Shown: one piece after another, positions 1 through 64,000 of the stretch | Layout of the letters: each line of letters opens with the position of its first letter | How positions within the stretch are numbered: the stretch's first letter is position 1 | Assembly: GCF_004010195.1 (NCBI RefSeq) | Contig: NC_057739.1 | Span: 7,104,897 to 7,168,896 of the forward strand | Direction: 5' to 3' | DNA from: Chiloscyllium plagiosum | Taxonomy: Eukaryota | Length of the DNA stretch: 64,000 nucleotides | Translations under genes and position numbers: made by a program | The notes under the pieces: model-generated | Database searches by the model: none | What the model saw: the letters and a program-made list of their open reading frames with translations, nothing else | Told to the model about the DNA's origin: nothing

Positions 1-115
1 CCCATCCCCCTCCCTATCATCACCATCTCCCTCCCTATCATCTCCATTCCGCCCATCATCTCCATCCCCCCTATCATCTCCATTCCCCTCCCTATCATCT
101 CCATTTGCCTCTCCC
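1..115. repeat. Pyrimidine-rich minisatellite, unit ~CCATYCCCCTCCCTATCATCT
   Basis: About five degenerate ~20-bp copies containing 'ctatcatctcca' visible at the window start. Confidence 0.75.
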
Positions 116-239
116 TCTTATTCCTCTCATTGCCAACACACTAAAAAGGCACAGACAAACTTAAGAAGCACCACAATGCTGGAGAATCCTGAGAATCATA
201 GATCATGTTTCCCTCACCACACCTCAGGTTAATGTAATT

Positions 240-1153
240 CCATCGATATAGAAGCAGCAGGAGGTTATTTGGCTCATTGAGTTTGCTTCACCATTCAATG
301 AGATCATGCCCTATCAGATCATTCTTGATTTCACTTTCCTTGCCTTTTTCCCACAACCCTTGATTCACTTCACTGACTAGAAATCTCTCCATTGCAGCCT
401 TGAATATACTTAATGGCCCAGCATCAATAGCCTTCACCGTAATGAATTCCACAGATTCACTCGCCTCTGAGTCTGAAATGACACATTCTGGTCCAAGACT
501 CTCCCCCTGAGGGGAAACATTTCTCCACATCTACCTGTCAAGTCTCCTCAGAATCTTGTATGTTTCATAAAGTCACCTTTCAATTCTAAAATCTCATGAG
601 TGCAGACCCAACCTACTCAACCTCTCCTCACCCGTCAGTCCCTCCAGTCCAACCTTCTCTGAACTGCCTCCAGTGCCAATATACCTTTCTTAGATCAGGA
701 GACTGAAATAAAGGGATTCACAGTGTTCTAGCTGTGATCCCGGTAGTACTCCATTCCCTTTGAAATAAAGGCTGACATTCCATTTGCTTTCCCTATTACC
801 CACTCAATTTGGGTATTAGGTTGTTGTGATGTTTCAACGGCTTTCTGTCTTTCAACAATATTCTTTCCCAATTCAGCAATAGGCAACTTCTCTACTCTTT
901 CTGCAAAAGTGTATAACCCCATATTTCTTTCTTCTGTCAAGATTTTCCCTCTCACTTAAACTGTCTCTGTCCCTCTTTGTGACCTCCTCATCACCTGCCT
1001 TCCAACCAATCTAATTTTGCCTCATCCATAATCTTCACAAGAATGCATTCACCTCTGTTGTCTAAGTCAATAATATATATCATAAGTAATTGTGACCTGT
1101 GTAGCACTGATCCGTGTGGCAGTCCATTAGTTACAGTTGCCATCCTGAAAATA
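240..1153 (-). mobile_element. Old, degraded CR1/L2-type LINE 3' fragment (host of the Penelope insertion)
   Basis: Antisense CR1-like tail text ('tcaatgagatcatg...gaattccacagattcac') and RT remnant 'agcactgatccgtgtggcagtcca'; no intact ORF; resumes after 4178. Confidence 0.55.
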
Positions 1154-1161
1154 CGCACCTT

Positions 1162-1938
1162 GTTGTGGTTATGTTCGCCGAGCTGGGAATTTGTGTTGCA
1201 GATGTTTCGTCCCCTGTCTAGATGACATCCTCAGTGCTTGGGAGCCTCCTGTGAAGCGCTTCTGTGATCTTTCCTCCGGCATTTATAGTGATTTGTATCT
1301 GTCGCTTCCGGTTGTCAGTTCCAGCTGTCCGTTGCAGTGGCCGGTATATTGGGTCCAGGTCGATGTGCTTATTGATTGAATCTGTGGATGAATGCCATGC
1401 CTCTAGGAATTCCCTGGCTGTTCTCTGTCTGGCTTGCCCTATAATAGTAGTGTTGTCCCAGTCAAACTCATGTTGCTTGTCATCTGCGTGTGTGGCTACT
1501 AAGGATAGCTGGTCGTGTTGTTTCGTGGCTAGTTGATGTTCATGGATGCGGATCGTTAGCTGTCTTCCTGTTTGTCCTATGTAGTGTTTTGTGCAGTCCT
1601 TGCATGGGAGTTTGTGCACTACATTGGTTTTACTCATGCTGGGTATCGGGTCCTTTGTCCTGGTGAGTTGTTGTCTGAGAGGTGCTGTTATGAGTCCTAG
1701 TGGTTGCAGTAGTCTGGCTGTCAGTTCAGAAATGCTCTTGATGTATAGGAGTGTGGCTAGTCCTTTGGGTTGCGGCATGTCCTCGTTCCGTTGTCTTTCC
1801 CTTAGGCATCTGTTGATGAAATTGTGCGGGTATCCATTTTTGGCGAACACATTGTATAGGTGTTCCTCTTCCTCTTTTTGCAGTTCTGGTGTACTGCAGT
1901 GTGTTGTGGCCCTTTTGAATAGTGTCTTGATGCAACTT
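1162..1938 (-). mobile_element. Penelope-like element, inverted 3' arm (GIY-YIG endonuclease region and tail)
   Basis: ORF 1218-1850(-) has VVHKLPCKDCTKHYIGQTGR...RIHEH...REFLEAWH, a PLE-type GIY-YIG domain; it is the reverse complement of 3546-4137. Confidence 0.92.
1198..1237 (-). ncRNA. Minimal type I hammerhead ribozyme motif (decayed stem III) in PLE tail
   Basis: Minus strand reads gca-CTGAGGA-tgtc..gac-GAAA-catc-tgc; the stem III CG has become CA. Confidence 0.6.
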
Positions 1939-3771
1939 GATGGGAATCCTGTGCCAACCGCCTAAGCGCCACATATGAACAACTCCGGCTCCTGCACGAA
2001 TGCCAAAAAAATCGAATCCTTCCACCATGTGTCAGATACAGACCGCCAGTCAACAACCCACAGGCCAGGGACACAGCCAGACAGAACGGACTCAGGATGA
2101 TCCAGGTAATGATTACAGACGCTCACAACAGACTTCACAAATACAGACAAGAAATTGCGTGCCAAAAATCGTTAATTTCAAAAACCACCAATCAGGAATG
2201 GACCCGGACCATAGAACAGGCCGTCACCATAGGACAGAACAGGATCACACACCGCAAAAAAAGGCACTAAAAGAAAAAATGGCCAAACTAACAGACAACA
2301 GAGAGGACACCACAACACACTTGGGTTAGAAACCTCTCCCACAAACAGCTCACGGACTCGGAAAGAACAATACTGGTCAAGGGACTCAACTACCAACCAC
2401 AGGGACGCCAAGACAGCAGACTTCCTAGCAGCACTAGAATGCACACTCAGGAACAATGGACTGACAGAAGAGACACAACAAACAGTGAGACAAAGTATCG
2501 TACCCCTGATAACAAGGAAAAGACAAACACATAACCTCAACACCAAGGAGAGGGAAGCTCTAAAAGCACTAAGAAATAATAAGAACATAATCATACTACC
2601 AGCAGACAAAGGCAGAATGACGGTCATCCTGGACAAAGCAGAGTACATCCAAAAAGCACAACAACTACTTGCAGATACCAACACCTACCAAAAGAGGGAG
2701 TTTGACCCCACCCCACCCCACAGCTCACCAATAGGATAAACAACACACTGAGGAACCTACAAAAAATGGACAGATAACCAGGTCAGACCTACAGAGAATG
2801 AAACCTGAAAGCAACAACATCCCAGATTCTATGGACTACCTAAAGTTCACAAACCAAACATCCCACTCAGACCCATAGTATCACTACCAGGGACACCATC
2901 ACACAAACTGGTTAAAGAACTACAGCAAAAACTGAAACACCTGATCAGCGGATCCAGATAATCTATACAATCAACACAGGAATTCTTAGACATAATCAGA
3001 AATATACACATAGACAAGGAAGAAACTATGGTCTCATTCGATGTAACGGCACTGTTCACCTCTATCGACAAAACCCTAGCCAGAGAAACAATAGCCAACC
3101 TGCTGGACATACAGAAGAGACAACAGGACGTTGAACCTATCAACAAAGACTGAATACTCAAACTACTGAACCTGTGCCTCACAACACACTTCACACTCAA
3201 CAACCAAATATATGAACAAATCAACGGCACACCCATGGGCTTACCCATCTTTGGACTCATAGCAGAAGCGGTAATGTAAAGATGAGAACAAACAGTCCTA
3301 CCGCAAATTCAACCCAAACTCTGGGTCAGAAATGTAGATGGCACCTTTGTAATCATTAAAAACACGGAAATAGAGAACACACACCGGATCATCAACGCCA
3401 CACTCACAGGAATCCGATTCACTAGAGAGGACGTGATGGTACAGAGAACACCGAACGGAGAATTCACCACAAAGGTTTACAGGAAAGCCACACACACAGA
3501 CCAAGTCCTGAACTACGAAAGCAACCACCCCAATACACACAAAAGAAGTTGCATCAAGACACTGTTCAAAAGGGCCACAACACACTGCAGCACACCAGAA
3601 CTGCAAAAAGAGGAAGAAGAACACCTATACAATGTATTTGCCAAAAACGGATACCCCCGCAATTTCATCAACAGATGCCTAAGGGAAAGACAACAGAACG
3701 AGGACATGCCGCAACCCAAAGGACTAGCCACACTACCATACATCAAAAACATTTCCGAACTGACAGCCAGA

Positions 3772-3828
3772 NNNNNNNNNNNNNNNNNNNNNNNNNNNNN
3801 NNNNNNNNNNNNNNNNNNNNNNNNNNNN
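3772..3828. other. Assembly gap (57 N)
   Basis: Run of N. Confidence 1.
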
Positions 3829-4057
3829 TTCGACTGGGACAACATTACTATTATAGGACAAGCCAAACAGAGAACAGCCAGGGAATTCCTAGAGGCATGG
3901 CACTCATCCACAGATTCAATCAATAAGCACATCGACCTGGACCCAATATACCAGCCACTGCAGCAGACAGCTGGAACTGACAACCGGAAGCGGCAGATTC
4001 AAACCACTATAAATGCCAGAGGAAAGATCACAGAAGCGCTTCACAGGAGGCTCCCAA

Positions 4058-4097
4058 GCACTGAGGACGTCACCTAGACAGGGGACGAAACGTCTGC
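4058..4097 (+). ncRNA. Minimal type I hammerhead ribozyme motif in PLE tail
   Basis: gca-CTGAGGA-c-gtc(acctagacaggg)gac-GAAA-cgtc-tgc: core boxes, stem II GTC/GAC, palindromic ACGT stem III, GUC cleavage triplet, stem I GCA/TGC. Confidence 0.78.
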
Positions 4098-4254
4098 AAC
4101 ACAAATTCCCAGCTCGGCGAACAGAACCTCAACAACGAGCACCCGAGCTACAAATCTTCGCACAAATCTTCGCACCTTATCTCATTTCTCTATTTTCTAT
4201 TGGCTAGCTAAGCCGCTAACTGGACTAATCTATTACCTCCAACACCACGGGCTT

Positions 4255-4470
4255 TCTTTCATTCATGGGGTGTGGGTGTTGCTGACTGGGCCAGTATTTA
4301 TTGCCCATCTCTAGTTGCCCTTGATAGGGTGGGCTTGAGCTGCTTTCTTGAGCTGCTGCAGTTTATATGCTGTGGGTTGACCTTAGGGAAGCCATTCCAG
4401 GATCTTGACCCAGCGACAGTGAAGGAACTGCAATATATTTCCAAGTCAGAATGGTCTGGAGGGGATCTTG
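4255..4470 (-). mobile_element. L2-like LINE/SINE 3' tail fragment
   Basis: 'ggccagtatttattgcccatctctagttgcccttga' recurs in degraded form at ~14330, ~31590 and ~38980. Confidence 0.5.
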
Positions 4471-4479
4471 CAGATGGCA

Positions 4480-4826
4480 ATCTGCAAGATCCAGGGATAC
4501 ACTCAAAGTCTCACTGGGGAAATGTGGCGTTCCCACAGACACCTGGGAATCACTGGCCCGAGACCATCCCAAAGTGGAGGAAGAGCATCCGGGAAGGTGT
4601 CGAGCGCCTCAGGACTTGATGTTGGGAAAAAATGGAAGCCAGAAAAAAAACAGCATAAGGAGTACGCTGCCATAGCAACGCCCCACCCACGCCTTCCCAT
4701 GACCACCTTCTGCTCCAAGTATAACAGAGCCTGCAGTAACCGTATCAGTCTGTACAGCCACCTACAGACCACCCTGAGAGGGGAAGAGAGTCATCCTTGT
4801 CTGCAAGGGGCTGCCGATATTATGAT
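4480..4826 (+). mobile_element. RTE-clade LINE 3' fragment
   Basis: Translation RDTLKVSLGKCGVPTDTWESLARDHPK/WRKSIREG plus terminal CSKYNRACSNRISLYSH zinc-finger remnant and GAT-like tail resemble RTE ORF C-termini. Confidence 0.7.
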
Positions 4827-5903
4827 TAAAATCATTTACATTTATCCATGTGGACGTTAACCATAAAAAACTCTATTGCAGCTAACGGAAAAGGATACTC
4901 CTAAGTGAGGCATGGAGACAGCACACACATACTATTAATTAAATCAGTGCACAACACAGACAACAAAATATATAAACCTTAGTTTAATCACCACAGTCAG
5001 ACCTGGAAAGCCATGTGATAACATCAGACTTGGGTTTGAAAATAAAATGCTAATTACAGAAGCAATATTAGAACAATCCAACTGGTAAGAATGGGAAAGA
5101 TCTTTATCACACAAAAAACTATTTGAATTCAAGCCATTTGTAAACACAGAGAAATGAAACATTTTCACTAAGAAAACCATTAACAGAGATTTCCTTTAAG
5201 ATTGAAAGAGTAAGTGAGAGATGGGAGAGAACAGCATAAAGCATCACAATTGAATTGGCCAGATAAAAGTTCGCAACTTATCCTCTGCTTTAGTGGAGCA
5301 GTTTATTTTCTGAAGAGAAACCCCTGGACCTTTAAAATATATGAGGCCTTCATAGCGTAGCAAAAACTTATTAAAGTTAAATAGGCTATTTGGAAGATGG
5401 AAGCATTCTCAAACAGTTCCTTCTCCTGGTTATCTACATTTTATACATCCAAATTAAATGTCTGTGAAATTAGGTAGCTTGAACTTATCATATAGAAGTG
5501 TAGTTCTGAATATGAGTTAAAAACCATTAAACAGTTCATGCCCATCCATCTCTGTAACCACTCCCTGTAATATCCTAGGATTCAATCCATCAGGTCCAGG
5601 AACATTTAGCCTTTAGCCCCATTAGTTTCCAAGGTGCTTGTTTCTCTAGTGATAGCCATTGTGTTGGTTTCCTTCCTCACTTTTGCCCCTTGCTTATTTA
5701 ATATTTATAGAATGCTATTAATGTCTTCTAATGTAAAGATTGATGCAAAGTATTTAACTCCTGTTGTCTTCTGGTTCTCCATCATTATTTATCCAAATGC
5801 ATTCTCTAACGGGCCTGTACTACTCAGGCCTTTCTCTGCCCTTTTAGATTTTTAAAGAAGCGATTGCTGTCTGTTTTTATATTACTTCCTGGTTTATCCT
5901 CGA

Positions 5904-6069
5904 CAGAGGAACCTCGGTTATCCAAAGGGCTCAGGCCGGGTGTATTTCATTCGGTTAATCGAATTCTGGATAATCAAATGCTGGATAACATAGTTTAGCC
6001 AAGCATCGGGACCTTGCGATCTTGCCGGATAATCCGATAATCGAATGCTGGATAAATGACATTCCTCTA
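5904..6069. mobile_element. MITE (Tc1/mariner-pogo type) copy 1
   Basis: TIR CAGAGGAACCTCGGTTATCC...GGATAAATGACATTCCTCT; internal sequence shared with 40680-40822. Confidence 0.7.
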
Positions 6070-8399
6070 TATTTCCTTGCCCTTTTTTTTGGTCATAATT
6101 TGTTTTTGTTTTTAAAACCTTCCCAAACCTTTTGGCATATCACCAATCTTCATCACATTTTATTTTTCTTTTCTTTAATTTAATACTATTCTTAACTTCT
6201 TTGGTTAACCATGGTTAATTTATCCCCATCCTTCTTCCCCACTGGGGGATAACTTTGTTGTGAGTCATGAACTGTTCTCTTAAATTTCTGCCATTGCTCC
6301 TCAATCAGCTATGCTGCTTAACCCTTTGCCCAGTGTTGCCTTCATTACTTGGTAACACCCTTAATTAAACTTAGCACAGTGGTTTCTGAGCTGAGTTTCT
6401 CACTCTCAAATTAAATGCTAAATTCAACCAAATTATCGTCACTGTTTTCCTGGGGATCTTTTACTCTGAGATTATTAATTAAACCTGTCTCATTACATGG
6501 TACCATATTCAAAATAGCTTAATTTCTGGTTAGATCTATAAATATTGTTCTAGGAAGTTATCCTAAATATACTCTATGCCTTCTCTATCATGGAAACCTC
6601 TGCTAATTTAGTTTTCCCAATCTACATGAAGGTTAAGGTCACCCGTGATTAATGTGTGACTTTTTTTTAATGGACCCTCATTGTCTCAAGGGTTTATTTT
6701 CCCTGCCCTGCAGTAAAGTTTTTGTTCGGGGGTCTGTAGCCTGCTCCCACCACCCTCGTTAATTCTTATCTTCACCCAAATGGATTCTACATCACCCAGT
6801 CCAAGATCTTTTCTTGCTATTGTACTTGTTCTGTTTTGTACCAACAAAACTAACCTCCCCACTTCCTACCTGGCCTTATATATCCCTGAATATTAGTTCC
6901 CAGCTTTAATCTTGTAACCGTTCCCTCCATACGGTATAACTACATACCCATTGGCATTTACCTGCACCATTGCTTCATTTATTTTGCTCTGCGTATGGTA
7001 TTTATTTAAATAATGAGCTATTAACTTTGCTTTTTTACCATTTCATCCCTCTCTGATCCTATTTGCTATTTCTTTTTAATGTCTGTATGCTTTGCCCCTT
7101 CTCAATCCACGCTGGATATAAAGGTTGCGATATCATTTTCTTTTATTAAGTTCAAAATCTCGCGTCCATTATTCTGGACATGTACCTGTGTATATTAATC
7201 ATGCACTACGTCCAAAATTTTAGCATTCTTTTTAAAATCCAACTCGTATTTGAATGAGTCAGCACAAACTCCTTAGGGAATTTATTCCATAAATTAACAC
7301 ACATTAATTGAAATTGTTTCTGCAGATTAGTATTGAATTTGAGCACAGCTGAGCCCTCTTATTCTGCTGTTCTGGACAAGGTGACACATCTAGTCCCTTT
7401 ACAACCCTATAAACAGCAACTGGGTGACCTCTCGACTTGCTCTTTTCTAATGAAAAAGCACTCATATTTACATAAGTACTCTTCATAATTGAATGACCTG
7501 ACCTTCTCAGTCATTCTGCCGTCCATGCCTTCTCAGTCACTGTGACATTATTGGTCCATGGTAATCAGTGTTCTAAGTATCGTCGTGCCACTTATTTATA
7601 AACTGGCAGGATTCCCTCACGACTCTGGCTCACTGTTGCCTGGTTAAATATCCCATTAGATCGCAGCATCTGATTTGCTTTACTTCCACCCACCGAACCT
7701 CATTGCGACGGCTTGAATTCATTATCAGTTTAGGCTTCCAGATCTCTTCCATTTTCCAGATCCATTATCTCTCTCACTTTATTCAAGGAAATTGGAATTT
7801 TGTCCTGATCATAAAGCAGGTGGCAATTCTCTTTGTTAAATACCATCTGCTACTTCTCTGTTTGATTGGATAATCTACTTGAAAATACCTGAAACTTATC
7901 CAGGTCAGTTTTGCCATCTGCAGCCTGGATTAACTCGTTATTGTTATCTCAAAAAAAAGTAACTGCTGTGCTCATGTCTCTTAGATCCAGATAATTTACA
8001 AAGCCGTGAAAGAAAAGAGGTCTCAAAGCAGCTCCCAGACTGCTGGCAATCCCTGTATCAGTAATCTCTGGTCTCCACTGTTTACCTTCCTTATTGCTTG
8101 CAGATATTTCCTTTAATTCTTACCTGCTTACTTTTTACAGAGAAGTAGATCTTTGTTATTGCTATCCTGACCAAGTTCCCTCAAGTCACATTCTCAAACA
8201 CATCCAATATATTTGATTGGTAGATCAAACCCTTCAGGAAATTAAATGGGCTTTGATTAATCATTTTCATTCTTACTTATTCCAAGTTCTTAATCTTAAT
8301 AAGAGTTTCCGTTGCTTTACCTAGCATGAGTGTCAAAATCATTGCTCTGTGGCTTGCTGCATAATTTTGGTAACCTTTTATTGAAGTTAGGAATGACAT

Positions 8400-8650
8400 C
8401 TTTTTTTATTTGATTTTGATTTGATTTATTCTTGTCACATGTACCTAGGTACAGTGAAAAGTTTTGTTTTGCATACAGTACAGGCAGATCATACCATAGA
8501 AAGTGCATAAGGGCAATAGAATAGAATGGGGAATACAATGTTACAGCTGTAGAGAAGGTACACTCAGTGCGAGATCAAATTAAATTTGAAATTTGAGAGG
8601 TTCATTCAGAAGACTAATAACAGCGGAGAGGAAGCTGTTCTTGAATCTTT
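8400..8650 (-). mobile_element. LINE 3' end with (AATCA)n-like tail
   Basis: 'tttgattttgatttgatttattcttgtcacatgtacc' is an antisense poly(A) signal plus microsatellite tail typical of L2/CR1-group ends. Confidence 0.55.
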
Positions 8651-8726
8651 CCTTTGGTATTTAGTGAATTCCAGAAGAGGAACTAAAGGTTTCCCGCAGC
8701 TTTGTTTTTTCCCTTTATTCATTCAC

Positions 8727-9226
8727 NNNNNNNNNNNNNNNNNNNNNNNNNNNNNNNNNNNNNNNNNNNNNNNNNNNNNNNNNNNNNNNNNNNNNNNNNN
8801 NNNNNNNNNNNNNNNNNNNNNNNNNNNNNNNNNNNNNNNNNNNNNNNNNNNNNNNNNNNNNNNNNNNNNNNNNNNNNNNNNNNNNNNNNNNNNNNNNNNN
8901 NNNNNNNNNNNNNNNNNNNNNNNNNNNNNNNNNNNNNNNNNNNNNNNNNNNNNNNNNNNNNNNNNNNNNNNNNNNNNNNNNNNNNNNNNNNNNNNNNNNN
9001 NNNNNNNNNNNNNNNNNNNNNNNNNNNNNNNNNNNNNNNNNNNNNNNNNNNNNNNNNNNNNNNNNNNNNNNNNNNNNNNNNNNNNNNNNNNNNNNNNNNN
9101 NNNNNNNNNNNNNNNNNNNNNNNNNNNNNNNNNNNNNNNNNNNNNNNNNNNNNNNNNNNNNNNNNNNNNNNNNNNNNNNNNNNNNNNNNNNNNNNNNNNN
9201 NNNNNNNNNNNNNNNNNNNNNNNNNN
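8727..9226. other. Assembly gap (500 N)
   Basis: Run of N. Confidence 1.
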
Positions 9227-9567
9227 TGTGCACTTGTACTTGTGCTAACTAATGCAGGATAATTCAAATCCAATCTATTGTACTGAAATAGTTGAAAATC
9301 CATGGTGCTGTGAGGATGAGCATTAGAATTCTTTCATCAGTTTTAAGAGTAGGACCATTTAGGAGTGGCATCTGAGGTTCCTTATCCATTTGCAGACCAG
9401 TGGAACTCTCTCTCTTTGCTAAAAGTTTGTATGTGTTTGGGTTAATTCAAATGTTCAACAATGAGGTTGATGTATGTTTTGAGGGATATGAAGCAAAGGT
9501 GTGTAAATGGAGTTGACTTAGATCTGCTGGGGTCTAAACCGGTAGCAGTAAAGTCTTGAGTGGCTGA

Positions 9568-9741
<174 letters not shown>

Positions 9742-10876
9742 TGAGTATCACAGTAGGGCGAGGTGTTGTTCAAAATCTCCCTCCCTTGGAGAGGTTTATA
9801 AGGCTGTCTTTATGAAGAGTGCTGCAGTGACATGACTGTTCTCACAAAGGCCTATGTATGAATCCAGCAAGGGTGATTGGTTGTCTTTTGGAATTTAATT
9901 TGGGATTCAGAACCCTAGTTTTGTGATTGGCTTCATACCAGCACTGTTTGCAATTTTGCTGTAAAGAAAGCTTCCTTAAGTAATTGAGGTAGGGAGCTGT
10001 TCTGGTATCCAAGTCTACAACAGCACAGAATGCAGAGAATTTTATACTCTTCCAACTATGTCAAAGTTATATTGTTTTGATGCCGTTTATATATTGCAAA
10101 ACCCACCGAATTTCTGATTGAGGAAAATTAGTTGTTGACTAATGTTTGAAAGTATGCTTCCCAATCTGTATATGTAAGGAGGTGTGATTGTCGGATTCAA
10201 TGAATAAAACCCACGTTATGTTAAGTGATTAAGAGTTGATGCATTCATTGTGTGAAGGTCGACACATGTATGGTACAGGGCCAAGTTATTAGCATTTATT
10301 GAAGATTATGCTATGCATGACTTTTACAATTTACAGAAAGATTAGAAATGAGTCAGAAGTAATTAAACATTAGTTTTCATTTTATACAATGTTCCCCGAT
10401 AGTAAATCTGTGTTCTCAAGCAGGAAAGAGAAACTCAACCCAACAAGTCTGTATCTTTCTCCACGCCAGCCATCTTTCTATTTTGACCCTCCCTATACCC
10501 TTTAATAATCTTTTTCCAACATCTATAACTCCTTTATGAAATAAATAATGGACTCTGCTTCAACTGTCGCAATTAATTCCATATTCTGAAATTTTGTATT
10601 TGAGTTTTCTTCCCTTCCGCTTCTCCCTCCTCCTCCCCTCGCCCAATCTTCCCTTTAATTCTTTCTAATATCTTCTCAGTCTCTCTTCTTTAATTCTCAA
10701 CTGGATGGGGAATCCACTGAATTTCAGCACCTTCCTATTGCAACATGTGAAACAAGACCTCCCTCAGCTTACTAAACAACCATTTTGGATACAAAGCCAC
10801 TAAAATGTATTGTAAACTCTGTAGTTTACTGGTGGATGGCTATGCTTTCTGTCCAAATTCATAAAAGCTTTAATAA

Positions 10877-11056
<180 letters not shown>

Positions 11057-12166
11057 TAGGGATGCTGTGGGATGATGAGAGAAGTCCTTATGGAGTAACT
11101 AATAATCTTTAGTTTAATGTTACAGCATGTTGCAGTTCACTTAATCAGAAGACACTGCTGTCAGGGGCAAAATGCAGCTGTCCAAACCATTTGCGTAAAA
11201 GGAATTGCAGAGCTCCCTGGGTGGTAAAAGAGAAAAATTTGGATAAAGTAGACAAAAGTGCACTTATAACAGGGGAAAAAAATTGAAAGCAAATTTTGAA
11301 AACAAAAAATTCAGTGAAGAGTTGAAGAAGCAAATATGAAGAAAAAACTCAGCTGACATGAAAGGGAATCCCAAAGTATTTTGTGGGTATAGAGGTGTAA
11401 AAGGTGTGGCAGGTCCAAATGGGCAGCATAAAGGAGACTTACCACACAGAAGCAGAGGACACAGCAAAAGTATAAATAAGTACATCTGTCCTTACCACAG
11501 ATGAAAATGCTGCCGAGGCTATGGTAAAAGAGAAGATAATTCGGATACTGAATATTCAGAATTGAAATGGTGATGGTATTGGACAAGTTTTCTGTACTTG
11601 AAGTTGAGAAGGCACTGGGGTAAGCAGTTTCCCTCAGCCTCATTGGGTGCGAGGGTGGAAATTGCAGATATATTGTTTGTAATTTTCGTACTGAGACTAG
11701 AGGATGGTGCTGCAGCACTGGAGAATTGTATATGCTATACCGTTGTTCAAAAAAGGTTGAAGCTTTAAGTGCAGCAACTACATACCAGTCAGTTTAACTT
11801 TGTAGGAGCAGCTTCCAGAAATGATGATTTGAGGCAAAATGAATGGTTACATAGACAAATGTGGCTTAATGAAGGACAGCTTGTATGGGTTTCTTAAAGG
11901 AAAATCATGTTTAATTTGCTGGTAGTTTTTTATTTGAGAGCCGATTTATTGGGGACAATGGTGTCGATGTGCTGCCCATGGACCTCTAAAAGGTATTTGA
12001 TAAAGTGCCACAGAACTGACCTATGAGCAAAGCTAAAAATAATGAAGTGAAAGAGATAGTGGCAATGTGGGTGTTTCTCAATTTTGGGGGGCAAGGATTT
12101 TAGTTGAATTCCCCAGAGATCAGTATTGGGATTCTCGCTTTTCTTGAGGTACATTAAAGATCTAGA

Positions 12167-12364
12167 GGAAGTGAGCACTGCAGATGCTGGAGATCAGAGT
12201 CGAAAAGTGTGGCGCTGGAAAAGTGCACAGGTCAGGCAGCATCCAAGGGGCAAGAGATTTCATTCTTTCATTCCTGATGAAGGGCTTATGTCCGAAACGT
12301 TGACCCTCCTGTTCTTCAATACTGCCTGACCTGCGGTGCTTTTCCAGCGCCACACTTTTCAAAG
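12167..12364. mobile_element. Non-autonomous fold-back PLE-tail element with central hammerhead
   Basis: Inverted arms (~12202-12255 vs ~12305-12361); 13-bp TSD TTAAAGATCTAGA at 12154-12166 and 12365-12377. Confidence 0.85.
12271..12303 (+). ncRNA. Minimal hammerhead ribozyme motif, intact core
   Basis: ttc-CTGATGA-a-gggc(ttat)gtcc-GAAA-cgtt-ga. Confidence 0.72.
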
Positions 12365-12956
12365 TTAAAGATCTAGACTTTGATATACAGGGCACAGTTG
12401 CATTGTGAACTAAGTGTGATGTATAACTTGAAAAGAACAAGTTAGTGGAATGGTCGATGACCTCCAGTGCAGAGAAATGTGAATTGATTCATTCTGCTAG
12501 AAAGAATGTGGAAAAGCAATATAAATTAAAGGGTATCGCATGAGCACAGAAACCTAGATATCTAAGTACATAAGTGATTGAAGCCACAGGACAGGTAGAG
12601 CGACAAGTCATTAATGGTTTTTATTAATGGCATAGAGCACAAGAGGAAGAATATTATGTTGAGCTAGTATAAACCATTAGTTTGGACTCAGCTGCAATAT
12701 TGTATCCAGCTCTGGGTGTGAACATCTGTGAAGATTTTGGAGACTACAGAAAAGATTCAGGAGATTGGTTTCAGGGCTGAGAAAGTTGGGTAGAAAAAGG
12801 GAAGGTTATGAGGAGATTTGAAAGATATTCAGAATTATGGTGAGGTCTGTACAGAGTGGATAAGGAACAACTGTTCCCAATTGTAAAATCATCAATTGAG
12901 TAATACGAGGAAAAATGTTTTCATGTCATAGTTCATATGTGGAGAGCACTGTTTGA

Positions 12957-13058
12957 ATGTGTGTTTGCCCGCTGAGCTGGAAGGTTCATTTTCAGCTCAA
13001 CGAGCAGACCTACATCCAAAACCTCAACCTGAGCTACAAATCTTCTCAAAACTCGCTA
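12957..13058 (+). mobile_element. Short PLE-tail insertion with small inverted 5' segment
   Basis: Shares 'gagctacaaatcttc' tail with 4145-4159; 12-bp TSD AGCACTGTTTGA at 12945-12956 and 13059-13070. Confidence 0.75.
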
Positions 13059-13250
13059 AGCACTGTTTGAGTTTGTGGTTAAGTATTCAAAATTAGGTAT
13101 ATACAGAGTTACAGGGTGACAGCAGTGGAATGGTACTTGGCGAATTGCACATTCGGAGAAATAATACAAGTAGTTACCCTCCTGTGCAGTACAAAATTCT
13201 AATTTGTGAAGTTGCATTTTAATTTGTGGTTTTCCCCTCCAATGCATTGA

Positions 13251-13583
<333 letters not shown>

Positions 13584-13817
13584 TAATGTGGCTAAGAATC
13601 AGACAAGGAGCTGCTTAGGAATGTAATCAGACAAATTTAATCGTAGGCCTTACGGGACAGGTGAGCAAAAGCTTGGTCTCATAGGTAGATTTAAAGGAGT
13701 GACGTACAATTATAGGTTTTGTGTGGGGAATTGTAGATATTAGGGCCTTGGCCAGTTACCATCTCTGAACAGGTTGGTAAGGAAAATATATAGATTGTCA
13801 ATTTGTCTCAAACTTAA

Positions 13818-14191
13818 GCTGTATGTATTGCCATCTAGTGATAGGATCATTACATTACATGTTGAAGAAGGGCCTGTGCCCGAAACGTCGAATCTCCTGT
13901 TCCCTGGATGCTGCCTGACCTGCTGTGCTGTTCCAGCAATAAAGTTTCAACTTTGATCTCCAGCATCTGCAGACCTTACTTTCTCCTCATTACATTACAT
14001 CCCAAGGCATGATGATTGTGGCTTCATTCAATCATCCAATGAATTCATTTTGAACTGGTGATCATGTAAATGAGGCTGTATGTATTGCCATCTAGTGATA
14101 GGATCATTACATTACATCCCAAGGCATGATGATTGTGGCTTCATTCAATCATCCAATGAATTCATTTTGAACTGGTGATCATGTAAATGAG
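13818..14191 (+). repeat. 117-bp tandem duplication (filled then empty insertion site)
   Basis: 13818-13860 plus 14001-14074 is identical to 14075-14191. Confidence 0.9.
13861..13986 (+). mobile_element. Short hammerhead-headed PLE-tail element
   Basis: Begins gTTGAAGA-agggc(ctgt)gccc-GAAA-cgtc, then the shared 'gatgctgcctgacctgctgtgc...ccagcatctgcag' tail; 14-bp TSD TCATTACATTACAT at 13847-13860 and 13987-14000. Confidence 0.85.
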
Positions 14192-14864
14192 TACAACAAT
14201 CATTGCTGTTTGCAGGATCCCATAAAGATGAAATCAAACAGATGCCCAAATAGCCTCCTTCGGGAGGAGTTTTGGCCACACTGTAATGTGACTTGCACTG
14301 CTTTTTTTAAACACTCACTGGATGTGGGAATAACTGGTGACGTTAGTAATTGTTGCCCATTTCTAATTGTCCTTGATGATTGTGGTGAGCAGCCTTCTTT
14401 AAACTGCTGCTGTATGTATATGGATCGTGTTGATAGGGAGTAAGTTCCAGAATTTGAACCAACAACAGTGAAGGATGGCAGTGCATTTCCAAGTTTGTCA
14501 CAGCACTGTTAGGTGTCTTTCATCCTGGTTGGAGAAGGGGTGTATGGCGTTGGTAGCAGCTGACATAGTTTGTGAACAGTAGCTATGTAAATAGTGACCT
14601 TGTCTGTCAGAGGGTCTACTGCAACCTCTGTGTGATGTTGCCCCTGCTTGAGTCACTACCTTTCAGTCCGTAAGGGCGTGGAATGAGGAACTTTCAACTC
14701 TGATAGGTTAAATAAGCACTTTGTTCACTGTATGGATTTTTATTTTGGAATTCCAGGCTGATCCCATGGATATAAAATGAAATAATATCAACATTTTTAC
14801 TATTAAATGATCAGACTGCAGCATTTCTCACACCTGTTTGTTTGCTGACGCTTATTCTTTGTAA

Positions 14865-15017
<153 letters not shown>

Positions 15018-18000
15018 CCCCCTCCCTCCCCTGCCCCTCCTCACCCTTGCCCCGCATGCTTTCGCCACAAATCAACGGTGGCGTCAGATTTGTTTTGCAC
15101 AATTCAGACTGGACATAAAGTTTCCTAAGCACTGAGGAAGTACATAGAACAGAATGAACTTGAGGAGGTCTCTGTGAGAAGAGGGGGCTGGGGCTACCCT
15201 TCCTAAGATCGATCGCTACGAAGACTATAGAGGTTCCTAACCAGAAGCTTCTGTGTCTATATTTATATGTTGATATGTATTTGAACAAAATCTTATGTAC
15301 AGTTTTTTATGTTGTAAAATCTGATTTGTTTGAAGTTCGGTGATAACGTGTAGCTGAACAGAGTTACCTAAAAAAAATTTGCTCCGGTAGCATTGTGTGA
15401 CTCTGGGACAGCTTGCTGCTAATTTGATTATAGAGAAGAAAAAAAGACCCAGCTAACTGTGTTCCAGAGAATGTACTAACACCAGGTCTCTGGATCTTGT
15501 CCACTTGACAAGGAGAGAGAAAAAAAACTTAAATATTTTAACCTTTGTAAAGGGGGAAAAAAATTACTGAGGTTACAGTGATGGCTGCTGGAGTGAGTGG
15601 GTTTCACAATAAGCATCTTTGTAGTTTCAATCTTGTAACCCAATTTAAGCACACTACACAGTCTGCCACTACCTGACTGTGTGTTGGAGGTTAAATTCAA
15701 TGTAGCAAAGGTCGCGGGGGATGGTTTGTGGTGCTTTAAATTGATAACTTCCAGTTATATTGGAACTATCAGGGGAAAACAATTGTTGGCTGTTATTCCC
15801 ACAATTTTAATTCAGGACCTGCATGGGGTGTTTTATTTAAAAGGACATGGTGTATTGAGTTAATAGTAATGTTCATTCACTTGGTGATGTGAATTCTTTA
15901 TATATGTGGGCTTATGCTGGAAAGGTATCTGAAAATGGTACAGAATGTTCCATATTTGGGTATTGGTCAGAGGGTGAAATTGATAACTGACATAAGCTCC
16001 TTCACCAAGACTGTTTCTGAACGTCAGGAGCTACCTTTTGTTTTCAGTTCAAATCAAGATCTTGGAGATAGGTTTTGGTTCTGTCACTCTATTCTATTTA
16101 CGATTATTCTTAATTCCCTTTGCTCTCCTGTCCAGCACTGTATCTGCACAATCGCATAACTAAGTTCCTGAAGCTTCTGATTTTTGACCTGGATTCCTTA
16201 ACATATCCCTCTCAAAAAATGTCATTCCTGGTCTGGGTGCTCTCAGCAGGCAACCACAAGATGCTGCTGCAACCTGGCCCATGAATCTGAGGTAACCAAG
16301 AAGGCCAGGTGACTTGTGGGCATACAGAAACATTTTTTGCACACTCCCTGTCCTGCTGCATGTTCACTGCCTGCTCCTTTTTGGACAGCAAGTCGATCTC
16401 AAGTGAGCTGGAATTTGAGGGCATCATTTCATTGCAACATGAGAAATTCTAGTTAACGTACAATGTTTTTGCAAGTGCTAAGTCTTTTTTTTAATATTAA
16501 GTTATTTTCATTGGAGTCAGCAGATGGCTGGTATCCAGCTTGAAACCCCTGCTGGGCAAAAATATTCGCCGTGCTTGAGAGCATGAGGGTATTGAGTATG
16601 CCTCAGCTTGGGTAGGTTTTGCACAGTAAGTGTTGGAAGGGTACACCTTGGAGAACTTACTCCCTTGTAGCCATAATTGTACACCTTGTGAGCAGTTTTA
16701 AACGAACATTGGTGCAGATGGTCCTAAGATGTTTTTTTCTTGCAATCGATGAGGCAAAACTCCAATTGTGACCTGGAACTTAATAAATACTTGCACATGT
16801 TAACAGTCTCCTTGCCTTTCCGCTGCAGCATTTTGAGTGGTGAGGGTGGGCTATTGAAATATGTTGGACAAGCAGAGACCTGTGAAAGCTGCTGTACCTG
16901 TGTGCATGTTTTAAATGGGTTGCTGTTACTGTGTTGTGCTGTTGCTGTGCCAAGCTTTGCTTTTCCTGACAGAAACCCAGGCTCGCTCTCTGATTGGGAT
17001 ACCTGTTCTATGTGTAATGGAATTCCGTGGATCTTGAGTTGCTGCATTCTCTTTCTTTTCCTTCCACTCGAACTACCAACTGAGATATTACAATGGAGTT
17101 TACAGTAGTTTAGAAAGCTTTGGATGTTTTGTGCGGGCAGTCTCAGGTTAACCAGTATAGTATTTTCATCTTGATTTTCCATCAGGCAGCTTCCTCCTGG
17201 TTATAAGATGGGTTTAGCATGGTGCTGTCTCTTCTAAACATGAATTTGCCATATTTTGTAGTTAAGTGCCCTGGAGGATGTGCTACTTCAACTTTGTTGA
17301 GTTTAGGTTTGTGATGTCTTTTAGAATTTGTATTTTAACCAAAGCAGCAGACCATAAGGTTTAGGATGTAGTTGCCCCTGTCCTCTTCAAAGTTTATGTT
17401 CTGAATCTCTTAACTATTACTTTTTCCTGTCAAAAGCAAACTGCATTATTAATGTGCAACAATCCAAATCAGTTTGTATTCGGATTCTATGGATAATATC
17501 AACTATACAACGGTGAATGGACACATGATTCAACTGTGTTGGCCATTGAACAGAAATCACCACGAGTTTCAAATGTGACATCTATTTCATAGCAGCTGTC
17601 TGTAATAGTAGTACAAAATCGTTTTCTGCAATTCCTACTGGTCTGTAACTAAACATTTGTGCTCTTGCTGGTTTGGAGTATTTCACACCATGTGTAAGCG
17701 CTGTGGAGCAACATTGATTCAATAGTTTAGTCAACACTGAGGGCTTCCAAATTCTCACATGTAACAATTTTAGTTTTAAATTTGAGAATAATATGGCCCA
17801 TTCAGATATAACCCCTGCATAGAAACATTTGAAACATATTGGACTGTGTCACAGTCTTGTGTGTAATTTTAAGCCAAATTTAGACTAAATTGGATCTGGT
17901 CTGCTTCCAATTTTGTCCCTCCAGTAGTTTTAAATATGCTCATTTGCCTCGTGGCGCCATTATCGATTATAATGATTGTTTTGGTTACAAGACTTGCTCC

Positions 18001-18250
18001 GCAGTATTGAGCTGTCCCAGCACAGTCAGACATAATGGTGTTCAAAACCACGTCCAGACTTGCATTTTCAGAGCTCTTTGCATCAAAGCTGTTACAATCC
18101 CAATTACTAACTATATTGTGTGGTCAGTTGCAAAAATGCAGAACACTAGCGACTGCAGTGTTGCTGTGCTCCCAGATTGTTTCATGCACTGAATACAGTA
18201 TCTTGCCTGTATTTAAAATTGTTAAATAAAGCTGAAGCAGGTTTGTGTGT
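15018..18250 (+). other. ZMYND19: Probable long ZMYND19 3' UTR
   Basis: About 3.2 kb with no recognisable repeats, ending in AATAAA followed by a GT-rich tract. Confidence 0.55.
18225..18230 (+). terminator. Candidate poly(A) signal of ZMYND19
   Basis: AATAAA with downstream 'gtttgtgtgt'. Confidence 0.55.
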
Positions 18251-18937
18251 AAACTAGTTGCTGTATGATGAGTGAATGTGGCTTTTCACTACTGGGTCCT
18301 ATGTTTAAGTGACTGGAAACTTATTGTTCCAAACTTGTTAAGGATCTAACGTTAAATTTTGATTGTAGCTATTAACAGGAACTTAAAAAAGCATATCAGC
18401 AAATCACTTGAGTTCAAAATATGGTGTATGAAATTCACTGAGAGGTTATTTACTTTGGATCCAAGCAAAATAACAAAACTTAATGGAGAAAATCTAGGGG
18501 CCATGGAAGAGGAAATATGATGGAATGTTGATCCTCTCAAAATTCAGGTAGATAGCCATAGTTCACAAAGAACCCATTGGCACCTCTTCATTAAAAACAA
18601 TGTGGTTATATCTAGCTTGAGTGGCACCACTTAATGGGGTAAGACGAGGAGGGAGGCTCTAACATACTACCACTGTGGTGGGGATTAAGCCAGATTGAAT
18701 AATTTTGCATCACACTCGTGCTATTTGACCTGCTACTTTAGCAGAAGAATGTTCTTTGAGTCTGCTCTGTCTGTCAAAATGAATATGGCTGATGCACTTC
18801 AATTTTATCTTCCCATAGTATCTGAAAATTTCTTAGCACCAAATAATCCATTTTATTCTAGTTTTGAATTCACTCATTTGCAGATCTGTTGTAACAATTC
18901 CAAGGATCTATAACTGAGTGGAAAATTCTTAATTTAA

Positions 18938-19030
18938 GAAACAAATGGAAATTGCTGGAAAAACTCAGTAGATCTGGCAGCATGTGAACAGAAGGAGTCG
19001 ATGCTTTGAGTCCAGTGACCCTTCAAAATG
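18938..19030 (-). mobile_element. Degraded PLE-tail short element
   Basis: 'aaattgctggaaaaactcagtagatctggcagcat...tttgagtccagtgacccttc' is related in reverse to 32313-32449. Confidence 0.55.
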
Positions 19031-19475
19031 TTCATTTCAAACCCTCTTTCTAATTGCACAGACTGAGTATCTAAGATGTGTCTCTTTGTGTTCAGGTGTG
19101 GAATATGACAACTTGCACTTCCCTAATTGCCCTTGAGGTAAAGGTAAGTTGCTTTCTTGAGCTTTTGTAGCCTGTGTTGTAAGTATACTCAGTCAAGAAA
19201 GGAGCTGTAGGATTTTGAACCAGTGACAGTGAAGAAACAGTGGTGTATGTCAGGTTGGTGTATGCCCTGCACTGGAACAAGTCAGCTACTTCCTGTGCAT
19301 GACCTGAACGGTAAAGGTCATGTGTTTGGAAGTTGCTGTCAAAGGATTCTTAGTGAGATACTGCAGCACATCTTATATGTAGTGCACACGGACTACTGTA
19401 TTGATAGTAGCCAGTGCATGTTTAAGATGTTAGATGGGGTGCTTTTTCCTCGATAGTAAGCTTTTGAGTGTTATT

Positions 19476-20005
19476 GGGGTGGCATGATGGCTCAGTGGTT
19501 AGCACTGCTGCCTCACAGCACCAGGGTCCCAGGTTTGATTCCAGCCTTGGGCGACTGTGTGGAGTTTGCACCTTCTCCCTGTGTCTGCGTGGGTTTTCTC
19601 CAGGTGCTCTGGTTTCCTCCCACAATCAAAGATGTGCAGGTCAGGTGAACTGGCCATGCTAAATTGTCCAGTCTTCAGGATGTGTAGATTAGGTGCATTA
19701 GTCATGGGCAAATGTAGGGTAATAAGAAAGGAGAATGAGTCTGGGTGAGATACTCTTCGGAGGGTCTTTCCACATTGTAAGGATTCTAGAACTTGATATT
19801 TTTGCTAAATTTGTCTTCCACAACTTGAACATGTCTCCCAGTTCTACTGATACAGGTGAATTGGCCATGTTAAGTTGTCCATAGTGTAAGGTTCATTAGT
19901 CAGAGGGAAATGGGAATGGGTGGGTTATTCTTCGGAGGGTCAGTGTGGATTTGTTGGGCCGAAGGAACTGTTTCCACCCTGTAGGGAATTTAATCTAATC
20001 TAATC
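19476..20005 (+). mobile_element. HE1-like tRNA-derived SINE plus a second tail fragment
   Basis: A box 'tggctcagtggttagc', B box 'ggtttgattcc', core 'tgtgtggagtttgcac..ctccc..tgcgtgggtt', tail (AATCT)n near 19992-20006. Confidence 0.85.
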
Positions 20006-21149
20006 TGTACTCATTCAAGCCATTGGAGAGTATTTCAATACACTCTTGACCTGTACCTCATTGCTCAACAGGATTTGAGGAGTAAGAACACAGTTACCCA
20101 TTAGAAAATTACAGCCATTGTACTTATGACTGGTTCTGTTTCCAATCAATGGTAACACCCAGGATTTTGACAATGGGTGATTTGGGGATTGTGACACCAG
20201 TGAATGTTAACAATAGATGGTTAGATTCTTTCTTTTCGCCTTATCAGGTGAAAAGGGGGGATTGGGAAATTATCTCCCCCTTTGGTTGTTTGCAACTAAT
20301 TATTTGTGTGCAACTAACAAATTTCAACTAAACACAGTTTGCAAAAAAAAGCGAAGTTTTGAGTGAAAGAAACCCTGAGAAAAAGATAAAGACACAACAT
20401 CAAACACATGTAAACACCAATAGGTTCAAATGGAAGTGTGTCTGGTAGTGACAGAAAATGAACATTATGCAGTAATATGTCCTTAGAGCAATTGAGATGT
20501 TGTATGTATAACCCGATATCGCTGTTGTTTAATGGTTGACTTGTATTCTCAGTAGTAGGAAGATTTGTGGATATCTTTGGACATTCAGTGAGTGGGTTGT
20601 TTTCCAAATACACACTTTAATTGGGCATTATTTTTCTTCATTTCAGAATATAGAGAGTGTGTTCTAACTCTTGTCACAAGATCATTTTTCTTGTCTGAGA
20701 AAAAGGATCTGTTGAAAGGTATGCTGGAGTCTAGCTCCATTGTCTTACCAAGCCACCTAACTCAAGAGAGCAATTCATGTCCCACTATGAAAATAAAAGA
20801 AATCACAGTTGTAAAGATAGTCTTCTGCTTTATATTTTGTGTTGTCTGAAATGAAAACTAATGAATAAAAATGTTGACCAACATGAATTTGGCAGTGAAC
20901 TCCATAAATCAGAAAGAACAGATCTTCAAATTAATTTTTTTTGTGCTGCATAGCATTTACTTTCACACTCTCTATAAATTCTTGAGCAACAGACATAGCC
21001 ATGTCAAATGTTCAATTAACACAGCAAACGTAACTGTAAAATCTTTGTTTAAACATAACCAAATTGTTCCCAGCATCTGGATTAATATTCTGGAGAAGCC
21101 CTGTTTATGACTGCTGTAGATATCAATATATTTGTTTTTAAAAAAATGA

Positions 21150-21445
21150 ATTCCCAGATGCAGGCATAGCAATCTAGAATCCCAGGCTAATGTTCTAAGG
21201 ACATTAGTTGAATTCCAGGTGAGATTTGGATTCAATAAAAGGGTAATCTAATGTTTACTGTATAACCACTGTTGATTGTTGAAAAATCCTATCTGATTCA
21301 CTAATGTTCTTTATCTGCTGCCCTTACATAGTCCAGTCTACAAGTGACTCCAGACCCTCGGAAACTCTCAAATATACTCGGGGCAATTACTGATAGCCAG
21401 TAAATGATGGTCCAGAAAGTGACACCCATATCCTATGAATTAATT
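21150..21445 (+). mobile_element. Degraded tRNA-derived SINE with L2-like tail
   Basis: Degraded B-box 'gttgaattcc' and tail 'gggcaatta...gacacccatatcctatgaat'; loosely related to antisense copies at 31.6-31.9 kb and 38.95-39.29 kb. Confidence 0.5.
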
Positions 21446-21539
21446 TAAAAATTGTTAAATTGTCATTGTACTGTTAATATAATTACTGTTAATATAAAAG
21501 GGCTACTGCACTCAACAGCTCACATATCATTAGCTTATT

Positions 21540-22860
21540 GACCTTTCAGAAGTGACCTGTATAAGAAGGACGGATTGCACCTAAATTGGAAGGGGACTAA
21601 TATACTGGCAGGGAAATTTGCTAGAGCTGCTCGGGAGGATTAAAACGAGTAAGGTAGGGGATCGGGACGCAGGGAGGTAGTGAGGAAAGAGATCAATCTG
21701 AGACTGGTACAGTTGAGAACAGAAGCGAGTCAAACAGTCAGGCCAGGAAGGGAGAAGGTAGGACTAATAAATTAAACTGCATTTATTTCAATGCAAGGGG
21801 CCTAACAGGGAAGGCAGATGAACTCGGGGTTAGAAACATGGGACTGGGACATCATTGCAATTACAGAAACATGGCTCAGGGATGGGCAGGACTGGCTTTG
21901 TGTGTGGGAAATCATGTCTCACAAACTTGATTGAGTTTTTTGAAGAAGTAATAAAGAAGATTGATGAGGGCAGAGTGGTAGATGTGATCTATAGTGACTT
22001 CAGTAAGGCATTCGACAAGGTTCCCCATGGAAACTGGTTAGCAAGGTTAGATCTCACGGAATACAGGGAGAACTAGCCATTTGGATACAGAACTGACTCA
22101 CATGTAGAAGACAGATCGTGGTGGTGGAGGGTTTTTCAGAACGGAGGCCTGTGACCAGTGGAATGCCATAAGGATCGGTGCTGTGTACTCTACTTTTCAT
22201 CATTTATATAAATGATTTGGATGTGAGCATAAGAGGTATAGTTAGTAAGTTTGCAGATGACACCAAAATTGGAGGTGTAGTGGAGAGTGGACAGCAAAGA
22301 AGGTTACCTCACATTACAACAGGATCTTGATCAGAAAGATGTGGCAGATGGAGTTTAATTCAGAAAAATGTGAAGTGCTGCATTTTGGGAGAGCAAATGT
22401 TAGCAGGACTTATACACTTAATGGTAAGGTCCTAGGGAGTGTTGCTGAACAGAGACCTTGGTGTGCAGGTTCATAACTCTTTGAAAATGGAGTTGCAGGT
22501 CGATAGGATAGTGAAGAAGGCGTATGGTATGCTTTCCTTTATTGGTCGGAGTATTGAGTACACATACCACCCTCTGTGTGGAAAAGGTTGCCTCTTAGCG
22601 CTCTCATATCTTTTCTCTCTCACCCTAAACCTATGCCCTCTAGTTCTGGATTCCCCCACCCCAGGGAAAATACTTTGCCTATTTATCCTATCCAATGTCC
22701 TGTAGAGCCGCAACATGACCTATACTCGAACCAATGTCCTGTACAGCCGCAACATGACCTCCCATCTCCTGTACTCGATACTCTGACCAATAAAGGAAAG
22801 CATACCAAATGCCTTCTTCACTATCCTGTCTACCTGCAACTCTACTTTTGTACTCTATTC
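21540..22860 (+). mobile_element. CR1/HER1 LINE fragment, internally deleted, with inverted 3' part
   Basis: ORF1 end (DGLHLN), endonuclease start (CIYFNARGL..IIAITETWL), RT (GKSCLTNLIEFFEEV..DFSKAFDKVPHG, FADDTK); 22760-22845 is the reverse complement of ~22485-22561. Confidence 0.88.
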
Positions 22861-23858
22861 TTCTACTAATAAAGCCCAAGATGCTATGTGCTTTATCAAC
22901 TGTGCTCTCCACCTGTAGTGCCACCTTCAATACGTTATGTACACGGACTACCTTCTATCAGCAACTCAGTCATGTGCTGAAGAACATATAAATATAATTT
23001 AAGTTTTTAATTTGAGGTCTTGAACCCAAATGCAACCCACACCTAGGGTTGCATTTCAGTCTTACATCTTACAGGTTGCATTTAAGCAAACTAAGTTGCC
23101 TCGATTACTCTAGGTGTGGTGGTGGTGATAATCAGTCCTGAAACTGGGCAGATTGTAGATTTGCATTGGGTATGTTACGATCTTAGAACAAATATTACTC
23201 TTCTTGTTTGTAATTTTAAGCAAACAGCATGGGGAGTTTACTTTGAGAGAGACAGAGATATTGAAAAGCAGAGATGTTTCATTAAACTTTACAGAACATT
23301 GGCAAGACCATACTTGGAGTACTGTGAGCAATTCCAGTCTCCATATTACAAAATCATATTGTTGCATTTGACAAACTGCAAAAATGATTTACAAGAGCAA
23401 TATCAGAAGAGAAAGCTTCCACCAATGAGAAAGGTTTGAAAAGCTGTAGTGCTTTGCTTTAAAAAGGCTGAGAAATGACCTGATTGCAGCTGATAAAATT
23501 CTGAAGGTATCGTAGATGTTGGTGTGTTTCCACTTAAGGATATTCACTCATAAATGTGGAATTCCATGAGAAACTTCGTAGGGTAATAGGACTTGAGAGC
23601 TGGAGAAGGCATTTAGGCTCATCCATTTGCTTTACCAATCAATAACATCATGACCTCTGATCTAGTTATAAGACCGTAAGAAATAGGAACATTTCCATAC
23701 AGCGCCTCAAGTCAGCTCTGCTATTCAATAGGTTCCATGGCTGATCCAACACTACTAATGTCCCATAACGTTAGATTCTTGGTCAGAAGAGAAATCAATC
23801 TTAGACTTAAATGTAAACAAAAGTTCTGCGCCCCACTGCTCTCTGTGGCAAAGAGCTC

Positions 23859-24390
23859 TGTTGGAGTTTGGAAGGGAAGAAACCATGGCAGAAGCTGCTA
23901 TCTATAGTAATATATTGTATGATGTTGATCAAAGTATAGTTATGTGCTGTGTTATATAACAAAAGGTAGGTACATATCATCAAAATTGAGAATTAAGTAT
24001 ATAAGCATTATGGGATTTAACTATATACGTGTGGATACTCAGCCTAAGGTTAATAGAAGAGGCTGGAATATGGTTGAATAAGATGCATTGACGGCCCAAG
24101 GATAAATGATAAGAAGTAAATGTCATGAGATCAAGGGATGATCTAAAGCTGTCCATGGACAGATCATGTAGCTACAGGATGAGCCTAGTTTGAATTGTAT
24201 GCAATCATGCAAGTTAATAACCCGTTTGGTTTGTGACAGCCAAGATGGGCTACAAGTTAATTTATAAAAGAGTGTATGTTCTCCTTTATTCAGTGGAAAG
24301 GTTGTTTGGACTACTGCTCTAAATAATAAACCTTCGACAATTGGAACAGATCTGGATGTTGAGTGGTGCTTTGATCAGTCGATTTCAACC
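23859..24390 (+). mobile_element. Probable solo LTR nested in a CR1 tail
   Basis: Starts TGTTG and ends CAAC(C); internal TATAAAA (~24263) and AATAAA (~24325); interrupts CR1 text 'ctctgtggcaaagagctc|ccatagattctcaaccctc'. No clear TSD. Confidence 0.5.
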
Positions 24391-24579
24391 CCATAGATTC
24401 TCAACCCTCAAAGAAGAAATTATTTTTCATCTCAGTCTTAAATTGGCACCTGTTAATTCTGAGACTACACCCTTCGGACCTAGACTCTTTCATGGTGGTA
24501 AATATCTTCTCAGTATTTACCCTGTTAAGCCCCTTAAGGTTTGGCTTCAACTCCATTTGAAATCAAGTGGAGAGGGGAT

Positions 24580-24869
24580 NNNNNNNNNNNNNNNNNNNNN
24601 NNNNNNNNNNNNNNNNNNNNNNNNNNNNNNNNNNNNNNNNNNNNNNNNNNNNNNNNNNNNNNNNNNNNNNNNNNNNNNNNNNNNNNNNNNNNNNNNNNNN
24701 NNNNNNNNNNNNNNNNNNNNNNNNNNNNNNNNNNNNNNNNNNNNNNNNNNNNNNNNNNNNNNNNNNNNNNNNNNNNNNNNNNNNNNNNNNNNNNNNNNNN
24801 NNNNNNNNNNNNNNNNNNNNNNNNNNNNNNNNNNNNNNNNNNNNNNNNNNNNNNNNNNNNNNNNNNNNN
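24580..24869. other. Assembly gap (290 N) within a G-rich minisatellite
   Basis: Run of N flanked on both sides by 'gagaggggat' units. Confidence 1.
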
Positions 24870-24940
24870 GGGTGGGGAAGAGAGGGGATGAGTTTGGGGG
24901 TGGGGAAGAGAGGGGATGAGTTTGGGGGTGGGGTGGGGAG
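24870..24940. repeat. G-rich minisatellite, ~28-bp unit GGGTGGGGAAGAGAGGGGATGAGTTTGG
   Basis: About 2.5 tandem copies next to the gap. Confidence 0.8.
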
Positions 24941-25108
24941 ATGAGGAAACTGGTGAAATCAACATTGATGTCTTGGTGGTTGGAGGGTCCCAAGGCGGAA
25001 GATGAATCATTCTTCCTCCAGACATAGGGTGGCTAGGATTTGGCAGTGGAGAAGGCCCAGGACTTGCATATCCTTGGCGGAGCCTCCTTCACCGCCAAAT
25101 CCTAGCCA
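24940..25108 (-). mobile_element. Penelope-like GIY-YIG C-terminal fragment with short inverted arm
   Basis: Minus strand SAKDMQVLGLLHCQILATLCLEEE..IFRLGTLQP matches the end of ORF 30224-30919 (SAEDMEVLGLL); 25083-25108 is an inverted copy of ~25031-25056. Confidence 0.75.
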
Positions 25109-25174
25109 TATGAACATATTTGAGGTACCTCTGGAGTATGGTCCAGTTGATTGCCCGCTCCATGTGAAGCACCA

Positions 25175-25510
25175 GCTCACGCCCAGCGGCGGTTGAAGGG
25201 TTGCAGTCACGTGCTGCCCTTCCGACGCAACCCTCCCCAATCGTCGTCATCGATAGGGCGGGCGGCGAGGGCAAGAACCCGGTCACCTCACCGTGACTGG
25301 TTACAAGGGCTGTCAATCACCCACCGGAGTGTGGGCGGGAGGAAGTTGTCTTAAACCGGGGGTGGGAGGAAGTTGTCTTAAACCGGAAGCGAGTGAACGA
25401 GGTGGAGAGCGCGCGAGGAGGGTGAGTGCTGGTGGCGGTTGGGGAAAAGCAGGCGCGAGGGCAGTCTGTCCAACTGACCAAGGTGGTCCCCGCGAGGGAT
25501 TTCTGCGGGG
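25175..25510 (+). promoter_or_regulatory. DPH7: CpG island, probable DPH7 promoter and non-coding exon 1 (donor at 25422)
   Basis: Local CpG enrichment, GC boxes (GGGCGG), ETS-like GGAAGT/CCGGAAG motifs, consensus donor G|GTGAGT; I saw no other non-repeat CpG island between ZMYND19 and the DPH7 ATG exon. Confidence 0.65.
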
Positions 25511-25906
25511 AATTCAAATCATAAGAGTTGTTTTGAGTACATTGTGGGAGGTTATGCTATATGATTCAGTCTCCAGGAATGTGCCCCATCTGTGGTTTAT
25601 TTTGGGACCTGGTGGAGAGGAGAGCGCCGGTGGGTTTGTAGTCCCTGTCTTGCCCTTGGTCGATTCTTTATGTGGGATTAATGCAATTTGAGGAAATTGA
25701 GCGTCTTTAGTTCGCTTTAGAGGAGTAAAGCCCTTCAAATGGGAGGATTTATTTGTCCTGGCTGCTAAAAGGATTAGGCTGGTTCTGTACAGGTCCTGGA
25801 TGTTTTGAGTGTTGTGCGAATGATTTTAGTTTTAGTCTACCCTGTTGGTTGGTCACCATACACGCTGACGACAACTTTTGTGTAATGCTTTTAACATAGT
25901 CAAACG

Positions 25907-26046
25907 TAAAAAGGTAAAAACGATGACTGCAGATGCTGGAAACCAGATTCTGGATTAGTGGTGCTGGAAGAGCACAGCAGCTCAGGCAGCATCAGAGGAC
26001 AGGCAAAATCGACGTTTTGGGCAAAAGCCCTTCATCAGGAATAAAG
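25907..26046 (-). mobile_element. Short PLE-tail element with decayed hammerhead
   Basis: Reverse complement of 30909-31028; core reads CTGATGA-agggcttttgccc-AAAA-cgtc. Confidence 0.85.
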
Positions 26047-27049
26047 TCTCAAGACTGTTCCCATGAGTAAACTGGGCTAACGTTGACAACGAGCTAAGTC
26101 AGGCGCCACTAAGGCTGTAAAGTTTTGGTGACAGTGATAGGTGTTTCGATCCATAGCTGCTAATGTTGGGTGTTCATGGGGCCAGAGGTGGAAATTGTAG
26201 GGCTGGTGAAAGTCGACAGCTGAGCATATTGAGGAGCAAACCAACGTTTGATGCAAATCAGTACATTTGTCCCTCTTTCCCCATCCATTCTGATCAGAAC
26301 CTAGTTCTTGTCAGCATGACCTCCCACTCTTTTCTCTGTTGCAGGCCTGGATTTCCACCTGTATGTTGTCAGTAGGAATGAATCTCTAATTAAATGGAGA
26401 CAAAGAGAGAGCAGGCAGAATAAATATCAAAGGGGAAATAGGAAGGGGAGGGAAGACCAATGAAGGAGAAATTGGTAGTATGGAAGTTAGTGAAAGGAAT
26501 TTGTATACAGATGTTAATGGAAGGAGTCATAAAAAAGTTGGGAATGTGCGAACATGAGAAAGGAAGGACAGTAGTTAATGTGGGTGATAATGGCAAGGTT
26601 TAAAAAAAGTCTTCAGGGAGTATTCCAAATGCTAGCTGTGCTAGGATATAGTGGAATAACAGTGCCTCCTTAATCTTTTCATTTTAGAGGACAAAGTCCG
26701 AACTCTCAAGTCACCAAGTTAGTCCAAAAAGTTTATGTGAAATCATGAGCTTTTAGAGCACTTGACATCTTAGTGGAAAGAGAAAGTGAAATGATATCTG
26801 GTGTAAGTGGATTGGCTTAAAGAAGACCTTCAAAGGATATGGTTGCTTGAGGTGAATTGTCGTTGGTCTGATTTTTTTTTGTTAGTGTAGTATGTCTGTT
26901 TATTCAGCACTTAATGTTGATATTTAAGGTTGCAAGGTACATGCTGATCTCAGTTCACTGTTGTCTGTCCCTCATTGTAGGTGACTGTTTTTCACTTTGA
27001 GACAAAAATGACAGCATATTTGTGTACTTTCTTGGGGCTGTGACTTGAC

Positions 27050-27290
27050 AGAAATTCTGGGATTTAAATAATTAATCAAAGCCTGCACCCCCGTTCTAAG
27101 CGATTAAAGACTTAACAGTAATCTAGGTTTGTCTAATACGTCACATCAGTTGTACGACACTTTGATCTTGTAGTATAAATTGTCCTATGATCCTGTCCCA
27201 CTAGCTGCCTGATGAAGGAACAGCACTCTGAAAGCTTGTACTTTCAAATAAACATTGAACTATAACCTGGTGATTTTTAAACTTGTGCAC
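27050..27290 (+). mobile_element. Tail of another PLE family with hammerhead at 27206-27240
   Basis: tgc-CTGATGA-aggaacagcactct-GAAA-gctt-gta followed by AATAAA; palindromic AAGCTT stem III; stem II weakened. Confidence 0.65.
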
Positions 27291-27939
27291 ACTAGAATTG
27301 TAGTGCACCAATGTTAGAGGGAATGAATGGTTAAAGTGGTAGATGGGGCTAATCAGGTAGACTGTTTCACGTTGAAAGATTTTGAATTTCTTGTGATGTT
27401 AAACTGAGCTCTTCCAGGTGTAATGTTAAAAGATTGAACATCTCTTTTTGGATGTTAATGTAATATTAAAGGGTTAAACTGCATTGACTCCACATTCTGG
27501 AATGTGGATGACTCCAACCCCATGTAGACAGTCATTTGCTGCTACTCCCCTTACTATTATCAAATTAAACTATCATTCTAACTCTTCCATTCAGAAATGC
27601 TTTCATAGACATCTGAAGCTACAACATATCACACTTACATTATCTTGGGGAATCACTAAATCGTCTGCATAACAATTCCCTAGGATTAGGGCATTTACAT
27701 TTGCATTATTTCAGAGGATGATCTCAACCTATCTTTGTACCTGGGTTAACACGTGGCTGGGGGGTTGTCTTGAGTGATGTGACTGTGGCGGAGTGGGCAG
27801 AGCATTTGTAAGCATTTGCCAACTGATCTGTATAAAGGGGGTGTGTTTTCTTTGTTCGGGGCCTCTTTGACTCGACTTCACGTGCCTGTGAAGAGGGTCA
27901 AAGGGGTCACCTAGCTTGCACAGGCTTTAATAAGCTTTA

Positions 27940-28275
27940 GGTGAAAATGAATACTGCAGATGCTGGAAATTAATGTCAAGAGTGTGGTGCTGGAAAAGCA
28001 CAGCAGGTCAGGCAGCATCCAAGGAGCAGGAAAACCGATGTTTTGGGCAAAAGCCCTTCATTAGGAATGAGGCTGTGAGCCTTGGGGTGGAAAGATAAAT
28101 GGGGGAGAAGGTAGCTGAGTGTGCAATAGGCAGATCGAGGTCAGGATAAAGGTGATAACTCGGAGAGTGGTGTGGTGCGGTGCAGATAGATGAGAGGGAA
28201 GATGGATAGATGGGACAGGTCAGGAGGACGGAGCTGAGCTGGAAGGTTGGAATTGGGTACGGGTGCTGTTTTGCA
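27940..28275 (-). mobile_element. PLE-tail element (antisense) with purine-rich linker and decayed hammerhead
   Basis: 'ctgcagatgctgga...cagcaggtcaggcagcatcc...gggcaaaagcccttcattagg' followed by a GA-rich region homologous in reverse to 58530-58830. Confidence 0.8.
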
Positions 28276-28433
28276 GAAGTTGGTGTGTGAATTGCATGTC
28301 GTGTGTCAAACCTTGGGGAAAGAGCACAGGCAGCTAGGGAGTCTTCCTTCACCCATGTGTCTTCTATTATATATGGAGTTTGCAGCTTGTGCAGTTAGGT
28401 TACTGGAGTTGAAAAGTGTGGTGCTGAAAAAAC

Positions 28434-28755
28434 ACTAGTAACCTAACTGGGAGAAAGTGAGGACTGCAGATGCTGGAGACCAGAGTTGAAAAGTGTGGTG
28501 CTGGAAAAACACAGCAGGCCAGTCAGCATCCGAGGAGCAGGAGAATTGATGTTTCGGGCATAAGCCCTTCAGGAATGAGGCTGGTGTGCCTGCTTGGCAC
28601 ACCAGCCCCCTTCCTGAAGAAGGGCTTATGCCCGACATGTCGATTCTCCTGCTTCTCGGGTGCTGCCTGGCCTGCTGTGTTTTTCCAGCACCACACTTTT
28701 CAACTATGGTCTCCAGCATCTGCAGTCCTCACTTTCTCCCAGTTAGGTTACTAGT
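28434..28755. mobile_element. 322-bp near-perfect palindrome of two PLE tails
   Basis: Arms are reverse complements (mirror ORFs 28435-28719- and 28470-28754+); central hairpin GGCTGGTGTGCC/GGCACACCAGCC at 28579-28607. Confidence 0.92.
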
Positions 28756-28971
28756 CTAGTGACCTCCCCAGGATGTTGATCAATAGGAATTTCAGCAGTG
28801 ACAATGTTTTCGTGGTTAGACACTCATGATGGAGGTGAGCATTACTTGGTGTTTGTGTCTCCCCTCTGTTATTTATCGCCATTAGACTCTGATAAGAAAT
28901 TGTATTGTTTGGGAATCAGGTTCGCTCCTCGAAGAGGAACTGAAATTCATAATTTAGAGTTCTAGGGATGT

Positions 28972-29655
28972 TGTAACCGAAGGTGATCGCTAAGATCTGA
29001 GTCGATTGCTGAGCCAAGTTTGAAGCTTTTTTTGTTTTATCTGCTATTTAATGTGCAATTTATTACTTGACCAAGATTTGCCTGTTCAGGTTTGTGTCCC
29101 CTACTTATTTGGCTAGCTAAGTATAAGGTGTTGCAATTTGATTGGTAAAACTATGCTATGTTAAGCAAAACATACTTTGTTCATACGTTAGTTAAAATGC
29201 AACAAAAGAAGAAATTGGAGTAACTTAACTTTTCCAGCAGTGTTAACAATAAATTATTTAATTACTCAACAGTGACTGTTCCAATATAGTAGCTTTCAAT
29301 AACCACAACTTTGGCAAAAGGCAAATTCAGTAAAATAGATTCTCACACATGCAATTCTAGTAGCAGGAAGAGAACCCCCAGCGTTTGGTTGGAAATAAGA
29401 AGAAAAACAGTATCTACATCCAGCTTCAATCCCCAGCAGCTGCTACTGAACAACTAAAATGGAAAATCCTTTTTGTGGGGTAACGTACCCCTTTCTGTTC
29501 AGGCTGCTTCTATTGTTCCAACTTTTACCAAAAGAAACCCCAAAGCCTCAAACCTGTTTTTTGGATTCAAATAGACAGCTTGTTCCTATGTTTTAAAACC
29601 TCATTTTTTAAAAAAAAACGGACAAAATGCACCCTCTTAAGACCATAGTGTCTTT
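28972..29655. mobile_element. LTR-like interspersed repeat, second copy at ~46375-47565 split by a CR1
   Basis: Shared blocks 'aacaaaagaagaa(a)ttgg', 'aatatagtagc', 'aggctgcttct..ttgtt', 'ggacaaaat.cacc' in both places; starts TGTAAC. Confidence 0.45.
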
Positions 29656-29716
29656 GCAAACTTCTTGGAATCTCAGCTAGAATTGGGTTTGAAGTATTAC
29701 CCAGAAAATCTTAAAG

Positions 29717-31030
29717 TTCCTCCAGATCTCCTTTGAATCCTCCCACTACCTCCAGATCTCCTTCGAATCCTCCCACTTCCTCCAGACCAAAGGGGTAGCC
29801 ATGGGCACACATATGGGCCCCAGCTATGCCTGTCTCTTTGTGGGCTACGTAGAACAGTTGATCTTCCGTAATTACACCGGCACCACTCCCTACCTCTTCC
29901 TCCGCTACATTGATGACTGTATTGGCGCCACCTCGTGCTCCCGCGAGGAGATTGAGCAATTCATCAATTTTGCCAACACATTCCACCCTGACCTTAAATT
30001 TACCTGGACCATCTCTGACACCTCCCTCCCCTTCCTGGACCTCTCCACCTCCATTAACAACAACTGACTTGACACTGACATTTTTTACAAACCCACCGAC
30101 TCCCACAGCTACCTGGATTGCACCTCTTCTCACCCGTCCTCTTGCGAAAATGCCATTCCATATTCCCAATTCCTCCGCCGCATCTGCTCCCAGGAGGACC
30201 AGTTCCACCACAGAACACACCAGATGGCCTCCTTCTTTAGAGACCGCAAGTTCCCTTCCCACGTGGTTAAAGATACCCTCCAACGCATCTCGTTCACATC
30301 CTGCACATCCACCCTCAGATCCCACCCCTCCAACCGTAACAAGGACAGAACGCCCCTGGTGCTCACCTTCCACCCTACTAACCTTCGCATAAACCAAATC
30401 ACCTACCGACATTTCCGCCACCTCCAAACAGACCCCATCACCAGGGATATATTTCCCTCCCCATCCCTCTCCGCCTTCCGCAAAGACCGTTCCCTCCGTG
30501 ACTACCTGGTCAGGTCCACGCCCCCCTACAACCCACCCTGCCATCCTGGCATCTTCCCCTGCCACCGCAGGAACTGTAAAACCTGCGCCCACGTCTCCTC
30601 CCTCACCTCTATCCAAGGCCCTAAAGGAGCCTTCCACATCCATCAAAGTTTTACCTGCACATCCACTAATATCATTTATTGTATCCGATGCGGTCTCCTC
30701 TACATTGGGGAGACTGGGCGCCTCCTGGCAGAGCACTTTAGGGAACATCTCTGGGACACCTGCACCAATCAACCACAGTGCCCCATGGCCCAACATTTCA
30801 ACTCCCCCTCCCACTCTGCCGAGGACATGGAGGTGCTGGGCCTCCTGCTACTTTCTCCCCACCCCCACCCTCCTCTAGCTTATCTTTCTACGCTTCAGGC
30901 TCTCTGCCTTTATTCCTGATGAAGGGCTTTTGCCCGAAACGTCGGTGATGCTGCCTGAACTGCTGTGCACTTCCAGCACCACAAATCCAGAATCTGGTTT
31001 CCAGCATCTGCAGTCATTGTTTTTACCTCC
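29717..31030 (+). mobile_element. 5'-truncated Penelope-like element, second family: RT C-terminus, GIY-YIG, hammerhead tail
   Basis: GVAMGTHMGPSYACLFVG..LRYIDD (ORF 29801-30067), NIIYCIRCGLLYIGETGR..FREH (ORF 30224-30919); ends in the same tail as the short elements. Confidence 0.92.
30913..30945 (+). ncRNA. Minimal hammerhead ribozyme motif, intact core
   Basis: ttc-CTGATGA-a-gggc(tttt)gccc-GAAA-cgtc-gg. Confidence 0.75.
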
Positions 31031-31574
31031 TTAAGCAGCATAAAACCTAGTTTAACTTTCAGGTAATTGCATAACTTCTTGCTGTTGAACCTTATTAAAT
31101 ACCTCTCCAACTTATCCCAACTGCTCACTTGTCCAATTTATCACATCTTGCTCAATCATTTCAAATACGATTCCAAGAACTGCAGGGAGACAAAAAAAAA
31201 CTGCAGCAAAACATTGTTGCTTGGATATTCTGCTGAGGTGATGGTCCCAGATGCACAACTCCAATGACTATGCGAAATCCCAGCCTTGTACAAATTGCCT
31301 GATAATTGACTATTCCAATGAGCAATTTCCCTGCATTTGGAATCCTCCCAACAAAAAGAACCCTTAAAGTTTGAATATTTGCAGGATTCTATTTCTGTTA
31401 ATAGTTACCAGGAAAGTTAAGATAATTAAAACCTTAGTCAAATTCTTGAGTAACAATTAAACTACTACTGACTAAACTCATTATTAAGCTTTCCAGCCTC
31501 AAATACTGAGACAGACACTCTGGTTTTCTGGAGAAGTTGGATTCAGAAGTGTCTAGTAGACATTTTTTGCTATT

Positions 31575-31885
31575 TGTTCACAGGATGAGCATGTAGCTGG
31601 CAGACCTAACATTACCCTTAATTTCCCAGAGGCCAGTTTAGAGTCAACATCATTGCTGTGGGTCTGGATTTGCATGTTGGTCAAATCAGGCGAAGATGGG
31701 AGATTTCATTTCCTAAAAAACATGAATAAGCCAGGTTTTTCCTGGCAGTTGGCATTGATTACATGGTTGACGTTAGGCCAGCTGTTATTGAATTCAGAGA
31801 TCACCACCTGCCTGTGTGGGATTCAAACCTATGTCTCCAGAATTTTGGCCTGGGGTTCTGGATTGTTATTAACACTGCCGCTTCC
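31575..31885 (-). mobile_element. tRNA-derived SINE with L2-like tail (antisense)
   Basis: B-box in reverse 'gggattcaaacc'; homologous to 38950-39295. Confidence 0.6.
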
Positions 31886-32312
31886 TCTCTGGTAATGCGG
31901 AGGAATTTTAGGTTGGGGAAATTTCTGGATATAGTGGAAATCTGTTGCTTTTTGGAAGGTAGACCATTTCTCTGTGGAGGGTGTTGAGTAAATAAACTTC
32001 ATCCAGCTTGGTGAGATTGGAATTGCGAGGCCTAAATGCAGTCAGGTAAGATGGGATTTCTGTTTGAAGGACAAATTATACTCAAATTTGGACTTTTTTT
32101 TCCCCCAGAAGTGATGAATTTTGTTTTATTCAAGTTTCCACCCGATTAATTTGTCATTTACCAAGTATGAATTCTTCCATGAAGTTGAGCAATTGGGCAG
32201 TATTTGAAAACTCAGTATTTTACATTTAAATATTCAAGTAGTTTGATTAAATTATGAATATAGCTGAAAATGAGTTATTACAAATAGATTTGAAGCTAGC
32301 GTGTATATTTTC

Positions 32313-32449
32313 AGCTTTGACAAAGGGTCAGTTAGACTCGAAACATCGTCTTTTCTCTCCTTACAGATGCTGCCAGACCTGTTGAGATTTTCCAGCATTT
32401 CCTCTTTTGGTTTCAGATTCCAGCATCCACAGTAATTTGCTTTTATCCA
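32313..32449 (+). mobile_element. Short PLE-tail element, variant family, decayed hammerhead
   Basis: TTGACAA-agggtc(agtta)gactc-GAAA-catc then 'gatgctgccagacctg...gattccagcatc'; 12-bp TSD GTGTATATTTTC at 32301-32312 and 32450-32461. Confidence 0.78.
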
Positions 32450-32563
32450 GTGTATATTTTCTTACCAAGTTGAAAGACTGTATGGTCACTTTGAGAGAGC
32501 TGAACTGACAGCACGTGTATGTGACTTGCTAATAGGTGTAGGGAGCGCTGAGAATTGATAATG

Positions 32564-33187
32564 TGTAACAATCAGCTTGGGATTGTTTTGATGTTAAGGC
32601 AACAGGATTTGAATGTAAGCAATTAATTTAAATTATGCCCAGGATACCAAAAACCATTTGAATTTAATTCTATTGCTAACATGAGACCAATGAGAGTCTT
32701 GGGAGTATAAAAAGGAAGGCAATTTTGAAAATTAGTTGGAACTAACTGCCCATCAAACATGAGAGCACCCCATCTGAAAGGGTTCTCAGTGAGCTCAAAG
32801 AAATCTCTCCGAAGAGTATTTAAAGAGTAACAAGACTGTTTGTTTGTTTTTACTGCGAGTATTTTTATTTCTAAACAATGCCCAGGGAGAAGAGAGCAGA
32901 TTTGGGAGGACCAGAAAGAAGACAGTATAAGAGACTGGGCATTGAGATTAATGTTCAAAAATTGTTATTAGAGCAGCACTTTGAGTTGGCATCAGTGATT
33001 TGTTAAGAAAAAGGGGACTTGGGTTTATTAGTAGTTTTTGTTTAGTGTTTACTGTTAGAATTGGGTATTTTTCTTTAAGCATTGGACATCAGGGGTTTCT
33101 TTCATTCTTTCGTTTAGCAGATTGAGACGGGGCAAGCTTATCTAGGTGTTTTAGTTATAATTAGCAGAGGTGTTCTGCATCGTAACA
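32564..33187. mobile_element. Possible solo LTR (TGTAAC...GTAACA)
   Basis: TG...CA termini and internal TATAAAA (~32706); no partner or TSD established. Confidence 0.35.
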
Positions 33188-34071
33188 ATTTTAATAACCT
33201 TGTTATAGACTATTTTTAATGTATGCGTTGTAATGTTAATTAGTTGGAAAGTTCTTTAGGAGTTCCTGAGGTCATACAATAGTCTAGAGAAATGTAAGTC
33301 TTTGTTGTTTTAAATAACAGAATAATTTAAAGTGCATGACTGTTTACCAGTTTCACTGCATGACCTGCAATGTTTTAATGCATCTAATATTTTTAATATT
33401 TAGCAACTTCTAATTAGTATCCCTGTGACTTTGTTTTTGTGTGTGTATATAAAGTTTAATTTCAAGAGATTCCTTGAAGTCCCCACAAATCAGTGGAAAC
33501 CTACTGCACTGATTTGATGTGGGAACATTATGAATTTTAAAAAAGACCATCTTCCAGCAAAATAACTTTGAAATGTTCTAAAGTGCATGTGGCAACCTCT
33601 TTGCAATGGTTTCAATTTAAGTTTGAAATTCCTCACCTTTTTTGTTGGTTTGGCTGAGTTTTGGCAAATAGTGCTGAAAAAGCAACGCATCTGGTACTGT
33701 CGGTGGTATTTTGAATGGGGTTAAGGGAGCATCATTTTGGAGTGAATAGATGAAGCTTTAGACTTGGAGATTTTGTCTGGCCTCAGTCCTTGAAGTTGCA
33801 GAAATGGGAGCTTTTTTTAGCCAGTGCTAAATAAACATAAGGTCACAGGTGCAATTCACTACCTAATGTTGGTTTTACATATTTAAAATTTAGTTTTCAT
33901 GGTCATGGCTGTTGAGAAAAATAAATGCTATATCAAGAGATCTCAAGTTTTTGGCCTTTGTGGTGGCTTTGGCAGTTGTGGGGGTCATATGTTAAAAACT
34001 TTGTAAAAAAAAAAGTAATTCAATAGGGTTAACAACCAGTTTTCAAACATTCAGGCCGGAGTCATAGTCAT

Positions 34072-34800
34072 AGAGATAGATAGGATAGTGAAGGTGGTGT
34101 TTGGTATGCTTTCCTTTATTGGTCAGAGTATTGAGTACAGGAGTTAGGAGGTCATGTTGCGGCTGTACAGGACATTGGTTAGGCCACTGTTGGAATATTG
34201 CGTGCAATTCTGGTAGGGAGAGGCTGAACAGGCTGGGGTTGTTTTCCTGGAACGTCGGAGGCTGAAGGGTGACCTTATAGAGGTTTACAAAATTGAGGGG
34301 CATAAATAGACAAGGTCTAAGGTAGAAGACAGGGTGGTGGTGGAGGGTTGTTATTCAGACTGGAGGCCTGTGACCAGAGGAGTGCCACAAGGATCGGTGC
34401 TGGGCCCTCTTTTTTTTTTGTCATTTACATAAATGATTTGGTTGCGAGCATAAGAGGTGCAGTTAGTAAGTTTGCAGATGACACCAAAATTGGAGGTGTA
34501 GTGGACAGTGAAGAGGGTTACCTCAGATTACAACAGGATCTTGACCAGATGGGCCAATGGGCTGAGTAGTGGCAGATGGAATTTAATTCAGATAAATGTG
34601 AGGTTCTGCATTTTGGGAAAGCAAATCTTAGCAGGACTTATACATTTAATGGTAAGGTCCTAAGGAGTGTTGCTGAGTGTTTCAGATTGGTTTGTACATG
34701 ATAGGCACCTGGATGATTAGTAAAATGAGGGGTATGTAGATTAGTTTTATCTTAGGATAAACGATTGTGCAGCATCAAGGGCCAAAGAGCCTGTGCTGTA
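34072..34800 (+). mobile_element. Rearranged CR1/HER1 LINE RT fragments
   Basis: IYINDL..VSKFADDTKIGGVVDSEEGYLRLQQDLDQMGQWAE; a downstream RT segment (34075-34315) precedes an upstream one. Confidence 0.88.
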
Positions 34801-35178
34801 ATGTTCTATGTTGTATGGTCTATGCAGTGAAAGGAGATAAGATAGATTAGGGAGAAAGGAATAAGTTCTGTTGACGATGCTGTAGGTTGCTTAAATGAAA
34901 CCTATTTGTCTATTTCTGCACTTTGCGCTGCAGATGGTACGTCTGTACTTTGTAATATATCAAAATCAATATTTTAAGTTACGTATTTTCATTATGATGC
35001 TATTTCAAATCTGTATAATGCTTTTTGCATAAGTTTGGAACTACTTCCTTGCTAAACAATTAAATGGTTTTTGTTAGTGAATTTTATCCATCTAAATTGA
35101 CGTTAATTGTCAACTTTCTTCGTTAGATGCTGCATTTCTTCTGAATGATCGCACCAGGTTTTGGAATGAATGAATGAC

Positions 35179-35319
35179 ATGGAGGCTCGATGCACAGCTC
35201 GAACCCTGCAGGTGGTGGATACAGAGTATAGTGCAGATGCTGTAGAGTGGTGCCCCATTGAAACATGGCACAATGTACTGACTTGTGGCACTTATCAACT
35301 GAAGAATCCCAATGAGAAG
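35179..35319 (+). CDS. DPH7: Diphthine methyltransferase DPH7 (WDR85), first coding exon (MEARCTARTLQVVDTEYSADAVEWCPIETWHNVLTCGTYQLKNPNEK)
   Basis: DT-x-x-SAD-x-VEWCP...CGTYQL signature; strong Kozak gacATGG; alternative in-frame ATG at 35170 follows an in-frame TGA; donor AAG|gtatag. Confidence 0.93.
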
Positions 35320-36271
35320 GTATAGTGCCATTCGTAAGAGACCTTGATTCAAGCAGCAAAGATAGGAGAAAGATTAAACTAGTCAGCCCCTTGAGTCCAG
35401 TCCGCCATTCAGTACGATCATGGCTGATCTGATTTACTCTGTTTCTGCTTAGCCCTGATTTTACTTTTCACCTGTTGGCTTATCAAGAATCTATGTATCT
35501 CTGCCTTAAACGTTTGAAGGACTCCACTTCACAGCCTTGAGAAAGAGTTCCAAAATTTCTTAATGCTGAGAAAAAAAATTCTCCTTTTAACTCTGTCTAA
35601 AATTGTCAACCCTTTATTTTAATAGTGACATACTATTCTGTATTTGCCCACAAAAGGAAGCATTCTTTTCACATGGAACCTTTCAAAACACCAGCAAATA
35701 TTTATTTCAATCAAGTCATCTGTTGCTTCTCTAAACTCCTGTGGATGCAAATCTAGACTGACGACCATTCCTTGAGGCAAACCACCCATTCAGGTATTAG
35801 TCAAGTAAACCTCTGATATGCTTCCAGTGCATTTGCATCCTTAAGTAAGGTGAGCAGTATTATAGCCGTACTTCAAAATGGTGTCTCGATGTGTTGATAA
35901 CTTATAAGACTAACTATTTTTTAAATGTTTAATGTACTAGGACTTCCTTCTTAGAACTGATGAATGCAGATTAGAAGGCTTTTGTTTTATTTCATAACTG
36001 CTGCACTCAGTGGGACAGAAGTAGGAATACTCCAATTGTCCTGATAATTCCGAAGCTCTGAAAATTAAACATCTTAATTTCAGCAATTCACAAACTGATC
36101 TGTGTATAATTCATCTGTCGTGATGATTGTCGAGAGTAGGCTGTGGTTCAGGTGTGATTCCTGTTACAGTTAAAATATTTAATTCAAAAACTTTAACTCA
36201 AAGACTCCCCTTGAACTTAGCATGCTTAGCAGTTTTGTGTTTAACTTGTTTAATTTGTGGGTTTTTTTTAG

Positions 36272-36411
36272 GGTGCAGGAGACTCTGACAGCAATGAGCC
36301 CCATTTGAGACATGGGCGTCTTTATCTTTACTGTTTCAATGAGGATCAGCACTATTCTCCACTAACAGAGATACAGAGGATTGAAATGCCAGCAGTATTA
36401 GATCTCAAATG
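36272..36411 (+). CDS. DPH7: DPH7 coding exon 2 ([47 protein letters not shown])
   Basis: tttttttag| and |gtaagc; R-x-GRL-x-LY and LD-x-KW motifs. Confidence 0.93.
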
Positions 36412-36757
36412 GTAAGCATGAAGAGTTTCACGCGTTGGGTAGTCCATTATTAAAGTTGAATTATTTTTTGGTAGCACTCAGTTGCAGTGGAGATGACAAT
36501 AGACAGTTGGATCAGAAGCTCATCTCTGAAACGCCACCAGGGCCAAACAGCTTGCTTCTTCTCACAGTTCAGGCTCTGAAGTATGGGGATTTGGATAAGA
36601 TGCACATTAGAAGTGTTGTCTCGAATAAGTTGTTGGTTTTTGGATATTTTGTGACAGATGGTAACGGACATCGAGACTCGTAGTTGCACTCCTAAGAATC
36701 ACAGATTCACATGAACTGTGGTTGTCTTTAGAAATTGATGTTAAGTTTATAGATTTA

Positions 36758-36995
36758 TAGAGTCATAGAGATGTACAGCATGGAAACAGGTCCTTCGGTC
36801 CAACCCGTCCATGCCGACCAGATATCCCAACCCAATCTAGTCCCACCTGCCAGCACCCGGCCCATATCCCTCCAAACCCTTCATGTTCATATACCCATTT
36901 AAATGCCTCTTAAATGTTGCAATTGTACCAGCCTCCTCCACTTCCTATGGTAGCTCATTCCATGCACGTACCACCCTCTGTGTGAAAAAGTTGAC
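36758..36995 (-). mobile_element. HER1/CR1 LINE 3' tail (young)
   Basis: 'atagagtcatagagatgtacagcatggaaacag...' shared with 47653-48205 and 41288-41615. Confidence 0.85.
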
Positions 36996-37410
36996 CTAAC
37001 GTTGGGCATGGTTAGGAACATGGGACTGGCATATCATAGTGAAGATCTACAACTCTTCAAGAGGGGTCTCTTGGTTTGAGATCGGTCAAAAGAATCGACA
37101 AATGCGGTCTATTCAAAAAGCAAGGGTCATTAGCTTATTAAATTAAGCTATCTTGATGTAATTCTATTCAGCAACACAGAGATTGAAGCTTCTGTGTTCC
37201 GTGGTGAAGTTGCGCAATTACATTTGAAAATTAACATTATTATTTGTTTTTTAAGAAATAGTACAGCCTTAATTATAAGAAAGACCAATCATATAATAAG
37301 GTGACATGATTTACAGCAAGTTAATCCAATGATATTTTCTGGAAAAGGGTTCTTAATTACAAGAAAGGTCCAATCAACTGTAGTACGGTGACATGATTGA
37401 AGACCGGCTA

Positions 37411-37910
37411 NNNNNNNNNNNNNNNNNNNNNNNNNNNNNNNNNNNNNNNNNNNNNNNNNNNNNNNNNNNNNNNNNNNNNNNNNNNNNNNNNNNNNNNNNN
37501 NNNNNNNNNNNNNNNNNNNNNNNNNNNNNNNNNNNNNNNNNNNNNNNNNNNNNNNNNNNNNNNNNNNNNNNNNNNNNNNNNNNNNNNNNNNNNNNNNNNN
37601 NNNNNNNNNNNNNNNNNNNNNNNNNNNNNNNNNNNNNNNNNNNNNNNNNNNNNNNNNNNNNNNNNNNNNNNNNNNNNNNNNNNNNNNNNNNNNNNNNNNN
37701 NNNNNNNNNNNNNNNNNNNNNNNNNNNNNNNNNNNNNNNNNNNNNNNNNNNNNNNNNNNNNNNNNNNNNNNNNNNNNNNNNNNNNNNNNNNNNNNNNNNN
37801 NNNNNNNNNNNNNNNNNNNNNNNNNNNNNNNNNNNNNNNNNNNNNNNNNNNNNNNNNNNNNNNNNNNNNNNNNNNNNNNNNNNNNNNNNNNNNNNNNNNN
37901 NNNNNNNNNN
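37411..37910. other. Assembly gap (500 N)
   Basis: Run of N. Confidence 1.
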
Positions 37911-38949
37911 GATTGATTGAATTGTACTGCTCGAAATATGCAATTGTACATGCTGTACTGCATGTTTCCAGCTGGAAAAGAAATTGCAAAATAAATCACT
38001 GAGTGAGGTACTTCCGGACCTTTGGCTGCAAAAGAAACTTTTAAGTTGAAATGGTGTATGTGCTTAAATGTCTACATTCATAAATAACCTATGAAACAAT
38101 TCTAAAATATTAGAAAGAATACAATATAAATGTAATTGTTGTATACAAATGTTAGAATTAAATTTGTCTGAATTTTAATTGATCCTGCCCCATCTAGTGA
38201 CAGGACTAGTCACTGCAGGGTGCAACTGCCTCCATTGACTACCGTCTGCCACTAAGTGGAGCCAAAGACTGTTCCGAATGGGAGCTAGCAGAAATGGCTA
38301 CTGGAGAGTCAAAAAAATTCTCAAAACCTTGAAAGGACAGGAAAGGGAATTCTTTGGGTTGGGTGAAGCAGGGAAGGGGAGGTAGTGTCAGTGGCGAGAA
38401 AGGGCTGAGGACAGTGACAGGAGCGGAGAAGAAGGACTGAGCGCAGAAACATGAGAAGTCTTGAGCAGGTAGTACAGGATGTATGTGGGGCATAATGTTA
38501 AACTGAAACTCCCAATGTTAAAGATGTTGTCACAATTTTATTAGTGACCTTAAAGTGAAACAAAGTAAATGTCGGAAGGATGCTCCTAATGACTGAAATA
38601 CAGAACCAAGAGTCGAAGGACATGGAGTAGGCCATTTAGGACTGTAATTAGGAAAAATGTCTTTACCCAGGCAGTGGTGAGGCTGTGGGATTCTGCTACA
38701 GAAAGAGGTTGATGCCAAAACAATGTTTTCAAGAATAAGACAGTAGTTATTATTTTGTATTATTGTTGTTAAGGGATCAAAGGGTATGGAAAGAAAGCAG
38801 GAACGGGTGACGGAGTTGGATAATCAGCCTTGATCACATTGAATGGAAAAGCATGCATTGAAGTGTCAAATGGTCAGCCCCAATTTTCTGTAAAATGACA
38901 TTACACAGTAAGGCCTTATTTACTTCGTGCTTTTTTAAAAAAAAATGTT

Positions 38950-39295
38950 CATCCATGCAGTGAGGGTGTTGCTGGCTAGGCTGGCATTTATTGCCCAACC
39001 TTAATTACCCAGAGGGCAGTTCAAGGTCAACCATATTATGTGATTGTGGATTCACATGTAGGCTAGACCAAGTAAGGATGGCATTTTCCTTCCCTAAAGG
39101 ATGTTGGTAAAATAGATGTGATTTTCTGACTACCAACAATAGATTCATGGTTGTCATTAGATTCTTAATTCCAGATTTTTATTGAATGTAAAATCCACTA
39201 TCTGCTGTGGTGGGATTCGAACCTTAGTCTCCAGAACGTTACCTGAGATTCAGCATTAACAGTCTAGTGGTGATAATGCAAAGCCATCACCTCCC
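38950..39295 (-). mobile_element. tRNA-derived SINE with L2-like tail (antisense)
   Basis: Reverse B-box 'gtgggattcgaacc' near 39210-39223; tail 'gcatttattgccca'. Confidence 0.72.
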
Positions 39296-40511
39296 TATTT
39301 TCCCACTAATTGTTTTACAGTCAGAATTTTTGAAATATAGGAAATGCAGCAGCCAGCATACAAACAAGTCTCAAATGACCATACAATAATTACCATCATC
39401 TAAGTTTGGTGATCTAATTGTAAATGAAGCATTAAATATTCGCTAGAGCATAGGATAATTTTGCTTCTATATTGGGATCTTTTATGTTGACCCATTTGGC
39501 CTGTAATGTCACATCCAAAAGACAACACCTCTGAGAGTACAGCACTCCGTGTGGTACATCGAAGAAAGAGCTTATTTAAGGAAGGATGTAAATGTGTTGG
39601 AAACAGTTTAAAATAAGGTTTACCAGACTGATATCTGGAATGGACAGGTTGTCTTGAGGAAAGCATCCATTGGAGTTTAGTGGGTAACTTGATAAACGTG
39701 ATCCTGAGTAGTATTGACCAGCTGCATGTCTAGAAGACATTACCTCTTCCACAGGATTGAGAACTAGCATTCAAAGATGAAAAATTGTTTTCTCTCAGGC
39801 GATCTTGAGTCTTTGCTTACACAACTTTGAAAAAAATGACTTCCAGAATCCGTGTCTCTTTAAGGTTGTTAAATAAATTCTTGGTGTTGTGTTGATGAGA
39901 GTTTTTTAGAATTAGGTTGTGGGAATATGGGATAATCAGGTCAACCATTTATTTAATGGCAGAGCAGGCTCTTAAGGCCAAGTAGGCTGGTCCATCTCAT
40001 TTGTATGTTGGTATGGGTTGAGGTAGAGGCAAAGTAGTGTCACTAATCTAAAATTAGGTGATCTTATGGATAACATGTTGGAAGTTCACAAGATTGCAAG
40101 CAGTCTTGTTCAATCCCGGACAGTTGGCCGCATGAAGCATTGGTAGCTTCAGTCTTCCCAACGTGATGACCAGGATCTTGTTGGAGAGATCAGTTAGGTT
40201 AAGCAAAGGAATGTCATGCGTAGAATTGACATTTGTAAGAGTCAGTTTGTAGCAGTCATGACTGGAACCTCCGTGACGCTAGTCAATTGTATTTTCCTAC
40301 TGCTGGCTAACTCTCCTCAGACTACAGACCTAACCTGAGATTTTTGTAATCTGCAAGTTTAATATTGAGCTGTATGTTGTATCTACCACTTCAGGCAGTA
40401 ACGTCCTTTAAACGTTTGGAATTTGTTGACTTAAACTTTAAAAAACCGTTTTCTCTCAGTGAAATGAATGCTTGATGTTTGGAATCTAATCTAAAGCTAT
40501 TTTGACTGTAG

Positions 40512-40599
40512 GTGTCATATACCAGTGGCAGGGCATCCTATTCTTGGCATTGCGAATGCTGAGGGAAGTCTGGAACTGCGTAGTTTGACACAATGTGAG
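40512..40599 (+). CDS. DPH7: DPH7 coding exon 3 (CHIPVAGHPILGIANAEGSLELRSLTQCE)
   Basis: tgtag| and GAG|gtatgt; CHIPVAGH matches vertebrate DPH7 as recalled. Confidence 0.93.
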
Positions 40600-40679
40600 G
40601 TATGTGGATTCATTGTTCTATAGGGTTATTAAGGAAACTTTTGAGATGCTAATCATCTTTTACATTTATATTGCATTTG

Positions 40680-40822
40680 CAGAGTAACCTCTATTATCTG
40701 AAGTATGCAGGCAGGGAGTGTTTTGTTCGGTTAATCGAATGCCGGATAAGCGAATGCTGGGTAACATCGTTAAGCCAAGCATTGGTACTTTGCGATCTTG
40801 CTCGATAATAGAGGTTCCTCTG
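40680..40822. mobile_element. MITE (Tc1/mariner-pogo type) copy 2
   Basis: TIR CAGAGTAACCTCTATTATC...GATAATAGAGGTTCCTCTG followed by TA. Confidence 0.78.
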
Positions 40823-41287
40823 TATTGGTAGAATATGCATCTCAATACATTTTAGCTAATGCTTTAACTGAATTTAACGTCTGCTGGGATGTGGCCACTG
40901 TCTCCAGTTCACCCCACGATGTATTGTTAGTTGTGGAAAAAGAGGTTGAAGCAGTTATCAAAGTTTTGCATTAGAGAAATAGGCAATTTATGTTGAAATC
41001 CTGAGTTCTGATGAAAGGTCATCAAAGTGAAATGCGAACTTGCTTTCTTTCAGATACTATCTGACCTGAGTTCTCCAGCTGGAAGAATAATAAGCTGGTC
41101 GTGATAATGTCTGTAATGCCAGAAATGCTTCAGAAGGTTATATTGGTTGAAGCTTAATATTTAAAGCTTTTTTTTTTGCTTGATTTTTGTACTATTGTGA
41201 TATGGACTTGTTTCCATTTTTTTGACCAGTTTGAGTTGGAGGCATAAATTTAACATGCTGCCGTTGGGATTAATTATATTGTTTTAC

Positions 41288-41615
41288 GTAGTCATACAGT
41301 ACGGAAACAGGCCTTTGGTTCAACTCATCCATGCTGACCAGACATCCAATCTGACCTGGTCCATTTGCCAGCATTTGGCCTCTGTTCATCTAAGCCATTC
41401 CTATTCATGCCCATCCAGATGCCTTTTTAAATGCTATAATTATATCCACCTCTGTGACTTCCTTTTGGCAGCTCATTCCATTCATGCACCACCCTCCATG
41501 TGGAAAAGTTGCCCTCTGGTCTTTAAGTCTTTCCCTTTTAACCTTAAACCTATACCATCTAGTTTTGGACTCCCTTATTGCGAAAAAAAAACCTTTGGCT
41601 ATGTGCCCCTCATGA
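41288..41615 (-). mobile_element. HER1/CR1 LINE 3' tail
   Basis: Homologous to 36758-36995 and 47653-48020. Confidence 0.8.
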
Positions 41616-42306
41616 TTGTTTTTTTAAAATAGAAGCAGGTTATAGTCTTATTGTTTGCTTTTGTTGAGGGCATAGATTTTAAATCATTTTATACAACTGA
41701 GTTTATATAATGACTTAATTTGAAATAACAAAAGTTTTTAAAAAATTGTTTTGGAGCCAGTGTAACGTAGAAGTATATTGTGGAGCTGTTGCTTCAAATT
41801 GTTCCCACAATAACTGCTGTTTCTGATAGACTTGCATCTTGAGTCTGACAGCTCAATATACTTTTGTCAGATAGATGTATGGACGCAACAAAGTAGAAAA
41901 TCATATTTCTGGATGCAATGTGTGCAAACCTCCTTGCACATTCACTTTTGTGAAGTTCTTGCAAAATTACTGTTGTTAATGGCTAAGATTTGAGGTTTAA
42001 ATGGGTTTATACAATGCTGCTTTATATAATTGCAGTTTCAATTAGTCTTCATTCGTCACCCCCACTTCTCCATCCTGAAATAGGAATAATTTATGGATAT
42101 TTGGTAAGGGCAAGCATGGTATTGCCTCTAATTCTTCCTTCAGTTGACAAGTTGTAAATAATTACTGTCAAGCCTCAAATTGACACTTGTGGACTTTTAT
42201 CTCAATCATGAGTTTGATGTCATCAAGGAAGAGGTGAGAATGACAGCTGGAGTTAGGTATTAAAACAGAATTATTTATGGCTCAGTATAATATTTTCTTT
42301 CAGTAG

Positions 42307-42398
42307 AAAAACAGCTGCTCCTTGGAGCCAATGTGCAGTGTTAGCATAGGCCCAGAATGCCTTGCTCTTTCGCTGGATTGGTCATCGGGAAGAGAACA
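42307..42398 (+). CDS. DPH7: DPH7 coding exon 4 ([30 protein letters not shown])
   Basis: CLALSLDWS motif; tandem acceptor CAGTAG where only the second AG keeps the frame open; donor |gtaagt. Confidence 0.9.
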
Positions 42399-43599
42399 GT
42401 AAGTCTTTATTCCTGCCCCTTCCTTTTGTTGAGTTGTGTTTTATGGTATTTCATAGAATAATACAACGCAGGAGACCATTTGACACATCAAGTCTGCACC
42501 AGGTCTTTCATGGAACAATTTTGATTAGTCTCGGTTTTGTACTGTTCTCCCTCATGTCCCTGAAATTTACTGCTTTGTGTATGTAACCTTCCCTTTTGAA
42601 GGTTTGTATTAAAATTTTTCCCACCATCCTTTTCTCAGTACATTTGCTGTCCTATCCAGTTTTAAAATTAAAAATAACCTTGTATGTATGTTGCCTTTTT
42701 CAACGAGCCATTTCTTGACTGTTTGGAACTTGGTATGTGATTAACTAGTTTCAGATCTACCTTATTGTGCAGTGACATTTAGCTGGTGGGGGTAGCATGG
42801 GAAAGTGTGAAAAATGCTGGACTGGAAGGAAACAAATGCTGGTGTACAATATGTTGTGTGATTAGTACAGTTTTTACTCAATAAAATGTGGAAAAACTCT
42901 TCTTCAAACTTGTATCTCTGTGTCCATTATAAATATTCAGAGAAGCTACATTGGCCATGACTTATAACTGTCTGTTCTTTGTGAGCTCTGACCCAAAAAG
43001 AACTTAGTCCATTATACATTCACCTCACCACCAATTTATCCTGTTGGGTCAACTGTTGTCTGGAAATGATGTCACCCAACATTCAATCTAGTTCTTCCTA
43101 TGTGTAACACCTATTAGCTCCCCAGTCTATCTAAAAGCAATAATTGGAGGTAATACAGTCTATTCCATTCTTTATTTCATAGGAAGTTAAGCAAATATCC
43201 TTCAATTTTGCATTTCTTTAAAGTATATTGACCCAGTATTTTAAGCCTTATCATTAAGCTAAGATACTTTACTATATCCCCATACAATGTAGAGGTAGTG
43301 AAGGTTGCTCAGCCAGTTGGATTGATCTTGCTCTTCATCGGACTAATTTGTTGCTAACAAATAGCAAAAATGCTATAACTGCCACCCTGATTAATGTGGA
43401 TTTTGCTAAAAGGAAGTTTCTTTAAAAAGTAGATTTTGTGATTACTTCATTCCCTTGCCCTTGCACACTGTCAAATTAATGTGTAAGTATTGCATAAAAT
43501 TCTTATTGCTGCTACTATGTTTTCTGGTCTTGGAACTGAATGTTCCTTTGTGCAATATAAGAGTTTTAATTCAGTGGTATTTTCCCTTCTCTGCTAAAG

Positions 43600-43763
43600 T
43601 GAGCCGCTGAAAATCATCAGTAGTGACTCAAAAGGCTACCTGAGCCTCCTTTCTGTGGATGGGTATAGATCAACACTAGATATAGTCTCTCACTGGAAGG
43701 CACATGACTTTGAAGCTTGGATTGCAGCTTTCGACTACTGGAACACAGATTTTGTTTATTCAG
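43600..43763 (+). CDS. DPH7: DPH7 coding exon 5 (EPLKIISSDSKG...WKAHDFEAWIAAFDYWNTDFVYS)
   Basis: AAG acceptor after pyrimidine tract; AH-x-FEAWIAAF motif; G|gtaggt donor; phases consistent. Confidence 0.92.
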
Positions 43764-44553
43764 GTAGGTTTACGGAGTCCTCCTGAGCAATTGTGAAAAG
43801 ATCAGCCCAAATGTGCTTTTTCTTATCTGTGCATGAGTTGAACTTTTGTTTTTACATCTTAATTTTGATTTTTCACCCCCCAACCCTGAAGTTGTTGCAC
43901 AGTTGTATTCTGTCCTCTAGTACTGTATCCCCCAAGTGACTATATTCCCCTCATCTAAGTATAGATAATTCAGACTACTGTATTTCATAATATTTTGAAC
44001 TGAATGGAAAGAGAACATATCATCTGGGTCAGGATTTGCCCCCTCCGGTTTCAGAATTCCGGCATCGTGTGCAATAGGGCTCAAAAGCCTGTCTTAAGTG
44101 GTGAATGTTTGAAGTGACCAGATTCAGATTCCATTGTTAGAGGTGGCCAGTTAAAGGGTTGAGCTTGCTGCCCAATTTAGAACAGCAACTGAATTCTTTA
44201 AGATGGAGGACTAATAGATTCTTCCAGAACTGAAGAAGCAACAAAGTCTGCCTTTTTAGGTAAGTTAAAGGGAGGCTGTGCTCTGTCCTCAAGTTATTTA
44301 ACTTTATATTTTTTAAAAAATGGCCTCAGCAAGTTGAACTGTGACTATAGTAGAAGCTTGGCAAGGAGGAAGGGGCTCTGTTTTTTTTTTACTCAGGACT
44401 GGCACAAGTGTTTAAGTGACAGTTTTTTCCTTCATTTTTGCACTTGACAGTTTGTCAACCTGAGAGTAGAATCTGGGAACAAGATGGCTGGGACCTAATG
44501 ATCTTACTGTAGGGCTATCTATATTTGTTGGGTGGCAGTGTCTCAGTGGTTAG

Positions 44554-44769
44554 ATTAGATTACTTATAGTGTGGAAACAGGCCCTTCGGCCCAACAAGTC
44601 CACACCGCCCCGCCGAAGCGCAACCCACCCATACCCCTACCCCTACATTTACCCCTAACCTAAACACTACGGGCAATTTAGCATGGCCAATTCACCTGAC
44701 CTGCACATCTTTTGGATTGTGGGAGGAAACCGGAGCACCCGGAGGAAACCCACGCAGACACAGGGAGAA
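44554..44769 (-). mobile_element. Young HE1-like SINE (5'-truncated, antisense) nested at the head of an older SINE
   Basis: CpG-rich reverse complement of the SINE core and tail with (TAGAT)n; flanked by a 51-bp direct repeat. Confidence 0.88.
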
Positions 44770-44796
44770 CTTACTGGAGGGCTATCTATATTTGTT

Positions 44797-45118
44797 GGGT
44801 GGCAGTGTCTCAGTGGTTAGCACTGCTGCTTCACAGTACCAGTGAACTGGGTTCAATTCTACCCTCCAATTGTCTGTGTAGAGTTTGCACATTCTGTCTG
44901 TGTTTGCGTGGATTTCCTCTGGGTGCTCTGGTTTCTCCTCAGTCCAAAGGGTATGCAGGTTAGGTGGATTGTTCATGCGAAATTGCCCATAGTGTCCTGG
45001 GGTGGATTAGGTGGATTAGGCATGGGCAATGCGGGGTTATAGGGTAGGGGATGGTGTTTGGAGGGTCACTGTGGACTTGATGGGCTGAATGGCCTGTTTC
45101 CACACTGGAGATTCTGTG
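44797..45118 (+). mobile_element. HE1-like SINE (older)
   Basis: A box 'tgtctcagtggttagc', B box 'ggttcaattc', core and tail as at 19476. Confidence 0.85.
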
Positions 45119-45581
45119 ATGTTGCCTAAATAATATTTATTTGGAAGCCTTGTAATCTCAACTGTCAACATGATAGGGCGCACAATCAAAATTTTCTTTA
45201 TCTACTGCAGTTTTTTTTAATTGAATTCTTTGAGCATCCATATGCTTTCTCAGCACCCCTCATCCTCCCTTTCTCCCCCACCTCCCCAAAGTTTGCTGAG
45301 ATTTTTACATACCTGGCCACTGAAACTTCCATGTGAGAACACCTTGACATTGTCTTTCTGGAAAACGTTACAGCTAAGTCAACTCCTGACTTTGTATCTG
45401 CACTGAATGTGTCAGCAGGTTAGCAGTCCTCGACAGATATTTCTTTTCCTCCTTAGGCATAGAAACAGTTTGATTTTGGTATGGAAATCATTGTTGCATA
45501 TTTGAGAAGATGTTCAATTCTTAAGCTGGTAAGAAAATTGTGGCTTTTAAGTTTACTGTCTGTTTTTATTTCCCACTCAAG

Positions 45582-45654
45582 GTGGAGATGACAGCAAGCT
45601 CAAAGGCTGGGATATGAGGATGGGAACTGAGAGACCAATTTTCATCAGCAATGG
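45582..45654 (+). CDS. DPH7: DPH7 coding exon 6 (GGDDSKLKGWDMRMGTERPIFISN)
   Basis: GGDD..KGWD WD40 motif; caag| acceptor, GG|gtaccg donor. Confidence 0.9.
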
Positions 45655-46627
45655 GTACCGTGCCTGTGTATTTTGTGTTTAACGTGTTGGTTAGTAGGCC
45701 AGTATGGCTTTATGGATCTGAATAGGAATTTTCTAATTTAAGGTTTTATACTTGTGATTCTTTGCTTTAAGAATTGTGATTTGTATCAAGCCTAGACAAC
45801 GGAATACATTCTCAAACGTATTAAACATTCCCACAGTTGGTGTCACTTGGGTCATTTGGAGAGATCCTTTACGCCAATCTGTCTCTTGTAGGTTAAGTTC
45901 AGCACGGATTGAATGCTTGGTACAATTCACTCAGTGCACCTCCATGGTCAATGTTCTACTGAGGGCCTTCATCCACAGAAATTAAATTGAGGCTTCTGCA
46001 AACTAGGATAAAACTTGCAGGAAGATAAAGGAAAGAATTTTATTTATTCCTTCAGTGGCAATAGTTTCCATAGGCAAAAGGGCAATGATTCAAGCTACTG
46101 CATCAGCCAATTCCATGCTTAACTTTGCAGCAATGAATTCATACACTTGCAAGTTCCCTTGTTGTTTTGGTCACAGTGATTTTAGCAAGGACTCTCTTTC
46201 ACCCCCCCCAATGCTTTCTTTAGATTTGCAATTTTATTGTGTTCTTCTGTACAGAGAGAATCAAAGTTCAATTTGTAAGAACCAGATCAAACCATCATTC
46301 AGTTATGTCAAGGGGATAGCATAGACCCTAACATTTATCTTATTTAAAGGGAAGTGTAAGATGCTGTATTCCAGATGTAATTCAATTGGCTTTGCTACTT
46401 GGTGTTAACCGAAACACACTTTATTCTTTATTCTTCATTCTCCTAATCAAAATACGAACAAAAGAAGAATTGGTATAAGCTTAACTTCTGAGGAAATGTT
46501 AACTCTGATTTCCTTCCACAAATGCAGCAGTCTCCACAGATTCTGCTAGACCTGAGCTTTTCCAGCAATTTGTTTTTTTGATTTACAGCATCCACAGTTT
46601 TTGGTTTTTAATTTTAATTCTATTGGA

Positions 46628-47315
46628 AAACTTAATGGTAAGATCCTGGGAAGTGTTGCCAAGTAGAGACAGTGGGGTGCAGGTTCATAGTTCCTTGAAA
46701 GTGAAGACAGCTAGTGAAGAAGGCATTTGGTACCCTTGCCTTCATTTGTCAGTGCACTGAGTCTAGGAGTTGGGAGATCATTTTGTGCCTGTACATGACA
46801 TTGGTTAGGCCACTTTTGGAATACTGCATTCAATTTTTGGTTTCCCTGCTTATAGGAAGGATGTTGTGAAACTTGAAAGATTTACAAGGATGTTGCCAGG
46901 GTTGGAGGGTTTAAACAATTGGGAGATGCTGAATAGGCTGGGGATATTTTCCCTGGAGCATCAGAGGCTGAGGCATGACCATAGAGGTTTATAAAATCAT
47001 GGGCATAGATAGGATGAATAGGACGCCCAGGGTAGGGGTGTCCATAATCAGAGGGTATAGGTTTGAGGTGAGAGGGGAAAAATTTTAAAAAGGACCTAAG
47101 GAGCAACTTTTCATGCATGATTGTGGTGCATGTATGGTTTGAACTGCCAGAGGAAGTGGTGGAGGCTGGTACAATTACACTATTTAAAAAGCATCTAGAT
47201 GGGTACATGAATAGGAAAGGCTTATGGGTGAAGTGCTGGCAAATGGGACTAGATTACTTTAGGATATTGGGTCGAATTGGAGTGAAGCATCTGTTCCCAT
47301 GCTGTACATCAGACT
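46628..47315 (+). mobile_element. HER1/CR1 LINE 3' fragment
   Basis: VWFELPEEVVEAGTITLFKKHLDGYMNRKG, a typical CR1 ORF2 C-terminus. Confidence 0.87.
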
Positions 47316-47652
47316 CGAACAATTGATTATTTAACTACTGAAAAGTAACTGTTTCAATATAGTAGCATCCCACAACCAACTTCAAAACTCCAATTACAGA
47401 ATGCTAAACAAGCAGGCTGCTTCTCTTGTTCAAGCTTTCTTTATAAAACAAAGAACCAAGACCCCTCACGCTGTTAACTTTATTCTTTCTGAAGAGGCAG
47501 TTCATCTATGGCTTAAAACCTCTGAGGACAAAATACACCTGTTTAAAACCATTGTAATGTCATAAATATCTGTCTGTGTAGAATGATTAACAGAGAGGGC
47601 AGCTAGTTGAGATTTCTTATTTCCTTCCTGTTAATCAAAACTATTGCACTAC

Positions 47653-48205
47653 ATAGTCATAGAGATGTACAGCATGGAAAGAGACCCTTTGGTCCCACTC
47701 ATCCATGCTGACCAGATATCCTCAACTAATCCAGTCCCATTTAGAGTCCTATGCCAGCATTTAGCCCGTACCCTCTAAGCCCTTCCTATTCATGTACCCA
47801 CCCAGATGTCTTTTAATTGTTGTAATTGTACCAACCTTCTCCACTTCCTCTGGAAGCTCATTCCGTGCACACAATATCCTCTGCGTCAAAAAGTTACCTC
47901 TATCACTTTTTAAAATTGCTCCTCCCCCACCCTGAACCTATGCCCTCTAGTTCTGGATTCTCCCACCCGAGGGAAAATACCTAGTCTATTTACCCTATCC
48001 ATGCCCCTCATGATTTTATAAACCTCTAAGGTCACTCCTCAGTCTCCGACACTCCAGGGAAAACAGCCCGAGTCTATTCAGCCTCTCCCTATAGCTCAAA
48101 CCCTCCAACCTTGGCAACATCCTTGTAAATCTTTTGTGAATCCTTTCATGTTTCACAACATCCTTCCCATAGGAGGGAGATCAGAGTTGCGTGCAGTATT
48201 CCAAT
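47653..48205 (-). mobile_element. HER1/CR1 LINE 3' fragment (antisense)
   Basis: Reverse-complement homology to 46820-47310. Confidence 0.87.
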
Positions 48206-48525
48206 TAAAATTCACTGACAATTACTATGGAATCTTCTCAGTGAATTAGACGTCACAGGAGAATCTGCCCTGTCTTCAGTCGACATCATGAGTAACGATC
48301 AAGAATAGAAATGTGGGCTGACATTTCTCAAGCCTTAGCCTAGGGACATTTGAGTCCAGCTGTACTGCTTCTGCCCCACATGCTATTTGAGGTAGCAGGT
48401 TTTGCTGAGTCAGCTTTGAACTTGGGAACTGCCAGTTGTAATGCAGTCTTTACCAGCTGAAGTTTTCAAAACGTTTGCATTGAAAAGGGAATAGAAAAGA
48501 CTAATTTTTAGTAATTGGTTTTCAG

Positions 48526-48591
48526 GCACTCAATGGGAGTGTGCAGCATCCAAAGCAACCCCCACAAAGAACATATCCTGGCTACAGGAAG
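48526..48591 (+). CDS. DPH7: DPH7 coding exon 7 (HSMGVCSIQSNPHKEHILATGS)
   Basis: ttttcag| and AG|gtaaga; conserved H-x-MGVCSIQS. Confidence 0.94.
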
Positions 48592-49031
48592 GTAAGATTT
48601 CTGCTCAACTTAGTAGAAACATAGCAACTGCTTATTGTGTGAAGGTCCTTTTTCTGTTACTATGAAGGTGACTCAAACTTTGCCCCAGTTTGTCTTTGGG
48701 CACTAGTAAGGACAATAATTGAAACATTGCCAAAGTACAAAATTTGATCAATGCAGGCACCTACTATGCACTTTTATTTTATATATTCCATTCCATTCCA
48801 TTGATCTCTTTGCCAATTTGTAGTGACTGGTCTCTGTTGTTATTGTTAAAAGGCTGCCACAATTGTCATAAAAGCTGAATTTTTATAAATAAAACATGCA
48901 ACACAAATTTGTTACAAGAATATTGAAAAGTTTATTTTAATTCCAGCTCTTGTAGTATATAGTTTGAGTAACTATTGAAGCAAACTAATTTGTTTCTTTG
49001 CCAATGATGTGAAGTCTTTTTCTCATTGCAG

Positions 49032-49219
49032 TTATGATGAACATGTTCTTATCTGGGATTCCCGGCAGATGAAACAGCCTTTGGCAGATACTCACGTCCA
49101 TGGAGGTGTCTGGAGAGTGAAGTGGCATCCAACTCAAGAGCATCTGCTGCTTGCAGCATGCATGCACAATGGGTACCACATCTTGGACTGTGAGGGGGTG
49201 CATAATGACTCTTTAGCAG
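49032..49219 (+). CDS. DPH7: DPH7 coding exon 8 ([33 protein letters not shown]...[22 protein letters not shown])
   Basis: Within ORF 49009-49266; ttgcag| acceptor, CAG|gtggga donor in phase with the last exon. Confidence 0.92.
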
Positions 49220-49889
49220 GTGGGAGCTATAAAGCTAAAAGGTGTCTTATAAAGATTGACATCTAGCCACTAACATCAAAGTATTGTGCAACAATCAGCT
49301 TACCTGCTGTCTTCCAGTAGCTTAGTAACTGAACTGTTAGTTGCAGTACTAAACCACATTGGTTCAATTCTTTTGTGAGTTATCTCAGCTGAGATTGCAA
49401 TTTGAATGGTACATCTGATCTCTGTGCCCCTGGGCTAGGTCAGTGAAGAAATCAGCCAGATGATTTGCTATTCATTGCTAAATAGCATCCATGTTGATGT
49501 TAATATGGGTGGGATTAATTTCAGCTACAATGACTGATGTGGTCTTGTGCATGAAGAGTACTTAGTTGGTCAAGGTAGCAGAGAACTGCTGACTGTTTCG
49601 GAACTGTACCCAGCAAACAACTCATTTAATCTCTGTTAGGTGATACAAATTTTATTTTATTTTGATCTGGACCTGCTTGAAGTTTAGTTCTGGAATTTGG
49701 GTCTTCCTTGTCTTGTTTACTAGCTTAAGTCAGCGCAGCAGCTCTCTGGAAGATGTGGTCTAAAATGGAGACCTTGAGTACAAACTTATTGGATAATATA
49801 TCCTTGCAATTCGAAGATCATTACCTCAGATTTTGCGTTTTCTAAATCGGGGTGACAGGATTTATAGCAATTTTCACCCTGACTTGCAT

Positions 49890-50482
49890 CGAGCCTTCAT
49901 AGTGAGATGTTTTGAGTGCAGGAACAAGGGTGTCTTGTTGCAATTATACAAGGTATTGGTGAAGCCACACCCAAATACTGTGTGCAATTTTGGTCTTTCT
50001 CTGAAGAAGGCTGCTCTTGCTGTAGAAGAAGTGCAGCGAAGGTTTACCAAATTAATTGAGGTTGGAAGGACTGACATATGAAGGAAGTTTGAATTGGTTA
50101 GGATTGTATTCACTGAAACTAAGAATGAGGGGAGATCTAATAGAAAACGATAATGTTCTTAAGGACTAGACAGGTTAGATGCAGGAAGGATGTTTCTGAT
50201 GGTGGGGAAAGCCCAGAACTAGGTGTCATTGAAGAAAAAGGACTGAGATGAGAAATCTCCTTCACCCAAAGAATGGTGAGCCTGCAAAATTCACAACCAC
50301 AAAGTATTTGAGGCCAAAATGTTTGGTTTTTAGGAGATAGATAAACTCCTTTGGCTAAAGAGACCAAAGGATATTGGAGGAGGGGTATTAGGGTAATGAG
50401 CTTGATGATCAGCTGTGACCATTTTGAAAGATGGAACAAGGTTGAGTGGGTGAATGGCCTATTCCTCCTATGTTTCTATATG
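49890..50482 (+). mobile_element. Older CR1 LINE 3' fragment
   Basis: LLQLYKVLVKPH..VQRRFTKLI remnant and CR1-like tail 'gaatggcctattcctcct'. Confidence 0.75.
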
Positions 50483-51708
50483 AATATGGAATCTCAAGTT
50501 TAAGGCTCCATTTCAGGAACTCCATTAACCATGAAAATGTCAATGTTATTGTAGTAGCCAATTCAGTACAAAACAGGTATTTTCTCTATAGTTTCAAAAC
50601 TTCTCTCATATAATGAATTACTTGAGGTGGAGTGTTTTAAAAACAAAATACTGTGGGTGCTGAAAATTTGAAACAAACTATGCTGGAGAAACTGAACAGG
50701 TCTGGCAGCATCTGTGGTGAAGAGAGTTAGTTGTCAGAATAACTCTTCAGAATTCTGTTTAGCCATTACCTAGTTGTGGGATGTATTTTAAGAGGTGATG
50801 GCTTTTTGTGTATATAAAAGTATCCGTTTTTATTGGGGAACTTTTGCTAACTTGTGCCTGTGTTCTTGTGCCAATTTAAGTTCTGTTGTGCCTTGGAAAT
50901 AACACTTGTAGGCTTTTAAGTTTTATTGATAGTTGAGAATTAGAATTCTAATACTGCTACTGAGTCCAGATATTACATACATCCTGCATAAATGCAGAAG
51001 CTAATGTTAATAGGTGACTGTATTACCAATAAGGAGGTAGTGAGAATGGAAGAAGTAGGTGTTGAACATCAAAGAATAGCCCTCAAAGCAAAAATCTTGA
51101 CACCTGGTGTGGTATAATGAATTTTACAGTTTCATTAGTTACTGTATTTACACTGGCAATGTAGGTGTACAAATTATAAAGTTCAAATAAAGGTAATTAC
51201 TCTTTGTTCATTAATGACAGCAGTTAAAATACATGAAGTGAAATTCTCTTCCTAATGGGAATTCTGACATGACATTGACTGCAATGATGCAAGAACATAA
51301 TCCACTTTCTCTCACTGGCAATGAGGGATTGTGATGTATATAGCCACACCCACATTGTGAAACTTTTTTAACTTCTCATCAGGTACACATTTTTATTTTC
51401 ATCCAAAAGGGTTTTTTTCTGTTGTGTAAGCAGTGTGCGAATTGAATTAATCTGGGAGGCCTTGTTGTCAAATGGGGCAAAGATAAGGTTAGATGTAGAT
51501 GTGCCTTCTAATCTCAATACAGCAATGTAATGTATAACTCAGGCAGACAGATTTGGTTTGTTAACCCGCACTTGTAAACGGAGAAATAGATCATATCCTT
51601 TTGAAATTTCAATCCTAAGGCTCTGTTTGTATTCTTAGCTTACTTGTAGAATGCCAATTTTCTTAAACTTTATTTTTCAAAAATTAAATCTGATGCCTTT
51701 CCTTCCAG

Positions 51709-52169
51709 CTGCTCGCGACAAAGGAATCCCTATTCTTTATTCCTACATATTGCACAACTCATTGGCTTATGGAGCAGATTGGTCAAGACTATCACTTCAT
51801 CCACAGCTCAACGCTGACCATCGCCCTGTATCATCATCAGGTGAAATTCAGAGCAAAACTGAACATGAGCAAGGAGTAAAGGAAGCTAAGGTCAAGTTCC
51901 AGCACCTGAAGATTCAATACGAGTCTCCCACTGGCTTATTTGATATGGTTGTAGAAGATGAGTCAGATGATTATAGAGATGAGTTGCCTGACAGTTTGCA
52001 GGCCAGTGGTACATCTCTCCAACTGAATATGGACCCTGTAGTAAAGCAGCACAATCCTGACTCTGGTGTAAATTGGACTAAAAGTAAAGCCAGTCTTTTG
52101 GCTACATGTTCTTTTTATGACCATATCTTGCATGTTTGGAGATGGGAAAGAAGTAATATTGTCATCTAG
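51709..52169 (+). CDS. DPH7: DPH7 last coding exon (..LHNSLAYGADWS...LLATCSFYDHILHVWRWERSNIVI*)
   Basis: ORF 51651-52169; SL-x-YGADW and ATCSFYDH motifs; ccttccag| acceptor. Joined CDS is 1413 nt, 470 aa. Confidence 0.95.
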
Positions 52170-54124
52170 TTGACGTTTCATGAAAAATTCATTTTTAAAG
52201 TATTAAATTTGCAAAACTCATGTGTGGAGGAGTAGAAGAGATGGACTTGCTGGTTTTGATGTACTATAGCAATATTACAAGGTCAGGCACTTATGTGACA
52301 AAGGTGGAGTAATATTCCAATATAGATGTGGCAGGTTTATGTGACTGGCATTTCCTGACCTCTTCACTGAGTCCAGCAGGAGTCCAGGTATATCTAAATA
52401 TACAATTAATTAGTCAGTTACATGAAACATTTAATACTTAATGGTCTGTAAATAATTCAGAAACATGATATGAATTGTAAAACCAGCAACCTCTATAGCC
52501 TTTGTGGTGGCACCGGGCATACCAAAAGAGGTTAAAACAAAAATTAAATGAGTGGTTTTTGGAAGACATCCAAATCTCTTAGATTTCTTTGTTATTATTT
52601 GTGATTTTAAAAAAAAATCTTAAGTTTTTGGTGTCATACCTATCTATTACCTCAGGCAATCAGACAAAAGTTGGTGCTTCACAAACTTATCTTGGACAAT
52701 GATGTGTGGCTGGTAAAACATTTGAACTGGAATAACTTTTATGGTGAGATGACAATCTATGCAATTGATCCTCCTTGAAACAAACCTTAACCCTTTAGTC
52801 CTGTGGGCTTTGCTCTGTAAAATCTCAAACCTCACCAAGTTCTTGTTGAAGGCCGCTTTGGGATTTGCTGCAAATCTATTGTAGTCAGGTCTGAATAAAT
52901 TGATTTTACTGAAGTGTTTTGTCAAAAACTATTTTTGTCTCAATTTTTCTATGACTGCCTTTATTGTATAAATTAGTTTGTAAATATATGTAAACTTTTG
53001 TTCCAGAATAAATTACATATTTAATTGTTTGATCATGCTTGAACAGCCTCTCTTTATGCTTAACTTTTATTTTCTTGAAAGATGATGTTAGTTTCTTCAC
53101 ATCCAGGTATTTTTCTGAGGAAATCTTGCAATGATGCTCTTTGCCAATTTGACTATAGTTCCTATCCTTCATCCTTTTGGGAGAAGTAGTTTCTCCTCAA
53201 CTGTTTTAAATTTGCTACCCCTTAACTGAAGACTATGACCTCTTGTCCTAGAATGCCTCACAAGAAGTAGCATCCATCCACATTTATTTTATCTAACCTT
53301 TTATCTTGAATACCTCAATTTGAAAATTAGATTGGTAGATAAGTGAGGTGGGGTATTGTAGGGGAGAATGATTCTTAGTTTTCAGCCCATTCTACTATTT
53401 TATTCTCTGTTCTTAATTTGAGCTATGTTGCTCCAATGTGAGTTCCAGTAGCAGTTGTTTGTTTTTTCAGTAAGAAACTTTGCAGCGTTCTGGACTTAAC
53501 AGAATATAACAATTCCAGTTTCAAATCAGACTGAATCTTTTTGTTGATGATTGGATTATTCCCATTTATACTTGCTGTCAGCCCAGTTCTTTGTCTACTT
53601 GGCATCCACTTTTGTTTTGAACCCTTGTATTTTGAGGTAACCTTCAAGAAATGTATAAAATCTTGAGTATAGATAGTTAATGGCAGTTTTCAAGACGAGG
53701 GGAGTGGGGGCACGGGGATTTCAAGACGAGGGGACACATTTTTGAAGTGAAATTTAACGAAGGCACAGGAACAATTTTTTTAAGAGGGTGGTTTGCATAT
53801 GGAATGAGCTTTCTGAAGTGTTGGATGTGGGTCCAATTACAATATTTAAAAGGATTCTGGCTGGGTATATGAATAGGCAGGGTGTGGAAGATATGGGCCA
53901 AATGCAATTATATTTATTTCAGATATTTGGTCGGTGTGGACAAGCAAGAGTGGTCTGTTTCTGTGCTGTACATCTGAGAGTCTAACATTTGACTCAGTAA
54001 ACCATGAGACTTGGTGGATTGTACCCTGAAGACTAAGCTACCATCACAATCCTGCAATTCCATGATATTACTGCACCTGTTGATGCGGAAGAGCCGGTGT
54101 TGGACTGCAGTGGACAAAATTAGA

Positions 54125-54925
54125 ATGTAGCTGCAGCTATAGTTCTGCAAATACAGATTCACCCCATAGACTTGTATCTGTGTGTGGTATAGTTGGATGA
54201 CCTGTGGTGTGATGTGAACCCAAGTCCCAGTTGAAGCCATCCTCATGGATACCAAACTTGGCTATCAGCCTCTGCTTGGCCACTGCGTTGTTACCTATCC
54301 TGAAGTCTGCTTTGGAGAATGGCCACCCAAAGATCTGAGGCAGAATGTCCCTGATCACTGCAACAATCAGTGACTCTGCCAATGTCTATCTCATGCTGCA
54401 GGCAAGGATGCCATGAGGCATAGTACATTGGTGACCAAGCAGATGCTACGACAAAGAATGAATGGACACTACACAACAATCATCAGACGGGTGTTCCCTC
54501 CTAGTTTGGGAACACTTCAGCAGTAAGGGACATTCAGTCTGATCTTCAGATGACTATCCTCCAAGGTGTACTTTGGGATACGCAACAGTGTAGAGTGGCT
54601 GAGCAGAGGCTGGTTGCCAAGTTCAGAACCCATGAGGATGGGCTCAAGCCATACTGCAGGAGACCCTACTACACTATCTCTCACACTGACACATGCGCAC
54701 CTGCAAAGACACTCATTCTCTCCTGTGTGCGCACACAGGTTTATGGGGTGAATTTGTACATTCTTTGTACATTTTTTTTTGCTCAAATAATGCATCTGCA
54801 ATCTCCAGGCAGTCCATTCATGTAATATTTTGTAAATTCCACTTTGAAAATAGGGCCAGTCACAGGTTGGGATACAGACAGACTCTAATCTCATGCCTGT
54901 TAATGCATTGTCGGTGCTGAAATGT
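54125..54925. mobile_element. Penelope-like GIY-YIG fragments in inverted arrangement (third family)
   Basis: Minus strand AKQRLIAKFGIHEDGFNWDLG (54137-54382) mirrors plus strand AEQRLVAKFRTHEDGLK (54550-54825). Confidence 0.72.
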
Positions 54926-55578
54926 TTTAAAACTTAGGACACTCCTACTTCTAGCTGAGGGTCATCTGTGGAATTCTCTTCCATGGAGAGCAGCAATAGC
55001 TTTTGATCATCAAGAGTTGATGGTTAGAAGTGGGGGAAAAGGGGAAGAGGTGGTGCAGACAGGAAATAGGAGTGAGGCCACAACCAGATCACCCATGACT
55101 CCAAGGAGCTCGCTTCCAACCATTCAAACTGACAACTTGTCCAGCAAGGTGCATCACTCTTTTCAGTCCAAAAGTGTTTTGACGAGGCAGCGTAACAGCA
55201 GAGAAGGTGAATGAAGAAACCAGTCCTGCACAATGGATCTCACTATCTTGTAGGTTATCCTGGCCCCATGTGCCCAAAGATCTGTCAGTTGAGAATGAAG
55301 CTTCATGGCAGAACTTAAAGCCTTAGCAGACCTCCTTGAATCTAAAGTCAGCTGATTATAATTTAGTTAAGTCTAAAACAGGTTCTTAAATCTGAACGAT
55401 GCAATAAGTATGTATTCCTTTAAAGATAAAAGCATGACAGCAAAATGTGCATCGAGAAGTTAAAGCAAGTATTACTTTACAGAAAAGAACTGAATGTTGC
55501 CACAAAGATTAGTGAGTCTAAGGAGCGAAAGAATGTGTGAATTCAGCAACACAACTCCAGATATAATGAAAGACAAGG

Positions 55579-55584
55579 TTTAAT
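55579..55584 (-). terminator. Candidate MRPL41 poly(A) signal (ATTAAA)
   Basis: TTTAAT on + strand, ~200 nt after the stop, followed on the - strand by a T/GT-rich tract. Confidence 0.5.
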
Positions 55585-55781
55585 TAAAATAAAACCATAC
55601 ACCACATGTCTGGATGTAAACACAGGACTTGACATTACTTCTCTTTCAATATTCCAGTCCAGTAAACTATAATTACTTGAGTAATAGCCAGCATGGGTGT
55701 AGTTTTAGTGAGATACTATCATACATGGCTACTACTTCCTATTTCTCTCAAAAATCAGTGTAGGAAATAATCCAATTCTTA

Positions 55782-56189
55782 TCAACGTACATAATTTTTT
55801 GGAAATAGTTGGAAGAGCTTGCCCTCTTGTGATGGCTCAAAGCCATATTTTTCAAGATTGTTCAGGTCAAAGTTCCCTTCCTGAAAGTCCTTCTCTATTT
55901 GTGGAGCAATGGTTTCTGTAAAGAGTGTCTTGGCTGTCAGAGGTTGTTCTGTTCCTTTTGGTGCTTTGTAAGACACATAGGGTTTTAGTTTAAAACCTTC
56001 TAAATTAGGGACTACGAACTCGGGCACCATTTTCCTGATTTTGATAAATTTGCCACTGGAAGTAAGTACCCCTGCTGGTTTGGCTCCGCGTGATTTGTAG
56101 AAGCTGCGGGGTCCACGCTTGCTTGTGAGTTCTGCTGTCCGGTCAGCTCCACGCACCAAACCCCGTGCCAGATTGGATAGTAATCCCAT
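55782..56189 (-). CDS. MRPL41: Mitochondrial ribosomal protein L41 (mL41), 135 aa, single coding exon
   Basis: [79 protein letters not shown]; acceptor tctttgttag| 7 nt upstream of ATG (exon starts 56196). Confidence 0.97.
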
Positions 56190-57409
56190 GTTACACCTAA
56201 CAAAGAAAGATAAGGAGAGACATAGGTGATCTGAATAGTTTCTGGAGCTAAAGTCAAGGCCTTGAAAAAATATCCCCCAAAAGTAATTTGTTGCGTTCCC
56301 AATTCAAATTCAGAAAACTTGCTCCAAGAAAGGAGTTGTGTAACAGTAACATTCAGAATAAGTGCAACACAAATGGAGATTATGTGGTGAAAAGACCTCT
56401 AAGAACAACTCCACAGGTTTCAACTGAGTTACTGAAATTAATCCTTTGGTGGTCTGGCCTTGTGTTCATATGACACCAGAATGTGATTGTCTCTAGGATG
56501 CATTCTTAAATGGCCTATTAAATGAGCAACCCATTTAGTTGCACCAAACCATTACAAAGTCTAAAATAAAAATACTACATTTACAACAGCACAAGTGTAT
56601 GTACATCACATGAACTACAGCAGTTCAAAGAATTATCAATAAATTTGGCCTCACCAGCACTATTCACACCCTGTAAGCTCATCCATAAAAAGATGGACAA
56701 TCAGAGCCATGACTATTAGAATTTCAAAGCCAGGGTGCAAGAGTTTGATCCAGTGACAATGAGGAACAGTTATATTGTTCCAAGTCAGAATGATGCAGCT
56801 TGGAGTACAACTTGGTCTTCTCATGTATTTACAGTCATCATTCTTCTAGGTACTAGACGTTATAGGTTTGGAAGATGTTGAAAAAGCATTGATAAAATGC
56901 TGCATCTTGTCGATATTTCACTGTGCAGCCATGCCATACTATACTAGTGAAAGCAGAGAATGTTTAAAGTTGGCCTGATCATGCAGCTTGATTTTATCTT
57001 GGATGATGCAAGCTTATTGGAGCTGCACTCATCCACGGGGGATTCAGCAGCGACTTCATTTACTGTCAAGGTGAGACATTCAGATTCTCTCATATGGAAG
57101 ATGATCATTCCCTGGCACAAATATAACTTGCCACTTATCAACTAAACCAAAGGCTACAATCATTTAAGTAAACAAACAAAACCTCAACTCAGACCTAAGA
57201 GGCATCCTCCTTCATTTTAAAATGTGCTCTCCGGTTCTAGACTCCCAACGAGGAGAAATAGCTTACTTGCATCTACTCTGTCTATCCCTTTAAGTTTCAG
57301 CAATTTCTCTTCAAACGGTCCCACCATCCCAGGAACATTCTTGAAGAACCTTTGTTCCCACTCCCTCCCGGTCCCCCCCGAGCCCCACGTCCTTTTCCCT
57401 GTCTCTCAC

Positions 57410-57455
57410 CATGAACCGTTCCTCCCTCTCGCTCTCCTCGCGCAGGCACGCACTG
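57410..57455 (-). other. MRPL41: Probable non-coding exon 1 of MRPL41
   Basis: Minus-strand donor ATG|GTGAGA at 57410/57409 at the edge of the CpG island; 5' end approximate. Confidence 0.6.
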
Positions 57456-57714
57456 TGCAGCAATCCGCTCCGTCATTGGTCGCCCGGCTGCGGTCCAATG
57501 GCGGTGCGGCTTGTTGCGGCTGTCCGTGGGAGCTGGCCAATGAGGAGCCGCGTCACAACAGCGGGGCAGTTGTTGGGTCAGAGGGCGGTCCCGGTGCCGG
57601 CGCCGGCCTCAAGGTGGGGGGCGGGGAGCGGGAGGAACCGAGAACCGCGGTCCGCTCACACTGTGGTCCGGCAACTGGGGCTGGGCTGGACTGGACTAAC
57701 ACCATACAGTGGCC

Positions 57715-57757
57715 ATGGAGACCGGGCCGCCGGACCCGGAGGTGATGTTTGACCCAG
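57715..57757 (+). CDS. Candidate short first coding exon of the divergent gene (METGPPDPE[VMFDP]), probably PNPLA7 by synteny
   Basis: Strong Kozak gccATGG then donors GAG|gtgatg (57742) or CAG|gtactg (57758). Identity rests only on mammalian MRPL41-PNPLA7 head-to-head order, not on peptide similarity. Confidence 0.4.
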
Positions 57758-57882
57758 GTACTGGTTCATTCAAAGGTCACCCCACCCCCCCATTCCCCAG
57801 AGCAGGGCGCCACCCCCCCCCCCCCCCTCAGAGCCGGGTATAAAAACCGGGGTGTAAACCCCACCACCCCGTCCCTCAGAGC

Positions 57883-58140
57883 CGGGGCTCAATTCCATCC
57901 TCGGGGTAACTGTCTGTGTGGAGTTTGCACGTTCTCCCCGTGTCCGCGCGGGTTCGCTCCGGTTTCCTCCCACAATCACAAAGATGTGCAGGCCAGGGTG
58001 AACTGGCCAGGCTAAATTGCCCCACAGTGTTCGGTGCATCAGCCAGAGGGAAATGGGTCTGGGTGGGTTACTCCCCTGAGGGTCGGTGTGGACTGGTTGG
58101 GCCGAAGGGCCTGTTTCCACACTGTACGGAATCCAATCTC
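57883..58140 (+). mobile_element. HE1-like SINE
   Basis: Core 'gtctgtgtggagtttgcacgttctccccgtgtc' and tail 'gggccgaagggcctgtttccacactgta'. Confidence 0.85.
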
Positions 58141-58456
58141 TCAGAGCAGGGTGTGAAAGCCACCTTCCCTCGGAACTGTGTATGATCTGCACCCTCCCTC
58201 CCTCCCTCCCTTGGAACTCGGTATAACCCCCTCAGAGCCCAGTCTAAGACCTCCCTCCCTCAGATCCAGTAATTAATCCCAACCCCCCAGGCAGCCAAGA
58301 ATAATGCCCTCCCTCAGGTCTCCGTATAACCCCCATTTCCTTCATAGCTGGGTACAGCCCCCCAATTTTACCTCCCTCCCTCCGTGCTGAGAAACCCACA
58401 CCCTAACCTCAGAACTGTGTATAACCCTCACCACAAGCTCAGAGCGGGGTATAACA

Positions 58457-58830
58457 GCACTTTAGGGAACATCTCCGGGACACCCGCACCAATCAACCCC
58501 ACCGCCCCGTGACCGAACATTTCAACCCGCTCAGCACCATCCTCATGACCTATCCTACCTGCCAATCTTCCTTCCCACCGATCTGCTCCATCCTCCTCTC
58601 CGACCTATCACTTTCATCCCCACCTCCATCCACCTATTATACTTTTGGCTACCTTCTCCCCAGCCCCATTTATCTCTCCATCCCAGAGGCTCCCTGCCTC
58701 ATTTTTGATGAAGGGCTTTTGCCCAAAATGTCGATTTTCCTGCTCCTCAGATGCTGCCTGACCTGCTGTGCTTTTTCAGCACCACTCTAATCTAGACTCT
58801 GATCTCCAGCATCTGCAGTCCTCACTTTCA
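58457..58830 (+). mobile_element. PLE 3' fragment (GIY-YIG end, pyrimidine linker, decayed hammerhead tail)
   Basis: 58457-58527 matches 30732-30803; TTGATGA-agggcttttgccc-AAAA-tgtc at ~58705-58732. Confidence 0.85.
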
Positions 58831-58942
58831 TCGGGTATGACATCCCTATCCTCCCTCAGGGCCAGGTGTAAACTCCTGACCTCCTCCTGCAGATATTGGT
58901 ATAACCCCCACCCTCCTCAGAGCCAGATATAACCCCTTCCTC

Positions 58943-59108
58943 TGAAAAACTACAAATCTGGAGATCACAGCCAGTCAGACAGCATCCATGGAGAGAGACA
59001 GCAAGCTAACGTTTCGAGTCTTGATGTCTTTCCATGGATGCTGTCTGACCCACTGTCATTTCCAGTATTTTCTGTTTTCAGTACAGATTCCAGTATCTGC
59101 AATAATTA
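58943..59108. mobile_element. Fold-back PLE-tail element (variant family)
   Basis: 'gtcagacagcatccatgga' and 'tccatggatgctgtctgac' inverted arms around half-hammerhead 'aacgtttcgagtc'. Confidence 0.72.
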
Positions 59109-59438
59109 ATCCCTCCTGTTGCCAGATTTCCAGTATAATCACCATTTGCCTTTCGTGAGTCAGGTATCACCCCCATCTCCCTTAGACCTGGGTATAACCC
59201 ACCACCACCCCCTCCCCCCACCTCCCTCAGACCTGGGTATAAATCCTCCCCTTTGCAGGTGGGAATAAATCCCCTATAACCAAATATGAAATCTACATCT
59301 ACTCCCTGTTGGGTTGTTTTATTCTTGAGATTCTTGATGCAACTGCAACACCAACTTTTGTGAACAAGCAACCAAATTTACTAAGCACAGTACAGTTCAA
59401 GCTTTCTGGAGGATCCTTTAACACACACCTCGCATAGC

Positions 59439-61462
59439 TTTTTTTAATTTCAAAAATATACTTTATTCATAAAATTATTTTGCTATCTATACAATCGGTG
59501 ATGCCATACATACGTATACATTGTATTTCTTTACAAACAGAGATCGGAATTAATCATTCGTATATACAAGTCTGTGTGTTGACCATCCAGGTATTTTGCT
59601 GAGGTGTCAGCGGGGCCCAGTTTCTGAGTGGGCCCCCTGTTCCTCTTAGGCAGGCAGACCTTACACGGTGGTCTTACCTCACTGCACCTTGGCGGCAGCT
59701 GCCCCAAGCTTCAGCATGTCCCGCAACACGTCCTGTGCCAGTCCGCAACACTCAGTCGGGGTCAATTCCTTTAGCTGGAAGATCAACAGGTTTCAGACAG
59801 CCCAAAGAGCGTCTTTCACCGAGTTGATGATCCTCCAGGCACAGTTGATGTTGGTCTCGGTGTGTGTCCCGGGGTACAGACTGTAGAGCACGGAGTCCCG
59901 TGTCACGCCGCTGCTCAGGACGAACCTCGACAAACACCACTGCATTCCTCTCTAGACTTCCTTGGCGTAGGCACATTCCAGAAGCGGGTGTGTGACAGTC
60001 TCGTCCCCTCCACAGCCGCTTCGAGGGCAGCATGCAGTGGGGCAGAGAGTCCGGACGTGCATAAAGGATCTCACTGGCAGAGCCCTTCTCACCACCGGCC
60101 AAGCCATGTCTTGGTGCTTGTTGGAAGGTTCTGGCGATGAGGCATTCTGCCAAATGACTTTGACAGTCTGCCCAGGGAACTGCTCCAAAGGATCTGCTCC
60201 CTCCTTTTCCTGAAGGGTCTCAAGGACACTATGTGCTGACCACTTCCTGATGGTCAAAGGTGTTTTTCTTCATAAATTTCTCCACGAAGGACAGGTGATA
60301 CGAAACGGTCCAAGTATGGAGCGTTCCGCGGCAGCGAGGCCAGGCCTATCCTTCGCAACACGGGACAGGTAGAACCTCAGTATGTCTTTGATCTCCAACA
60401 AAATGGAAGGTGGCCCGGGTGACTGTGACGGCACAGGTTCTGGGAATACATTACAACACCGACAGTGCCTCACATCTGATGACCAGGTTTTTCCCACGAT
60501 GGAGAGCGACTGTAGCTTCCATCTGCCCAGTTTCTGCCTCACTTTCTTGATCCGCTCCTCCCAAGACTTGGCGCACGCCCCAGCCCCCCCGAACCAAATA
60601 CCCAGCACCTTCAGGTGGTCAGTCCTGATGGTGTAGGGGATGGAGGATTGGTTGGCCCAGTTCCTGAAGAGCATGGCTTCACTCTTGCCTCGGTTTACCT
60701 TGGCTCCTGAAGCCCGTTCGAACTGGTCACATATGCACATGAGTCTGTGCTCGGACAGTGGATCCGAGCAGAAAACGGCGACGTCATCCATGTACAGGGA
60801 GGCCTTAACCTGCAGGCCCCTGTTGCCAGAAATTGTCATCCCTCTTAGGCTCGCATCCTTCCTGATGGACTCAGCAAATGGCTCTATGTAACACACAAAC
60901 AAGACAGGAGAGAGAGGGCAGCCCTGCCTGACTCCAGATCTGACTGGGAAGCTATCTGATTCCCACCCATTGATTGAGACTGCGCTGACAATGTTGGTAT
61001 ACAACAGTCTGATCCACTTGCAGATTCCCTCCCCAAAGCCCATTTTGGAGAGAACATCCAAATCTTCACCCAAACTTTGAAGAGAACATCTCTCGTATAT
61101 GTATGCGATATCCTGTCAAAGACTTTCTCCTGGTCCAGGCTGATGAGGCAGGTGTCCAACCCTCAGTCCTGCACATAGGCGATCATATCCCTGAGGAGTG
61201 CAAGACTGATCTTCCTGCCCGGTACAGCACAGGTTTGATCAGGGTGAATCACCGAACCCAGAGCAGATCTGACCCGGTTGGCAATGGCCTTTGCCAAGAT
61301 CTTGTAATCCACATTCAATAGTGAGATTGGTCTCCAATTTCTGATTTCCTCCCTCTTCCCCTTCCGCTTGTAGATGAGGGTGATGATGCCTTTCCTCATG
61401 GATTCAAGTCTTGGCCAATCAAGTCCCACAGAGCAGAAAAGAGCTCGACCAGTAAGCCGTTT
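59439..61462 (-). mobile_element. Tx1/L1-clade LINE, 5'-truncated ORF2 (RT + C-terminal zinc knuckle), disrupted
   Basis: NWRPISLLNVDYKILAKAIANR..IHPDQTCAVPGR, LISLDQEKVFDRISH, GVRQGCPLSP, YMDDV, CPRSGCGGDETVTHPLLEC; antisense AATAAA (59462-59467) and T-tract tail. Confidence 0.92.
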
Positions 61463-62659
61463 TTATGACGGCGTTCCCACATTGCTATGCTGATATCCAA
61501 GATTTTAACCCAGCCATGGTAAAAGGACTGTGATAATGCATTGATTTGAAGGAGACCTTGAAGACAGTGGGTTTCCCATGTGCTTGATCTTCTAGGCGCT
61601 AGAGACTGAGAGTTCAGGAGGTGCTGTTGAAGCAGCTATGGCAACAGAATATCTGATTGATGGTACCCACTTGGAGTGATTGTGCACTGGCTACAGAGGT
61701 AGTGAATGACTAAGGTGATGGATGGAGTGCCAATTGAGCAGTCATTTGTGACCTGGATGATGATATGACCCCTGTGGAGACCGAACTCTTAAAATTCCCA
61801 GTGACTGCCTTAAAAGGATTGCACAACAACATTTCACATTTTAAGATTTTTACAGTGACAAATGTACTAAAATCAATTAAATATTACAAAGCAACTCATA
61901 CTCTGAAGTACAGAAATGCTGCACTGAAACTCCCATAAAACATTTATACATTATATTGTACTTTAAAAATAGCCTTGCATGTAAAGTCCAAAATTATTCC
62001 CTGTTTTAACAGGATTCTTTTCCTTGTGTCATTGGGGTGAATCTTGTATCCTTTTAAGCAAACTCTCCTTTGTTCAACTCTTTTGAGCACAATCAAATTG
62101 ACTTCCTGTAGGAAAGTACCAGCTGGTGATTCCATATTCTTCTGTGGCTTTGTCTCCAGACAGCTTCTGTTGGACGTTCTACCTCTCTGTCTCTGGACCA
62201 CTGCCCCATTTTACCTTGAATTATAGCTACAGTTTAAAACAAAGCTGTCCAATACAGTCTAAGCATTTGTATCAAAAGTGATGAGCTTCTTCACTCTTGT
62301 GGAACTATATTGAGAAGGCAAGTTGTGAATATTGCACACTTCTGACTTTTACACTTTAGGCTTTCGGAAGTCAGGAAGTACAGTAAGTCAGTTGCTGCAA
62401 AATCCCCAGCCTTTGGGCTGCTTTTGTAGCCACAACATGAATATGTCTGGTCCTGTTCGGTTTCTGTCTAATGGTTATTGGCGTGTAATTGTCACCTGTT
62501 TGCACTTTGGACGACACCTTTCATTACTTTGACGCTTGAGAGTAGGTTGATCAAGTGGTAAATGACCAAATTGAATTTAACCTCCTTTTTGTGACCTCCG
62601 TGTATATGCACAACGTTCCTCATTGTTGAACAGAATCCAGTGTTATAGCTGTGTGCTGA

Positions 62660-63140
62660 AACAGTTTTGCAGATAGTTGTGAAGTCACTTTATGAAGTAT
62701 GTGAACACATTGAAAAGGGTGCAAGAGAGGTTTGAGAGTAGTTTCAGGGATGAGAAATTTCAGTTGTGAAGATAGATTGGGGAAGTTGGGATTGTTTTCT
62801 TTGGAGACAAAATTAACATGATAGAAATTTCCAGTCATGAGAGGCTGGACAGAGTAGTTAAGGAGTAACTGGTCCTTATTAAAAAGATCAGGAACATTAG
62901 AATAAAGCAAATGAGACGTGCGAACAAGCTTCCCCACACAATGAGTGGATTGGTTTGGAATGTGCTACTTCAAAGCAAAGGGAGGCAAATTCAATAAAGA
63001 CTTCAAGAGGGAATAAGATGATTATTATTTAAATAGAAACAATATTTTTATGGGAAAAGGTAGGAGAATGGCAGTCATACAACTCATTCAGAGGGCTGGT
63101 GTGCGCATGATGACCTCCTGCTCCATTACACTTACGTGAA
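62660..63140 (+). mobile_element. Old CR1 LINE 3' remnant
   Basis: Degraded 'gggaagttgggattgttttctttggaga' and 'tttggaatgtgctact' CR1 text. Confidence 0.5.
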
Positions 63141-64000
63141 CTAAGATATTGTTGGGTCAGTAAGCTCAGCTGTTCTTTTATACCATATTGAGAGAATCAC
63201 ATTGGTTGAAGGCTGGCACTTCTGATGATAGAGACTTCAGGAGGGATCCAAAATGGTTCATCAACTGGAAAGTGATCTTAGATTTTTTTAAGAATTGTCT
63301 TTTGTGTTTGGGCTGGGTTTTGCCATTGTTAAGGCTAAGAATGGTCATGGAGCTCTCCTTCAGTTAGTTATTTAATTGCCCAGCAATATTCTTTGGATAT
63401 GGCAACAATGCAGAGATTTTATCTGTTGCATTGGTTGTAAGATTGCTGAGCTCTATCTGAATCGTATTGCTTTTGCAATTCAGTCATAAGCTTAAGATAG
63501 AGATAGTATAAATTCTGATTACAATCTTTAATCCTTCTGAATATTGGAGTGGTTGAATATTGGAGAGGATTACAAATGTTAATTATTTAGAATGGATTAC
63601 AGGATAAAACTGGTAACAAAGGTCAGTCTAACATCAGGAATGGAAAAACTATTAGATAATTTTTAAGGATAAAATTAAGAAGGGGCAGTCAATACAAATT
63701 TGTTAAAGTCCAAACCACATCTGACCAACCTGCTTGTGTTGTTGAAATTCTGACTAGCCTCAGTTTATCTGGTGGTCAGTCATACCTATTTCACCTATTG
63801 ACTTGACCTGTGCGTCCTGGGGTTCTACGGTTAATGTGCTGGATGGAAGCGCTAACTCTTGTCTGTATCTAAAATTTCACTCATTCCTGTTCACCCATTC
63901 CAATATGGTTGCTAACTTCCATTGCTGGCTTAATGGTAAGCAATGTCTGGATTTTCAAATTAACCCACATTTTTAAGCCCAGCATTTACTACATGGCCTC

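Follow-up and report, generated by a model that had tools for sequence, protein, structure and literature searches.

A 64,000-nucleotide stretch of the Chiloscyllium plagiosum genome (NC_057739.1, positions 7,104,897 to 7,168,896; hereafter the window) contains many short insertions that carry hammerhead ribozyme motifs. An earlier note on this DNA proposed that they are retrozyme-like, non-autonomous elements mobilised by Penelope-like elements (PLEs). We asked whether the insertions are a mobile-ribozyme family in their own right. The data indicate that they are stubs of known PLEs, likely dead-end copies of the front end of the element RNA and not a separate family.

Hammerhead cores in the window

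The window was searched with a strict core descriptor (CTGANGA, a stem II of at least 3 bp, then GAAA-X-X'-T-H). Four intact cores were found, at 4061, 12274, 27209 and 30916 of the forward strand, exactly as listed earlier. Over 100 dinucleotide shuffles of the window the mean was 0.05 matches and the maximum 1. Rfam hammerhead models gave zero matches in the window at E<=5. The cores have the CUGANGA box, GAAA box and NUH cut triplet of minimal type I hammerheads. Also as described earlier, stem III is palindromic and loopless, reading ACGT or AGCT. The stem II types are distinct, as claimed, but number four rather than three; the core at 32317 represents the fourth (GGGTC/GACCC-type). The supposed long loop of one type is actually a 7-bp stem capped by a tetraloop. 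Two cores illustrate family A:

1198..1237, minus strand: family A minimal hammerhead, decayed, GAAACATC
4058..4097, plus strand: family A, intact; stem I is GCA/TGC, stem II has 7 bp, and the cut is predicted after 4094

Most decayed cores listed previously were recovered: 1234 (minus), 13862 (plus), 26038 (minus), 28064 (minus), both arms of 28434-28755, 32317 (plus) and 58705 (plus). That at 41007/41008 (plus) is doubtful. Here, CTGATGA and GAAA are present, the palindromic stem III is absent, the profile score is only 21 bits and there is no target-site duplication (TSD). We number positions from C3, the first base of CTGANGA, which is 0. The 13862 core has lost C3 and begins at +1. In the 30916 copy ~14 nt are missing directly after the cut site and, hence, the stem I partner is broken.

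The covariation in stems I and II that the earlier note proposed as a check is present in families A and C. In family A, 88% of cells are paired, with 9 two-sided changes (0/500 shuffles); in family C, 93.5% are paired, with 5 such changes (7/500 shuffles). As the rows are related to each other, these values should not be read as probabilities. Mismatches amount to 2.8% in the core, 21% in loop II, 17-25% at CpG sites and 5.3% in the flank, the last biased low because the anchors of the count sat there. The count reflects decay of the copies at CpG sites and is no evidence of selection acting on them. When monomers were folded, one of four short cores beat shuffles and the hammerhead was the predicted fold in 0/4. 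The ribozyme probably acts as a dimer on tandem transcripts.

Four families of Penelope-like elements

The motifs fall into four families (A to D), each tied to RT/GIY-YIG coding sequence via body-linked copies. RT then GIY-YIG occur within one ORF, upstream of the pLTR. Many family B loci have open frames of 1,200-1,350 aa, which suggests recent activity. A Cys-rich linker between RT and EN is seen in B, C and D and is absent from A. By the linker criterion, taken from the accessible part of PMC8557442, B, C and D would belong to the Neptune clade and A to the Penelope/Poseidon clade. The window contains the following elements:

1160..1961, minus: family A (Poseidon-like) inverted arm; thumb/GIY-YIG end and pLTR, short 3' end; 94% match to the plus arm
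2533..4172, plus: family A forward arm; broken RT, GIY-YIG end (gap 3772-3828), pLTR with TATAAA at -53, tail
12154..12377, plus: family B head-to-head insertion, core at 12274; long arm inverted, at 12165-12257 (+125 to +31), and short arm forward, at 12268-12362 (-6 to +90); 13-bp TSD (12154/12365)
13847..14000, plus: family B solo stub 13863-13986 (+1 to +125); 14-bp TSD (13847/13987)
18923..19024, minus: family D stub, old, core in part lost
25913..26046, minus: family B solo stub (-8 to +126); G12 mutated; TSD not found
26682..26762, minus: additional stub
27028..27300, plus: family C copy; upstream pLTR sequence of ~180 nt with a TATAAA; intact core 27209
27944..28242, minus: family B copy; at least 179 nt of element sequence upstream; decayed core 28064
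28392..28752, no strand assigned: family B palindrome made of a short-end fragment (28402-28435), a long arm in inverted orientation (28450-28590) and a long arm in forward orientation (28588-28739); TSD of 13 bp (28392/28740)
29699..31027, plus: family B (Neptune-like), 5'-truncated; RT end, Cys linker, GIY-YIG with deletion, pLTR, core 30916, tail
32301..32461, plus: family D solo stub 32313-32449; decayed core; 12-bp TSD (32301/32450)
41004..41077, plus: doubtful family D-like remnant, heavily decayed; 21 bits; TSD not found
46493..46601, plus: family D remnant, most of core lost
50647..50720, minus: family D remnant without core
58444..58830, plus: family B copy; GIY-YIG end fragment upstream; decayed core 58705
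58951..59105, no strand assigned: family D head-to-head pair; 5' half of core absent

The 12-14 bp TSDs reported previously are real, and are those given in the list; of the 15 window elements examined for a TSD, the remaining 11 gave none. Element sequence lies upstream of six motifs (1234, 4061, 27209, 28064, 30916 and 58705), not two as first thought. An inverted target-site copy inside 28392..28752 suggests fold-back copying, in that single case. The stubs beginning at 18923, 26682, 46493, 50647 and 58951 are additional to those described before. Partial tandems, inverted copies, optional tails and TSDs were all found for these elements. The TSDs, tails and inverted arms support the proposal that PLE enzymes insert them.

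To measure abundance, a random 1.56-Mb sample of the C. plagiosum genome was parsed into insertions and segments. It has 426 insertions, one per 3.7 kb, comprising 535 segments, and PLE end modules occupy ~3.7% of it. Scaled up, this extrapolates to ~1 million insertions. One exact 30-nt core has 63,689 copies genome-wide, and strict cores number ~230,000 by extrapolation. Hence, minimal hammerheads are indeed present at very high copy. Across all families, 284/426 insertions have nothing upstream of -20. Family D is old, and 86 of its 95 insertions are short.

Ends and pairs of the stubs

Stubs are 90-130 bases long and consist of the ribozyme-bearing end module. In family B, this module is upstream of the ORF. 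With the core at 0, the cut site is +28, the two fixed 3' ends lie close to +90 and +126, and the AUG is at +164 (5/5 measurable copies). Tails are ~35 nt long. The 5' ends pile up. In family B, 123/191 copies end in +5..-10 (0.040 per nt; mode -4), compared with 13/247 in +40..+26 (0.0035 per nt) and 20/68 in -11..-60 (0.006). The pile-up sits at the upstream edge of the ribozyme, not at the cut site. Similar accumulations were found in families C (30/71 in +5..-14) and D (41/49) but not in A (3/36 in +5..-14). The ends scatter over ~25 nt.

A TTTATCT-like box is found at -37..-34 in 44/54 body-linked family B copies; this is a non-canonical TATA. Family C has TATAA at -40..-35 in 19/27 copies. 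The 5'-end mode is ~31 nt past the TATA-like box in both families, whose sequences differ. In families B and D, a TCATTC or TCAGTT places A at -4; we take this to be initiator-like sequence.

Head-to-head pairs follow a rule: 51/55 combine a long and a short arm, one is long and long, and three are short and short (p=2e-10). One TSD encloses both arms. As predicted by twin priming on one RNA, an inverted tail-only piece is present in 4/45 apparent short solos. We considered that each pair might derive from two separate RNAs. This was rejected; arms of young pairs are 96-100% alike, and the 8/57 "discordant" pairs are old or short. One B/D hybrid inverted pair was seen, with a weak TSD.

Probable run-off from a capped 5' leader

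For most stubs, we think it probable that RT began inside the 5' leader of the RNA and ran off its capped front end. Transcription would start 4-8 nt before the core, at -4 in families B and D and at -8 in C, ~31 nt past the TATA-like box. The endonuclease would cut the target in staggered fashion, and each nicked strand would prime at one of two start sites, the RNA probably being the same for both. Extension of both cDNAs to the RNA end, followed by joining, would give a head-to-head pair; a single primer would give a solo stub. The template RNAs would not have been cleaved by the ribozyme. Consistent with these steps, in vitro work on an anole PLE found two internal starts, extension of both strands and a preference for uncut RNA (PMC11167929).

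We also looked for cleavage in vivo, as 5' ends just after the cut site. This signal was rejected. By hand count, ~9 of 50 copies spanning the AUG end in +28..+38 (0.016 per nt), against ~0.012 and 0.011 in the flanks. Of copies passing the AUG, 10/30 continue upstream (2 of them deletion junctions), as do 8/40 in another set. Hence, not every template ends at the predicted RNA start. Stubs, which lose the upstream box, would mostly be dead ends. According to the accessible part of PMC2377424, Penelope of D. virilis has an internal promoter that lacks a TATA box. A promoter of that kind would let stubs retain it, which counts against run-off, as do the ~25-nt scatter of the ends, the missing pile-up in family A and the non-canonical box of family B.

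In L1, an extra G marks cap copying (PMC11702581, accessible part). Genome-wide, the base before ATTCC is G in 3,440 cases and A or T in 2,587. After removal of recognisable inverted junctions (34/100 and 35/100 among the matches listed) the G ratio is 1.35, versus 0.35 from base composition. This count is inflated because deeper-ending inverted arms are purine-rich; 3/6 sampled "non-inverted" G cases turned out to be inverted or tandem. In our own sample, the predicted start has 13 G and 14 A/T, compared with 30 and 60 at other break points, which is not significant (p=0.18). The commonest inverted junction, 26/39 minus-strand rows by hand count among the matches listed, is the outcome expected of a cap-derived C on the cDNA. 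As a sign of a capped RNA end, the extra G is only suggestive.

Run-off might also give the ribozyme a role, although we regard this extension as rather unlikely. The stubs would be trapped "strong-stop" cDNAs. With the ribozyme at the 5' tip, cleavage in the downstream pLTR would leave the same ~32 bases at both RNA ends, like the retroviral R region. Run-off cDNA that jumped this repeat would yield long or partial-tandem copies; no jump would yield a stub. If true, this provides a concrete role for PLE hammerheads, explains pseudo-LTR formation and makes several hundred thousand genomic fossils a test set. Out-of-register jumps were considered as support for such strand transfer and not kept: two cases were clear among 75 solos in -20..+30, and comparable deletions are also seen upstream.

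Other explanations

Ordinary 5' truncation is the most serious competitor, and a real if lesser possibility. On a tandem transcript, RT would start within the downstream pLTR and stall at the folded ribozyme, or at a pyrimidine tract just upstream; the pile-up would then reflect pausing and not an RNA end. PLEs are known to be heavily truncated at the 5' end and to have inverted copies and tails on one side (accessible parts of PMC8557442 and PMC3846280). Consistent with a pause, the end rate climbs gradually through the core from +20, upstream continuation is seen in about a third of B copies, and the G test in our sample was not significant. However, the rate drops ~sevenfold just upstream of -10, and the mode keeps its distance from the box in B and C despite their different sequences. 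Furthermore, family A has the longest stem II yet no pile-up, and the G excess is genome-wide.

It is distinctly unlikely that the stubs are true non-autonomous elements. These would be transcribed independently, either by a promoter inside the stub or in the form of retrozyme monomers, and PLE proteins would mobilise them again in trans. The predominance of insertions empty upstream of -20, most of all in family D, would suit this, as would one B loop variant with 7 copies, all of them short, and the recurrence of one tandem junction at 6 loci. For mobilisation in trans, a pLTR is enough (PMC3846280, accessible part), and the accessible part of a 2026 preprint (10.64898/2026.07.22.740005) derives non-LTR retrozymes from pLTRs and places them in one chondrichthyan genome. 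Even so, retrozyme-like elements as envisaged in the earlier note, with a lineage of their own, are not supported; family D, old and mostly short, may be an exception. The stubs are rarely tandem, with 4 head-to-tail pairs among 535 segments, although assembly gaps may hide arrays. A mobile tandem unit was rejected, the +146/-33 junction recurring at just 6 loci. Short and long copies are mixed on the family B tree, which has 88 columns and weak resolution. There are 31 short/long label changes (shuffled mean 34.4; 42/500 shuffles as low) and two sets of identical short and long rows; a well-supported short-only clade is absent, on these few columns. The 5' boundary is not single, and ends at the cut site are absent. 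All four families have body-linked copies, including D (3/9 tested).

That the upstream boundary is a splice acceptor or other processing site, as in D. virilis where an intron ends at stem I (PMC4209133, accessible part), is highly improbable: several B subfamilies have a pyrimidine tract and AG 8-24 nt upstream, but the AG position varies among them, the stubs share no upstream exon, and target sequence adjoins the 5' end.

Relation to known systems

Elements of this kind are already published (accessible parts of PMC4209133, PMC8557442 and 10.64898/2026.07.22.740005). Minimal hammerheads, inverted copies and tails are published traits of PLEs. Openly searchable literature, which leaves aside Repbase, Dfam and most subscription papers, yielded no paper describing these shark families or run-off stubs; chondrichthyan families may be listed in the supplementary files of the 2026 preprint.

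The minimal hammerheads of PLEs described by Cervera and De la Pena (2014, PMC4209133, accessible part) are alike in core boxes, one unpaired base before stem II, G10.1-C11.1, palindromic 15.2/16.2, no loop 3 and a short stem I. There too, motifs are mostly single and tied to truncated PLEs. That part of the report gives ~4,000 for coelacanth and ~9,000 for Xenopus, against 63,689 exact copies of one core and an extrapolated ~230,000 strict cores here, with different descriptors; it names no shark and does not map stub ends. Endonuclease-positive PLEs share 5' truncation, inverted pLTRs, a 30-40-bp tail at one end, TATA/Inr in the pLTR and solo pLTRs (accessible parts of PMC8557442 and PMC3846280). 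What differs here is that the long and short rule and the 5'-end pile-up are quantified.

The Anolis Poseidon element PAc studied in vitro (Frangieh et al. 2024, PMC11167929) also has two internal starts defining the tail, with both strands extended, and uses uncut RNA, with no reads at the cut site. In bulk its strands are alike in start site, whereas here single insertions use one site per end. Its start sites are inside the ORF; both in family B precede the AUG. Non-LTR retrozymes are likewise non-coding and pLTR-related, with type I hammerheads and long TSDs (accessible parts of PMC7229834 and 10.64898/2026.07.22.740005). They are defined by tandem units yielding circular RNA, whereas our stubs are solo or head-to-head with minimal motifs. 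In L1 twin priming, the second nick similarly primes on RNA to give an inverted piece, and full-length 5' junctions have an extra G (PMC11702581, accessible part). Unlike L1, the elements here have a fixed second site, arms that overlap in most cases and no poly(A) tail.

The value of this system is statistical: an extrapolated ~1 million insertions would record where PLE RT starts and stops in vivo. The insertions back the in vitro result that the ribozyme has not cleaved the templates and that priming occurs on both target strands. A further result is that each end of an insertion has its own start site. The insertions also predict, to an accuracy of a few bases, where the RNA begins. Given the suggested recent activity, the role of PLE hammerheads is testable here. 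In annotation, stubs belong under PLE ends, not SINEs. Rfam tRNA, 5S and 7SL models gave no match in the window, and the stubs align end to end with the pLTR.

Hammerhead-bearing inserts and their carrier elements

A strict minimal-hammerhead descriptor matched the window four times (4061+, 12274+, 27209+ and 30916+; shuffles gave 0.05). Rfam had no match in the window. The decayed cores of the earlier note were correctly placed, except that 41008 is doubtful, and target-site duplications (TSDs) of 12-14 bp were confirmed for 4 of the 15 window elements tested. The stub at 13863 has an exact 88-nt direct duplication (13987-14191, spacing 117 nt) beginning at its 3' TSD; local duplication and faulty assembly are both possible origins. 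As the same note had proposed, Penelope-like elements (PLEs) carry the hammerheads. Those in the window include:

2533-4172, + strand, inverted arm at 1160-1961: family A element, RT and GIY-YIG without Cys linker, Poseidon-like
29699-31027: family B element, Cys linker present, Neptune-like

The linker between RT and GIY-YIG is a clade criterion (PMC8557442). Families C and D also have it and are Neptune-like. There are several families as claimed, but four (A-D) rather than three. Among copies extending upstream, sense-strand PLE protein matches occur within the 1.5 kb upstream in all four (A 28/32, B 27/65, C 4/38, D 3/9). Annotated Chiloscyllium punctatum proteins share 87-88% identity with the family B frame, which makes a carpet shark the likely host. 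The stem covariation check was run, and stems covary in families A (88% of cells paired, 9 two-sided changes, 0/500 shuffles) and C (93.5%, 5 changes, 7/500 shuffles); since alignment rows share kinship, these figures back the fold and are not probabilities. At L102, a locus outside the window, two CTGAAGA...GAAAATTA motifs separated by about 1 kb (2999 and 4038 (-)) fit the descriptor and none of the four families.

Hammerhead stubs are very abundant

The 3.56 Gb genome was sampled in 40 blocks, each 40 kb long and placed at a round-number position (1.562 Mb excluding N). Strict cores numbered 63 in the first 0.976 Mb, whereas five shuffles gave 0-2. Across the whole sample, 535 segments over score cut-offs resolved into 426 insertions, one per 3.7 kb (B 213, D 95, C 80, A 38); 284 have nothing upstream of -20. 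One exact 30-nt family B core has 63,689 genome copies (control, 0). The stubs are real and very numerous, as had been suspected. Extrapolation gives, roughly, a million insertions in the genome.

Stubs of family B correspond to the 5' leader

Positions are numbered from the C of CTGANGA (0); the predicted cut in family B follows +28. Searching with part of the protein's N terminus returned many open frames of 1,200-1,350 aa. In family B, to which AUG mapping applies, the ribozyme is followed by preferred 3' ends near +90 (short) and +126 (long). In copies spanning the start, the AUG is at +164, 38 nt past the long end. Hence, the family B stub is the 5' leader.

Among family B copies reaching +5, 123 of 191 stop by -10, a rate of 0.040 per nt compared with 0.0035 near the cut site and 0.006 upstream. 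Families C and D behave likewise; sampled family A copies have no such pile-up. Copies spanning the AUG have ends scattered across the leader, mildly in excess from 0 to -17 and without a distinct maximum at the cut site; one third to one half of those reaching the core continue upstream. TSDs confirm boundaries in 25 of 92 solos (mismatched flanks, 0-2). With initiator consensus and TATA spacing as yardsticks, the modal 5' end follows a TATA-like box by about 31 nt in B and C, and such a box also precedes it, by eye, in D. Genome-wide, the base preceding the -4 break is G in 3,440 cases and A/T in 2,587; the ratio is 1.35 once recognisable inverted junctions are removed (expected, 0.35). In the sample, the difference was not significant (13:14 vs 30:60, p=0.18) and junctions are G-rich overall. 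We regard the extra G as suggestive of a cap trace.

Origin of the stubs

Module anatomy, end distributions and the pairing of long with short arms (see below) are direct observations. We favour the reading that run-off at the capped RNA end makes the stubs, and consider it probable. Briefly, transcription would start at -4/-8, reverse transcription would run off at the cap, twin priming would yield inverted pairs and the stubs would be dead ends.

A less likely account is stalling in the course of ordinary truncation. PLE hammerhead cleavage is described as dimeric, weak or protein-assisted (PMC4209133; PMC11167929). A bolder variant of run-off, in which cleavage creates an R-like repeat serving strand transfer, strikes us as rather doubtful.

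True non-autonomous lineages are unlikely. The retrozyme-like elements proposed earlier were not borne out by the tests applied: tandems are few (4 head-to-tail pairs among 535 segments), and short and long family B copies interleave on a tree that is weak at 88 columns. Family D could still be an exception. CpG sites within the core have decayed in copies. At L282 and L303, loci outside the window, a head-to-tail junction (+146 to about -33) sits beside assembly gaps and has 6 exact genome copies; small tandem units are possible. That the ends mark a splice boundary is very improbable.

Judging from the papers compared, the literature already describes solo minimal hammerheads that stem from truncated PLEs, and also inverted copies, tails at one side and pseudo-LTR promoters (PMC4209133, PMC11167929, 10.64898/2026.07.22.740005, PMC8557442, PMC3846280, PMC7229834, PMC2377424, PMC11702581, PMC8969392). 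Among the texts searched, none dealt with these shark families or with run-off stubs. The insertions would be of value mainly in documenting, on a large scale, how PLEs prime and run off in vivo.

Head-to-head pairs mostly join a long and a short arm

Of the 63 inverted pairs in family B, 8 have an arm too short for classing; the others comprise 51 long+short, 1 long+long and 3 short+short, and the long+short excess is significant (p=2e-10, 55 classed pairs). The corresponding counts are 18, 1 and 2 in family C (25 pairs) and 11, 3 and 2 in family D (20 pairs). A TSD was called in 33 of 42 pairs of the first sample, a call made without a control for pairs. Arms of young pairs are almost identical, four short arms carry an inverted tail piece alone, and the median end of long arms (+6) lies downstream of that of short arms (-3; p=0.011). 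These features fit two nicks priming at both sites of one RNA. Within the window palindrome 28392-28752, the palindrome's target site recurs in inverted form, which is probably explained by fold-back copying; such copying may also account for further pairs.

At L032, another locus outside the window, a head-to-head pair (5733-5916, weak TSD) has one B and one D arm; if a single event, it used two different RNAs. Head-to-head pairs make up about 30% of family B insertions (63/213), so intronic copies would give long double-stranded RNA hairpins sequestering the ribozyme.

Other features of the window

55782-56190, - strand: mitochondrial ribosomal protein L27 match (PF09809, E 2e-34), about 136 codons open from the first Met onwards
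60270-61115, - strand: unrelated LINE-type reverse transcriptase fragment (RVT_1, E 1e-17)

The stubs at 58444-59105 are about 1 kb from a GC-rich stretch (about 57350-57750) that resembles a promoter.

Follow-up and report, generated by a model that had tools for sequence, protein, structure and literature searches.

A palindromic Penelope-like element insertion in a shark genome contains an inverted copy of its own target site

Head-to-head insertions with inverted pLTRs and a 30–40-nt tail are known for EN+ Penelope-like elements (PLEs) (PMC3846280, PMC8557442). As the source of PLE palindromes, self-priming on an antisense template has been proposed (PMC3846280), and the origin of inverted PLE structures is described as unresolved in the sections of three reports considered here (PMC8557442, PMC3846280, PMC11167929). 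In vitro, a PLE protein (anole Poseidon PAc) extends both strands and uses two start sites that delimit the tail (PMC11167929). Among other retroelements, snap-back of the cDNA before junction formation has been described for R2 (PMC11371274). For L1, the supplementary legends report an inverted duplication of the target flank (Fig. S9C) and inverted or templated target DNA at insertions (S9 and S10; PMC11702581). In addition, a four-point model of short-range replication template switching has been proposed (PMC5453318).

The insertion studied here occupies positions 28392–28755 (364 bp) of a 64,000-nt stretch of DNA (the window) from the shark Chiloscyllium plagiosum. It is bounded by a target-site duplication (TSD) of 13 bp, CAGTTAGGTTACT, whose left (28392–28404) and right (28740–28752) copies on the plus strand are 100% identical, as the first-pass annotation of this DNA had claimed. 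Adjacent to the left TSD is a 31-nt (29–31 bp) piece of the element in minus orientation (28405–28435), the outer end of which coincides with the pLTR/tail boundary, that is, with the tail-less end. The same annotation had described it as an aborted tail fragment of ~29 bp, but it turned out to be pLTR sequence ending ~33 nt before the 3′ end of the element. The piece has a private A at 28427, and its last two nucleotides (AC) are common to it and to an inverted target copy, ACTAGTAACCTAACTG (28434–28449, minus strand). This copy consists of the TSD plus 3 nt of the right flank, 2 of the 3 being the microhomology; it is an inverted match to 28740–28755, with a chance expectation of ~1e-7 over 400 positions. 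The reported third copy of the target, inverted and inside the insertion, is therefore real. If position 28405 was once an A, the TSD would be 15 bp long and the inverted copy would match it to within one base.

The rest of the insertion is made up of two arms. The left arm (28450–28590, minus strand) contains the tail and the 3′ part of the pLTR with a damaged hammerhead (a 3-nt deletion in the core). The right arm (28596–28739, plus strand), in the sense orientation of the element, contains a hammerhead remnant (GACA for GAAA), the end of the pLTR and a 35-nt tail (28705–28739); the 28739/28740 junction is presumably the first-strand priming end. Between the arms is a perfect 12-bp stem (28579–28607) with a 5-nt loop (28591–28595), and the same element base ends both arms at this center. 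The proposed 322-bp palindrome that includes host bases (28434–28755; halves 28434–28590 and 28596–28755 with a 5-nt spacer), its 12-bp central stem and the damaged hammerhead in each arm were all confirmed. Between the halves there are 10 substitutions and a single 3-bp indel, not counting the mismatch at 28591, which belongs to the loop. The DNA fold of the palindrome has a z-score of −30.7 relative to 100 shuffles, and the RNA hairpin is predicted to fold strongly (−303 kcal/mol), with stacks of 49 and 39 bp. An Rfam match to mir-9168 (33 bits against a cut-off of 100) reflects hairpin shape in general. In the right arm, the changes disrupting the hammerhead also give rise to CGACATGTCG (28633–28642), a perfect 10-bp palindrome that may reflect a small quasi-palindrome correction.

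As to the identity of the element, the arms correspond to the last 141–144 nt of a repeat with eight further matching stretches in the window (71–85% identity); they form the 3′ terminus of a shark PLE of very high abundance. Per sequencing run, 83,654–124,342 contigs fell on a 1.6-kb stretch, where the depth is mainly that of the copies of the element; these are DNA contigs from 4 of the 24 listed runs, placed at 90% likeness, and the placement is swamped by paralogs. The consensus hammerhead core pattern is intact at 12274 and 30916 and is matched by neither arm of the insertion. Rfam produced no match at the gathering score, and the six sub-threshold matches obtained at E-values up to 10 did not include a hammerhead. 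A decayed coding relative at 29693–31028 (plus strand) has a reverse transcriptase (RT) fragment, a GIY-YIG region and the intact hammerhead core at 30916. Its 3′ end (30913–31028) is 71% like the arms and represents a different subfamily, the two being bridged by the copy at 58456–58830. For the ORF of this relative, GIY-YIG is present in 23–50% of the members of the nearest Atlas clusters (0.96–0.97), the RVT_1 match is weak and under the Pfam cut-off (E 8.5e-4), and no Pfam match to GIY-YIG was found. The insertion itself encodes nothing; judging from its sequence and linked indirectly through these relatives, it appears to be of the EN+ PLE type (RT plus C-terminal GIY-YIG). The hammerhead within the pLTR is likewise a feature seen through relatives, the core being broken in both arms. 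The 35-nt tail is found on some ends only; neither the 31-nt piece nor the second end of the copy at 12165–12362 has it. An inverted 5′-truncated copy and a short TSD are both present at 28392–28755. We take the labels "Neptune-like" and "Poseidon-like" for these elements to denote resemblances.

Several other elements are found in the window. A canonical head-to-head copy of the same family (12154–12377) has a TSD of 13 bp, a tail on one end but not on the other, unequal arms (12165–12362) and the intact hammerhead core at 12274. A second family is represented by a decayed, almost full-length PLE (1154–4178) with an inverted tail-less 5′ copy, an 8-bp TSD and hammerhead cores at 4061 (plus strand) and 1234 (minus strand). 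At 13818–14191, a PLE copy of 126 bp that retains its CpGs and has a TSD of 14 bp is directly followed by its own empty site, repeated exactly over 117 bp; here, filled and empty alleles of a young polymorphic insertion were probably merged by the assembler. Same-family TSDs in the window are 13 and 14 bp long. An inverted TSD was seen in none of the eight other PLE intervals examined in the window. A reverse transcriptase fragment on the minus strand at 60270–61115 (RVT_1, E 9.6e-18) is probably a LINE relic. A metagenome scan with a 29-nt element pattern gave no matches; a 14-nt pattern matched 120 loci, one of them over 19 nt and none over a longer stretch.

The gene order in 9640–56303 is ZMYND19 (plus strand; exons at 9640–13502, the last one near 14.9 kb), DPH7 (plus strand; coding exons at 35170–52166) and an ORF at 55782–56303 (minus strand), presumably MRPL41-like. 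In line with an origin in a carpet shark, the last DPH7 exon shares 97% protein identity with Hemiscyllium ocellatum and 87% with whale shark. The region 25001–25500 is CpG-rich and contains GC, CCAAT and repeated GGAAG motifs; together with splice-site motifs at 25422 (donor) and 35126 (acceptor), these suggest a 9.7-kb 5′-UTR intron of DPH7 (25422–35126, plus strand) around the insertion. The promoter-like region at 25.0–25.5 kb, 9.7 kb before the exon with the DPH7 ATG, would then likely be a non-coding first exon. The earlier placement of the insertion in a DPH7 intron thus stands for a putative 5′-UTR intron. A coding intron was rejected, as the insertion is located 6.8 kb upstream of the ATG exon.

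In our view, this structure is best explained by a single PLE integration event with a fold-back that overshot, a reading to which we give somewhat better than even confidence. The observed TSD suggests that a GIY-YIG nuclease would have cut both strands 13–15 nt apart, the nick positions being those implied by the TSD. The 3′ end of the bottom strand would have primed cDNA synthesis at the end of the tail, yielding ~145 nt and the junction seen in the sequence, while the 3′ end of the top strand may have primed a second cDNA of ~31 nt at the internal tail-less start, the boundary of which is also seen. The first cDNA could then have folded back, leaving the 5-nt loop, and served as its own template, with synthesis running across the tail and the target overhang, still single-stranded, and stopping 0–3 nt from the point at which the duplex resumes. 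The folded-back 3′ end would have been joined to the second cDNA via the observed 2-bp microhomology and the remainder filled in, by either the element RT or a host end-joining enzyme.

Three features of the locus are consistent with the fold-back, as are the same-family TSDs of 13 and 14 bp and the precedents from PAc, R2 and L1 given above. The two arms break off at an identical position in the element. At 16 bp, the captured host DNA comprises the 13-bp TSD and 3 nt, exceeding the TSD by 1 to 3 nt, of which 2 are microhomology; an overhang bounded by nicks is expected to give an inverted segment of TSD length, whereas a later switch would arrive at that length by chance. Finally, the second end coincides with the boundary of the tail, which is also the case for the head-to-head copies 12154–12377 and 1154–4178. 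Against the fold-back, it requires that a 160-bp hairpin be reopened and joined by 2 bp only; the lack of an inverted TSD in the eight other PLE intervals and of a listed contig across the inner junction also counts against it. Copying of the cDNA into target DNA by fold-back, as originally suggested, is still the best single explanation. The accompanying claim of a "direct footprint" of the integration mechanism is unproven, since a canonical insertion followed by a template switch over 77 bp gives the same sequence and the mutation pattern mildly favors that course.

This alternative, which survives best although we consider it rather unlikely, posits two events: a head-to-head PLE insertion and a later replication template switch (four-point type 1-4-3-2), whereby 77 bp of the right flank, tail and 30-mer were copied in reverse into the left arm. 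Excising 28436–28512 indeed leaves a seamless canonical PLE insertion, so that the oddity is reduced to 77 bp comprising the inverted target, the second tail and the third 30-mer. Moreover, the near-identical zone at 28434–28522 fits the predicted new copy (permutation p = 0.004, with the loop mismatch and the indel counted in). The arms differ at 1 of 79 outer sites (outside 28512) and at 9 of 78 inner sites (p = 0.009), although without CpG changes the contrast weakens to p = 0.05–0.10. The age of the insertion matters here. A contig of relative C covers 28262–28434, including the left junction, with 11 differences in 173 nt and no gaps; therefore, the insertion predates the split from C and is old. 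At this age, 3.5–5 differences are expected in the outer arms and one is seen (probability of at most one, 0.04–0.14), which counts against the fold-back. The relative C contig itself ends at 28434, and the forms predicted by the two models diverge from 28436; such a stop would be expected where a 31-mer graph breaks as it runs into a repeat. The rough likelihood ratio in favor of the template switch over the fold-back, averaged over copy time, is 0.75–4.3 if each lineage has diverged by 2.2–4.3% and reaches up to 10.7 at 5.5%, the highest divergence tried, assuming a consensus taken from the listed rows of a biased variant table.

On the other hand, the template switch needs two rare events, and its entry point must hit the TSD edge by chance, on a 2-bp microhomology and ~75 nt from the hairpin partner of 28435. 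We weighed this coincidence as ~5–10-fold against it, by judgement rather than by computation. Few old changes are common to both outer arms (among the variant rows listed, only 28480 departs from the paralog majority), and support for the switch weakens once CpG changes and paralog variants are allowed for. Homogenization of the arms after a single event would reconcile the fold-back with the likeness of the outer arms (cf. PMC8604942, PMC8794818), and later arm-to-arm correction may have evened them out.

An improbable variant of the single-event reading is that the second (top-strand) cDNA snapped back on its primer overhang, reverse-copied the TSD and re-primed on the RNA tail, so that the left arm would derive from a separate cDNA, linked to the first one at the center. 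The 3′ end of the 31-nt piece does pair at 4 of 5 positions next to the left TSD, with a 20-nt loop, and an inverted copy of TSD length is predicted here too, but two independent cDNAs would have to share both start base and stop base. Moreover, the copy at 12165–12362, which looks twin-primed, has unequal arms.

We regard as very improbable that the palindrome is an assembly or library fold-back artefact. The assembly is a gapped short-read one, with 1,347 Ns in the window and the apparent allele merge at 13818–14191; among the contig pieces listed, none from organism A covers 28355–28464, and none of the 32 spans the inner junction (28434–28450). However, the three copies of the 30-mer all differ (A at 28427, T for G at 28706, and neither in the left-arm copy), which makes a chimera unlikely, since it would have copied one of them, and the left junction is present in the contig of another organism, relative C. 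The right flank in organism A (28762–29044) shows no differences. In organism B, the bin 28340–28393 is without cover in both runs; neither this hole nor the one in organism A proves anything.

The reading that the captured 15-mer is element sequence, so that no host DNA was captured, is effectively refuted: nothing was found in its favor, none of the six other tail-reaching copies continues into the 15-mer, as would be expected of the element consensus, the 15-mer is unique to this locus within the window with up to 3 mismatches allowed, and in all four runs paralog depth drops from 2.0–4.3 million to 2,800–13,500 in the preceding bin (28394–28447), which makes it several hundred-fold lower over the inverted copy than over the element. 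Among the matches listed, left-arm contig pieces start at 28450 or later, and one piece ends at 28739. The claim that the 15-mer is host DNA is thus upheld. Taken together, the insertion is a real, old, non-coding relic of a dead PLE, and no host function is indicated.

What does this imply for PLE integration? An antisense template made before integration could not hold the target site. Host target DNA in the palindrome could be copied only after target priming, so that, if made at integration, it discriminates between fold-back of attached cDNA and self-priming before integration. This leads to a tentative generalization, in which we place distinctly less confidence than in the reading of the locus itself: PLE head-to-head palindromes may arise by fold-back of target-attached cDNA rather than by self-priming of a free antisense template, and would normally be resolved against a second, tail-less cDNA, whereas here the copying overshot through the tail and the target overhang. 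If true, a single 364-bp insertion records the two RT start sites, the two nick positions and the fold-back, and sharks should hold enough overshoots to map these steps genome-wide, given ~100,000 contigs per run, mostly of this family. A single dead insertion with a live rival settles nothing alone; it points to a signature that can be searched for genome-wide in this abundant family, namely an inverted segment whose end coincides with the TSD edge.

Our literature search brought up no PLE insertion with an inverted TSD in its interior, within a body of text to which the figures and supplements of the PLE papers may add cases. The final string is the same as in the four-point model, where an inverted insertion is copied from nearby; unlike the fold-back, that switch is independent of retrotransposition and predicts no boundary at the TSD edge (PMC5453318). 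The locus resembles L1 twin priming in that both target ends would be primed and an inverted target copy is found at the insertion. It differs in that the L1 reciprocal genomic end folds on itself, whereas the inverted target in the shark runs directly into a mirror image of the element (PMC11702581, as far as its legends describe). At R2/PRINT 5′ junctions, the cDNA 3′ end similarly primes on cDNA or nearby target before the junction forms; that system is an engineered LINE-type one in human cells, and copying of the whole cDNA into a target overhang is not described in the part of the report considered here (PMC11371274). The parallel with PAc is that the outer ends of the shark insertion fall ~33 nt apart, one where the tail ends and the other at the pLTR/tail boundary, and that both target strands would be extended. 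The shark element is of a different family and lacks a notably AT-rich target; in the corresponding part of that report, fold-back and target copying are not described and the second-strand steps are called unvalidated (PMC11167929). EN+ PLE head-to-head insertions are also close to it; in the descriptions considered, they have inverted 5′-truncated arms with a palindrome at the inverted junction, a short TSD, a tail on one end and a pLTR hammerhead (PMC3846280, PMC8557442). Unlike them, the shark locus has a tail on both arms, its palindrome runs into the host target, and the tail-less end is kept as a separate 31-nt piece. The locus is thus a variant of the known head-to-head PLE pattern, the new part being the inverted target capture inside the palindrome.
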